Shown here: in pieces, positions 1-64,000 of the stretch
How the letters are laid out: every line of letters begins with the position of its first letter
How positions within the stretch are numbered: position 1 is the first letter of the stretch
Made by a program: the position numbers and the translations under genes
DNA from: Zancudomyces culisetae HAW-14-8
Taxonomy: Eukaryota; Fungi; Kickxellomycota
Direction: 5' to 3'
Assembly (NCBI GenBank): GCA_052426225.1
Contig: JBNJNM010000021.1
Coordinates: 1-64,000, forward strand
DNA length: 64,000 nt
Notes under the pieces: model-generated
What the model was told of the DNA's origin: nothing
Databases searched by the model: none
Seen by the model: the letters and a program-made list of their open reading frames with translations, nothing else

Positions 1-1955
1 CTTAACCGTAACCCTAACCTAACCCTAACCCTAACCCTAACCCTAACCCTAACCCTAACCCTAACCCTAACCCTAACCCCTAACCCTAACCCTAACCCTA
101 ACCCTAACCCTAACCCTAACCCTAACCCAAACCCTAACCCTAACTAACCCTAACCCTAACCCTAACCCTAACCCTAACCCTAACCCAACCCTAACCCTAA
201 CCCTAACCCTAACCCTAACCCTAACCCTAACCCTAACCCTAACCCTAACCCTAACCCTACCTACCCTAACCCTAACCCTAACCCTAACCCTAACCCTAAC
301 CCTAACCCTAACCCTAACCCTAACCCTAACCCTAACCCTAACCCCTAACCCTAACCCTAACCCTAACCCTAACCCTAACCCTAACCCTAACCCTAACCCA
401 ACCCTAACCCTAACCCTAACCCTAACCCTAACCCTAACCCTAACCCTAACCCTAACCCTAACCCTAACCCTAACCCTAACCCTAACCCTAACCCTAACCC
501 TAACCCTAACCCTAACCCTAACCCTAACCCTAACCCTAACCCTAACCCTAACCCTAACCCTAACCCTAACCCTAACCCTAACCCTAACCCTAACCCTAAC
601 CCTAACCCTAACCCTAACCCTAACCCTAACCCTAACCCTAACCCTAACCCTAACCCTAACCCTAACCCTAACCCTAACCCTAACCCTAACCCTAACCCTA
701 ACCCTAACCCTAACCCTAACCCTAACCCTAACCCTAACCCTAACCCTAACCCTAACCCTAACCCTAACCCTAACCCTAACCCTAACCCTAACCCTAACCC
801 TAACCCTAACCCTAACCCTAACCCTAACCCTAACCCTAACCCTAACCCTAACCCTAACCCTAACCCTAACCCTAACCCTAACCCTAACCCTAACCCTAAC
901 CCTAACCCTAACCCTAACCCTAACCCTAACCCTAACCCTAACCCTAACCCTAACCCTAACCCTAACCCTAACCCTAACCCTAACCCTAACCCTAACCCTA
1001 ACCCTAACCCTAACCCTAACCCTAACCCTAACCCTAACCCTAACCCTAACCCTAACCCTAACCCTAACCCTAACCCTAACCCTAACCCTAACCCTAACCC
1101 TAACCCTAACCCTAACCCTAACCCTAACCCTAACCCTAACCCTAACCCTAACCCTAACCCTAACCCTAACCCTAACCCTAACCCTAACCCTAACCCTAAC
1201 CCTAACCCTAACCCTAACCCTAACCCTAACCCTAACCCTAACCCTAACCCTAACCCTAACCCTAACCCTAACCCTAACCCTAACCCTAACCCTAACCCTA
1301 ACCCTAACCCTAACCCTAACCCTAACCCTAACCCTAACCCTAACCCTAACCCTAACCCTAACCCTAACCCTAACCCTAACCCTAACCCTAACCCTAACCC
1401 TAACCCTAACCCTAACCCTAACCCTAACCCTAACCCTAACCCTAACCCTAACCCTAACCCTAACCCTAACCCTAACCCTAACCCTAACCCTAACCCTAAC
1501 CCTAACCCTAACCCTAACCCTAACCCTAACCCTAACCCTAACCCTAACCCTAACCCTAACCCTAACCCTAACCCTAACCCTAACCCTAACCCTAACCCTA
1601 ACCCTAACCCTAACCCTAACCCTAACCCTAACCCTAACCCTAACCCTAACCCTAACCCTAACCCTAACCCTAACCCTAACCCTAACCCTAACCCTAACCC
1701 TAACCCTAACCCTAACCCTAACCCTAACCCTAACCCTAACCCTAACCCTAACCCTAACCCTAACCCTAACCCTAACCCTAACCCTAACCCTAACCCTAAC
1801 CCTAACCCTAACCCTAACCCTAACCCTAACCCTAACCCTAACCCTAACCCTAACCCTAACCCTAACCCTAACCCTAACCCTAACCCTAACCCTAACCCTA
1901 ACCCTAACCCTAACCCTAACCCTAACCCTAACCCTAACCCTAACCCTAACCCTAA
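1..1955. repeat. Telomeric repeat array (CCCTAA)n = TTAGGG on the - strand; left chromosome end
   Basis: About 325 near-perfect CCCTAA units from base 1, C-rich strand at the 5' end as expected for a left telomere; a few irregular units only in the distal ~400 bp. Confidence 0.99.
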
Positions 1956-2121
1956 CCCTATCCCTATCCCTATCCCTATCCCTATCCCTATCCCTATCCC
2001 TATCCCTAACCCTATCCCTATCCCTATCCCTATCCCTATCCCTATCCCTATCCCTATCCCTATCCCGTTCCATATTCATATCCCGTTCCCGTTTCCTATC
2101 TCTATCCCGTTCCCTATCCCG
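1956..2121. repeat. Proximal variant telomeric repeats (CCCTAT)n decaying into CCCGTT-like units
   Basis: 8 CCCTAT, 1 CCCTAA and 9 CCCTAT units (1956-2063), then degenerate hexamers to ~2121. Confidence 0.95.
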
Positions 2122-2365
2122 AAATCAATCGAATCTTCATGAAAACTGCTAACATAATCGCTTCTTTGACTGCAAAGTTATCAACCTGAATGAGAAACTC
2201 TACTAAAGAAGCTGAACTTGAAAATAATATGTTAAATCCTAACACGCTTAAATTCATTGCAGTTATAAACAGTAACTCTCCAGTAACTCAAAAGATAGCT
2301 ATTATCATTATAGCTCACTGTTTTACGATAATATAAAAAGCCACCAATAAAAAAATCCAACTGAT

Positions 2366-2695
2366 TGTCATAAACTAATATTAATAAGTTATAATTAAAT
2401 CAACAAACAATATCAAACATGATTTGGATGAATCAGAAATATGATTTTAAACATGTTTAATATTGAAACTAGCACAAAACACAACTTTTCTTTAAATAGT
2501 TCATTAATTTTAACTACTTTCTATTTATGCAACATTTTAGTTTTTATTTTAAATTTTAATATTACAAACAAAAACTTATACTAGCATATATTTACTTCAG
2601 AAAAACTTATCAGACAACAAGTGTCAACAATAAATATAATTATAGTAATACTTAATATTCACCAAATTACACAAAAATAGATAATTTCATGAAGT
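2366..2695 (+). repeat. 5' LTR of the Ty3/gypsy element
   Basis: Direct repeat of 8002-8334 (shared AAACATGATTTGGATGAATCAGAAATATGATTTTAAACATG...), roughly 85-90% identical by eye; its 3' end is eroded. Confidence 0.9.
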
Positions 2696-3199
2696 TTGTC
2701 AGATCAATATATAATATCTTATACTATCTTGTCAGAGAATAATTACATAGACCTAAATGCACTAGTAACAATGACTAAAGTCATATTAATGAATTACATA
2801 GGATGGCAACTGTCACGACATGACACTAAGTACTATTTGTATTAACTAGGCTATGATTTTATCAATATAATATTATGAGATGAATAGTATTTTATTGCTA
2901 AAGTTTATTAAAGCAACAAAATCATTGTCCTTATATAGTTTAACAATATACAAAATTAATTGTAAAACATAAAAAAATATATACTTAAACTATTTCTTAA
3001 AACTAAATTATATAATTTGTCAACTCCACAGTTAACATTAAATAATATAGGGTAAAACCAAATTATTTAATATGATTAATTATTACACCATAATTAATAA
3101 TTTATGTAGTAAAAATTAAAGCGGAGTAAACGTTAATAAAATTAACATTTGCTATTTTTAATTTCATATTAAAAATAACAATAATGTCATGAATGGATC

Positions 3200-4081
3200 A
3201 TGACAGCAACCCAACTAGACGATCTTCAGCTTTGCTTAAATATGTTAAGAATTAATCAAGCAAACGTGTTACCAGTGGCTAGAGAACCAAGAGTAGCAGA
3301 TTCTGAATACTTTAGTGGCAATAGAGACCAACTAAGAAACTTTATGGCACAAGTCCAACTAGTCATACAATCTCAACCCTCAAGATTTTCAACAGATACT
3401 CAGAAAGTCATTTTTGCTTCTACTTTCCTTCGTGGTCCTGCTTTCTCGTGGCTACAACCGTTTCTAGAATCAAATGATCATGAACCAATCCTGGAAAATT
3501 TTGACATTTTCATAAACGAACTTTATCTGTTTTCGGAAATCCACACCAATCATCGACAGCTGAACGTCAACTCAGAAAACTTCGCCAGTTGGGATCCGCA
3601 GCCACCTATGCTACTGAATTTTGTCGTATTTCGACACTTATGTCCAGGCATTACGCAGCACAATGTAGCCAATTTTTTGAAGGTTTAAAAAAATAATTAA
3701 GGATTTATTAGCATGTTTTGATAGACCAGACATATGTTTAGAAATTATTGACCACGCTATAATAATTGACAACAGACTATTTGAAAGAAAATTTGAAAAA
3801 TCGTTTCGCCCTCGCCCAATGCACATGCAAAATTTGGATAATTCTATATCATCAAGAAACAATTTATTAACATAACACAGCCTCGGGTGCAACAAATGGA
3901 AATTGACGGAACTTCATCTCGTCGCCCACCACTCACTCAGACTGAAAAACAACGCCGCCTCGATCTTAATCTTTGTCTATACTGTGGTAATCCTGATCAT
4001 GTCATTTCATCTTGTCCTCGTCGCCCGCAAATAAAGGTACCAAATACTATATCTGCAAGCATTATTAAGGAAAACAATTAA
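3200..4081 (+). pseudogene. gag: Retrotransposon gag (capsid plus CCHC zinc knuckle), frameshifted
   Basis: EPRVADSEYFSGNRDQLRNF...KVIFASTFLRGPAFSW capsid motif; CLYCGNPDHVISSC knuckle in ORF 3887-4081. Confidence 0.92.
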
Positions 4082-4321
4082 GCTCAAGTCAATTTTCGGA
4101 CGTAGTCTTGAGTGTATCTAATTAACCCAAACCTTCCCTTTCAACCAAAAATCTTTATCCTTTAAGTATTGCCGGTAATGAAACATCCGGAAGTTTATAT
4201 CAAGCTGAAGTAAATTTACCTTTACAATTTATCAATAAAATACACACTACTGAAATAACCAATCTAACACATATATTAAATGTAAAAGATTCATTCTACC
4301 AATCTAACTATAACTCTGAAA

Positions 4322-4503
4322 ATAAACCTGAAACCAAATCTGAAGTCAAACCTGAACTTAATACTGAAATCAAACCTGAACTTAAACCTGAACTTAAACC
4401 TGAACTTAAACATGAAACCAAATCTGAACTTATAATTAAAACTAAACCCGTACTTACTCAAAACCTGAACTTAAGCCTGAATTCAAGCCTGAATCTATAC
4501 CTG
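4322..4503 (+). repeat. 12-bp tandem repeat AAACCTGAACTT (KPEL-like) between gag and protease
   Basis: About 14 degenerate units visible directly. Confidence 0.8.
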
Positions 4504-4559
4504 ACTGCAACTTATAAATTAATTCCACAATCAATAAGAATCTGACCTGGAACATTTAA

Positions 4560-7500
4560 CTATGTCAACAAATAAAGTTAACTCTCATCTTATAGTATCA
4601 GTAACCCTTCGGGTAAACAATAACCCGATAAAAACCGTTCCCACGATTGATTCGGGTTCAACTAATTGCTTCACTGATTCTCTTTTGCCAAGACTAATAA
4701 CATTCCATTAGTATTCAAAAAATTACCATTTCCGCTACTAGCAATTCACGCAAGATTAATTTCGTCAGGCTCCATAACATACAATACAATACCTCTTCAA
4801 CTTAACACCTATAATTATCACGTAATTATATCTTTAGATGTAACCAAATTGGGAAAATACCCTGTAATTATTGGAATAAACTGGCTGAGAACCCATAATC
4901 CACACATAGAGTGGAATTTAGATAAGTTGTATTACATATCTGAATATTGCCAAAATAATTGTAGAATTCAACAAAATCAATGTTCTACACACACAATAAC
5001 TTGCACAATAATTCCAGATAAATCAGAAATAACTCCTATACCATCGAGATATTCTGAATTTAAAGATGTATTCGACGAAAAAGCAGCTAATAATTAACCA
5101 TCTCATCGTACATATGATCATAAAATTCCGTTAACACCAGGCTCACAACCACCATTTGGACCAATTTATTCAATATCTGTAACATAACTCGCAGCACTTT
5201 GTGATTATTTGAAAGAAAATTTAGATATAGGTTTTATTCATCCTTCATCATCTCCAGCTGGCTCTCCTATACTTTTTGTAAAAAAATAAGATGGATCTTT
5301 AAGATTATGCGTTGATTTTATGAGATTAAATAATTTGTCAATAAAATCAGGTATCTTTACCTTTAATCGGAGAGTTACTCGACAGATTCAGACAAGCGAA
5401 AATATTATCTAAAATCGATTGTAGAGGCGCTTATAATTTAATAAGAATAGCTAAGGGAGAAGAATGGAATAATGCATTCCGTACGAGATACGGTCACTAT
5501 GAATATAGAGATATGCCATTCGGACTCTGCAATGCTCCAGCATCGTTTAATATTTCATGAATGATGTATTAACTGACTGCTTAGATAGATTTGCAGTAGT
5601 ATATTTATATGATATACTGGTATATAGTACAATTAGAATAATATATTAAGCATGTAAAAGAGATATTAAGAAGACTCCGAAATAATTCACTATATGCTAA
5701 ACTGGAAAAATGATGAATTCACAAAACAAAAGTCGAATTCTTGGGATATATTGTTTCCGATAAAGGGGTGAGTATGGATATAACAAAGACAATAGCTGTA
5801 AGTGCATGGCCTGCACCAACCTTAATAAAAGAAATTCAAACGTTCCTTGGTTTTGCAAATTTCTATAGAAAATTTATAATGAACTTTTCAAAGATTGTGA
5901 CACCTATAACAAAATTGTTACGAAATAATGAAAAATGGAACTGGACACTGAAGCACAAAACTCTTTCGATCAATTAAAAAAAGCATTTACAACTGCACCT
6001 ATTTTAAAATATTTTGATCCGATTAAATCAATTACTATCGAAACTGATGCATCAGACTTCGCAATTGGTGGAGTTATTTCACAACGCGACGATAATAACA
6101 ATTTACATCCTATAGCATATTATTCCAGAAAGTTACAATCTGCAGAAATCAACTACGAAATTTACGATAAAGAAATGTTAGCCATAATTGAGGCTTTTAA
6201 AGTATGGAGATCATACCTCGAAGGAGCATTACATCAAATTACGGTTTTAACTGACCATAAAATTTTAGAATATTTTACTACCACTAAAACTTTGAATAGG
6301 CGTCAAGCACGATGGGCTGAATTATTAGGAAATTATAATTTCATTATTAAATACGCAACTGGTTCATCTAACGGGATACCCGATGCTTTGTCCAGACGCC
6401 CGGATCATTTGCCTAAGGATGGGGATGACGCACTACGTAATAAGTAAAGTATGCTAAAGCCAGAACAATTGATAATTGTAGCAGTAGAACTAATGTTTGC
6501 TAATAAATTTGATAAAACTATATTAAATAGTAGCTACAAAAAAGATATTAAAGCTAATTCCATTATTTCTAAATTGAAACATATTAACAATTCATCTAAC
6601 TCTGAATATCCAAACTTAAAGGATTATAAATACGACAATGTAGTACTTACTTTTAAAGGTAAAACATACATTCCAGATAACATTGAAATCAAACTACTAC
6701 AACTCAACCAATTTCACGATTCGCTTATTGCTGGACACTTCGGACATTCTAAAACCTTTGAACTGATTTCAAGATACTATTATTGGCCAAAAATGAGAAA
6801 AATGAATAAAAATTATATTAACTCATGCGATCAATGTTGCAGATGTAAACCGATAAGACACAAACCATATAGTCAACTACAACCATTACAGATTCCAGAA
6901 AAACCGTATGAATCAATTTCTATGGATTTTATTGTTGGGTTACCATTGTCACAAACTTTTGATTCAGTATTGGTTATTGTAGATAGACTAACAAAAATGG
7001 CGCATTTTATTCCAACAAATAACAATATCAACGCACAACAAACAGCAAAACTATTTATCAATAACATATTTAAACTTCACGGACTGCCAAAAGATATCGT
7101 CTCTGATAGAGGTTCTATCTTCACTTATAAATTTTGGATACTATTACCAAAGTATTAAATATAAAATCAAATATGTCAACAGCATACCATCCACAAACGG
7201 ATGGTCAAACGGAACGAGTAAACCAAGTTTTAGAACAGTATATCAGAATTTATTGTAACTACAACCAAACAAACTGGCATGGTTTATTAGCACTCGCAGA
7301 ATTTGCATATAATTACTGAAAACACTCAACTACAAAATTTTCACCATTCTACGCTAATACTGGATATCATCCATCAATATTTCGATAAAATATTTTGACT
7401 TCACCCAGTAACTCGCCCATAATCACAGATTTAACTCAGAAAATGTCACAAATTTACAAGGAACTTATAAAAAATATTAAAAATGTAATGAAAGATATGC

Positions 7501-7990
7501 TAAAGCATATGATAAAAACAGACAAGCCGAACCCGAGTTTAATATAAGATCAAAATTGTGGTTAAATAGAAAATAATAAAAACTAACAGACCAAATAACA
7601 AACTAGATTATACTAAATTAGGTCCATTGACAATAGTTATAAAATTAAGCAAAGTAGCATACGAACTTCAACTTCCTACTGCTATATAAGTACATCCTGT
7701 CTTTCACGTTTCCCTTCTAGAACCAGTAACTAACAACACTATTGAAGGCCGAATTCATGAAACTCCATTACCGGTACTAGTTGATGGAATATCAGAATAC
7801 AAAGTCGAACAAATATTAGACAGTCGTATTAAATATAATAAACTACAATATCTAGTGGACTGGAAAGGGTACGACGCAAGCAAAAGAACTTGGGAACCAG
7901 CCGAACATCTAACAAATACAAAAGAAATTGTGGAAAAGTAACATAATGAAAACCCGAATAAACCAATGTCGCTCAGAGATCGACACTAAG
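4560..7990 (+). pseudogene. pol: Retrotransposon pol (protease, RT, RNase H, integrase, chromodomain), disrupted
   Basis: IDSG and IIGINWL (protease); DGSLRLCVD and MPFGLCNAP (RT); [11 protein letters not shown] and [12 protein letters not shown] (RNase H); HHCC, SMDFI, SDRG and TDGQTER (integrase); EYKVEQILDSR..QYLVDWKGY...TWEP (chromodomain, ~7795-7915). Confidence 0.95.
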
Positions 7991-8001
7991 AGAGGGAATA
8001 C

Positions 8002-8334
8002 TGTCATAAACTAATTTAAACAGTTTTAATTTAAATCAACAAACATTATCAAACATGATTTGGATGAATCAGAAATATGATTTTAAACATGTTTAATATT
8101 GAAACTAGCACAAAACACAGCATTTCTTTAAATATTTCATTAATTTTAACCACTTTCTATTTATGCAACATTTTAGTATTTAATATTAAATTTATAGATT
8201 ACAAACAAAAAGTTTAAATAGCATTTTTTATTTCTTCAGAAAAACTTATCTGACAACAATTGTCAACAATTAATATATTTTATAGTAGCACTTAATAATC
8301 ACCAAATTACACTAAAATATACAAGTTAATGACA
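8002..8334 (+). repeat. 3' LTR of the Ty3/gypsy element
   Basis: Starts TGTCA just after the PPT, ends TGACA followed by the TSD. Confidence 0.93.
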
Positions 8335-8339
8335 CTGAT

Positions 8340-11300
8340 AAACATTAAAAGTAAAGAACTCTATACAACTTCACTTTAGATTTAAAATCATTGCTTTTAT
8401 TACTTCACTTGCTGATACAATTACAAAATTTGAAGCTGACCTCCTCAATATCTTTTATATTTAACTTCAAATTTTTAAGATTAATTTCAACTGAAGAAAA
8501 CTAAAAAATCAGAAAATTGTTGATGCTAAGAAACTATAAAGAAACAAGAACTAGTTCAAAACTTGTTGACCGTAGATACACAAGATAGTTTAAAAGGACA
8601 AAGATATGTATATTATGGCAACAAATTGCGTCGAAACCATCAACCAACAAAACCAAAATATCACTAATATACTACAGTAGAAAAAACATTCTAGGAAAGA
8701 AAAAAACTACAAATCCAACAAAAGACATTTAATTAACAATAAATAAAGAGTAATTAACAACACAAATCTATTCAAAAGTTCTCATGGCGCCAAAGAAGGA
8801 ACCACAACATAATATTTAAAAAAAAAAGTATAACACTGTTTTAACTTCAAATATCATTACCATCAACAATTACTAAGTAATTTTACCAAAAATACAACAA
8901 AGTCAACTAAAAATTATTCAGCTATATTTACTTTTGTTCACAACATGACTTCCAAATCTGATAGTAAACAGCTTATATTAAACAATTGAATTAAACACAT
9001 ACCTCAATTACTCAACAATGTAGTACATAACGTTGACCTTTCTTTTTATAATACCACTCTTCTTTTTACCAAAAGTTATATTATTCAAACAACGTTGATG
9101 ACAAATTATAAAGAAATTATACTGAAATGCTTGAGTAAAAATTATTATATGCTATCACTCCTAAACTCACAGAGAAAACTAAATCTTTATACCAAAAGTT
9201 ATCAATGATATCAACCATGACGGAAGTATTAACATAATAAATTCAATATTCACATAGGCCCAGTAATCATGGATACACTAGATTATCACAAACAAGTATT
9301 GAAAATATTAAAAACACTAACATTAATGACAAATTCGTGATATCTCAAATGACATCAATGATCAAGTATTTAATTTTACATCTAATAATCTAATTAACTA
9401 CTACTCTACAATATATTATTCAAAAAGCAAACAAGTCTACAACATAAAGACAATAATATTTAATTACAGAATTTCTACATATTATTAAAACCATTAAAGA
9501 TAATTGAATTTCGACCAATTACATCTGCTACCAATTGGCTAACAACGAAGTTATCTAAAACAATATCAATAGATTAATTGAATAAGAAAACCCAGTAAGC
9601 TAAAAAGTTACCTAGAATAGAGTAAACAACTTGCAAAAAAAGTTATTCCAAAAACTACTTAATAGGATCACTCGATGTTGATATTTAATTCATATATTAG
9701 AATCAAAACTTTGTCAGTACTATTCTAAATTGACCAAATCTCAATAACTAAATGATGCACATTACTATTAGTAAATCCAACTATATTATGTATAATAAAA
9801 CTGTATTTAAATAAATATTAGGTATCGAAATGAGTTTAATGCAACAGACCTATGGGCTATACTTAACCTTCAACCTATTATAAAATTTTAATAAATTTTG
9901 CCTTCATTAATTCAGTTAAATTAACTATATATTCTAAAAAACTGTTAAAAACTACGAGCTGCTTATAAAAGTGACTATGGATTTGTTATTCTTATTATGT
10001 ATTTATTAGAAGAAGCAGGTATTTAGAAAAATTTATATTTAGATGAGTTAATAAATTTATATATTTCTCTGATGAATCCCAAAGGAAATTCCAATGGTTT
10101 CATAATTTTTTATCAGAATATTTTACTATCAAGAAAAATTTAAAGACAATATAAAATAGCAAGAAAAATTTGATTATGTATGATCTAATTATATTAGGTA
10201 TCTACTTATCTTTAAACTTACCATTTTCATTTTTTGATTTTAACATGGATTTAGTTTATCGAAATAACATTGAATTTGTAAAAATTTTAACATTAATTTA
10301 ATTATACATTGTGCATTGATTTAGAATTATTTTTTACATTGATTTTGTTTATCGATTTTAGCATTGATTTTATTTATTGATTTTGACATAGATTATAATT
10401 ATCAATTAAATCATGGATTTTGTTATTCCAATTAGCTAGGGATTTTGACTATCCCGTTTTCCATGGTTTAATGTAAGTTTAATCATTTAAAATTTCTTGA
10501 ATTTATTTTGTAATTTTTCTATAAATAAATTCTGATATTGATGGTGTATTCAACTAACATAATTTCATGTCGGATGACATTTTCGAAGGCCGGTTATGAA
10601 ATAATATATTAGATTAAATTTTTCATATGCCAAAATGTAACTATAATTATTACCGGGAATTGGCCATTCCTAACAGTAACTCACAAAGACAATTTATCCA
10701 AACTTATACACACCGCCAACAACAGCATCCCTGGAATAAATATGACTCTCGCTATTAATTCAGCAGATACTGTAGACCTCCTTGATAAATCTGTTTACTT
10801 AAATACTGAAATTCAAATCAGTTTCAAAACGTATCAAAAACCTCTTAATCTATACGGATAAATACCATTTTTTTCTAAACACGGCATTTCTACTAAAAAA
10901 GCAGTTATATCTGGTGAACTAAACTGATATTAAGACAATGCACAGATTATAATGACTTGTTGATATTCGATAATTATTAAAAGAACGACTACTAGCACGA
11001 TGATATAACATAAAATTCATAAATGACATATTCATTAAAAACGCATACGATGTTAGAAAAATATTGCTAAAAACGACCAATAAACCTTCTAAAAACATTG
11101 TTCCATTAGTAATATTCTATAACAAACATTCAAACTACCAAATATTACAAAGATTCATACATGAACTAAACGCATCCAAAACTGCTCTAAGTAACAATTT
11201 AAGATTTATTATTGCTTGTAAAAAATCACCGAAACTTGGTGATTACCTACTAAAATTTGGGCTAAATAAAGCCCAAGCCGAATATATCAAGGATAATTAT

Positions 11301-11340
11301 AGGGCTGATTCAAACCCAGTCTCAATCCTATTCCTATAGA
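8340..11340 (+). mobile_element. Degenerate Penelope-like retroelement RT, no GIY-YIG endonuclease visible; 2122-2365 may be its part distal to the Ty3 insertion
   Basis: Manual translation gives RPITSATNW (~9512), GIEM..NATDLWA (~9821), DDIF (~10573), TVDLLD (~10770), FKTYQKPLNLYG*IPFFSKHGISTKKAVISGELN*Y (10823-10930), ERLLAR*Y (~10983) and IACKKSPKLGDYL (~11210). These are ordered PLE RT, thumb and C-terminal motifs. Confidence 0.75.
10230..10465. repeat. Degenerate 25-bp minisatellite inside the PLE remnant
   Basis: GATT units recur at 10341, 10366, 10391, 10416 and 10441. Confidence 0.55.
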
Positions 11341-12225
11341 TGCTCCAACACGGAAAGTCGGTCTTCAAGGTAATTTTTCCAATGAATCGGAAGAACTTTA
11401 AATCAACCTCACAAACTCTGATAAATAATTTTGGAAATTCAAATTACCAACCTAATCACAAATTTACTTAGCACTATGTTTGACTATCTCAATTTTAATC
11501 TATATTTAAAAAATATTTTCAGATCTAAGATTTAAAAATTATGCTATTTATACCAAATACCATTTTTAGTGATAATATCATTATCGTTACTAGAATTAAT
11601 ATTTATTCTTATACTTTTCACAAATACATAACGATATCAAACAGCTGACTAAGTAACTTTAATATTTTTAATTATTTTAATAATAGTTTAATAGATATAG
11701 CTTTCTACACCTATTATTAGATAAATAATATATTAACTTTTTAAAGCAGCTTCGAATAGATAAATATGTAACAACCAACGAAGAACAATACATGGTTATT
11801 CATATTTCTATATCATAAAGAATATAATTATTATAATCAGATACAACCCACAACATTAATTTATAGTTAGAAAGTAGCAAAAAGCAAGAACATAATATAA
11901 AATATGCACATATTTAAATATCAAATTCAATTATATTTACAAGTGACCGTTATGATAATACAATTACAATCTACAATCATAATTTGTGTTTACTAAAAAA
12001 TAATATACACAACTAATTCATTAATTCTACTATAGTAAACTTATTCAATATTAATATATATTTCAAACTATAAAATCAATTATATAAATATATAACACAA
12101 CTGAAGAGGAACAATAAATTGAATTGGAAATAAAATTAGATGTCCTTATTAATAAACCATAGATTCATAATTTTAATTTTCGACAACATTGGAGTTTTAA
12201 GTCAATATATAATTTTGTATATATA

Positions 12226-13774
12226 CTGTGAGTTTCAAAAATGTCTCAAAATATTGAAAATAAATTTTAAAGTGTAATTTCTCGCTCAATAATATCCAGT
12301 GTTACTATTCATTTTATACATAACGCATATGCTATTTAAATTAGTAATTAATAAAATTTTATAGGTTTAAAAATCATTATGAAATTAAAATTGAAAAAAT
12401 TTTAAAAATGAGACAATTTTGGGAATTTTTCAAATAAAACTTTAAAATTCTGTCCACCTTCCTTTAGACTTGTTAACTGCCTCAACTCTTTTGGGCATAC
12501 TATCTATAAGACCAAGTATTGTTTCCACTGAAATTAAATTCCATTCCGTTTCTATTCGCTCCCATAATTCGATCATCCCGGACGGAGGTTTACTGTATCT
12601 ATTTTGGCGTCTTTTAATGATTGCCCATATAGTTTCTATTGGGTTTAAGTCTGGAGATTGTGGCGGCCAGTCCAATGTATTATATTCCTGGTTTATAAGC
12701 CAGCATGTAACTAACTTTGAGGTATGTTTAGGATCATTGTCATGTTGAAATATTATTGACTTGGGATTCAACTTGTAGTACTTTATTGTATTGCTAAGCT
12801 CGTCTTTAAAAATGTTTAAATAACCTTCCTTGTTTAACATTCCTACTATTCGGCACACGTAGCCAGTTCCAAATGCTGTGATGCATCCCCAAATCATTAA
12901 TGATCCTCCACCGTGTTTTACGGTCTGGTTAATATTGTGCGGCTGTAGACTCACACCATCACGAACCCAAGTCCATTCATTTCCATCAGATCCAAAGCGG
13001 CTGATTTTAGTTTTGTCGGACCAAATTACTCGTCTCCAATCATCAGTAGTCCAGTGGCGATGAGATTTTGCGAATCTCAACCTTTTTGCAATATTTTTAA
13101 GGCTCAGTTTCGGTTTGGAGGTTTTTTTATTTGCAACAACTTTTAAATCATTAAAAGCCCTATACATTTTAGCCTTACTAGCACTAACAATATTATCCAT
13201 TTCTAATTTCTTTTGTATCGAAGTAGCAGATCGATACTCTCCAGATAATATCATTCTAGTACACATTCGCTTGTTTAGCTGTGAAAGCTTTGCTGGACGA
13301 CTTCCTGAGTTAGCCGTGATATTATTCCTCATATTAGCTATAATTTTTGAAATTGTTGAGTTGCTGACTCCACATGATATTGAGATATTGCTATAACTTT
13401 TGCCCTCAAGTTGAGCATTTTAGATATCGCTATTTTACGGCTAGATATCTTTTTCATATTATTTAATTTTATAATTGTATTTATTTAATTTCATACAATT
13501 GTGTTCCAAGTTTTATAAGAATTTAATTTTTATTTCTAAATTTATGATATATTTAAATTGTATTTTTAAAAGTCTTAAACCGTTTCAATGTTTTAATTTA
13601 TATATTTTAATTTTCTCGCTGGTTTTTTAGCAAATCAAAATAATATTAATTGTTGTAAATGTGCTACTAATATATAATTATAAATGTATAAACTAAGATT
13701 CTATGTATATTATTGGTGGAAAAATTACAATAGAATATTTTTTACCAAACATTGAAACAGTTTGAGACTCGCTG
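12226..13774 (-). mobile_element. Tc1/mariner DNA transposon
   Basis: Imperfect TIRs (CTGTGAGTTTCAAAAATGTCTCAA versus reverse complement CAGCGAGTCTCAAACTGTTTCAA), each flanked by TA; internal DD34E transposase. Confidence 0.88.
12442..13457 (-). pseudogene. Tc1-family DD34E transposase with a 5' frameshift
   Basis: WSDKTK, TVKHGGGSLMIWGC, FQHDNDPKH, WPPQSPDLNPIE. The HTH-like segment continues in frame upstream of 13332; the ATG at 13457 is one base out of frame. Confidence 0.9.
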
Positions 13775-13879
13775 TAAAAAACCGACAAATAAAGAGTTTA
13801 TTTATAAATTATTTTAACATGCAAAAATATGAATTAAATTTATGATCACAAAATGTCGGAAATATTATGATCAAAATTT

Positions 13880-14517
13880 CAAGTGAAAAATCATAATTGA
13901 AATAATACCATATAAAGAATTTATTAATATTAGAATGTATCAATCATCATAAAAGTAAAAATACGAGTATGAAAAATGCGACCAAATATGGATGAAGAAA
14001 TAAGTTAGCGATTAACCAAATTAAGCGTATAAGAAATAGGCATTTATTATAATTTAATAAATATTATATATATTGTTAAAATAACTCATGTTGTGTTTCT
14101 TTAGCTCTTTTAGTAGTTTAAAACGCAATAGTTCATGTGGTATTAAAGGCAATGAACAAGAAATATTTTGTTTAGACCAACTTTATTTAAAAGTCGTTAT
14201 ATAGTAATTTTAAAATAGTGCTTCGGCTAAAAGTTTAATTAGTAAATAGTAAATGGTAAAAGTTTAAAATTACAAAAATCTCAAGTCAGGTCTCATGCAG
14301 CAACTACGTGCAGCCATCATCCAACAGTTCAAGGATGAGGGTCGTTACTCTCCGGACAGCGACCGTTCCGGAGCCACCTCTATGGAGTTGGATCATACCG
14401 AGTCACATGATCCATTTGCTTTTGTTCAGTAGCATGCGCAGCTACAGTTCCTTAGCATGAGAAACCCGACCAAGGAACGTGACCCGCCCGGTTTTGTCCG
14501 ACAGAATACACACGACA
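13880..14517 (+). mobile_element. Dispersed repeat copy A (solo-LTR-like, carries a short SGL...DEGRYS.DSDRSGATSM coding remnant)
   Basis: Homologous to 22945-23220, 30431-31163 and 36300-37043; ends ...TACACACGACA; left boundary approximate. Confidence 0.65.
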
Positions 14518-14757
14518 GAAGCTACGTTACGAAATAACTATCCGCATAGTAAATTATACTCCCTCCTTTATTTCTTGCCCTGTATAAAATTTATCTTAGT
14601 CTAATTTAACTGCCTAAAAGGATTGAAATCCTAAAAGCTATAATTCTTGAAATTTTGTGATATGATTTTGGTTTTGAAGATACCTATTTCTTCCCCCTAT
14701 TAACGCGTAGAATATCTATACCATATTCTGTTGGTGTTCTAATTTTATGTTATTGTT

Positions 14758-16885
14758 CAACAGCCATCTTTTGTGGAATATTCTGTACATACTTTTGAAC
14801 TATAGTTGAAGCATATTTGATTCAGGCTTTGTGAAATACCAAATTCCTGCTTAAAATATGCAACAATTTAATGTGTATTTTTCTTAACAGGTTTATTGAA
14901 TATTACTGATATGCGTGTACTTTAGTATATTTAGTTAAGGTTTTTAATTTCGATTTACTTGAAAAAGAAGTATAGCGGTTTACAATTTTAGTATGGTCTA
15001 ATTCAAATATTTACAAAAAGTTTAGTTGCTATATACTACAATAAGCATTACTGAGGAACATTGAATTGGCATAAAAACACATCACATTTTAGCATTAAAG
15101 TTTCAAGCGTGTTATTGAGTGTAAATCAAATATTCAAATATTCAAACCAAAAAAAAGAATTGAAGATTATATGCAGATTAGTTCCATGACATTATTTTCA
15201 CTATTTTTCATAGCATAACTTTAATTTTTCTCATTCTATCATTATACACAGCTATTCTATTTATGCTACAACTATAGCCTGACTACATTTATTTTGAATG
15301 GATATCATGAATATGTATAATTTACGTTTAGCCTACTTCACTTAGCTACAATAAGCTTATAAATTTGGTTGATCAAAAAAACTAAAAATGAATGAATGGT
15401 AGCTTATAATGCAACTTTACTCAACTATTGTTCTAGTGTTTTTTGTATTGAATCTTTTGTTCTGGAGTGTGTGCTACTTTAGCTAAAGAGGATCTTATTA
15501 CTATTTTTATGAAACACCCTCAAATAGTTCAAATATGTACGGCAATGTTTTTTGCATAAATTGAGCTGCACAGCAATCTGTTAATCAATTCTCAAAGTTT
15601 GATCTCCACTAAGTGCTAACTAACTACATGTCATAAACGATTTGTTACTATTTTTTCAATCTGATAGCTCTTAAAACCTAACAGGTTAGTATATCATAAA
15701 ATACAATAAATATATTAGATTTGATAATCTAGTCATATGATATTCGTATAGCGACTTACACACTTGGAGTTATGCATCATATGCACTACTACCTTTTCAA
15801 CTAGTAATTTCTCAACATTTGCCAAAGGTTGATTGACTGTTTTAAAACGCAGTAGATCATAATTTATTGTTTTGACAAAATTAACAAAATAGCTTATAAC
15901 TTTACTTTTACAACACTCGTCTATACACATTATACTTTGATTTATACTCTAGACTTGTTCAAAACAAAAAAGTATATAAATCCAGCTGGTTTGGAGAATA
16001 TTTTAAAAATTAAGAAGAATAACAATTCAAATATCTACCAGATTATAATTATTAACTGACAAAATGAAGACCATTATAATCGGAACAGCAGCTTTGGGAC
16101 TAACCTTTGCAAACAGCATGGGTGACTTGTCTTTACGCCAACACAATAGATACCCAATTGGACCAAACAGACTTTGTTCTTGTCGAAATCGCAGCGCTAG
16201 AATGAAGGTCGAAGTGTTCAAAGAGAAAAATCTCCAAAGTCCAGGTGAAACCCTAAATATAAGACCAAACAGATGTGTCTCATTACCAAGTGCCCTATCA
16301 CTTCGATTTGACGATGGACAACCAGGGCGCGGATGGGCTGCACTATGCCACAGTAATGACTGTAGTGGAAAGTGTACAACTATAAGTAGAAAAGCCTGGC
16401 TTTACCCATATGATGTGGAAGCTGACAATGTTGGAGGACCTGCAAACTCTATGATTTGGTTCCTAGCATAGTTAGAGTCAGAATTCGACTATTTTTAACG
16501 TATGGATATTTGATTTAGAGATAGAAAATCTTTTAAATATTAGAACCGAAATCTATGAAATAAACACGTTTAGTGAAGTTCGTCAACATTAAATTATGAT
16601 GTTTGGAGCATATTTGAAAAGTGGTTTTACTAGAAATAAATTTCAAATCGGGTATGACCAGGCATTATTTAACAGCCAGTAGATTTTACAGTTTGAAAGA
16701 ATGTATATTCATAAAAGGTGTAAGGATTCTGTCTGACATCTTTTATCACACTGAATGTTTTAATATAGATTGATAAATATGTTCAGCATTTATCTTCTCA
16801 AACTTCTATAATAGTTTTCAGTGTTAATTAAAGAGGTAAAAATGTGACGCATAATTATCTCATATAAGTAAATACCCGTAATATG
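14758..16885 (+). repeat. Segmental duplication 1, copy a (direct repeat of 55228-57355)
   Basis: About 2.1 kb colinear and roughly 90% identical by eye, including the 16064 gene with its promoter and 3' flank. Confidence 0.93.
16064..16471 (+). CDS. Small secreted Cys-containing protein, beta/gamma-crystallin-like family member 1
   Basis: Signal peptide; TATA at ~15973; GWAALC-HSND-CSGKC...SMIW signature; 103/135 aa identical to 56533-56940. Confidence 0.88.
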   Translation: MKTIIIGTAALGLTFANSMGDLSLRQHNRYPIGPNRLCSCRNRSARMKVEVFKEKNLQSPGETLNIRPNRCVSLPSALSLRFDDGQPGRGWAALCHSNDCSGKCTTISRKAWLYPYDVEADNVGGPANSMIWFLA

Positions 16886-19721
16886 AATAATTTGAGATTT
16901 AAAAGCATTGTCTAACGGTGCGAGAATACATGTATCTCTTTCACCTAACATGTGATTTATTCCGTGCAATTTTGTGTTAGGCTATTTAATATATCAAGTT
17001 TAATATGTTTAGTTGGATGAAGTTTAAACAATTGTCATTGGGTAAATATTCAGAAACAATTATAGTATCATATTCCTGCGATACTTAGTTTTACAATGAT
17101 AAGAATGATACATATTCTGATGGCATCTATTCATGACTTTTTAAACTACTATTTTATTTGGCATATTTTAATTATCTATTTATAAAGTGTTTTTTGTTTA
17201 CCAAATGTAGAGTCACTTACTTTATTCTCTTTTTATTGATTTTAAAAATAGTTATATCCTTTGATACATTCATAAATGATACAGTTATTTTGTATAATTG
17301 GTAATGTTTAAAGTGTAGTTATTCTAAAATATGGTTTTAAATTATGGATGATTCATATTAGCTTTAATTCAAAATGTTACAAGGACAAAAACAAATACCT
17401 GTTTATAAAAAAATGTTTAGAAAAAGTGTTGTATGCTTGAAAGTTTTGAAAAACGCTAAAGGCTTATTACATCAACTTTGTAGCTTGGGTGTATGAGAAT
17501 AAAAATATATTTTCAACTATTTATTAATGTTATTCTTGACTTGTTAAAAAGTTATTAGCACAATCTGGACTATTATCAACTTATCAAAGTATATTATCAT
17601 GAATTTAAAAGCTAAACAAAATATCAAATTATAGTTGTCCTTGACTTGTAAAGCATTAAATAAAACAAAAAGAATATTACCCAATAAAGATAGCAAAAAT
17701 CCCGTTTAATAAGAAAAAAATGTCAACTTCCGTTCATGAAGCCAAAAAAAATGTGAGAATTTTTAGGGCAAGTCTCGGACATGTTATATTTACAAATCTT
17801 TTCAGTCCAACTTCATGATCTCCGAAACTCTAAAATCTCAACACCCATACACTTTTACTATACATTTCTATCAAAAAAAAATTAAATGCGACCTTTTTAT
17901 GAACAAATAGTGCGAGAGTGTGAGATCATACATTTCAATAAATAACCTCCAAACCAATAGCTGTAATATCGTAAATATTGTGATTGATCTAGATGATTAC
18001 TACCTCACATTATTTCTAAATAAAAGTTAACATTCAATTATATTCTTTAGGCTCTAGTAAATTATCAAGTTCAGGTTTGCTAAGTTTATGGGCTCAATTT
18101 TAATAAATTAATGACTTTAGCTAGAACTAAAATAAAATCCCTGTCAGTGCGATAAATTAACTTTTTTTTGATCTAGTTCTTAATAAGTATATTTGATTGT
18201 AACTTTTAATAAACATAAATGACGTTTATAAAAGATCTAGAATGATAAATAAAAGAAAATGTACATAGTTTAATAATTATTTATTAGTAAAATAAAACTG
18301 GAATACTCATGTTAAAAGTAAATATCAGAGAGAAGGTCAACTAAACTCAACTATCCACAAGCGAGCTGTATATTGTAGAAAATATGTATTTAAAATTCCA
18401 TCTAACAAAAATATAAAAATGTCAAAAATACCGTGATTTAGTTTAGTATCATTTCGTTGCACTCACAGATAGCTAACAAGCAAGAAGCAGTAATAAAATA
18501 TAGTAGTGTTATATGTCATAATAAAACTTCAGGCACAGGAATATAAATTAAAAAACTTAGAAGTACTGGCAGCCAAGATCTAACAGTAATTCGTTGTGTT
18601 TTTTCTAGTTAGCTAGTCACGCAGTTGTAGGAACCCGGTTATATAAGGCAAAAATCATGCGGAATAAAGAGCCAGACAACAGCACAGGATGGTTATAATC
18701 AAATTGTTGTGCCTTATTGCACTCTTTTCAGTTTCCGCTCAATCCCAAGATAGTGATCTAGCCAAATTAAAATCTTTAAAAAACTTTTTTCACATAATGG
18801 TAGTGTACTAAAAATAATAATTAAAATAATATAAAAATGAAAGATTAAACTAACCTCCACACGGCCAACTTAGCCAAATACAAGGTATGTAAAAAAAAAG
18901 GTGAACTAGCCCCCAAAAACGTCTACCTTTTAAACTATAATGCAGGATTTGTAGATCTCAAATGTTGTCGTCGTAAAGTATGCAGACCTTACTGCCACCG
19001 TCATCGCAATCGAAAGTGTAGGCACTAGTGTAGGCAAAAGTATAGGCAAATATTTTGGCCCCTCCAAAAATGTAGGCCATGACCACCACCACTATCATTG
19101 TTTTAGAATATACATGTATCTTAACAATATGTATATTAAATACAATAATATTAATTTTATTAATGATATACTTGTGTTTCATATATTATTGTATTACAAG
19201 TTTATATTATTTAATTAATAATAAGTATTAGTATATAACATTAATAATGATACTCAAAATCAATAATGAACGTATCAACATTAATATTTTTTAAATTAAA
19301 TAATATGTTTTTTAGTTTAAATTATATATTAATAATTATTTCAAACTTAATTGAATAAAATGAGATAATATACCTTTACATGTAAAATTTGTTTGTATAT
19401 CACGTTTAACGACAATAAAGTTAATAAAAATATTATTTCATGTATTACTGCGAGTTTTATACTAATTATTAATAATAGCTTTTATAAATTAACTGTGTGT
19501 TAATTTGTTAATACTAACTTTACTTGGTATAATTTCGGTAATAAAACAGAGTCACAGCTCCAAGAGCCACAGTTGGTCCAGGAGCAGAGGCAGCCCCGTT
19601 TCAATGCTCCTAAGAATAATTTTCGGGGTGGCAGCAGCATCAGACCCCGAAAGTAGGGGGTTGACTATAGCTCTTCCAGGAGGCATGGAAGAAGCTTACC
19701 GATCACCAGTGGGTACTCCAG

Positions 19722-21536
19722 GTGATCAAGGAAGGGTTTCGAATCCCCTTCAATGCGCATCCTCCCACGGTCAAGCAGCCAAAGCCGTGCGTGAAGGACT
19801 TAATGAAACTTCCGGAAAAGCTCGTCGAGCAGGAGATTACAAGTCTCCTCTCCAAAAAAGCTATAGAGGAAGTTTCAGCAGCGCAGCCAGGATTCTTCTC
19901 AAGGACATTCACCGTCCCAAAGAAGAATGGAGGAACACGGATGGTTCTCAACCTGAGACCTTTAAACCAGTACATCCCCGAGCAGCATTTCAAGATGGAA
20001 TCACTGAACACTATCTCGCGAATGTTGCGAAAGGGTGACTGGATGACAAGCATCGATCTCAGCGATGCTTTCTTGCACGTGCTCATCAACAAGGCGTCAA
20101 GAAAATATCTCAGGTTCACGTGGGGCCATCGCGTCTACCAGTACAGGGTACTGCCATTTGATCTGTCCTTAAGCCCGCTAGTATTCACCAAAATATTAAA
20201 GCCAGTTCTCAAGTGGGCCAGAGCTCGAGGGATCCGAATCTCGAGCTACTTGGACGATTTGCTGGTCTTGGGATCAACCAGAAGCGAGTGTAGCAAGTAC
20301 ACTACGATGGTTGCAAACAAGCTAGCCAAATTAGGGTTCATTTTAAACAACGAGAAGTCGTCAATGAACCCCAAGCAGTCTATCAGCCATTTGGGTATGG
20401 ACATCAACACCCGCCAAATGAGCTTCAGGATTCCCAAGCAGAAACTCAGGGATCTTACGCGAGAGGCATCCAAACTGATCAGGAATGGGAAGACGACGCT
20501 GAGATGCTTATCGTCTTTCATTTGCAAGACACAGGTAGTGAACATCGCTCTCCGTCCAGGCAGACTCATGAGCAGGAGGCTTTTGGAGCTCAAGAATGCT
20601 ACCCTGCGGACCACGCGGGATTGTAGCACAGAAGTATCTTTGGATCAGCCAGCTCTAGACAACCTGATCTGGTGGAGAGATCATCTGAAGGAATGGAACG
20701 GCCTGAGCTTCCTCCCAGAGATTCCGGAAGTGGAAGTCTACACAGACGCGAGCGACTTCCATTGGGGGATAGTTATTGGTCAGAGCCAGTACTCAGGAAT
20801 ATGGACCAAAGCACAGTCCAAGCTCCCGATCAACGCCAAGGAGCTACTAGCCATATACAAGGCTATCAAGATGCCCCAGGTAAAGGGCAGGAGTGTGGTT
20901 GTATACTGCGACAACAACACCTCCATCAGCTATGTCAAGAAACAGGGAGGGACCAGATCACCCAACCTGCTCGACATATCGGAACTGATGTGGAAACACT
21001 GCATCAGCAACGGGACCAGGGTACAGGTCCAGTACGTACCATCCATTATGAATCCGGCAGACGTCTCATCCCGGCTTACTTTGCAGACCGAATGGTCGAT
21101 ATCGGAAAGAGTGTTTCAAAGGATTCAAAAATACTTTGGTCCTCACGATATCGACATGTTTGCGAGCAGCACCAATCACAAACTGAACACATTTGTGAGT
21201 TGGAAATACTGCCGCCAAGCAGTCAGAATCAACGACTTCAACCACAGCTGGACAGCGTGGAAGAATCCATACATGTACCCATCGTGGAATCTGATCCAGC
21301 GTACCATCCAGAAGATCCGTCAGGAGAGAATCACAGCGACTCTGATCACGCCGTTCTGGAGATCAGCTCCGTGGTATCCGGACCTGAAGAGCCTGTCAAT
21401 TGCACCGCCAATCAAGATTCATCCGTCAGCAGTTATCCCAGACCCGAGAAGCGGAAAAGCAGCGACAATGCGCAACAAGACATGGTCACTTACGGCTTGG
21501 CGGTTAAGCGCGCAAGGTATCAGGAAGCAGGATTAG
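19722..21536 (+). CDS. DIRS RT / RNase H / N6-adenine methyltransferase-like ORF (N-terminus disrupted)
   Basis: SIDLSDAFLHV, YLDD, YTDAS, INAKEL, CDN, DIDMFAS, YPSW. The upstream in-frame VGG*L*LFQEAW...WVL contains two premature stops. Confidence 0.9.
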   Translation: MIKEGFRIPFNAHPPTVKQPKPCVKDLMKLPEKLVEQEITSLLSKKAIEEVSAAQPGFFSRTFTVPKKNGGTRMVLNLRPLNQYIPEQHFKMESLNTISRMLRKGDWMTSIDLSDAFLHVLINKASRKYLRFTWGHRVYQYRVLPFDLSLSPLVFTKILKPVLKWARARGIRISSYLDDLLVLGSTRSECSKYTTMVANKLAKLGFILNNEKSSMNPKQSISHLGMDINTRQMSFRIPKQKLRDLTREASKLIRNGKTTLRCLSSFICKTQVVNIALRPGRLMSRRLLELKNATLRTTRDCSTEVSLDQPALDNLIWWRDHLKEWNGLSFLPEIPEVEVYTDASDFHWGIVIGQSQYSGIWTKAQSKLPINAKELLAIYKAIKMPQVKGRSVVVYCDNNTSISYVKKQGGTRSPNLLDISELMWKHCISNGTRVQVQYVPSIMNPADVSSRLTLQTEWSISERVFQRIQKYFGPHDIDMFASSTNHKLNTFVSWKYCRQAVRINDFNHSWTAWKNPYMYPSWNLIQRTIQKIRQERITATLITPFWRSAPWYPDLKSLSIAPPIKIHPSAVIPDPRSGKAATMRNKTWSLTAWRLSAQGIRKQD

Positions 21537-22480
21537 ATTACCAGGTCATCAATTTGATGCTCAACAACACTCGAGTTAAGACCAAGCAGAAGAAATATCT
21601 GAGCCCGAAGACCAAGTTCCTACAGTGGCTTTCTACATCTTCAATCTCCATAGAAAACGTAACAGTCGTTGACGTTATCAACTATCTGGAGCAGCAGCGG
21701 AAGGCGCTAAACTGGAGACTCGGAACAGTCAAGAACTACAAGTCCGCCATTCTTGACATAACCAGTGATTGGGCTTCTTTCAGTGACGATCCACTAATGA
21801 AAGAGTATCTCAAACAACTATCTTCATCAAACGTCAGATTCTTTGACATATCGCTTTATGACATCAGTCCAATCATTGACCACATCTGGAAACTTGGGCC
21901 TAACTCCAGAATGTCAAAGTATGACTTGAAAGCAAAACTATGCTGGCTCATAGCCATCTGTGGCTTTCTCAGGCCAAGCGACATTGAGAGGATTGACGAC
22001 AGCAAGACGTCAGTGACAAGAGAATACATCAAGTTTATTATTGTTGGACCAAAGGAGAAACGCAATGGAACTCCAATTGAAAAAGTTTCTATAATCCATG
22101 CACACTCTGACAAAAAATTATGTCCGGTTGAAACTTATCAGGTTTACAAAAAGCGGATTGCGGTTACACCTTGCGTAAAACCACATCCTTTGCTCGACGG
22201 AAACTCAATATCCTATCTCATCAGGAGTCTCAAGGACCACAGTACTAACATTGGAGCACAGCGTATTAGCAAGCACATTAACAAACTTATGTCGCTTATA
22301 CCATTACCGCCAAACGCTAAAGTACCAAAGGCAAGAGCACTTGGATCAAATCGTGCTACTTCATCAGGTGCAACATACGATGATGTTATTACCCAAGGAT
22401 TTTGGGCAAGCAGAGGAATATTTGATACATACTATCAGTTATCACGTAGAACAAGAGAAAATTTGACATTTACGTATTAA
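20672..22480 (+). CDS. DIRS tyrosine recombinase (true start uncertain; YR homology mainly from ~21500)
   Basis: LRPSD (catalytic Arg), PKEK, LCPV, KAR, GFWAS and FDTYY (catalytic Tyr); overlaps the RT ORF as is usual for DIRS. Confidence 0.85.
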   Translation: MERSSEGMERPELPPRDSGSGSLHRRERLPLGDSYWSEPVLRNMDQSTVQAPDQRQGATSHIQGYQDAPGKGQECGCILRQQHLHQLCQETGRDQITQPARHIGTDVETLHQQRDQGTGPVRTIHYESGRRLIPAYFADRMVDIGKSVSKDSKILWSSRYRHVCEQHQSQTEHICELEILPPSSQNQRLQPQLDSVEESIHVPIVESDPAYHPEDPSGENHSDSDHAVLEISSVVSGPEEPVNCTANQDSSVSSYPRPEKRKSSDNAQQDMVTYGLAVKRARYQEAGLDYQVINLMLNNTRVKTKQKKYLSPKTKFLQWLSTSSISIENVTVVDVINYLEQQRKALNWRLGTVKNYKSAILDITSDWASFSDDPLMKEYLKQLSSSNVRFFDISLYDISPIIDHIWKLGPNSRMSKYDLKAKLCWLIAICGFLRPSDIERIDDSKTSVTREYIKFIIVGPKEKRNGTPIEKVSIIHAHSDKKLCPVETYQVYKKRIAVTPCVKPHPLLDGNSISYLIRSLKDHSTNIGAQRISKHINKLMSLIPLPPNAKVPKARALGSNRATSSGATYDDVITQGFWASRGIFDTYYQLSRRTRENLTFTY

Positions 22481-22944
22481 ACTCTGAAGCATTATAAATT
22501 TATCTGGTCAATGTAGCAAATTATTATGTTTAGTTGAATGAAATGAAAACTTATTATTATTATGCGAATGCCAGATACATTTATGTCTCACCCAGCCCCG
22601 CCCTAACCTAGCTCAACCGATGGTAAGGAACTCAAGAAAACTGGAAAACAGACGGTTTATATACTTTATTTTCATTTTGTTGTTGTTTTAAGATAATTTT
22701 ACATATTTTTAACCCAAATGTTATGAGAAATTTTATTACTGAATTCAAACTCTTTAGAATATTCTTGATTTCATAATTTCAGATTACGAAATTTCGAACA
22801 TATTGGCACATTTGAAAAAAATTTTGGGGTTTAAGTATTTAGTATCTAGGAAAGAATTCGAAATTAAATATAGATTTATAACACGTAATGGTATCTGACA
22901 TTTGCATAATAATAATAAGTTTTCATTATATTCAACTAAATATA

Positions 22945-23220
22945 TTAAGATTATTTTAAAGTATTAGATTAAAATTAATAAAATCTAAATGTCAGGTCTC
23001 ATAAAGCAAATCAGGACAGCCATAATCCAGCAGTTCCGAGATGATGGTCGCTACTCATCAGATAGCGACCGACCATTGAGTGTCTTCTATGGAAATTGAA
23101 TCGATCTTCTCACTTGACCCGTTTCATGATTTGGAAGATATAATCAATCAATAGCTTGTAACCATGTGAAACCCGACAAACGAACGTGATCCACCCGGTC
23201 ACGTCCGACATAATCTATAC
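22945..23220 (+). mobile_element. Dispersed repeat copy B (3' part only), abutting the DIRS right end
   Basis: ATG at 22989 reads MSGLIKQIRTAIIQQFRDDGRYSSDSDR; aligns to 14286-14510. Confidence 0.7.
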
Positions 23221-25063
23221 ATTTTATAAAGTACTGATGAGATTTTAGTTGCGAAAATTCTAACATTTAATAATGAATTCGTGGTAAAGAATTGCTCAAG
23301 AAAAGATTATGAAGTTATATAAAGAGTAGGTAGGATTTAATTTTAACCGTGCATTTTCATGTCAATTTATTATTCTTTATTCAACTAAACATACTAATTA
23401 AGTTTAAAATTAAATTCATTTATAAATGGGAAATATGGTATTAATGGTTTTCACAAACCATTCTACAATTATGATTATTAAAATACCATGTAGCTGTAAA
23501 TCTAATAGGTAGTCTTTTCACAACTTGAATGAAATAGTCACATGATATATTTTATAGAATCTACAACATCTTTCAACAAATGAATACGTTGCAAGCTTAA
23601 CCAATTGTATAATACTTTAATCCGAAGATTACTAGAATTATATTTATTATTTTTGATATGTTGAAGTCAATTAACAATTGCGAAATTCGTAATTCAGAGC
23701 AAAACACCTGAATAAGGCCCAAATTATAAACTTAACTGCCTGTATGAGAAAACTCTACAATTTAAAGCTTTTTACCATTTATAGCTACATATAATAAAAG
23801 GTTATCTTTTTCCTATCACTTAATTTTCTGGATAGTAGGTAAAAAGGTTCAAAGAATTTAGATGGAGTGGTTTACATTTAATTTAAAAGAACGAAAGCAC
23901 TTTTTAATACTTTTTGAAAGTTAAGTATAACTGAACAGCAAGAATAGTTTGATTTACTAAACAGATGAAAAAAGTGTTATTTATTATAAATAAGAAAATA
24001 ATATATTAATAATATTAATGTCTCGACTTTTGAGAAATTATTGAATTTATTTCATAATATGAATGTTAATAGTTGGAATATTTTAAAATATTGAAAAATA
24101 ATACAAGGCCTATTTCATTATCTACTTATGAGAGAACAAAGTCGAGTTTAGCCTAAATAGACGATGCATACATTAATAACAAAATATTAAACATATTGGA
24201 TTTCTCATCAGTTGTAATTTGTAAGTTAATTTTATTGATACTCTTATTTGACAGTTATGCATTTGAGTTTGTTCTATAAAATTAATAAAATTTTTAGAAA
24301 AGTTAATTTGTTGCATCTGAACATTATAATAGTACACAATATTGTTAATTATAAACTATAGTTGTTTTACTCGAGTATATCTTAGTAGCCAATAGCCTCC
24401 AAGTAGGGCATAAAACATTTCTACTAGATTAAAACAGCAACCAAAAATAAAACATCTATAGAGTCTGATCTAAACTACTTTAGGTTTCTCAATAGACTGC
24501 AACTATGGAAATTAGTACTACAATCAACAGATTAAAGAAGCTAAGATGAGATGATTTTATCGGGGTTTTTATTTGTATAACTTTTTATTTTAGTGATATT
24601 TACTTTACGATTCAAATCAGTTACACTGTTTTTCCTCGATTAATGAATACATTTTAATAACAATTTTTGATAGTCCATATGTGTTCGATATACTTTAGAT
24701 ACAATAGCATATTTACATTAAGAAAATTAATAGACTAATTGATTTCATATACAAAGTTAAATTACATTTTAGGTACTTCACTACCAAAAATCTAGAGTTA
24801 AGCGGTCTCCATAGATATATTAAGTTGTTTTATAATTTGTCTATAATATCACTAAAAATACAATATATACTTCAAAGATCTTCAAATCAGCTTTAATTTA
24901 ATATAAAAACAAATTCTGAGAATATATTTTTGTAAAGTTTTTTTATGCTATGCTATGAAATAGTAGCTAAATTAAATGTGAATGATATAATGAAAATAAG
25001 AGTAACTATGCAAATTTAAATGCGTTCTTGACGGCTCGTGAAGTAATGCACTTTCATCACTTA

Positions 25064-25486
25064 TCAAATTGTCCAATAAACTGAATTTGCAAGCCCTCCA
25101 ATATCTTTCTGCATATCTCCGGGGGTATACCAGATTTGTCTTGGCAGGGCCCGGCAGTAACCATCGCAGTTTGTTCCAGTGCAGAACATTATTGTTCCTT
25201 CACCAGGCGTACCACCATTAAGCAAGCAGGAACCAGTAGTTGGCATGACATAGCAACGATTTGGATTAATTATTTTTGTACCAATATAATTTCCCATTAA
25301 TCTTTGTGCAAACATTCCAATATTTAAAAACTTGTCAGGGTATTGCTTTTTATTGTCTCCATAGCAGATTTTGCGATCTTCATCATCTTGTCTTTTAGAA
25401 ATTGTCGTCTGGGTATCTGGAATGCTAGCACCAGCTACAAGCTTTGAGGCAATCAAAATTGCGGTTGTCAACAAAATATTTACCAT
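25064..25486 (-). CDS. Small secreted beta/gamma-crystallin-like family member 2
   Basis: Signal peptide; KR (Kex2-like) site; PNRCY; GTIMFC-TGTN-CDGYC...SVYW. Confidence 0.9.
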   Translation of the reverse strand: MVNILLTTAILIASKLVAGASIPDTQTTISKRQDDEDRKICYGDNKKQYPDKFLNIGMFAQRLMGNYIGTKIINPNRCYVMPTTGSCLLNGGTPGEGTIMFCTGTNCDGYCRALPRQIWYTPGDMQKDIGGLANSVYWTI

Positions 25487-27944
25487 CTTATTTTATTTTT
25501 TGATTATTTCAAGCTATTCACCTTTTATCTAGGATAAAATTCTAAACTTTTTTGAATTGTAGAGATAGGATTCATTAAAAAAACTTGGACTTTTTATACT
25601 TTTTGTTGTTGTGCTCCTCTTCTTTGTAAGTATAATGGTGTATAGAATTAAAATTTACTAGTGAAAATAGCTAGATAGCTGGTAACAATGACTTACAACT
25701 ATTGTCATGATATCCGAATCAATGACGAATTCATTCCTCTATCAGCTCACTCAGAATAGTAGAACTATATTTAGATTATTATATTTATAAGTGTGTTAAT
25801 AGCTATCAGAGTTAACATGTAATAAGATAACTTGTTTTATGATACCTAATTTCAATGCTTTTACCTTGATGTTCTCTAAAAATTAAAGAAAAACAAAGGC
25901 TTTTACTTAGAGAACCAATATTTTTGGTCGTTTGCATTTGAACGAAAGCGAAAAAAAATTATTTTTAGTAATCTATTCCGGTTTTTGAGGGAAATGTGAA
26001 ATCTAAAAAAAGACATATCACAGTATAAACGGTACCGGTGGCATTCAGGGTTTGTAAATTATTTATCATGTACTAGATGACCCGAAGTACGCTTGTTTTT
26101 TTTTGAAATTGCATATTCTATTTTAAATCATATCGTAATCAGCATTTATAATTTGTTGAATATGTTGCATATACCTATATAATTGTGATACGAGAATATT
26201 TGTAATGATAGATGTACAGAGTGCTTACTGATTGGAAGCGTCATTCAAATTCTAGCGCTTAATTGATTGGCCCATTTTAAGCAAATATGGTTATTAACCT
26301 CACTTCGGGATTATAGTACGAATTATATTTATGCCTTTAGAGATAATTGACATATTAATTAGGCTCTTCTACATGTTAATTTCAAGACTAGGTAGGCGCA
26401 TGATTCTAATTTAGGTAATTTAATCTTTTTATAAATAAGATTTAATGAGCAACTTTTAAAAACAATCTTAAATGTTGAAGGAAAAAGGATCAACATTAAA
26501 AACTCGCAATTTCACGATAAATCGAACCGACACCTTGGAGTATACTATCGAAAGTATGAGGCTAGGGTAGTCTCCTGGTTGACCATGCCACATATAAAGA
26601 TTAATATTACTTTATTGGGCTTTGTTTACTTATAATTATAAGCCAAGTGTACTCTTTTTGATGAAAACATGTAAATATTTATTCATAAGGCTATTATTTA
26701 GACACTCAAAACAATTTGATTCAGTTCTTTTCTATCTTTGTAAGAATGTTTTGCACGTTACTTTAGCTTTCAAATAGCTTGGTATCGAGATATATTAAGG
26801 CCATTATTATTAGGTAAACTGAAAGCATCATTAGCATATGAATACATCACATTGTGTGATTTATAATACACCTTGATTTAAAACACGGGTTAATTCTACT
26901 CACTTATTAATAGAAAATGCCTTTGAATAATTTATTAGTGTAAGTGCTGTCTTTCTCGAGGCTAGAAACTCGAAATCTATCTTGTCTTTTAAAATGCTCT
27001 TTGGCCTTGTTAGTTATCTGGTGTATTCGTTGGTGAGAGGTATAGAAACGTAATTTTAGGTTCAAAACAGATTTGTAATTATTACCAATCTAATAATTAA
27101 ACCCAATGGCCACCTCTTGTCGGGAAGTATCGAAATAAAGAGTATTATTCCTTGGAATTGCAGGAACGGATCATTTTGTCGGTTTTACGTCTTTTTCAAG
27201 GACGTATAATAGTTTATGGGTCTATTTTCTCTTTTTAATGGGAATTTTGTGGAATAGTGTTATTTTTAGATGAATTAAAATATCGCTTTAGATAAACCTT
27301 TTCAAATAGTAAATCAAATTTGGATGTTATTATTTATTTATTTCAATTACGTAACCGTTTTTACTTGTTGGGATTTAATGCTTTTAAACTATCGGAACTG
27401 CGAAATCAAAAAATCGGAACAGAATTAGTGTTGATTAGATAAAAATTACAAAATTATTTTCAATCTACCAGTTACAGTAAGGGCACAATTCATGAGCAGA
27501 AAAAATTGCTCTACTACCTTATAAGATTACTAGTTCTAGTATACCACTACATTGTAAGCGAGGCTAGCAAATATAGAAAAGTTGTCAAAGATTAAAATTA
27601 GAAGCTATGAATTACATAACACCTAAATTATCATTTTTTAGTACACTTTCATTCAGCCTAATGCTTTGAAACTAGATGCTTTCTCGACTTTTTAAAATTG
27701 AACACTTTTTAAAATTTATTGAAAACACTACAATTGGACACCTTACGCAGTTTCAAGAATAGTATAGATGTAACAGAGAGAAAGGAAAAAGTGTAAAACG
27801 TTCAGAATATTGTTGAAACAAGATGTACATCAACAATTGAAGTTTCTTTATACAAGACAAAAAGACATATTATAGTCATCATCATTTTCATACTGCATCA
27901 GCGCATTAGCTTGTCACACTTTTATTTAAATTCGAGTATCAAAT

Positions 27945-28304
27945 ATGGTAAAGTCAACACTAGCACTTCTTGCGGCCGTAGTTTCTACGTTTCCAGTAAA
28001 TGCTAAATTCCAAACCCTGCATGCCAAAATATTTTCAGGATATCGATTTTCTGGTGCTGTCGTGGATGAACTCCAGATGGTAAAACATCAATGTTATAAC
28101 ATTAACCCTGGCAGATCGGGGCAATACCTTAACCCCACTGATGGATCAGGAGCACTTATAATGTGTAGGGAAAGAAATTGTCAGGGTGTATGTACGGCAA
28201 ACACCGATTTTATAAGAACCGGTCTTTGGGACTTCTATCTTGATGTCGGTACAAGCGTTCTTTCTATGAAATGGATAGCATTCGGTCTTGCCACCAACGA
28301 ATAA
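27945..28304 (+). CDS. Small secreted beta/gamma-crystallin-like family member 3
   Basis: Signal peptide ending VNA; FSGYRFSG Greek-key motif; GALIMC-RERN-CQGVC...SMKW. Confidence 0.9.
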   Translation: MVKSTLALLAAVVSTFPVNAKFQTLHAKIFSGYRFSGAVVDELQMVKHQCYNINPGRSGQYLNPTDGSGALIMCRERNCQGVCTANTDFIRTGLWDFYLDVGTSVLSMKWIAFGLATNE

Positions 28305-28617
28305 ATTATTACTTTAGAGCATAGTTTAGTTGGTAGTAAATTTGTTTTTATTTAATTTGAACGTATACTTGAATAAAGTTACAATTCTATTATCAAAATG
28401 ATTAGCATATTAACTTTAATATAGTTAACAAAGTGACACAAACACACAAAGATATAATTAATTTGAGTACAAAATTTACCTTGTCACAAATATACTAAAT
28501 ATCACAAAGATTAGTAGGTAAAAAACTCCAAATAATATCTACTAAGCATTTCTTACTCGACTTTCTCAAAGATTCTATACCTACTGGTAGTTTGTTAAAA
28601 GAGGTTATTCTAATATA

Positions 28618-29017
28618 TTTAGTTGAATGTATTGAAAACTTATTATTATTACACAAAACACCAGATATAATTATGTTTACTTAATCTTTATATAATTTTG
28701 AAACCTTTCCTAGATCATAAATATTTTGACTCGAAAAAATTTCCAAGTGTTAGCGATTTAGTATCTGACTGCGATCACTAAATTTATTTAGTAATTTCTA
28801 ACACGATAATAAAATTATTTTTGAAAATGAAGGGTTAAAAGTATGTAAATGGTTTTTCTTAATAAAAACAAAAGTGAAAGTAAAAGTATATTACCGATTA
28901 TTTTTCTACTTTCTTGATTCCTTACATTTATTTGTGTGCTAGATTGGGCAGAACTGGGTGAAACATAATTTTATCTGGATATTCGCAAAATAAATATAAT
29001 TTTCATTTCAAACTAAA
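28618..29017 (-). mobile_element. Solo DIRS 3'-terminal module (MITE-like)
   Basis: Diverged reverse-orientation homologue of 22529-22940 with the same ~60-bp inverted ends (TTTAGTTGAAT...GAAAACTTATTATTATT); absent from the sister duplication copy at ~41153. Confidence 0.75.
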
Positions 29018-29515
29018 CAAATTAGACTATTAATCTAGAATTTTTATTCTCGGCCAAGTCGTTGAGTATTAACCCTCAACTTTATGCGTTTAATTAGCCT
29101 GATTTCGGGCCTTTTCTTCATCGTTTCAGTTTTTATAGCTTTTTTTTATTTAATAGAAATTCTTAGTTTTCACATCTTTATACCGATAATAAGCTAATAA
29201 CTAGCGTTTATAAAATCTGGCATTTTGTAAAATGTATAAACTGAAGACTGACATACATTTTGTTACACTTACATTATATTATTAATAAGAAATTTTGACG
29301 AAATTTGACATAAGAATTTGGTGTAAAGTCAATTTATCCCTTTTCACACATAATCTATTTATTTATACTAATGTTTGGAATGTTTATTCATAAAAAAGTT
29401 TAAAAATAACAATAAAAGTTTCCTAAATCTGCTTTAAATCTTTAACCTTTAAGTATGTTTAAATTATGATCAAGTTGGGAAATGAAATCAAATCCATTTG
29501 TAGGTTTGAATCGCA

Positions 29516-29940
29516 TTAATTGTACGGAGTAATCCAAAAATAAGATACCGCATAGACTTGACCAATATAAAACCACGAATCATAAATCTCATTTCCACTA
29601 CTCATATTATGGACATAACAGCTGTCACTACATTTAATTCTCTACAGACCATAAAGGCACCTCTATTCTCATTCACACCAACCATTTTAACAGATGAAAA
29701 ATTACTCTCATTGTAGCATGTGTTTGGTTTGACATTAAAGGTACCTTTTAGGGCTTTGAAACCACCACCAACAAATAACTGAACTGCTATATTATCACGC
29801 CTAAAGTTTTTTTCGATAAGATTGGTTTCTAAAATTTGATCCTCATAGGCTGTTTGTAAGGTGTGGTAATTTGCACTTTGCGGCAAAGCTAAATAAAGTA
29901 TACCAATGCTGAATATACTGAGAATTACTGACTTGATCAT
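29516..29940 (-). pseudogene. Family member 4, with a 1-bp frameshift near 29633 (pseudogene or assembly error)
   Basis: Signal peptide; FVGGGFKA; PNTCYN; GAFMVCREL. Adding one base restores xCSDSCYVHNMSSGNEIYDSWFYIGQVYAVSYFWITPYN*, completing the family signature. Confidence 0.82.
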
Positions 29941-30329
29941 TTTGGCTTTTTTTTTTCGATGCTATTATGAATTGTTGATTATAATTCGGTTTTGATTTAC
30001 CTTCTTCCGACTTGAAAAAAAGTTCTCTTTTTATAATTTTCACAAACAAAGGGATGTACCTCCAACCATAATAATTTTTTACACTTTTGAGTATTGTAGT
30101 AATTTGCTTCGCTATTCTAGATACAATTAGTTTATGAACTACTCCCCAATATTAATCAGATGTGGTTATTGATTAACGTTTTAGTTGAGATATTTGATAT
30201 CATGAAGTCAGGTATATTTTTCTTCGATATAGAAAGTAAATATTTAGTGCTCTTTACATAGATGTGTAAATAATGGTTAACATTTGTTATAAATCTTTAT
30301 AAATAAACTAACCAATTCAATGTGGTGTC

Positions 30330-30430
30330 GTCTGTCTAATAATCTGAATGCCAATCATTTGTGCTAGCTGTGTAGAATATTGGGTGTGACTCCATTATAT
30401 ATTGACGCTCGCATAATAATATTAAGTTTC
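30330..30430 (-). mobile_element. Third remnant of the DIRS internal complementary/terminal region
   Basis: Reverse complement GAAACTTAATATTATTATGCGAG...CACACCCAA resembles 22546-22620. Confidence 0.5.
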
Positions 30431-31163
30431 TGTTCTGTCGGGTGAGGTTGGGGACAGCCTCATCCTTTGACGGGTTCTTTAGTTGCAAAAATACATGATC
30501 CATAATTCAGCAAATGGGACACGTGATATTTCGGGATCCACTTCCATAGAAGTGGCTCCCGAACGGTCACTATCAGATGAGTATCTGCCCTCATCTCTTT
30601 CTGACTGGATCCATCTGGGTCTAAATTTACTCATGAAGGCTGACATGTTAGTTGTGAGATTTTAATAGTTATTCTTGTTATTTTTTAAAGTTGTATTTAT
30701 GACTAGCCGTAGCACTATTCCTAATAAACTTGTGTTCTCAGTTACTACTTATATATCTTAATATTCTGTCTTCTATAAACTGTTATAAGAGATAAAGAAC
30801 CCTCTATAGTCTACTTTTGTTTATATATAGTATTTCAATAAAACCACTAATAGCTATACATAATTAACCTATGTTTGATTTTTGTTTTACTTTTTTCTTG
30901 CTTGTAGTTATGTTCTTACTTCCGTTATCATATTCAGTTTGTTTTTATCTCTGTGGTTGATTTTTAACTAATAATCTTTTTAGTTGTATTTTTCATTTTT
31001 CACTTTATAATTTTTATATTATTGTTTGAATTTTTTGGATTGAATTAATAATTGTAGTTGTAGTAGTGATTACAATGTAAATAATAATAGTTATTGTTTA
31101 TGTAGATAATAAAATATTATTTGAAATCATTTCATCCCGATCTACACCGGAACACACATGACA
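30431..31163 (-). mobile_element. Dispersed repeat copy C
   Basis: Reverse complement starts TGTCATGTGTG; contains AATAGTGCTACGGCTAG and RDEGRYSSDSDRSGATSMEVD. Confidence 0.7.
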
Positions 31164-31262
31164 GATCAAAAAAATAATGCAATTGTTTATAAATAGAAAA
31201 TGTTAATTTGTATTATTTCTAACACTAGTTATACCAGAGTTGTACTAATCAGTTTCAAAAAA

Positions 31263-31802
31263 TCAACAGAACACTGATTTTTCTTTTGAAAAAGGTCCAT
31301 CCCACCCTAATCCACAATTGTTCCAATGGCAGTATCTTTCATATGCAAGTGCATCCCATTTTTGGTCTACACAGATTTTGGTTCTCAAGCGTGTTTGCAT
31401 TCCGTTGCAGTCACTCACAGTATCGAGTTCAACACATCTCATATAGGTTCTAGCCAAAACTTTTACTGTAACACCAGCCTTGACCCAAGTACATATAGAT
31501 TCGCCTGTTCTCAGATTTGAATCAACATTAAAGCCAATATACTGACTGATTACACTATTAGGCAAATCGTGTCCTGAGTATTTTATTTGATTTCTGTCAA
31601 AGTCCTTGTATGAGAATGACCAGTACTTGAACCAGTCTCCCGCATTCATAGGTATTTCACCGCTCAGATCTCTCCAATATGTATGTTCCGTACAAGGGTA
31701 TGCGTTGGTGACTGTAACCTTACATGCTAGGTCTTTCTGAAAATCTGAGGATGCTAAGCAGAATTGCAATAACGCAACCAAAATCAATAGCTTTTTAAAC
31801 AT
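31263..31802 (-). CDS. Secreted cysteine-rich protein of unknown function
   Basis: Signal peptide MFKKLLILVALLQFCLA; 179-aa intronless ORF with many Cys and Trp; no recognised domain. Confidence 0.85.
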   Translation of the reverse strand: MFKKLLILVALLQFCLASSDFQKDLACKVTVTNAYPCTEHTYWRDLSGEIPMNAGDWFKYWSFSYKDFDRNQIKYSGHDLPNSVISQYIGFNVDSNLRTGESICTWVKAGVTVKVLARTYMRCVELDTVSDCNGMQTRLRTKICVDQKWDALAYERYCHWNNCGLGWDGPFSKEKSVFC

Positions 31803-33071
31803 GATAGAATGAGTTTAGAGTCTATAATCAAAGATATTTTAAAATAGTTAAACGATCTATATATTTTAACTACGGTAAAGGTTTCAATGTATTTTGGTTT
31901 TTAATAAAGAAAAAGTTGGAACATTTATACAAACAAAGCAAACTATTAAGAATATAACAAGAATCATTTTACTATTATATACAATACTGAATAGAATAAT
32001 ACATCGGATCAACATAGCTACTAATATTCTAAAGTAGTTATCAATCTATAAATAGACTCAAACAGTAAACCCTTGATAATATAATTTTGCTATTAGTAAC
32101 ACCTACGGGACCAAAATAACTACATGAACATAAAAATAAAGTTCATTGTGCTAGAGAGTTTCATAGTAGTTGCTTCGTGGTTTAATAATACATTATACAA
32201 AATAGGCGTTTATTTTATTCTACATTACAAACACAATGGATAAGTGATATAAGTAGTGGCTAATCCTTGTCGGGAAAAATGGAAATAATGGCTAGTGGAA
32301 TTGGAATGTTTACAGGACCGGGTAGTTTTGTCTATTTTACCTCTTTTCCAGGTGCACCCCCAATATTAGTTAATGTTTTTCCATTTAAGGCAGTATTATA
32401 AATATCAATATTATTTTTAGAAATGACACTATTATCTAAATCAGAGTTTTTTTTGAAAATACCGATACCATCAATGAGATATTTTACTCTCGTTTTCATT
32501 ACTTAAATTATTTCTTATTATGGAAAGATATTTTAAACGAATTAGATACAAAATCTGAAATCTAAAGTATTTACATAGAATTAGGTAACATTATAAATCA
32601 ATCAATCTACCAATGAAATAATACTAAACGCAACAATCTTTGTCTTTTATTTGCTAGTACTACAACGCTGGTACCTAAGTAAGTGTATTTAGAAAAATCC
32701 GATATACCATATTTAGGTTAAAAATAGTATTGTATATTACTAACTGTAATTATATCGTTTATGATTAAACCCTAATTTAGAAAGTTAGAGCAATAAATAC
32801 TCGTTTATACCGTTCTAAAATTAGAATCTTCCACTATCTCTTTAAAGATGACATAGGATATCCGTTAAATGTGTTTAAAGAGTAAAGCAGATTACAAACA
32901 AGAAAAAATAAAAGTATAAAATGGGTCAAGGTATCACTGTCAAAATAAAAAATCATCAACAGTTGAATATTCTTCAAGTGACAATTTTAAGCATAATCAT
33001 AATCATTTGTATTAAAATATTGCATTAGCAATCAGCTACAAACAACGCTCATTTTAAACTAGATATCAAAA

Positions 33072-33497
33072 ATGGTAAAATCAACACTCGCACTCTTCAC
33101 TGCTGCAGTTGCCACAGTATCAGTAAATGCTGCATCCGCTCCAAGACCAAGAGCAAATGTCGGACCTATGCAACCACCAATGGGACAGGTCCAGGACTTT
33201 GGAAGATATGCTCCACCATCTCGCCCTGCCTTTAACAACCGCTTTGCCGCTCCAGCCTACCGCAAGCGTGCTGACGAGGAGGAGGAAGTTGCACCAGCTG
33301 ACGACGATTCTGCTCAAACTGTTGATCCTTCAGCAGAAGGTGGTGATGCAGGAAATGGAACCGATGATCGTTGGTGGTATGGATACTATGGATACCCATA
33401 CTATGGCGGATACTACGGATATCCATCGTATGGCTACGGTTACGGTTACGGTTACAGCTATCCATACTACGGTGGATACTCTGGATACTACTACTAG
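33072..33497 (+). CDS. Secreted prepro-protein with a Tyr/Gly-rich C-terminal peptide
   Basis: Signal peptide; Pro/Arg-rich region; RKR; acidic spacer; 41-aa tail with 21 Tyr and 12 Gly; GC-rich coding composition. Confidence 0.9.
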   Translation: MVKSTLALFTAAVATVSVNAASAPRPRANVGPMQPPMGQVQDFGRYAPPSRPAFNNRFAAPAYRKRADEEEEVAPADDDSAQTVDPSAEGGDAGNGTDDRWWYGYYGYPYYGGYYGYPSYGYGYGYGYSYPYYGGYSGYYY

Positions 33498-34125
33498 GTT
33501 GATTTTTCTAGATAGTTGATATTTTTTCTTTCATCGTACCTGACCCTATAGTGATTTTAATGCATTTTTATAAACCCCTAGTTTTGACGTTTAACCAATA
33601 AAGGGTTTTACTAAAATAAACAATTAAAATTAAACAACAAATATGTTAGCAACAAACTTTATTATAAATTAAATCTCTTTTTTATTAAAAGCTAACTATA
33701 CAAATTATTGCCTGGAATAGCCAAAAATTGATAAGATTTATGAGTTCTCAAAGAGAGAAAAAACCTATTGAGCGAATTTTTGTTTTAAATGCTTTTCCTT
33801 GTAGTACAATTATAGTCTTTTTATGTTTATATTATTTATGATTCTCTTTAAGTGTGATTTTACGATATCGAGTTGACTCTTTGAGATAATAAGCTAAACA
33901 TTCGAAAAGATAAAACAAATTCTACCTTTACCAGTTAAATTGGCACTAGTCAAAAATTAACCCTTTAAACAGCCTTTTTTAATCTATGAATGTTTTGCAT
34001 TTGAGTGAACTCTTAATTGTCACTTTATTAGAGAGCAAGTTTACAAAGTCTAGAATTAATTATTCCTACTTGTTAAACTTTTTTCTAAAGCAAGAATCTA
34101 TTATGAAGCAAAACAATCTAGAATT

Positions 34126-34518
34126 TTATTCGTTTGGGACTTTTCCTGTTGATACCCATCTGATAGAAAGGGGGCCTGACTTGAGATCTTGAGGGAAATT
34201 CCACACACCCTGCGTTATAAAATCGGTGTTTACTGTGCATACACCGCTACAGTTTCTTTCTCTGCACATCAATAATCCTCCTGATTTATCAGTGGGATTA
34301 AGAAACCTTCCTGAGCCACCCTGCTTAATGTTATAGCATTTATGCTTTCTCATCTGGAAATTGTTTATTACACTTCCAGAATGGTCAATTGCTGAATATA
34401 TTGTAGCTTGCAAGGTTGGTCGAGAAGACATGGAATTGCAACCGCAATGACCTGATACTAGGAGTGTCTGAGTAGCTGAAAGAAGCTGGATGGCCAATGT
34501 GTAACTTGAAACGCGCAT
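34126..34518 (-). CDS. Small secreted beta/gamma-crystallin-like family member 5
   Basis: Signal peptide; clear paralogue of 27945/40507 (KHKCYNI, LNPTD.SG, MCRERNCSGVCT.NTDFI, SIRW, terminal NE). Confidence 0.9.
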   Translation of the reverse strand: MRVSSYTLAIQLLSATQTLLVSGHCGCNSMSSRPTLQATIYSAIDHSGSVINNFQMRKHKCYNIKQGGSGRFLNPTDKSGGLLMCRERNCSGVCTVNTDFITQGVWNFPQDLKSGPLSIRWVSTGKVPNE

Positions 34519-36299
34519 TTTTAGAGATTTTCTTTTTCTGTAATAAACTTTGTGGCTATTTTAATCTATTTTTATCAATTTTAGCTGAGGATGGAGTTTC
34601 AAACTAGGACTTTATCTATCGCTATTTATAATTTTTAGAGAACTAAACATTTGTAGGTCTAGTAAAGTATTGCTTTTAGTAGACTTTTCTATACAGTATA
34701 CCTTATTAGTAACAGGTGTGCTGATCAAAAGCATGTAGATCAAATACTAGGCAAAATTATTATAGATCGTACAATATATTGTAAGTTCAAACTTCTAGGT
34801 ATATTTTATTTAACAATTAAAAAGATATAGATTAACTATTAGCGAAAAAGTAAATAGACTATTGAAAAAGGAATATAAAAAATTAAAAATCTAGAAATAA
34901 AGTAGAAGAATAGTAAAATACTTCTTATCACCTCCGGTATCAGCAGAATATTTCCACTAGAGTGCAATAAGTCGTAGACTATAAACGAAGATTTAATTTA
35001 CATTTTGAAATTTTGAATGGGTGTTTGGAATAGATATTCCCGAATATTCCATCATTTTTCATATCTGAGCCATAATTTTAGTTTTAGGTAACTAAATAGT
35101 CTATTGGTTTATTTCAATATTAATACCAGCTAGACATGTCTGATAAAATAATGAACTAATAGATTCTAGATGTACGAAAATCAATTAATCTAGTTATAGT
35201 ATAACGAAAACTTCTAGACAGGTTGAGCAGCACAAAGGTATCATCTTTAGATTTGCAATATATTAAAATTTTGCATCCGTATATCTCTTGGTATAATTTT
35301 TGAATATCGCCAATTTCTGACTAGAAGGATAAGCTCTTGATATTATTTTAAAGCTTTCTAGAGTTAAAATGATGAACAGGAATGTTCTAGTACAAAGTAA
35401 TAACTCCGTTTACAATATTGTTGTAGTTGAAAGTATATATACTTATAGAGTATAGTTATAGTTTGTTTGAATATTAATTATAGTGGACAGGGCTTCTAGT
35501 GCATTTCAAGTAGATTCGATAAATATACTCTTACGAATAGTGTATTTGATTTGACAAAATTCAAACCGAAGCTAAAAATTGAGCTTTATTAGTGAACACT
35601 GATAAAAAATAAATGTTTTAAATACCTAAAACTGTTTTGTATTAGCCAAGCTTAACTATAATTTGGTCAACCAAACCATTTAACACACCAACGCAACTAG
35701 AATGTTCTAGATATTTTTGACTAGAGATAAAATTTAATTAACGAAAATACCATATTATGTTACACTTTCAAATTCTACTTCTGTTTGTTTAGTGTATTTT
35801 TACATCGTCAAGTGAATATAGGTATGTTTTTATTGTTATACTATACCTAAATTTAAAAACAAGTAGTGTAAATACTCTACTTTTCAGCTTATTGAAGAGA
35901 TAGAATACATATTAAAGTGCAAGAAATAAAAAATTTGGTTTAGGTTTGAATTTTTAGTGAAACGACACTAGCGCGAGTAAAATTATGTAGCCTACATAAT
36001 AATTCAGATCTAGGCAAGATAAATACGAATTTATTAAATATTAAAGTTGAGTTTCTCTGATATCAGTAATTTAATTTAGGTTTATTACTTTCTACTATTT
36101 GAGTGTGAGATCCACTATTTAATTAAAATTATTTTATACTAAGTGCAACATCCCAAAACCAAGTAAAACAGCACCAGAGTACACCGATATAGTGTTTTCA
36201 TATCAACCTATATCAGAATAATCAAAAAGGCATGTCAATATTTTAATTTGAATATGAAAACAACAGATAGACAAAGTGAATATACTAAATAAAATAAAA

Positions 36300-37043
36300 G
36301 TAAAAAGATACAGGTTGTTGAGCGAGTACGGTCTGATACTCGCCTGTTGTCGGGTTTTTCATTAGCAAAAAGGCTTGATCAGCAAGCTCTCTAAATGAGT
36401 CATGTGACTCTCTGGAATCCACGTCCATATTGGTGGCTCCAGAGCAATCACTGTCTGATGAATAACAACCTTCATCTTTGGCCTGTGTATCCACGCTAAT
36501 CTCAGTCTATGCATAAGACCTGACATATTAATTGAGATTTTAATTTTTAAAGTATTATAAGCTTAACTAGCCGTAGCACTATTATCTTTTTTAGTTATAA
36601 CTAAAACCAATATGTTATCCATTTGAAAATATTCTTTCTTTATTTTCTCCTTCACTTATAAAATATTAACTACTAAAAGAGCTAAGGAATCCTCATTGAG
36701 TATTCCTTCGCTTATATATATCCTATTTAATTAAACCCACTAAAACTAATTCAATCACCCTATTTTTAATACTTGTTATACAGAGTTTTTACCTGTGGTT
36801 TCGTTATTATATTCGTTTTCTTACTCTTGTTGTTCATATATTTGAATGTTGAGTTACTATAACCTTTTTAATTGTATTTTTCATTTTATAATTTTTTTTT
36901 TGATTAAACAGTTTTTTCCAATTCGCTAAATAGTATTGCAATATTAGTGATCAGCTTTAATTTCCTTTTGTTGATGATCATGTAGCAAATATAATATATA
37001 ATTTTATTAATGAATCCCTATTTACATCGGGATACACACGACT
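36300..37043 (-). mobile_element. Dispersed repeat copy D
   Basis: Reverse complement starts AGTCGTGTGTATC; ORF 36285-36494 reads KDEGCYSSDSDCSGATNMDVD...MKNPT. Confidence 0.7.
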
Positions 37044-37546
37044 TATTTTAATTTATACAATTTCTATTAGTTTTTTAAAAAAAAAAAATTATTAAATAAA
37101 CATTAATCAAACAAAGATTAAATTATAGTTTAAAATGGATAGCAAGAAGAGTATAAAAACTAATGCTAGTAGAAAAGAATTCAATTGACAAAATAATGTT
37201 GAGTACACAGAAAAATTACATTTAGGCTTCTTCACTCATAAAAACTAGAGTTTGGAGTCTCCATAGATTTATTAATTATAATTTAATGTTAATGTTTTAA
37301 TAAAACACAAAATACATCAAACTCTTCAGTTATCTTGATTTCACGCTTTAATATCAAATAAATTTATATTGATAAAGTAATAACTTAATCATCACTTTCT
37401 AGTACAACTTTGTATTTTCTATATTCCATTTAGGTACAAAATAACTGAAAATAATGTTTAACCCAAGTGTAAATGATTAATGCAAAAAAGTGAAACTATG
37501 CAGCAATAAAAGAGTTATGAACATTAGACGAGTGATTTTCATCAGT

Positions 37547-37972
37547 TTATGGGAATGACCAGTAAACTGAATTTACAAGACCACCAATTCCATACTGCAT
37601 ATCTGCGGGGGTATACCATACTTGTCTTGATTCGGATCGGCAACTACCATCACATCTTTTTCCAGTGCAGAACGTTATTGTTCCCTCGCCGGGTGTGCCA
37701 CCATTTAGCTTACTTGAATCAATAGGTGGCACCTCGTAGCACCGATTTGGAGTAACTGTTTTGAAACCAATTCTACCTCTAAAGTAACTTTGTGAATACA
37801 ATTCAAGGTCCAAAGTTTTTCCGGGAATCTGATAAACACTACCCACTGAACAGAAATTGCGGTTGTCGTCATCTTGTCTTTTAGAAATGTTTGTCTGGGT
37901 ATCTGGAATGCTAGCACCAGCTACAAGCTTTGAGGCAATCAAAATTGCGGTTGTCAACAAAATATTTACCAT
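37547..37972 (-). CDS. Small secreted beta/gamma-crystallin-like family member 6
   Basis: Paralogue of 25064-25486; YSQSYFRG Greek-key motif; GTITFC-TGKR-CDGSC...SVYW. Confidence 0.9.
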   Translation of the reverse strand: MVNILLTTAILIASKLVAGASIPDTQTNISKRQDDDNRNFCSVGSVYQIPGKTLDLELYSQSYFRGRIGFKTVTPNRCYEVPPIDSSKLNGGTPGEGTITFCTGKRCDGSCRSESRQVWYTPADMQYGIGGLVNSVYWSFP

Positions 37973-40506
37973 CTTATTTTATTTTTTGATTATTTCAAGC
38001 TATTCACCTTTTATCTAGGATAAAATTCTAAACTTTTTTGAATTGTAGAGATAGGATTCATTAAAAAAACTTGGACTTTTTATACTTTTTGTTGTTGTGC
38101 TCCTCTTCTTTGTAAGTATAATGGTGTATAGAATTAAAATTTACTAGTGAAAATAGCTAGATAGCTGGTAACAATGACTTACAACTATTGTCATGATATC
38201 CGAATTAATCGGAAAATCGTTCCTCTATCAGCTCGCTCAGAATAGTACAACTATTTTTAGATCATGAATTAAAAAGTTGATTAATAGGTATCAGAGTTAA
38301 CATTTAATGGGCATAACTTTTTTTATGATACCTAATGTCAATGCTTTTACCTTGATGTTCTCTAAAAATTAAAGAAAAACAAAGGCTTTTACTTAGAGAA
38401 CCAATATTTTTGGTCGTTTGCATTTGAACGAAAGCGAAAAAAAATTATTTTTAGTAATCTATTCCGGTTTTTGAGGGAAATGTGAAATCTAAAAAAAGAA
38501 ATACTACAATGAGTCTAAGAAACACATTTATCACAAACTAGCACAACTCCTAACAACAAAAAAAGACTTATCACAGTATAAACGGTACCGGTGGCATTCA
38601 GGGTTTGTAAAGTATTTATCATGTACTAGATGACCCGAAGTACGCTTGTTTTTTTTTGAAATTGCATATTCTATTTAAATCATATCGTAATCAGCATTTA
38701 TAATTTGTTGAATATGTTGCATATACCTAAATAATTGTGATACGAGGATATTTGTACATGGTTTATGTACCGAGTTCTTTTGATTGGAAGTGTTATTCAA
38801 ATTCTAGCGCTTAATTGATTGGCTTATTTTAAGCAAATAAGGTTATTAACCTCACTTCGGGACTATGTACGAATTCTATTCAAGCCTTTAGAGATAATTG
38901 ACATATTAATTAGGTTCCTCTACATGTTAATTTCAAGACTAGGTAGGCGCATGATTCTAATTTAGGTAATTTAATCTTTTTATAAATAAGATTTAATGAG
39001 CAACTTTTAAAAACAATCTTAAATGTTGAAGGAAAAAGGATCAACATTAAAAACTCGCAATTTCACGATAAATCGAACCGACACCTTGGAGTGTACTATT
39101 GAAACTCCAGTATTTACATACTAAATAAAAACAAGTATGAGGCTAGGGTAGTCTCCTGGTTGACCATGCCACATATAAAGATTAATATTACTTTATTGGG
39201 CTGTGTTTATTTATAATTATAAGCCAGGTGTACTCTTTTTGGTGGAAACATTAGAGTATTTGTCCATTATAGCTATTATTTAGACATTCAAAATAATTTT
39301 ATTCTGTTCTCTTCTATCCTTGGATGATATTTTACACGTTACTTTAGCTTTCAAATAGCTTGGTATCGGGAATTATTAAGGTCATCATTATTAGGTAAAC
39401 TGAAAGCACCATTAGGATAAAATACATCACATTGTGTGATTGGTAATACATCTTGATTTAGAACATGTGCTAATTCTACTCACTTATTAATACCAAAACG
39501 CTTTTGAATAATTTATTAGTGTAAGTTCTACCTTTCCAGAGGCTAGAAACTTGAAATCTACCTTGTCTTTTAGAACGCCCTTTGGTCTTGTTGGGTATGA
39601 GGTGTACTCCTTAGGAAGAGATCAAAAAACGTAATTTTAGATTTATAACAAATTTGTAATTATTACCAATCTAATAATTAAACTCAATGAATGCTTCTTG
39701 TCGGGAAGTATCGAAATAAGGAGTACTATTCCTTGAAATTGCATGAACGGATCATTTTGTCGGTTTTACATCTTTTTCAAGGACGTATAATAGTTTATGG
39801 GTCTAATTTCTCTTTTTAATGGGAATTTTGTGGAATAGTGTTGTTTTTAGATGAATTAAAATATCGCTTTAGATAAACCTTCTCAAGTAGTAAATCGATT
39901 TTGAATGTGTTATTTTTATTATTTTTATTACATAACCGCTTTTACTTGCTGGAATTAAACGCACTTAAATTATCGGAACAGAGTTAGTGTAGTATTAGAT
40001 AAAAATTACAAAATTATTTTCAATCTATCAGTTACAATAAGGGCACCATTCATGAGGAGAAAAAATTGCTCTACTACCTTATAAGATTACTAGTTCTAGT
40101 ATACCACTACATTGTAAGCGAGGCTAGCAAATATAGAAAAGTTGTCAAAGATTAAAATTAGAAACTATGAATTACATAACACCTAAATTATCATTTTTTA
40201 GTACACTTTCATTCAGCCTAATGCTTTGAAACCTAGATGCTTTCTCGACTTTCTAAAAATTGAACACTTTTTAAAATTTATTGAAAACACTACAATTGGT
40301 CACCTTACGCAGTTTCAAGAATATAATAGAGGTTACAGAGAGAAAGGAAAGAGTGTAAAACGTTCAGAATGTTGTTGAAACAAGATGTACATCAACAATT
40401 GAAGTTTCTTTAAGAACCACAAAAAGACATCTTTTAGTCATCATCATTTTCATACTGCATCAGCGCATTAAATTGTCACAATCATAATTAAAATCAAGAA
40501 TCAAAT

Positions 40507-40866
40507 ATGGTAAAGTCAACACTAGCACTTCTCGCGGCCGTAGTTGCCACGTTTCCAGTAAATGCTAAATTTCAAACCCTGCATGCCAAAATATTTTCAG
40601 GATATCGATTTTCTGGTGCTGTTGTGGATGAACTCCACATGGTAAAACATCAATGTTATAATGTTAGACCAGGCAGATCGGCGCAATACCTTAACCCCAC
40701 CGATAGATCAGGAGCACTACTGATGTGTACAGAAAAGGACTGTTGTGGTGTATGTACAACAAACACCGATTTTATAAGAACCGGTCTTTGGGACTTCTAT
40801 TTGGATCTCCCCACACCGCCCCTTTCAATGAAATGGGTAGCATTTGGTCAAGCTGCTAATGAATAA
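40507..40866 (+). CDS. Small secreted beta/gamma-crystallin-like family member 7
   Basis: 100/119 aa identical to 27945-28304. Confidence 0.9.
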   Translation: MVKSTLALLAAVVATFPVNAKFQTLHAKIFSGYRFSGAVVDELHMVKHQCYNVRPGRSAQYLNPTDRSGALLMCTEKDCCGVCTTNTDFIRTGLWDFYLDLPTPPLSMKWVAFGQAANE

Positions 40867-43596
40867 ATTATTACTTTAGAACGTAGTTTAGTTGGCAGTA
40901 AAGTCGTTTTTATTTATTTGGGAGGTATACTTTAATAAAGTATCAATTGTTTCCAAACTGATGAGCATATTAACTATAACTAGTTGAAAATATGACTAGC
41001 TCACACAAAGATGAATTTCACTTTGCCATAAATTTAATAAATATCAAAAAGATTAGTAGGTAAAAAATCTCATATAATATCTACTATGTAATTCTTTGTC
41101 GACTTTCTAGAAGATTACATACCTACTGGTTGTTCGTTCAAAGAGAATATTCTATTTTGAGTAGATCTATGATAACAACCTTGGTTTGAACGATTCTATG
41201 TCAGAAACTCAGTACGTTCAGCTAAACTAAGGATAGTAACTTTGACCATTCCTACACTACCACTTTCCTTCTTTTTTCCTGTCTTTATTATTTCCAGAAT
41301 ATGTTCAAAGAATATTAACTGGTCTGAAGTTCATTCATTTGACTCGGCATAAGATCTTATTGCCTTTATTTTGTTAGAATTATATCTTCAACCTTTAATA
41401 CAACTATTAAATTTTAAATTGTAGGTTCACTACAGTCCTGTAAATTTCATGACATTATACGTTGTATTTCTATTTAAAACCAAATATTAGAATTAATAAA
41501 GCATATTTTATCAATTAGTCTATATCCATGATTTAAATAGTCAAAAAAAATACAACGAGACACAAGCATATAGTATGCTGATAACTTGTTTTTTCTTTTC
41601 TATTTCCAGTATTTGTGTACGCAAATGATGGAAATGGTGGGATCTGGTTTATATAATATTTGTATAAAAAAATAAATACCAATTAAACATATTTCGGTCT
41701 TGTGTATTATTTTTATTATCAATGTTGAGTAATGTACCAAAATGAGTTAGAATTGGAACCAAATAAATAAATTTTATTGATTCTTGTTAGATATAATGAT
41801 ATAAAGCTTTGATTTAAATGAATCGTTTATCCTCCCATCCCAAACTAAATCTGTGGGATCTTTTCTCATTTCAGTTCACAACAGCTGTATAAGGTACTGT
41901 ATTTAGTTTTAAATCTACGAGGTATTAAATATATATTTTTATTATCGAATGAAACATTCAAATTATAATAATATCAAAAAAAACTATAAGAATTGATATA
42001 TCTAGTTATGCTAGAATTGTGTATCTATATTTTAACAGTGCTTTTCTGATAGAATGGTGTTTTTCTTACAGATATCTACCAGATTAGTTAAATCAGTAAA
42101 GATAAAATATTTTAAGACAAACGAGAATATACAACTATCATTGGCGTTGAAGTTAATTTGTCTCTTCAGTGCGATAGAAATAAATTATTTTTAGGGATAA
42201 CCCTATAATATTAAATATTCTTTCCGATATGAAATTAAAATCTACTAAAAAACAATTTATGCTAAAAGTTAAAAGAGTAAAAGAAGCATTTTACACATCC
42301 AGTACATAACTTTGTATGATATTGGTTATATGTGTTGTGGTTAATCCATTTCAAATATCTACTTATATGTCTAGCGTTAATTTCAAATTACGTTTATCTA
42401 GTCGATAAGGTACAATCAAGACATTTGCATTGCTAGTAATCTACAAAGAGATGGATACTCTACTCAAAATATCAGACCAACAACCCAAATGATTTTCATT
42501 TAAACACTTTGAATTTTTGTGTAAAATTTAGAGGAAATTAGTGTATCTCTGTACCAACCACCATCAGTAAGTTGTTATAATAATAGACTGCAGTGTTCAA
42601 ATCAGTAGTCATTTAGCTAGAAGCTATTTTCTAAGGTCTAATCCACCTGTCGATTGATGCTGAAAAAAAATTTTATAAGCATTTATATAGGATATGACAT
42701 ACTATTCTTCAAAAATCTGGTAAGAATTGTGTCGAATCATCGAGCCTATCCTAATAGTATTAGTCAAAATAAAACTAAACTCATAAATCAGCTACTTTTG
42801 TAAACCCTTTTAATTCTACCGGAATATATGCCACTTGAAAAGAGCATGTAAAGTAGATAAATTGAGCAATACTTTACAGGGGCATTATAAATTGCTGCAT
42901 AGAATATGCAAATGATTTAATACACAATTTATGAGAGGTTAGGTGCATAACCCATAAGCTAGGAAGACCACTAATTCTCAAGAAATAATAAAAAGCAAAT
43001 CAAGCCAATTCATTTTATTTACAGTTGGTGGATAATTAAGATGCCACTCTTATGGAACAACTGCTACAAGTTTAGAAAAAAATTACATTGAGCCACTCGA
43101 ATAACCATTTATTATATTAAAAAGAGTGGATATGCAAACTACCCTTAATATGGGTAGCTTTAAATGCTTGGATGTGGATTTTTATGTTATTCGATAATTA
43201 AAACCAACATAAACTGTTTTTTTTCTAAATGGAAATACCAGTATTCTTAAATTCATATATTCCAATACACTGCTAAACCTCAGCAAAGCTGGAAAATATG
43301 TACAGCACCATAATTTTGAACTTGTCATTTTACACTGTTGAAGTGTGAATTTGCGGATTATGATGCACTTTAAAAAACAAAAATATAAAGTATTAAGCTA
43401 GTTGGAATATTCAAACCAAAAAAGTATATAAATCCCTGGTTTCCCTCCAGTTTTTCGAGTACTTTATCAATTACATTCATACTTTGCATAACATAGTAGC
43501 AATCTTAAAATAATTTTTCAAAGTTGAAACTGCAGGTAAAACATCTCGACTGACAATAAAAAAACAACAGTACAGCATATAGTAAAAACACACAAA

Positions 43597-44409
43597 ATGT
43601 TTTCAAAACTCAATCTCGGTGTACTCGTAACCCTGTTTGCAACAGGTGTATACTCCCACATGGCTATGATTAAACCATGTCCAAGATTATCACCAAACAA
43701 CTCGCTGTGTCCGGCTGGTGATCCTGTGGATTACGATATAGCTAAACCGATTGGTACTTCATCTGGAGTCGGTCAACCACTATGTAAAACAGATAAAAAA
43801 TCGTCCAAAAATGTTGAAACATGGACAGCTGGAAGCACAGTAACAGTCAAGTTCCAGCCAGGCGGTGCTGCTCATAGTGGTGGACATTGTCAATTTGCTC
43901 TGTCGTATGATGGTGGAAAGACATTTGTTGTGCTCAAAGATGTGCTCAGGTACTGCTTCTTTAAAGGTCAGACATCTGGAAATAATGCAGAGGTATTGTC
44001 ATATGATATTCCATTACCATCTAATCTTCCATCAAGTAACAGTGCAGTATTTGCATGGACATGGATAAATGCTAGCGGAAATCGCGAGTATTACATGAAT
44101 TGTGCAGATATTGCTATCAAGGGAGTTGATGGGGGTAGTTTTACAGGAAAGAAGTTGTTGATAGCTAATTATGGACCAGGAACACCAGTAGTTGCAGAAT
44201 TCAATGGAAACTACGAAAACGGCGTTGATCTGCTAAATTCAAGACCAAGTATCACTGTCAATGCTGGTGGAGCATCACCACCACCCGCAGGTAGTAGCAC
44301 CTCTGCATCTACAAAGGCTGCTACTAGCACTCCAGTATCACCAAGCAAGTCAACCAGTAGTCCAGCAACCTCAGCATCCGCCGAGTGTTGTGCCTGTCCA
44401 TGCAAATAA
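43597..44409 (+). CDS. Secreted lytic polysaccharide monooxygenase, AA11-like (probably chitin-active)
   Basis: Signal peptide followed by His1 (HMAMIKPCPR); AAHSGGHCQFALSYD; WTWINASGNREYYMNCADI; Ser/Thr/Pro linker and CCACPCK tail. Confidence 0.88.
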   Translation: MFSKLNLGVLVTLFATGVYSHMAMIKPCPRLSPNNSLCPAGDPVDYDIAKPIGTSSGVGQPLCKTDKKSSKNVETWTAGSTVTVKFQPGGAAHSGGHCQFALSYDGGKTFVVLKDVLRYCFFKGQTSGNNAEVLSYDIPLPSNLPSSNSAVFAWTWINASGNREYYMNCADIAIKGVDGGSFTGKKLLIANYGPGTPVVAEFNGNYENGVDLLNSRPSITVNAGGASPPPAGSSTSASTKAATSTPVSPSKSTSSPATSASAECCACPCK

Positions 44410-46629
44410 ATGTTTAGTTTTTCTGTTAGTTTTCAGTATCGACTTTATCTTTTTTTAAAGTCTGCTACTTTAATTAAAATTGTGAATATCGGATTTTATG
44501 TCCGCAGTTTTACCACTATTAGCACATAATAAAATTTAATAATATACCATTATGATTTGGTTGGAAACTTGCACTGTTCTTCAGATAAACTCAGTTATTG
44601 TACCTATCTTATATATTTTGGTTTTTTGATCCATAATGTGTTTATACAACTGTGCATTAATCCATTTCAAAAAGAATAAAAGCAAAATAAAATAATTTCA
44701 AATAACAGTTTCTGTACAGCTCATTAGCCTATTTTAGCGATAATATCGCCAAATATGGGAAGAACAAAACCCAAAAACGAGGAAAATGATGAGAATTCGA
44801 AACAGCCTTCATTAGTGGAGAATAAATATATTAGTATAGCTTTTTTTGACTTTTCTATAACTGAAATGGGATCGTTATACAAATTCCGATATACAACAGT
44901 CGACTAAAGCATTAATAGTAGGAATTTAAATTATGAAGATTGTCATACTTACGGCTAGATTCTAATATTTTATCCTATATTTTCTGTCAAACGTTGTTTT
45001 ATTCGCCTACATACATATTTCAATATGTGAAGATTATTGAGAAAACCATAACTAGTACTATACTTATTCTATACCCCACTACTTTGGTAGCACTATGCGC
45101 GATATCCTCAATTCTATCATCTCCAACTACTATTAAAATGAATATTCAACTTAATTTGCACACCACATCCACGTATTTCTTATTTCTTTTTGTATAATAT
45201 CTAAATATTACCGCTTCTTTTTGGATTAAAGGCAACTAATCCTTCTTGTTCAATGTATCTGAATTTTTAGTGTATGTTTTTTAGTTTCTTGTAGTTGGTT
45301 GAGTTCATCAACGTTTCATTGCCTTTGAAAGCAGGTTATTTTTACACTCATCCAGTATAAACTTGGCAAGAAAATATTTACTGAATTGGCTAGTTAGATC
45401 TGAGGATTAGCAGTTTTCCTATTTTTCTTTGGCACTATTCTAACTACTAGGTTTTCTGTGTTTATTTTTATGTGTTATCCGCAATAAATAGACACAAAAA
45501 GTTATACTTTTGGTACTAGCACTAAAAAAGGATAAATAAACGTTGGTATAGAAACAGTACTACTTCATCATGTAATTTATCAAGTATAATAAAGTTTATA
45601 ATCGTAATGAAAGAGTGTTAATTAAACAAAAAACCAACTTAGTACCAAGGCTCTCTCATTACCCTGCATTCTCCAGAATATTCAAAAGCACTCATTTAAA
45701 CGTAACTGAATCTCGGCTCTTCTAATTTTTTTTATTTTTTTTACTTTTTTCTAGTAGGATTAAATAGTCTCCAATGATAGCAAAGTAAATGATATTGCGG
45801 TAGAAATGAAACCCCACCAAAATGAGTATCGAAGTACTAGCTCCATTTTCTCGAAAGTCTTCTTATTTCATTCTGTTGCTTATAGGGTAGCTCTTGACTT
45901 TTAATAAATAAACTGGCTAGGTTATCTTATTTTTTAAAGTTAATACAAAAAATGATCTACAAATTCACCTTTCTAGACTAGCTATAATAAAATGAATACA
46001 ACATTGAAAATTGTATTATAAAGGTTAGATATCATCAAACAAAGTTGAGCCACAGTCACAACCTCTCTCATCCTATAACCAGGGTTTTCCTTATTTTGTG
46101 GTTTTTTTGAAGCTCAGATAGCGTTTAGCCAGTACAAAAAATAGATTGATGATTTTTCATTCAGTCATCATGGTTTTAATTTAGTGAAATGTCTAGAGTA
46201 GTGTAGCTCAGCTAAAGATAGCATATAACAACAACAACAGATATTCCTGGAACTTATGGATGGGTTTATTCAAATAAACTAAATGTAAAAAGTGACCGAG
46301 AATGCAGTATTATTGCAAAAAATAGAAGTGTTCAAAGATATCATTGTGATATTGCTACTACTCTAGACTGCAATTTTAATAAACTGGACTTACTTCAATA
46401 GAGTTTTACTATTATATTACAGTTTATACAAATTATTAGAATTTGAGTTCGTTATACCATACATTAGTGTGAAAACAATTTAAACTATCAGAATACCACC
46501 TCACTCAAAAGTGTGTAGGGGTAGGGTTCTCTCCTCATAATTTAAAGTACACAACAGCATTCCACCAGAAAAAAAGCAAATACATCAGAGCAACCCAAAT
46601 CAAATCAAAGAAAATCAAACAAAATTAAA

Positions 46630-47090
46630 ATGTTCAAGTCAGTATTAGTCAGTCTTTGCTCCTCGGTTCAACCTTAGCCAGTGCAGTAAACATGAGCGGT
46701 AACCAACAGAATCAGAACAATGATCTTGCTAATTCCGAACACAACAACAATCTCTCTGGCTGTGAATTCAACGATATGCATCGTCGCTGCAAGGCCAAGA
46801 GAACAACTGTTAGATTGTACAAGGCTGCCGGTTTTGTTAACAGATACGAAAAGCGCAGTATCAGACGTGGAAAGTGCTACAACACAAGAAAATTCGGATC
46901 AATTAAGGTCGGAAGAAAGAGTGGATTGGATAAACCAGGAAAGGGAGTAATCTTGGTTTGCAAGGATAAGGATTGTACCGGTAAATGTCAGATAGTCCGT
47001 AGATCATCAGCCAAGACTATTTCCAATATATCCGAAGTTGTAGGAAGAAGAGCTATTTCATTCGCTTGGCTCAGGGTTAAGAGAACCTAA
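46630..47090 (+). CDS. Family member 8, highly cationic; 1-bp frameshift in the signal-peptide region near 46655
   Basis: ATG at 46630 in AAAATG context; one extra T gives MFKSVLVSLLLLGSTLASA. YKAAGFVN, GKCYN, GVILVC-KDKD-CTGKC...SFAW. Confidence 0.82.
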
Positions 47091-49407
47091 TTTATAGGTT
47101 ATAGATTTCATTCATCCAAATAGGCCATTAGATGCATAGTACTTTAATTTTTGCTACAGATTTAAAAAAACATTACCTGAAAAATAGATTTTAAATAAAA
47201 TCGTTTTATAATTAACTCAACTTGCGTTAAAATGGAGATCATGGTATACAAAAACGGATATGATAATATTTTTATAGTGATTGGGTAGATTTTTTGTAAT
47301 ATAAGTATGAGTAGTAGCCAAAGTAAGAATTAAGCTAATATTCTTTGAAAAGTATTTAAAATATATCTGTGATGGCTCCAGTTTGACAGCTAATGACAAT
47401 ACTATTGAAGTAGGATCTCGTGGGTAGCACTAGCATGTTTTGAATATCTTTGCACAAAGGATAAACAAATCCAGCACCACTACTTATGCTCGCATTTCTA
47501 ATAAACAGGTCAAAATCAGATGGGTTTTCCCTGTGTTTTGAATCCGCTGAGAATGAGTATTGAGTTTTGGATACACAGATATTTAGATTATCACTATTGA
47601 GCTGTTGATAATAGATATCTAGTTTTTGAGGCCTGCTTCTTGAGAAGAGGCAATAGATTACGACAAATTAATTTTGCAAAAGAAAGTGCTTTTTATTTGA
47701 GTCAGAGGGCAGATTCTGGATATGCTACTGTGTTGACATTAATAAAACTACCGGTTTTAACGAATCTGTTTAATTCGCTGGTACACTCAATTAAAGATAA
47801 AAGCTATGCAGAGGTTACAAAAATCTATATACACACATCACTAGCTACTTATAGTTCTATATTATTTAATACAATAAAATGTATTTACACCAATTATTCG
47901 ATGTTCAAGATCCAATTGTCGGATTAATATGGCAATAAAAGAATAAGATTCTTTGGTTTAACTTGATCTTTGCGAGAAACCGTATACAATATAGAAAATT
48001 GGACAAAAAGTTGCAATCAGATCAAAAATACATAGAATGATTACAATCACACGACCTCGTTTTACAATGTTAGAAGTATTGATGTGAATACCCTGTATAA
48101 AAGAACACTGGATGACACTGTTCCTAGCATCAACCAGACTTAAGTATGAATGAAAATTTTATCTTTATTTGAGTATTAAGAATAATTTCACCTACCAGAA
48201 TGCAATTATGTGAGTACCATTTTATGTCTCTAATAGAATATTTAACTAATTACTCGTTTTTTGACCATCTTACCATAGCAATACTAGGTTTTTAAAACTG
48301 GGTATACAGGTTTAAAAACTGTATACAAACCGATATTCATTTTTTTTGTTTTTTTTCCAATATTTGAACTAGGCTGGGCATAATTGTATCTGTGTGTTTG
48401 CATAACAATACCAGATTTTAACTTTGTCCAACTAAATATATTTCAATTTCAAAAATATTTACTTGGGTAATATTCGCCTATAAATAGTATAGCTTGACCA
48501 AATAAAAACAGTACTAGTATTTATATTCCAATCCATACCAGTATATTCTTGATTCGACGCCAATATGTTTATTTTAAGATTGACGCATAGTTATTCGAAC
48601 TGAACTATCTAGTTTTTCTGCTACTAGTTTTTCCAGATTCTTAATCTAGTTAATTCATCTACTCTTTTCAAGGTCAATTGTACCTGTCAAATAAAAAATT
48701 CAACTATATAACTCGGCTTGTGAAAACATCAATCTAAACGTATTTTTTAGTCTCATAAAATTAAGCTTCATAAGAATTACTACTCCAAGGGAAATGTTTT
48801 ACAACACCCTGCATCTCACTCGTTTTTCTAAAGATATGACAACTACACGAAAATTGTAGTATTTGCCTTTCTAAATTTATATTTATTACGAACCAACTCA
48901 TATATATGAATACCTGAATTAATGGATTCATTGACCTATTTTAGAGACAGATTGAAAAAAAAGAATATAAAGCTAGTATGAAATAATATTAGATATGTTC
49001 ACAAATCAATATTTCCATATCTTACTGTACTAAATTTGATAATGTTGAATATTGATTGAATAGTACAGATAAGGCTTGAAGGTTTTGTGTGATAAAGATT
49101 TACACTTCGCTTAGTACCAGAAAGTTTAAAATAATAATTAAATCATCCTGAGCAAAAGAAATACTGCTTTTCTCCAAACGACACAACAATATAGCAATTG
49201 ACAAAACCCTGTAGAAAAATCGAGTAAATGAAATACCTATATACAACATTATTAATTCGTAATTCTTTTATTTGCTATTTGTGCGAATATATACATACAT
49301 TTTAAAAAAAGGGAGCATATGATTGAAAAAAAGCAAAACTCATTAATTCTAATTTAAACAGTGTCGATTACTTGGTTGCTATCACCACCATAACCACTTT
49401 TTCCAGC

Positions 49408-49926
49408 TTAGTGACGACCCCCTCTGTGTCCACCTCTGTGACCCCATCTGTGACCGTGTCTGTGTCTGTGTCTTCTACCAAATCTATCAAAGTAAAAGCC
49501 ATCATAGAATGGGTAGTATGATGGGTATGTTTCTACACCAACAACTCCTACTCCACCAACGGCACCAGCTCCGTATGCAGTGTTGACAGCTCCAACTGCT
49601 CCAACTGCTCCAACGGCACCAGCATCATATGTAGTGCCAACAGTGCCAACTGCTCCACTATCATATCCTGTTGCGACGGCTGCACCAGTTCCATAGGTAG
49701 TACCAACAGCTCCAACGGCTCCAACTGTAACTGGTACTGCTACTGCGTATGCAACTGGGTAATCGTACCAGATTCCATTTCTCCAGTATCTGTGTCTGTG
49801 TCTGTATCCTCGGTGGCCGTGACCGTGGCGGCCTCCATGATGTCCTCCGTGACCACCGCTACGTCCTGCAATAGCGGTTCCAGCTGAAAGTGCTAATACG
49901 GTTAGGGAAAGAGTTAATGATTTCAT
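49408..49926 (-). CDS. Secreted low-complexity Gly/His/Arg- and Gly-Ala-Val-repeat protein
   Basis: Signal peptide; TATA ~80 bp upstream; GH/RH-rich ends and a GAV/Tyr repeat core. Confidence 0.88.
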   Translation of the reverse strand: MKSLTLSLTVLALSAGTAIAGRSGGHGGHHGGRHGHGHRGYRHRHRYWRNGIWYDYPVAYAVAVPVTVGAVGAVGTTYGTGAAVATGYDSGAVGTVGTTYDAGAVGAVGAVGAVNTAYGAGAVGGVGVVGVETYPSYYPFYDGFYFDRFGRRHRHRHGHRWGHRGGHRGGRH

Positions 49927-51597
49927 TTTACTTTTTTTGAGTGGTTGATAATTTGAGGGTTAGGTTTGTCTGATAAAATGGTAAAGAAACCAATTCCTGT
50001 TATATAGTTTTTTTCTGCACTTTAGAATATCAAGATCCAAAACATACTACAACTATTGCTAATTTAGACTATGCTTTTGTTGTAAAGGAGTTTGGTTTGA
50101 GTGCTTCTAGGTTGAAATTTTGTTATAAACCACAACATCACCTTGATGGTTTATTGCGCTAATAACAAACCGTGAAAGTATTATTTTTAGTACAAACACT
50201 ATTATGGTTATAGTACAGCCACGGAAATGCAGAACGTTTTAATTTATTTTGTTTAACAGCTAGCCTTCGCTCTTAATATTTCTAAACATAAAATAAAATA
50301 CATGCTCGTATAAACAGTCGAACACCAACATACTTGACAAATTTCAATTGAGGTATAAATATGTAGAAGGTGAGCAAATGATAAAAGTAAAATAATAAGT
50401 AAAATAAAATGATAACAAGCATTCCGGAAAAAAGAAAAGAATTGAGGACAAATATTATTACATGTTTTATAAAAGAAAAGCGTTCTAGCACTGTAAGTAC
50501 AATACAGTTATTGTAAATTTGCTTCAAACGAACAATAGGAACATATAGATAACAATACAATTAAATTTTTTTATTGTATATTTACAAAATATTGTTTTTC
50601 TGACTGAGTAATATTATTTAGATGACAAAAAGTTCATAAAAAAAACAATCAACTAAACTAAGTTCATCGCACCTTCATTCCAACTTTCTAGAATACCAGG
50701 TATCCGAGGGATATTAGTTCAAGGGGAGTGGGACTACAATTAATCTTTTCACTGCTAGGTAACAAGGTGAAAAAGACTTTATTCAGAAACCTGCATGTGG
50801 AAGCCACTGCTTTAGCTCAAGAGGTCTTAGTATCACGAATAATTCCAAAAAGTTCAAGGTTTAACTCCTCCCTCCAGAAGCTTATCCATGATTTTCTTGT
50901 AAAACTCACTATACTCGAAAAACGTGTTAGTTAAAAAAGAACCAAAAATCTATAGATTCAAAAAGCAAATCATTCCCATTTGCTACTCATTCACTTCAAT
51001 TTTGGAAATTGCCCAATTATTTCTCTTGGTTTATATTTTGTTCAAAAGACTCAATAAATAAACACCAAATAAAAATTAAATGAAACAACTCAATATAATA
51101 TCAACCTAACTAATTCTCCTCTGTCTCTCTAGCAACTCCTTACCCACCGGGTGTTGGTTGAGTGATATTTTATACTCAAGATTGATCCAGATAATAATCC
51201 TCGTTTGAGAGAATCTATTTAAGAATCTCGTTGTTTGCAGCTTGACTAAACATGAAATTTTGGATTCGCTATCCTTTCTGGTAGAGTAATCAAATTTTGT
51301 GGCTCTTATTTAAGAGATAGAACCAACTACCCATCCTCTCAAGTTTCATGTACTTCAACTATTTTGAGATTTGGAGTTGAAATCTTAAATGTGTTGATAC
51401 TGTCATATATCCCTGGCTGCTCTATTTTGTCATTTCTCATAACCACTGATTATTTGTCGCTCCTATTTCTGGAGTATTCCATTAAAAAATAATCTAAATA
51501 AATTAGCTGAACATTAGAAAGTTAATTGATTTGCTACTAAGATTTATTATAATGGACTTTTCAAGACCTATAAACCAAAAAAATATATTAAACAAAC

Positions 51598-52839
51598 TTA
51601 GTTGCTACAATTAGAAATGCTCTGGCAAGAGAATGTTGGGTTGAAAACTGATGCAGTGCCTTTGAATGGTGTCATAGCCAATGAAGTCATGTTAAAGTTG
51701 GAAACCTTGTATGTAGACTTGAGCGAATTGTTGATAAATATTTGAAGCTGAGAGTTCTTGTAAACAATTTTGATATCTTGCGAGTCGGCTCTTGTGAAAA
51801 TATTGCTTCGTTTAACCAAAGCGTATTTACCCTTCTTGATAGGGCTGATACCAGATGACAAGCCAAACTGAGCTTCAACTACACCGTTAGGGCTGTAGAA
51901 CCCGCTATCATCCATGAGCGCAACAAAGAAGTCAGTGGTAGCAGAGATGCTAGCAGTGAACTTAAAGTCACTTGTATCACATGGAATTGTAAGGGCCTGC
52001 TTGAAATCATAGCCTTTGTTCTTGTTTGTGGAAGATAAAATGATATTGGAGCCAACAGAAGGGAATCACAGGCTGATGAGCTCGAACTGGTGGAGCTGGT
52101 TGATGAGGTTGATGAGGTTGAGCTAGTTGGTGAAGAATCAGTTGAAGTTGAGCTAGTTGGTGAAGAATCAGTTGAAGTTGAGCTAGTTGATGAAGAATCA
52201 GTTGGTGATGACTCGGTAGCTCTTGAAGAATCAGTTGAACTAGATGGATTTACACAAGTAGAACTATTACAGGTGTACTCTACATTTTGGATTAGCGTTA
52301 AGTCTCTCTCAGCTCCAAATGCAAATCATAAGTTTGGTGAGTTCATTGCTACATTTATATCGTAATACGTTGATGGCAGTGTCAAAATTGGCATACTGTT
52401 TCCTACTAATCCAATACTGACACCTGAGCTGTTAACTTGCACATGTATTCTTTGAGTTTCTGATGCTTCCGACATGATGTCTTCCTCCAAGGAGTATACT
52501 GATGCTCCAACATACCACGAACCAGTGTTTACACCTACTAAGCCTTCAATAACCTCGCTATCGGTAGGCGAATATCTTTGTGTACTGATTGCAAAATAGA
52601 TATCAGAGGTTTGATCAATATCAAATGTAACGAGATAGTCTTGTGATGGACAACAAATATCAATAGCATTGTCCCAGCTGTAATTGATAACTGAACTATC
52701 ACCAGATCCTTGAGCAATCTCAATTTGACTTAAAGAGTCGGAACAGTTAACTCGCTTAGTTTCTGTTGAGGCTGATGCGCCTACTATCGGTGAAAGTAAG
52801 TTAGCTAATATCAACTATATGGATGCTTTATATTGTCAT
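51598..52839 (-). pseudogene. Disrupted gene for a secreted two-domain protein with a Ser/Thr linker
   Basis: Two similar domains (ICCPSQDYLVTFDIDQTSDIYFAI..VIEGLVG / IPCDTSDFKFTASISATTDFFVAL..VVEAQFG) joined by STSTDSSPTS repeats; in-frame TGA at 52326-52328, frameshift near 52065, broken 5' end. Confidence 0.78.
52085..52250. repeat. 30-bp coding tandem repeat (Ser/Thr linker on the - strand)
   Basis: GTTGAGCTAGTTGGTGAAGAATCAGTTGAA about 3 times plus degenerate flanks. Confidence 0.85.
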
Positions 52840-55227
52840 ATAGTGGATATATTTAAGGTTTATCTAGAAATTTAGTTATTAATTCAATTATTAAAACTCA
52901 CCTCGAATACTCTAGAAGTCCGGAGTATATTAGTTATTTAGTTCTAGGTTTATTTATATTAAATTATTATATAGTATAGTTATTTTTATATATTATAGTT
53001 ACTAATATTTAGTATAGTTAGTTTTATATATAAGGCTTAAGTTTTTTAGTGAGAGTTTTTCTTAACACCTTATTATTCAGAATAAAAATTATTTTCCAAA
53101 ATATTCATTCACATTTATTAACCTACATTTTAAATAAGCAAGTATAACACTTTTAAACCAATTAACTTTTTACAAAAAGACTATTTAGAACCACACACGT
53201 AATAGTTAGTAAATCTTTGGTGAACGTGGTTATATTATTATTAAAATATTAAAAGACATTTCTTTTTATGACAATATGCACGTGGTCTCATTTTAATACA
53301 TTTTTCATTGAACTACATAAATACACTTATTCGTATTTATGTATTAATAGCTATGAATTGTGATTGTGTATATCAGTATATAATTTTGGTTTATAAAAAA
53401 ATCTGCTCAGTATTTTTTTTTGTCTATGCACTTTTTATGATACCACATTTAATGTTAGTTTTATTAAAAAATTTAATTGCAACATTTATGTCATATCCAC
53501 TTGAACCTAAATACATTTGTCTATTTTTAGCGATTGTGAAAATGCTGTATGAAAATAAATAATAATTTTACAAGGAGAAAAATACCCTCATACTCTGCCG
53601 CCACAACCATGTATCTAAAAATTAATTTTGAGATCAGTCGAAATTGACGCACAAGACAGCAGTAGGACTGTGTATGATAAAGATTCGGTATTATGTACTC
53701 TAAGTAACTTTTCTAAAAAAGCTTTTAGATCTTTCAATTGAGGTATTTCTAAAGATAATAAAATGACATATACATCTCAAGTCTATTTTTCTAACATAAT
53801 ACAGTTTTTGTATAATAAAAAAAAGTTTATTAAAAGTTTCACCAATTGGATGATTAATAACAGAGCTAAATATTGAATTTAAGGATTTTACTTCCTTTAC
53901 TCAAAACTTCCCGCATAATATAGTTATGGCCTGTAAACAGAAAATCTTGCATTGTTATTTTACTAAAGGTTATATTTCATTCTAGCTAGCCCACCTCTTG
54001 GTTTAAAAGTCAAGCTCAACATATTAAACCCATAAACCCGTTACGTTCTTTGTGGACTGTATTGTAACTATTAGCACTTTTTCTAGGGTAGTAACTTTAT
54101 ACTTGCTTAGTAATTTTATAATTCTTGGTTTAAAAGTAGCTACAACATCAACATATATTAATTTTAACTATTCGGTTCGCTAGGCGTTTGTGCTCTATCC
54201 ATTGTTGAGTTTTTTTAACAGCCCCATTCTCAGCGTTATTGGGTATTTTTCTGCAGGCTTTTTTACAAATCTGTTTGAAATTCGATTCAAAGCTATTTAT
54301 TATTTATTAATTATTACAAATATTTCCAATAAAAAAAATTAAATGTGGCTGATGAGAATATTAAAAATAAGTGGCAACCCAAGCGTAGAATCTACAGGAA
54401 TTCTTACATCAATTGGGAGTGGCGAGTATCACTTGTTTACATTAAAGCGGTACGTACCTCAGAAGTTGTTAAAGCTGCTTTCACGGAATAACTTACGTTT
54501 CAGCATATTTTTTCTGCTACTAGATTTCATCACCTTAAAATTGAACTATGAGACACTGTTTTCATACAATTTTTGTACATCTTGAGTTCGTGCATTCTGT
54601 ACAATCTAAGTAAAGGTTAAAGTAATTATCAGGTGCATAGAATTTCTGAATCGATCATTTTTTGACTTTTACTTTTACTTTTTATTTTCATATTCTAGCT
54701 TGAGCTTTTAGGTATAAAGTAGATTTGATTACAGTTCCTTTCAGATCTAAAAAGGATGTGGCTTATATTATATTCACAAAAAGAAAATTGTTGTTTATAA
54801 CACAATCTATCGAGTTAAGTTTATTTTCAAGATCTTAGAGTTAGAAATATGTTTTTTAGTGAGCCTGGAGTTTTATTGTTAATACCCAACTAGTGAGAGG
54901 TTTATAGAGTATATTAACCCAAAAGTAGCTCGGTTATTCAATCAAACCCAAATAGCATTGATTAATTTTATAATTAATTAAATAAATTCACTTAAAACTA
55001 CAAAAAACAATCCTAACCAATTTACACCCAACCAATTGTATTTTTCACTCTAGGGACTCCATATCCTTCGTGCGTTGGTTCAAGGAAACTACATAAGGTT
55101 GTTTTGTCTTAATTTCAGCAAATTTCGTCCAAAATTCATTTTTGGTTAGAACAAACTATCTGTAGTGATAAACACCTTGGTCTTCAACAAAAATGTGTGT
55201 AAATCCTTGTAATGATGTGTTATTGGC

Positions 55228-57355
55228 CAACAGCCATTCTTTTGTGGAATATTCTGTACACGTTTTTGAATTATAGTTGGAGCATATCTGCTCCAGGTTT
55301 TGTGAAATACCAATTTTTTGCTTTTCAACTACGCCTGAGTTTGATGTGTTCTTTTCTCAACGAGGAGTATTGAATATTACTGAATTGAGTTTATTTTATA
55401 TTATTAGTTAATATTTTTAATTTCGATTTACTTGCCAAAAGTATAGCAGTTTACAATTCTAGTATGGTCTAATAAAATATTTACAAAAAGTTTAGTTGCT
55501 ATATACTACAATAAGCATAACTGAGAATAATTGACTTGTATAAAAATACATCCCATATTTGTATTAAAGTTTCAAGTTTGTTATTGAGTGTAAATCAAAT
55601 ATTCAAATATTCAAACCAAAAAAAAAGAATTTATGATTTATGATTGATGATTGAATGTACATTAGTTCCATGACATTATTTTCACTATTTTTCATAGCAT
55701 TACTCTAATTTCTCTCATCCTACCATTATATATACAACTGTTCTATTTTATGCTACAACTATAGCCTGACTACATTTATTTTGAATGGATAACATGAATT
55801 TGTATAATTACGTCTAGTCTACTTCATTTAGCTACAATAAGCCTATAAATTTGATTGATCAAAAAAACTAAAAATGAATGAATTTAGCTTATAATGCAAC
55901 TTTACTCAACTATTGTTCTAGTGTTTTTTGTATTGAATTTTTTGTTCTGGAGTGTGTGCTACTTTAGCTAAAGAGGATGTTTATTACTATTTTTTTCGAA
56001 ACCCCCTCAAACAGTTCAAATATATACAGCAATGTCTTTTGCATAAATTGAGCTGCACAGCAATCTGTTAATCAATTCTCAAAGTTTGATCTCCACTAAG
56101 TGCTAACTAACTACATGTCATAAACGATTTGTTACTATTTTTTCAATATGATAGCTCTTAAAACCTAACAGGTTAGTATATCATAAAATACAATAAATAT
56201 ATTAGATTTGATAATCTAGTCATATGATATTCGTATAGCGACTTAACACTTAGAGTTATGCACCATGTACACTAATACCTTTTCAACTAGTAATTTCTCA
56301 ACATTCGCCAAAAGACGCATGACTGTTTTAAAACGCAGTAGATCGTAATTTTTTATTTTGACTAAATTAACAAAATAGCTTTTACCTTTACTTTTACAAC
56401 ACTCGTCTCTACACATTATACTTTGATTTATACTCTAGACTTGTTCAAAACAAAAAAGTATATAAATCCAGCTGGTTTGGAGAATATTTTAAAAATTTAA
56501 GAAGAATAACAATTGAATTATTAACTAAAAAAATGAAAACTATTATAATCGGAACTGCAGCTTTGGGACTAACCTTTGCAAACAGCATGGGAGACGTGTC
56601 TTTACATCAGCACAACAGAAACTCAATCAGACAAAACAGACTTTATTCTAGCCAAAATCACAGCGCTAGGATGAAGGTTGAAGTGTTTCAAGAGCAATAT
56701 CTCCGCAATCCAGCCAAAACAATAAATATAAGACCAAACAGATGTGTCTCATTACCAAGTGCCCAATCTCTCCAGTTTGATAGCGGACAACCAGGACGCG
56801 GGTGGGTTGTACTGTGCCACAGTAATGACTGCAGTGGAAAGTGTGTAACTGAACGTAGAAAAACCTGGCTTTACCCACAAAACATGGATGCTGACAAGGT
56901 TGGAGGCCCCGCCAACTCTATGATTTGGTTCCTAGCATAGTCCGAGTCTGAATTCGTTCATTTTTAATGTATGGATATTTGATGTAGAGATAGAAAATAT
57001 TTTAAATATTAGAACCGGAATCCATGAAATAAATATGTGTAGTGAAGTTCGTCAACAATAAATGATAATGTTTGGAGCAGAGTTGAAAAGTGGTTTTGCT
57101 AGGAATACATTTCAAATTGGTACAACCTAGATATTACTGTAACAGCCAGTAGATTTTACAGTTTGAAAGGATGTATATTTAAAAAAAGTGTAAGGATTTC
57201 ATGTGACATCATTTATCATACTGAATATTTTAATATAGATTAATAAATATGTCCAGTATTTATCTTATCAAACTTATATAATAGCTTTCAGTGTTAATTA
57301 AAGGGGTAAAGGTGTGTCACATAATTACCTATTCAAAGTAAATATCCGTAATATT
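55228..57355 (+). repeat. Segmental duplication 1, copy b
   Basis: Colinear with 14758-16885, about 40.5 kb away. Confidence 0.93.
56533..56940 (+). CDS. Small secreted beta/gamma-crystallin-like family member 9
   Basis: Paralogue of 16064-16471; GWVVLC-HSND-CSGKC...SMIW. Confidence 0.88.
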   Translation: MKTIIIGTAALGLTFANSMGDVSLHQHNRNSIRQNRLYSSQNHSARMKVEVFQEQYLRNPAKTINIRPNRCVSLPSAQSLQFDSGQPGRGWVVLCHSNDCSGKCVTERRKTWLYPQNMDADKVGGPANSMIWFLA

Positions 57356-58057
57356 GACATTTTGGGTTGAGAAAACACACACAACAGTGCAAGAATTATT
57401 TGTGTTTTTTTAAAACCAACTACATATGCTCATTTCCATGTTGTGTTAATTAGACTTTGATATACTCAACCATTTTATAATCATCCCCAAACAACAATAC
57501 AATTTGAGATTTGGTTTTCCCAGATTTTTTTCAGTATATTGTTGGTGTTTTTATAATTTCCACTATGACAGCGATTCCGAATATTGGTGTGTAGGAAATG
57601 TGTTACATATGGCTTGAATTTTGGAGAACAAGATCAGGTTCGGATATCAAAGAACCTGGTACCTGTCAAATACCCATGATATTTTGGGATTTGATTTATT
57701 AAACTCACATAATTGCAATTGTAATTATTGGCCAAAAACTAAATGGTATTAATAGCTGTATTTTTGCCACACATTTCTTTGACGAATTGATTCTTTGAGA
57801 GTATTTTCGTTCCATTTAAAATTTTGGTACGTTTCAAATTTTCCATATCTCATAAACAAAATAGTTTGTAGCATAGTGTAATATGTAGACAAATTTAATA
57901 GGCACAAGGATCCAATTATGAAAACACATAATCTAAAATTCAAATTCCCCTGTCCGGAATAAAAGAAATATATATATACTGGAAGTCGGGTATGTATATT
58001 ATTTGTATTAAGCTCGGTCTCCATTAGGTCACTATAATATTTAATTGTATTATTATA

Positions 58058-60442
58058 ATGCTTCGAACAGATTCTGGAAATAGCAAATCTACAAATGATG
58101 ACGGGGGAATAAAAAAGACTAGATCATATGCTGACAAGTCCTACAAAAGGCATGTAATAAATTTTAGAATTAATCAGAAAAAGAAGTCACGAAAGAGGCC
58201 CATAAACCAGCTTTTACAAGAACTTATCGGGGGTATCGAAAAAAAAGTTGATCTATTGCAAAAGAAAGCCAAAAAAAGAAAGGCCACATCCACAGGAAAT
58301 TTCTATCGAAACATAAAAAAACAAACAGGAAATTTGCTGACAAATGTCTGCCTTATTGATTTAAACATTGAAAACACTGTTGGTGGGAGTTCAGAGGAAA
58401 TTTTACTGTCAAGGCTTTTAAAGGATGTGATAGAGGATTTGATGAATAGGTTTGTATATCTCTACCCCTTTTCTGGAAACGTTATCCGAATCCCTCATTT
58501 TATACAAAATGTAAAGAGTTTTCAAGTACCAAAATACGTTATTTACACACTTTTGCTGGTAGGATCGTCTATACTAAAGGATAAAATTTTTTTTGAAGTA
58601 TTTACAGAGGAAAGGCGCAAAAGAGTATTGAAATACGCTACTGAACACATGAAAAGTGTACTCAGACACCCAGATTGTTTAGGCATATGGACAATGATGG
58701 TATTGGCTAGATATTATGCTACTATTGGGATTGTATCACAATGCACAAAATATAATAGCTTGGTAACTAGTTTGGCCATTTCAATGAAGCTGCACATGGT
58801 GGATGCATATTGTATTAGTACTCCTGATATTGAGTGTGAGGATTTAATTGTGGAAAAAGAACTTAAAAGGCGACTTTGGTGGTGCTTGTATATATACTCT
58901 GTAGGCGCCTCCGAGGGGCTAGCTCTTATTCCTGCTATACAGCTTAGAGACGTATTTGTAAACTTGCCCAGCAATGATTATTTATGGCATAGCAGGGCAA
59001 ATTTTACAATTTCAGATACAAAGCCGATAAACAGGCATGATATAATTCTGGACAGTCAAGGAGGTTTCAAGCTTGATACATATGCTTTATACACAATGCT
59101 GCTCAAGATAAGATATGAAATTGTGACATTTGTTAACCGAAGGGAAATTACGATTTCAAAAGACATGGAAATGGATTATAGACGCTACTTGAAGCTGTTC
59201 ACAGATGCTAAAAATTTTCAGAGTAATGTGGTAGTGAGGTTTTATAATGAACTGGAGAAGGTATTGACGTTCTCAACAAGAAACCAAGAGATAGTAAACA
59301 CAGTGAAAATTGAGTATTTTATAGTACAGCACTGTATATTGATTTTGAATACTTGTATGACGAATATGTTTATCATCAGTTCAGAGATAGCTCACTATGA
59401 AAATGTGAATATTCATCCACAGCGTGTAAAATCAGCCAAATTTGCTTTAATAGATAATGCTATCTATCTTATAGAGGTCTTCTACTGGCTAATGACAAAC
59501 TTCTCTTCTGATAAGCTTGATCTAGAACTTGCATTGTTGGCATTAAACACCTACAAGTTTCTCATTAATCTGGAGTATATCAGAAATTTGGCCAGACATA
59601 ATGCAATTGTAAACGGAAAGAGAGTAATAATCACATACTTTGAAAGGCTTAAATCAACATCTCTATTATCCGAAACATTTATTTATCTCGCCAACAACAT
59701 GTCTGACCTTAAAAAAAGTTATGATAAGGCCAATAAAAAATTCAGAAACATTCCATATAACTTTAAAATGAAGATGATCTCATCTTACGACTACAACCCA
59801 TGGCTGATTTCAAATGGAAGCAACTACCATAGGAGGGAATGCTGTTACAATTCAACTAATACAAAAATACATGATCCATTTCTGCTAAGTAGGCTCGCTG
59901 AAAAAGAATGTCGTGATAAAAGCAGGGGATTTTCCTATTTTTCAGTCAATGATGCTTGCGAAAAAAGAATCATAATGGAAATTGATCTGAAGCCAACAAT
60001 CGAGGAGTCAGAAAAACTTATGTTGACATTGGAAGGCCTAGAAATATCGAAACGGAAACCAAAAAACCGCAAACGTAATTCCAATACCGATCCAACTCTT
60101 GATGATGACCCAAAGAACTTTTATGTAAAAAATGTTGATTTTGACACAATTCCGCAAAACGTTGTGTTGCTTGAAAAATGTAAAAGAATGATTGAACGTA
60201 CTTTTTATTTTATTTTGATGACGAACCACAACTATACGAATCCAAGTCATCCCCCGGTATTTGACAATTATTTTTTCAACTTTGGGCACAAAGACACCAT
60301 GTCAAATTTTGACTTTACCGAACTATTATACAACCCCATAGAACAAGGAAGATACGGATTCACTGATGGGTGTGATTTTATCAACGTCAACAACACGCAC
60401 TCTAACTTCAATTCCACTCTTAATTCTATGGATGATATTTGA
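58058..60442 (+). CDS. Fungal-specific transcription factor (middle homology region) domain protein
   Basis: 794-aa ORF; SLAISMKLH..D....EKELKRRLWWCLYI...VNLPSND.LW pattern of the Fungal_trans/MHR domain; basic NLS-like N-terminus; no Zn2Cys6 cluster. Confidence 0.8.
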   Translation: MLRTDSGNSKSTNDDGGIKKTRSYADKSYKRHVINFRINQKKKSRKRPINQLLQELIGGIEKKVDLLQKKAKKRKATSTGNFYRNIKKQTGNLLTNVCLIDLNIENTVGGSSEEILLSRLLKDVIEDLMNRFVYLYPFSGNVIRIPHFIQNVKSFQVPKYVIYTLLLVGSSILKDKIFFEVFTEERRKRVLKYATEHMKSVLRHPDCLGIWTMMVLARYYATIGIVSQCTKYNSLVTSLAISMKLHMVDAYCISTPDIECEDLIVEKELKRRLWWCLYIYSVGASEGLALIPAIQLRDVFVNLPSNDYLWHSRANFTISDTKPINRHDIILDSQGGFKLDTYALYTMLLKIRYEIVTFVNRREITISKDMEMDYRRYLKLFTDAKNFQSNVVVRFYNELEKVLTFSTRNQEIVNTVKIEYFIVQHCILILNTCMTNMFIISSEIAHYENVNIHPQRVKSAKFALIDNAIYLIEVFYWLMTNFSSDKLDLELALLALNTYKFLINLEYIRNLARHNAIVNGKRVIITYFERLKSTSLLSETFIYLANNMSDLKKSYDKANKKFRNIPYNFKMKMISSYDYNPWLISNGSNYHRRECCYNSTNTKIHDPFLLSRLAEKECRDKSRGFSYFSVNDACEKRIIMEIDLKPTIEESEKLMLTLEGLEISKRKPKNRKRNSNTDPTLDDDPKNFYVKNVDFDTIPQNVVLLEKCKRMIERTFYFILMTNHNYTNPSHPPVFDNYFFNFGHKDTMSNFDFTELLYNPIEQGRYGFTDGCDFINVNNTHSNFNSTLNSMDDI

Positions 60443-61151
60443 TATTATTGAGTTGTAGTAAACCCTGACATGGACCTTTGAACTCTACTCTTGTTAAAAA
60501 CTTCATCAAACATATCTCGATATATTATAAATATATTGTATCTTTGAACTCACAATACCTGACTTGGCTTTGTAGGTTGTCTAGTTGGGCTTTTTAACTT
60601 TTAGTATTACAATTCGTCAATAAATTACATGTTCTGATTATTTGTGGAAACCTAAAAAATATATAGATAAAAAAACCAATTCTTTAATTAAAACAAAAAC
60701 TGACCAACCCTGGTGGAAGTGAGGCGAATTGTAGTTGATTTAGTTTTACTAGTGGGCTATATACTTGTACTAACTTCTGGTTTTTTTTTAGCTCATTGAA
60801 TGCAAAATCGGATAATATTCGTGGTATTTGTTGATATTGTATAGTCATTGTCCAAGAGCTGTTGATACAATGCTTATCACCATTCGATTTCATTACTTTA
60901 ATACCCAATTGGTTGGCTGTACATAAATATCGAAAGTACAAAAATATCAGACTATGGTATACTAATATCACAGTACTTCAGTGCGTAATGTAGCTGGTTA
61001 TGCATATGACGATAGTCGATTTAGATTATATTTTTATTCGTTATTGAAACATCTTTATTATTATTAGAGTTTAATTATAATAATATAACTATCTTAAAGG
61101 GTGTAATAATGAAAAATTAACAATATAGCCAGCTATATCATACATGGGTAT

Positions 61152-61571
61152 TTATAAGGATAAAATCGCTGCAAGCAACAGTAAGACTATAGTCGGTGCT
61201 AATCCCACTAAAACCAGTATACAAAACAGTTTAATACTACCCATATATGAGTATATATGTGCATAAAAAGGATCCTCCAATCCTTTTTTCTTTAAAACTG
61301 TCCTGATAGCTGCATTATGACTCAATAATAGACATAATGCAATAAACATAAAAGTAGGTATTAAAAATGTTATCCAGATTAGTATGTTGAAAAAGTTCAT
61401 CCTTGCCGAATACCTGACAGAAGACAAGATTACGACAATAGTGAAAGCATAACTCGCGACTACCATCAGAAAGGCGAGAATTATAAAGACTTTAAAAGTT
61501 GTGATAACCGATTTTTTTAACTTGCTATCATTGGTATTTGCAACTTGGCTTTCTACTTGTGCTGGTTCCAT
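61152..61571 (-). CDS. Small membrane protein with three predicted TM helices
   Basis: AAAATG start context; TATA-like motif ~85 bp upstream; three long hydrophobic segments. Confidence 0.7.
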   Translation of the reverse strand: MEPAQVESQVANTNDSKLKKSVITTFKVFIILAFLMVVASYAFTIVVILSSVRYSARMNFFNILIWITFLIPTFMFIALCLLLSHNAAIRTVLKKKGLEDPFYAHIYSYMGSIKLFCILVLVGLAPTIVLLLLAAILSL

Positions 61572-63399
61572 TTTATTTTAATTATTATTGAATGTTGATC
61601 GTTAATTGTTGACTACTAAGTTCGAGGTATTAAGTTTGAGTTGGGATATATGTTATATAGCGACTACTAATTTATTTGTCGGTACACCGTTAATACTCAA
61701 GTTCGTAAGGGGAATTGATTATTAAAATTGTATTTTCTTTTAGTTTTCAGATAATGGATGTGGGATCCTTTTCTTTTTATAGTATATGGGTGCTTTTCCA
61801 TAATATCATTGTTTTCATTTTTGGTGACTACTACCATTTCTCTGGTTGAAAATCGTCTAGATGTAAGGATTACGTCTCTTGTTATTAATTTCAAAACTTT
61901 TGTCAATTACTTTTTGCGCCTTTCCATCAAGAAAAAAACTTTCCAGCTGGATCAATACCCAATTATTATCTAACCCCATTTTTAAAATCATACCAATTTG
62001 CTCTCTTTAATCAAGTTATGAAGTTGCTATGATTGGCACAACATAAATCGCGTATAAAACTTTGTAGCTGGAATTTACAATTCCGCTGGATTAGATGACA
62101 TTGTTGGCTTATCCACTTGGCTAATTTACTACGCCATTACCAACCAGCTAAAAAAGTAGCAAAAGCTTTGCTGGCCACAAGAAAGCAGGTGTTTTTTTTG
62201 AAGATTGCAAGTTTAAAGGCAAAATGAACGACTCCAAGCTAACATTGGCGAGATATTGAAAAATCCATCTCCATTCAAAGACTATTTTGTGGTTTCTGGA
62301 CATCTACTAAATCGAGTAAAGTTAATTGATATGTGCTCTATGGAAGCAGCCAGTAACTGAGTCTATTACTCTCGGAAAATTATACTATTGGTAGTGATTT
62401 ATTCATAAAACCTTTATATATCAGTTTACCCAAAAAGCTATAAAAGTTCTCAAAAAAAGGATAGATTGATACTCACATCAAATCACGTCACAGATATTTG
62501 CGAATAAAGATAATTGTTACAAACTCTATACATTTTACTTTTAAAGCAGCTATTGAAAATAATACCAGGTAATTTGAGCAATACGATAAACTATTAAAAT
62601 GAAACTCAATTGTTATACATAAAACCAATCCGAATCACTTTAAAATTATTTCCATCAAAGCTGCGAATATCTTCCTTGGCGAACCTTCAAATATTACAAG
62701 CTCAGAGTTATGCAATAGTAATAAAAATACACATTTCGTTGTGGCACTGTGTATAGCGCATACTTTTTATCATAACTAGTGCCAAATTAGTTTTGAGCTA
62801 CCGGATTCTACCAAGTGGCAATAGAGTGTTTAGTCCCACTGTGAGTCCTGATATACTTGCGACTCATAATAAAAGTATAATAAATATTCATTATCTTATA
62901 CTCCAGGTAATCACTAGGCTTTTAAGCCTGTTCACAATTATTGGGATGAAAAAAAAATTGAAGCGTTACATTCTACATTTACTTTTGTAAACTGTTCTCA
63001 TCACCTAAACACACAGTTAAAAGTGTATGGTTATATTACTATAATTTTCTGTTCAAATGAAACTTCCTGGGTTACAGTTTTACTTTGGTATCCCAAATAT
63101 GCTACATAATACATTTGACCAATGCATATTTTACGATTCAATACAGCCAAAAAGCGATCCCCCTCCCCTCCCCTCCATCCTCTGATTACAAGAGGATCTA
63201 ATGGCATTTGTACATGGTTAACAGATCAAATACATATATTGGGGAGTGAAATGCGAGGTACATTACAAAGCCGAACTTAACTTGACTAAACGGACCTAAA
63301 AAAGTGAATGTCAATATCATGATACCTATCACACTACTTCAGGCCAACGTTTCGAAAATTCTCAGTTGTCCATGTTATTATGTTTGTTTTTAACATACT

Positions 63400-63900
63400 A
63401 TAATGCTGGTGAGATGTAAGTTCTCTTACTATGGGCGCATATATTGATGCGGAACGAGAAAAGAGAAGAACTAGCCTTCCCATTCACGGGCCGAAAACAA
63501 CAAGTGTAAAAACACACACCCAACTCTTGAGAGAACAGCCAATTGATAGTATTTCCCACTGAGACACAGCTAACGCCGAAATCTCCGCAGAACAATTGGA
63601 TCCCACATAAAACATGCAGGCTCCTATTACCCATCATCAGCCACCACCAGAATCATCCAAAAGGGGATCCTCCCAGATAACCTGGCACTTAATTATCTTT
63701 CAAAGACATAACAGACCAATTTTCACTCCAATGAAGCGAAAAGCGAAATAGAATTCCTCCTCTCGCTTCAAAAGAAAAACAACTCACTGGTTCAATCCCG
63801 AGTAATGTGATAGTCCTCCCTCTCAGCTGAGAAAAAGAACACAATAAACGGAAATTTTGAGGGTTAGGTCCTGACTGCTCTTTGAACTTGGTGATTCATT
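63400..63900 (-). ncRNA. Structured non-coding RNA, candidate telomerase RNA
   Basis: TATAAATA at 63929-63922; CCUAACCCU at 63868-63860; several G-U-containing helices that pair fully only on the - strand; GC content above the flanks; no credible ORF. Ends are estimates. Confidence 0.4.
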
Positions 63901-64000
63901 TGGGGACGGCAGCTTTTTGGCTATTTATAGCTTTTTATTTGAGCAAAATTTTTTTTAGTAATTGAGGGATATAGACGAAAAAAGTTTTTTACTGGTGATT

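What the first reader, a model, noticed from the sequence alone, without database searches (positions are those of the whole stretch)
16064..56940. Subtelomeric set of nine divergent secreted proteins sharing a beta/gamma-crystallin (killer-toxin/MiAMP1-like) signature
Seen: nine signal-peptide genes (16064, 25064, 27945, 29516, 34126, 37547, 40507, 46630, 56533) fall into about five subfamilies that look unrelated by simple identity. All share hydrophobic-x-hydrophobic-[FY]-x4-..., C[YV]...S, G-x4-C-x4-C-x-[GD]-x-C and a terminal S-x-x-W. In some members the first half is a textbook Greek-key motif (FSGYRFSG, YSQSYFRG = [FY]-x4-F-x-G) and the second half repeats it with Cys in the aromatic positions. 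Known: single-domain secreted crystallin-like folds include Williopsis killer toxin HM-1, Streptomyces SKLP and plant MiAMP1. Inference: a lineage-specific, telomere-linked effector or antimicrobial family that I do not recognise as described.
Basis: partly seen in the sequence, partly recalled or inferred. Interest (0 to 1): 0.88.

Follow-up and report, generated by a model that had tools for sequence, protein, structure and literature searches.

The report
Subtelomeric secreted crystallin-fold protein family
The mosquito-gut fungus Zancudomyces culisetae carries at least 150 copies, mostly near chromosome ends, of a gene for a small secreted protein with the beta/gamma-crystallin fold also seen in a yeast killer toxin; nine copies lie in this window, and their function, possibly against competing gut microbes, is untested.

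Summary
The window starts with a telomere and contains exactly nine loci of one family. Seven are intact; two carry frameshifts. They fall into five subfamilies, 16-29% identical between them, sharing C, S, G, C-x4-C-x-G-x-C and S-x-x-W.

The organism is Zancudomyces culisetae. A family profile finds at least 150 copies in the genome; 95 lie within 80 kb of a contig end, against 8% expected. Outside this species I found relatives only in Smittium mucronatum. All are annotated as hypothetical, and no Pfam family matches.

AlphaFold models of two subfamilies (pLDDT 87 and 85) each match only beta/gamma-crystallin superfamily members at the top of two structure searches: Z 8.9-6.6, including MiAMP1 (about 7) and WmKT (7.0 and 5.3). 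The fold reading is therefore supported.

Typical members have a signal peptide, a polar pro-region often ending in a dibasic site, and a usually cationic domain with two inferred disulfides. Median dN/dS is 0.34, so the genes are under purifying selection.

Function is untested, and no RNA data could be listed. My best guess is a killer-toxin-like or antimicrobial arsenal.

This is a new sequence family within a known kind: crystallin-fold secreted fungal proteins. First-stage readers of the scan flagged this family repeatedly elsewhere in this genome, and one follow-up report called it a real crystallin-fold family.

The parts
1..2070 (.). Telomere: (CCCTAA)n, with a short tract of CCCTAT variant repeats at its inner edge (about 1960-2070).
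   Evidence: Read directly; GC 0.50 and GC skew -1.0. Ten of the 13 other contig starts checked carry the same repeat.
16064..16471 (+). Family member g16064, 135 aa, subfamily 1. Signal peptide, then a linker with a C-x-C and an R-S-A-R site, then the crystallin-fold domain (16202-16468).
   Evidence: ORF; profile E 7.7e-34. AF2 model m220dc8bc1d50 has domain pLDDT 94-97 and a disordered N-terminal 28 aa. Fold hits.
25064..25486 (-). Family member g25064, 140 aa, subfamily 2. Signal peptide, K-R site, acidic linker, then the domain (25067-25327) with one extra Cys pair.
   Evidence: ORF; profile E 1.2e-33; alignment.
27945..28304 (+). Family member g27945, 119 aa, subfamily 3. The signal peptide is followed directly by the domain (28017-28301). 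The first Greek-key signature is F-x4-F-x-G.
   Evidence: ORF; 97% identical to a Z. culisetae hypothetical protein. AF2 model mf024fb1a55eb has pLDDT 87 and pTM 0.76. Fold hits.
29516..29940 (-). Family member g29516, subfamily 4, interrupted by a frameshift. Profile positions 3-54 lie in frame 29605-29961 and positions 55-91 in frame 29519-29641.
   Evidence: Sequence; split profile match; intact paralogue L066:662-1111:-. Read only as pieces or with X at the break.
34126..34518 (-). Family member g34126, 130 aa, subfamily 3 (45-47% identical to g27945 and g40507). It has a C-G-C in the linker; domain at 34129-34413.
   Evidence: ORF; profile E 4.4e-34; identity matrix.
37547..37972 (-). Family member g37547, 141 aa, subfamily 2, paralogue of g25064 (64% aa identity); domain at 37550-37813.
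   Evidence: ORF; profile E 6.3e-34; duplication profile.
40507..40866 (+). Family member g40507, 119 aa, subfamily 3, paralogue of g27945 (84% aa identity); domain at 40579-40863.
   Evidence: ORF; profile E 1.4e-35.
46630..47090 (+). Family member g46630, subfamily 5. The frame changes inside the signal-peptide region near 46655. The ORF 46656-47090 carries an N/Q/D-rich pro-region, a K-R site directly before the domain, and a very basic domain (net +21, pI 11.1) at 46806-47087.
   Evidence: Sequence; profile E 2.4e-30; charge.
56533..56940 (+). Family member g56533, 135 aa, subfamily 1, paralogue of g16064 (76% aa identity); domain at 56671-56937.
   Evidence: ORF; best profile hit in the genome, E 5.3e-36; duplicated flanks 15504-16907 and 55991-57377.
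25061..28630 (.). One copy of a roughly 3.5-kb duplicated two-gene module (g25064 and g27945, divergently transcribed). The other copy is 37547 to about 41200 (g37547 and g40507).
   Evidence: Direct repeats D1-D3 and D7-D9. The central promoter and 5' gene ends are mostly 85-100% identical (a few 100-bp bins at 79-84%). The mature-domain coding and 3' flanks are only 55-80% identical.
37547..41200 (.). Second copy of the duplicated two-gene module.
   Evidence: Multi-kb stretches are also 92-94% identical to other chromosome ends: C11 right, C22 left, C16, C12 right and C8 left.

Best explanation
SHOWN. The nine loci belong to one large gene family of the mosquito-gut fungus Zancudomyces culisetae. 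The genome holds at least 150 copies, concentrated in shared, recombining subtelomeric blocks.

A typical gene is intronless and encodes three parts: a signal peptide; a short polar, acidic or His-rich pro-region, often with a C-x-C and ending in a dibasic K/R-R site; and an 88-97-residue domain. The domain is predicted with high confidence to be a single beta/gamma-crystallin-type double Greek-key sandwich. Its first motif keeps the aromatic signature. Its second motif reads C-x4-C-x-G-x-C.

INFERRED. The four conserved cysteines form two disulfides, C28-C57 and C52-C61, that take the place of the aromatic packing. The pro-region is removed by a Kex2-type protease in the secretory pathway. 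The released domain is compact, protease-resistant and usually cationic, and it acts outside the cell.

MOST LIKELY FUNCTION (untested). The family is a diversified arsenal of killer-toxin-like or antimicrobial proteins for antagonism against other microbes in the larval hindgut. The closest analogues are WmKT, SKLP and MiAMP1. Ectopic recombination and gene conversion between chromosome ends generate and reshuffle the variants.

My confidence in the family and fold part is about 0.9. My confidence in the antimicrobial function is about 0.4.
For: Family and copy number:
- The profile finds at least 150 matches, 131 of them without an internal stop.
- 95 of 150 lie within 80 kb of a contig end, against 8% of the genome (p about 3e-65).

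Fold:
- Two models have pLDDT 87 and 85, with the domain at 94-97.
- Foldseek's top hits are all crystallins, prob 1.0.
- An independent all-against-representatives search puts only beta/gamma-crystallin superfamily chains in the top 20-21 rows at Z 8.9-6.6. These include WmKT (7.0 and 5.3) and MiAMP1 (6.8 and 7.0).

Disulfide inference: L041, L046 and L065 lose C52 and C61 together, with F or Y at position 52, while keeping C28 and C57.

Prepro architecture:
- 23 of 50 distinct N-termini have K/R-R within 6 residues of the domain start.
- The mean domain net charge is +6.2, and 44 of 50 are positive.
- The g46630 domain is +21.

Selection: window pairs give dN/dS 0.3-0.55. The median over 110 paralogue pairs is 0.34, and none exceeds 1.

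Recombination: multi-kb stretches are 92-94% identical to other chromosome ends. A conversion-like tract lies inside the in-window duplication.

Analogy: crystallin-fold small secreted fungal proteins have been proposed as antimicrobial or effector proteins (10.1101/127746, PMC9447291, PMC10462633).
Against: - There is no functional, expression or proteomic evidence. No sequencing run could be listed.
- The fold is shared by proteins with very different functions: lens proteins, spore coats, IPSE/alpha-1 and a glycosidase appendage.
- The models match canonical crystallins at least as well as the toxins.
- The Z values of 7-9 lie in the range the tool calls 'middling'. The case rests on the uniformity of the top hits and on the sequence signature.
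- Several window members are not cationic: g27945 and g40507 have net charge 0.
- About half of the distinct N-termini lack a dibasic site next to the domain.
- No model coordinates were available, so the disulfide pairing is inferred from co-loss only.
- There is no sign of gene-wide positive selection.
Confidence: 0.45

Rival explanations
1. The proteins are host-directed effectors or adhesins. They would bind the hindgut cuticle, peritrophic or glycan components, or host immune or digestive proteins, and so promote attachment or tolerance of the fungus. Analogues are IPSE/alpha-1 of Schistosoma and the Ecp-type apoplastic effectors.
For: IPSE/alpha-1 (4el6) is among the best structural matches, Z 8.2 and 7.5. 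Crystallin-fold candidate effectors are widespread in plant-pathogenic fungi (PMC9447291, PMC10462633). A subtelomeric, diversified, lineage-specific secreted family is the classic pattern for host-interaction genes.
Against: From general knowledge, Harpellales sit on the cuticle-lined hindgut without contact with host cells and are commensals. There is no gene-wide positive selection. No binding data or expression in the host are available.
Confidence: 0.25
2. The proteins are protease inhibitors that protect the thallus from larval digestive proteases. The analogue is the Streptomyces metalloproteinase inhibitor family I36, which has a related Greek-key fold.
For: Protein-language-model neighbours include clusters carrying PF03995 Inhibitor_I36 and PF00030 Crystall, at scores 0.86-0.89. 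These are below the tool's 0.9 mark, so they are a lead only. A disulfide-constrained C-x4-C loop is present in every member. The gut habitat is rich in proteases (general knowledge).
Against: No member matches PF03995 even at E up to 10. No I36 structure appears among the top 50 structural hits. The similarity to SMPI's reactive-site loop comes only from my memory and was not tested.
Confidence: 0.1
3. The proteins are structural, calcium-dependent components of the spore, wall or holdfast. Analogues are Protein S of Myxococcus, spherulin 3a of Physarum and the abundant perithecial protein of Neurospora.
For: Those proteins are among the structural matches: 1hdf Z 7.6 and 7.8, 1nps/1prs about 7, and 5z6e 7.0 and 7.1. 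They are the best-known non-lens roles of the fold in microbes.
Against: The N/D-N/D-x-x-S/T-S calcium-binding motif is absent from all 43 members. A structural role does not explain 150 divergent copies in subtelomeres. The prepro organisation and high positive charge are atypical for those proteins.
Confidence: 0.07
4. The copies are mostly non-functional passengers of subtelomeric segmental duplication, and the ORFs are decaying relics.
For: Two of the nine window copies are frameshifted. Nineteen of the 150 genomic matches contain a stop. Copies ride on duplicated blocks.
Against: 131 of 150 domain matches are open. The four Cys, Gly, Ser and Trp are nearly invariant across copies that are 16-29% identical. 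dN/dS is 0.34, well below 1. Relatives are retained in Smittium mucronatum.
Confidence: 0.03

Closest known systems
Canonical beta/gamma-crystallin domains (lens gamma/beta-crystallins, AIM1/CRYBG, Ciona crystallin, geodin; Pfam PF00030)
   Same: The predicted fold is the same: two Greek-key motifs in one roughly 90-residue sandwich. These are the best structural matches, at Z 8.0-8.9, rmsd 2.1-3.0 A and 74-84 aligned residues. The first motif keeps [FY]-x4-[FY]-x-[GN] and the structural Ser. A weak, non-significant profile alignment to betaB2-crystallin (E 0.56) covers motif 1 and the start of motif 2.
   Different: No Pfam Crystall match. The second motif has Cys at both aromatic positions, plus a third Cys. 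The proteins are secreted, single-domain and disulfide-bonded, and they lack the calcium-binding motif.
Williopsis (Cyberlindnera) mrakii killer toxin WmKT/HM-1 (1wkt) and Streptomyces SKLP (1f53)
   Same: Both are small, secreted, disulfide-rich, basic single-domain proteins with the crystallin-type fold. Structural matches are Z 7.0 and 5.3 for WmKT and 4.2 for SKLP. From memory, HM-1 is also made as a prepro-protein.
   Different: No sequence similarity. The family has 4 conserved Cys rather than the 10 of HM-1 (a number from memory). The structural match is weaker than to canonical crystallins. Glucan-synthase inhibition was not tested.
MiAMP1 plant antimicrobial protein (1c01) and the Cladosporium fulvum Ecp4/Ecp7/CfCE44/CfCE72 and Magnaporthe 'cluster 14' crystallin-like candidate effectors
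   Same: These are small secreted Cys-rich proteins with a predicted or solved beta/gamma-crystallin fold and no calcium-binding motif. A kexin site precedes the domain in CfCE72. They are lineage-specific and divergent (10.1101/127746; PMC9447291; PMC10462633). MiAMP1 matches at Z 6.8 and 7.0.
   Different: The cysteine framework differs. By my recollection MiAMP1 has six Cys, and 10.1101/127746 says Ecp4, Ecp7 and CfCE72 share its Cys spacing; here the pattern is C...C-x4-C-x-G-x-C. The host lineage is different (Zoopagomycota, an insect-gut commensal). The copy number is far higher and the copies are concentrated in subtelomeres.
IPSE/alpha-1 of Schistosoma mansoni (4el6)
   Same: It is a secreted single-domain crystallin-fold protein of a symbiont or parasite living in an animal host. 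It matches at Z 8.2 and 7.5.
   Different: There is no sequence similarity. From memory, IPSE/alpha-1 is a glycosylated dimer with a nuclear localisation signal. It is not a large gene family.

Membership tests
beta/gamma-crystallin superfamily (fold level) | One domain made of two four-stranded Greek-key motifs forming a beta-sandwich | tested here: met
   Two AF2 models (pLDDT 87 and 85) show the same order of strands; the first also has three short helical turns. The top 20-21 hits of the Foldseek-independent search, and all Foldseek top hits, are superfamily members covering the whole domain.
beta/gamma-crystallin superfamily (sequence signature) | [YFW]-x4-[YF]-x-G hairpin signature plus a conserved Ser in the FIRST motif | tested here: met
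   In 43 members, position 8 is F/Y in 41 and position 13 is F/Y in 32. Position 15 is G in 12 and N in 12. Ser36 is present in 39.
beta/gamma-crystallin superfamily (sequence signature) | The same aromatic signature in the SECOND motif | tested here: not met
   The aromatic positions are Cys: C52 in 40 of 43 and C57 in 43 of 43. G59 and S85 are invariant. The three members without C52 carry F or Y there. The spacing is kept but the residues are replaced.
Pfam Crystall (PF00030) and related crystallin Pfam families | Match to the family HMM above the gathering threshold | tested here: not met
   No crystallin family matched for the nine window proteins at E up to 1, nor for any of 43 members at E up to 10.
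Microbial calcium-binding beta/gamma-crystallins (Protein S, spherulin 3a, APP) | N/D-N/D-x-x-S/T-S double-clamp calcium-binding motif | tested here: not met
   0 of 43 members contain the pattern.
WmKT/HM-1 and SKLP killer-toxin group | Detectable sequence relationship or shared cysteine framework | tested here: not met
   A profile search of all PDB sequences returns no killer-toxin chain at E up to 10. The family has 4 conserved Cys. Only the fold is similar: Z 7.0 and 5.3, and 4.2.
WmKT/HM-1 and SKLP killer-toxin group | Killing of sensitive yeasts or inhibition of beta-1,3-glucan synthesis | not testable with these tools
   Requires recombinant protein and bioassays.
Peptidase inhibitor family I36 (SMPI; PF03995) | Match to the family HMM | tested here: not met
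   No match in 43 members at E up to 10. There is only a sub-threshold language-model neighbour, score 0.86-0.89.
Crystallin-fold small secreted fungal candidate effectors (Ecp4/Ecp7 type) | Small, signal peptide, Cys-rich, predicted beta/gamma-crystallin fold, no calcium-binding motif, lineage-restricted | tested here: met
   (hydrophobic N-termini; heuristic only, since no SignalP was available). Direct sequence or profile homology to Ecp4/Ecp7 was not tested, because no referenced sequences were available.

The most novel reading that the evidence does not exclude
The subtelomeres of this insect-gut commensal hold a recombination-driven 'cassette library' of more than 150 crystallin-fold toxins. 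Conversion tracts keep promoters and prepro leaders constant while swapping mature domains between chromosome ends. This would be a killer-toxin counterpart of the var/VSG/MSG contingency systems. It would let the fungus shape the mosquito larval gut microbiota, and it might be exploitable for vector control.
Probability: 0.15. Interest if true: 0.8.

Novelty: new variant of a known kind. Interest (0 to 1): 0.55.

Why it matters
Harpellales are widespread residents of mosquito, black-fly and midge larval guts, yet almost nothing is known about the molecules they secrete there. This family is a sizeable fraction of the gene set of Z. culisetae: at least 150 copies in a 27-Mb genome. It is invisible to Pfam and is annotated only as hypothetical. 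It now has a confident fold assignment, a testable disulfide map and a testable processing model.

If the proteins are antimicrobial, they are candidates for how a commensal fungus holds its niche and influences the larval microbiota of disease vectors. They would also be a new source of stable, small antifungal or antibacterial scaffolds.

The family extends the crystallin-fold secreted-protein theme from Dikarya plant pathogens to an early-diverging, animal-associated fungal lineage. It also gives a clean example of subtelomeric family expansion with conversion-tract mosaics in a telomere-to-telomere-grade assembly.

Tried and rejected
- Pfam on the nine proteins and on all 43 aligned members: no crystallin, killer-toxin, MiAMP1 or I36 family.
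- PDB sequence profile search: only non-significant hits. BetaB2-crystallin scores E 0.56 and an antibody chain E 0.054.
- Word-indexed protein searches: only Z. culisetae hits. These searches are of low sensitivity for this family. The exhaustive HMMER search added one Smittium mucronatum protein. It also returned four long repetitive proteins (P0026, P0029, P0034, P0035) that I regard as spurious or unrelated.
- Internal duplication test, first half against second half by hhalign: not significant (probability 3.5%). The 'second half repeats the first' idea therefore holds only for motif spacing and predicted fold.
- Positive selection: pairwise dN/dS never exceeds 1. The 'constant prepro, hypervariable mature domain' look of the 25064/37547 pair is explained by a high-identity tract over the shared promoter and 5' ends. 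The 3' non-coding flanks are as diverged as the domains. Site-model tests were not run.
- Expression: the look-up of sequencing runs listed no run, so read laying was not used and expression is untested.
- Disulfide geometry could not be measured, because model coordinates are not exposed. The pairing rests on co-loss of cysteines.
- Complex prediction was not used; no binding claim is made.
- The two frameshifted genes were read only as separate pieces or with X at the break. No repaired version was made.


Full report
WHAT IS THERE

The window is the left end of contig C21 of the assembly. It begins with about 2 kb of (CCCTAA)n telomere repeat. The DNA is about 30% G+C. A 97%-identical database protein identifies the organism as Zancudomyces culisetae, a Harpellales fungus of mosquito larval hindguts.

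A six-frame search of the whole 64 kb with the family profile finds exactly these nine and nothing else above noise.

Seven are intact, intronless ORFs of 119-141 codons. Two are interrupted by frameshifts:
- In 29516-29940(-) the profile match changes frame between profile positions 54 and 55.
- In 46630-47090(+) the frame changes within the signal-peptide region, and the rest of the ORF is intact.

An intact paralogue of the first broken gene sits at another chromosome end (L066). I read the broken genes only as pieces or with X at the break.

ONE FAMILY, FIVE SUBFAMILIES

MAFFT alignments give 45-84% identity within subfamilies and 16-29% between them. The subfamilies are:
- 16064 and 56533
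- 25064 and 37547
- 27945, 40507 and 34126
- 29516
- 46630

The eight aligned window domains nevertheless share invariant C26, S34, G45, C50, C55, G57, C59, S83 and W86.

A profile of these eight recovers at least 150 matches in the 27-Mb genome (189 candidates, 150 scored). E-values go down to 5e-36, and 131 matches have no internal stop.

I fetched 70 loci and extracted 72 ORFs. Reducing them to less than 85% identity gave 41 sequences, aligned as A2 (43 rows with two further window members).

In A2, C28, C57, G59 and S85 are invariant. Y29, S36, G47, C52, C61 and W88 are at least 90% conserved.

GENOMIC DISTRIBUTION

Of the 150 matches, 95 lie within 80 kb of a contig end. Such regions make up 8% of the genome (binomial p about 3e-65). 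Ten of the 13 other contig starts checked carry the telomere repeat, so these ends are true chromosome ends.

Multi-kb pieces of the window's 23-42 kb stretch recur at 92-94% identity at five other ends: C11 right, C22 left, C16, C12 right and C8 left.

Inside the window a two-gene module (25064/27945) is duplicated 12.5 kb away (37547/40507). The 16064 gene with its flanks is duplicated at 56533.

An identity profile of the two-gene module is informative:
- The shared divergent promoter and the 5' (signal and pro) ends of both genes are mostly 85-100% identical, with a few 100-bp bins at 79-84%.
- Identity falls to 55-80% through the mature-domain coding regions.
- It stays that low in the non-coding 3' flanks.

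The 'constant leader, variable mature domain' appearance is therefore best read as the edge of a recent conversion or recombination tract. It is not faster-than-neutral evolution of the domain.

TAXONOMIC RANGE

An exhaustive HMMER search of 1.84 billion representative proteins gave 34 hits. All those I looked up are Z. culisetae 'hypothetical proteins', with one exception. P0004 from Smittium mucronatum has three tandem copies of the domain.

On its contig there is also a neighbouring single-domain gene. The family therefore predates the Zancudomyces-Smittium split.

Four long repetitive hits look spurious or unrelated. No Pfam family matches any member, even at E up to 10.

FOLD

AlphaFold2 with the family alignment gave two models:
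- mf024fb1a55eb, the 27945 domain: pLDDT 87, pTM 0.76.
- m220dc8bc1d50, mature 16064: pLDDT 85, with the domain at 94-97 and the 28 N-terminal residues disordered.

The two models have the same strand order.

Foldseek against the PDB lists only beta/gamma-crystallin-fold proteins at the top. These include AIM1, gammaB/S/D, betaB2, Protein S, IPSE/alpha-1, hahellin and nitrollin. Probability is 1.0 and TM about 0.6, but E is only 3e-3 to 6e-2.

A search that does not rely on Foldseek (48,161 representative chains) gives the same picture. The top 20-21 rows are all members of this superfamily at Z 8.9-6.6:
- Lens and non-lens crystallins: 8-8.9.
- IPSE/alpha-1: 8.2 and 7.5.
- Spherulin 3a: 7.6 and 7.8.
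- Neurospora APP: about 7.
- MiAMP1: 6.8 and 7.0.
- WmKT: 7.0 and 5.3.
- SKLP: 4.2.

Unrelated folds begin at about Z 5.

The tool warns that Z 7-9 alone is middling. What makes the assignment convincing is the uniformity of the hit list, full-domain coverage, agreement between two subfamilies, and the sequence signature.

The first motif reads [FY]8-x4-[FY]13-x-[GN]15 ... S36. The second reads C52-x4-C57-x-G59-x-C61 ... S85-x-x-W88. A weak, non-significant profile alignment to betaB2-crystallin spans the first motif and the start of the second.

That test is passed.

A profile comparison of the two halves is not significant. The internal repeat is visible only as spacing and fold.

DISULFIDES (INFERRED)

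Three members (L041, L046, L065) lack C52 and C61 together and keep C28 and C57. At position 52 they carry F or Y, the canonical aromatic. This co-loss argues for pairs C52-C61 and C28-C57, and for Cys having replaced the aromatic packing residues of the second hairpin.

PRECURSOR ORGANISATION

Among 50 distinct N-termini, all begin with a hydrophobic leader. A polar N/Q/D/E-rich or His-rich segment follows, often with a C-x-C.

In 23 of 50 a K/R-R (often R-R-R-R) lies within 6 residues of the domain start. The mean domain net charge is +6.2, and 44 of 50 are positive.

The window members vary:
- 46630 has K-R directly before a +21 domain.
- 29516 has R-R.
- 25064 and 37547 have K-R about 20 residues upstream.
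- 16064 and 56533 have R-S-A-R.
- 27945 and 40507 have no pro-region and are neutral.

An anionic pro-piece, a dibasic site and a basic disulfide-rich domain is the usual layout of Kex2-processed fungal toxins and antimicrobial proteins (general knowledge; kexin processing of a crystallin-like effector domain is discussed in 10.1101/127746).

SELECTION

dN/dS is 0.3-0.55 for the window pairs. The median over 110 paralogue pairs is 0.34, with none above 1. The genes are therefore maintained by purifying selection, somewhat relaxed. They are not decaying repeats, and there is no gene-wide signal of positive selection.

WHAT IT MOST LIKELY DOES

Shown:
- A very large family of predicted secreted proteins, so far seen in only two Harpellales species.
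- A crystallin-type fold.
- Concentration in recombining subtelomeres.

Inferred:
- Two disulfides.
- Kex2-type maturation.
- Extracellular action.

For function I favour microbial antagonism in the hindgut, at about 0.4. The proteins would act as killer-toxin-like or antimicrobial agents. The reasons are the precursor layout, the prevailing positive charge, the stability-oriented design, and the single-domain secreted precedents of this fold (WmKT, SKLP, MiAMP1).

The rivals are:
- Host- or cuticle-directed effectors or adhesins (0.25; IPSE/alpha-1 and Ecp-type precedents).
- Protease inhibitors (0.1; only a sub-threshold language-model lead to family I36, and no HMM match).
- Calcium-dependent structural spore or wall proteins (0.07; the calcium motif is absent in 43 of 43).
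- Non-functional passengers (0.03; contradicted by conservation and dN/dS).

Expression could not be examined, because no sequencing run was listed.

COMPARISON WITH WHAT IS KNOWN

At fold level the family belongs to the beta/gamma-crystallin superfamily. At sequence level it fails membership of Pfam Crystall. It lacks the microbial calcium motif, and its second signature has Cys in place of the aromatics. It shares neither sequence nor cysteine framework with WmKT, SKLP or MiAMP1.

Crystallin-fold small secreted proteins are already recognised as a recurrent class of fungal candidate effectors:
- Ecp4, Ecp7, CfCE44 and CfCE72 (10.1101/127746).
- Magnaporthe cluster 14 (PMC9447291).
- The 'Crystallin' orphan-effector family, present in most of 20 fungal species surveyed (PMC10462633).

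The Harpellales genome papers I checked do not mention this family (PMC5954228).

I therefore rate it a new variant of a known kind. It is an undescribed sequence family with a distinctive Cys-substituted second Greek key. It occurs in an early-diverging, animal-gut fungus and has undergone an unusually large subtelomeric expansion.

EARLIER NOTES OF THIS SCAN

First-stage readers flagged the same family repeatedly in other parts of this genome. One follow-up (s1-639029) called it a real gut-fungus-specific family of secreted crystallin-fold proteins. My independent tests agree.

VERDICT

The function is open. Interest is moderate (0.55).

Noticed in passing
window 19500-22500: A G+C-rich island (48% against about 30%) holds a retroelement. 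One ORF has reverse transcriptase and RNase H domains and a weak Dam-methyltransferase-like hit. A second, overlapping 602-aa ORF has no Pfam match. The layout resembles a DIRS-type element.
   Followed up: partly
window 32672-33497: The Gly/Tyr-rich secreted ORF 33072-33497 has a signal peptide whose coding sequence is about 80% identical to that of family members 27945 and 40507. There are also patches of upstream similarity. The leader seems to be reused on an unrelated cargo (compare note s1-676171).
   Followed up: partly
window 43597-44409 (+): A 270-aa ORF with a hydrophobic leader and a His close to the likely signal-peptide cleavage point, a Ser/Thr/Pro-rich tail and a Cys-rich C-terminus. 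It has no Pfam match. The N-terminal His is reminiscent of copper-binding secreted proteins. This is my impression only and was not tested.
   Followed up: no
window 31263-31802 (-): A 179-aa Cys-rich ORF with a signal-peptide-like start. It has no Pfam match and does not match the crystallin-like family profile.
   Followed up: no
window 49408-49926 (-): A 172-aa low-complexity ORF with a hydrophobic N-terminus. His/Gly/Arg-rich ends flank an Ala/Val/Gly/Thr-rich core. No Pfam match.
   Followed up: no
Pro-regions of family members, e.g. window 16160-16200, 34414-34450; L069, L047, L038: Many linkers carry a C-x-C (CSC, CGC, CKC), sometimes next to long His runs. In g56533 both Cys are replaced together relative to g16064. 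This suggests a vicinal pair or a metal site in the pro-piece.
   Followed up: no
L084:2818-3171 and L084:7858-8748 (Smittium mucronatum contig LSSL01000440.1): Two neighbouring family genes in another genus. One has a single domain and one has three tandem domains. The terminal Trp of the S-x-x-W motif is Tyr in all four domains.
   Followed up: partly
P0029 (1657-aa protein from the representative library): A long protein of unchecked origin with many repeats containing F-L-Y-x-S-x-x-C-x-G hit the profile weakly (E 2e-7). The repeats look like single Greek-key hairpins with Cys at the second aromatic position. The relationship is unclear.
   Followed up: no
window 1960-2110: The inner edge of the telomere switches from CCCTAA to about 15 CCCTAT variant repeats, then to degenerate copies, before unique sequence starts.
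   Followed up: no
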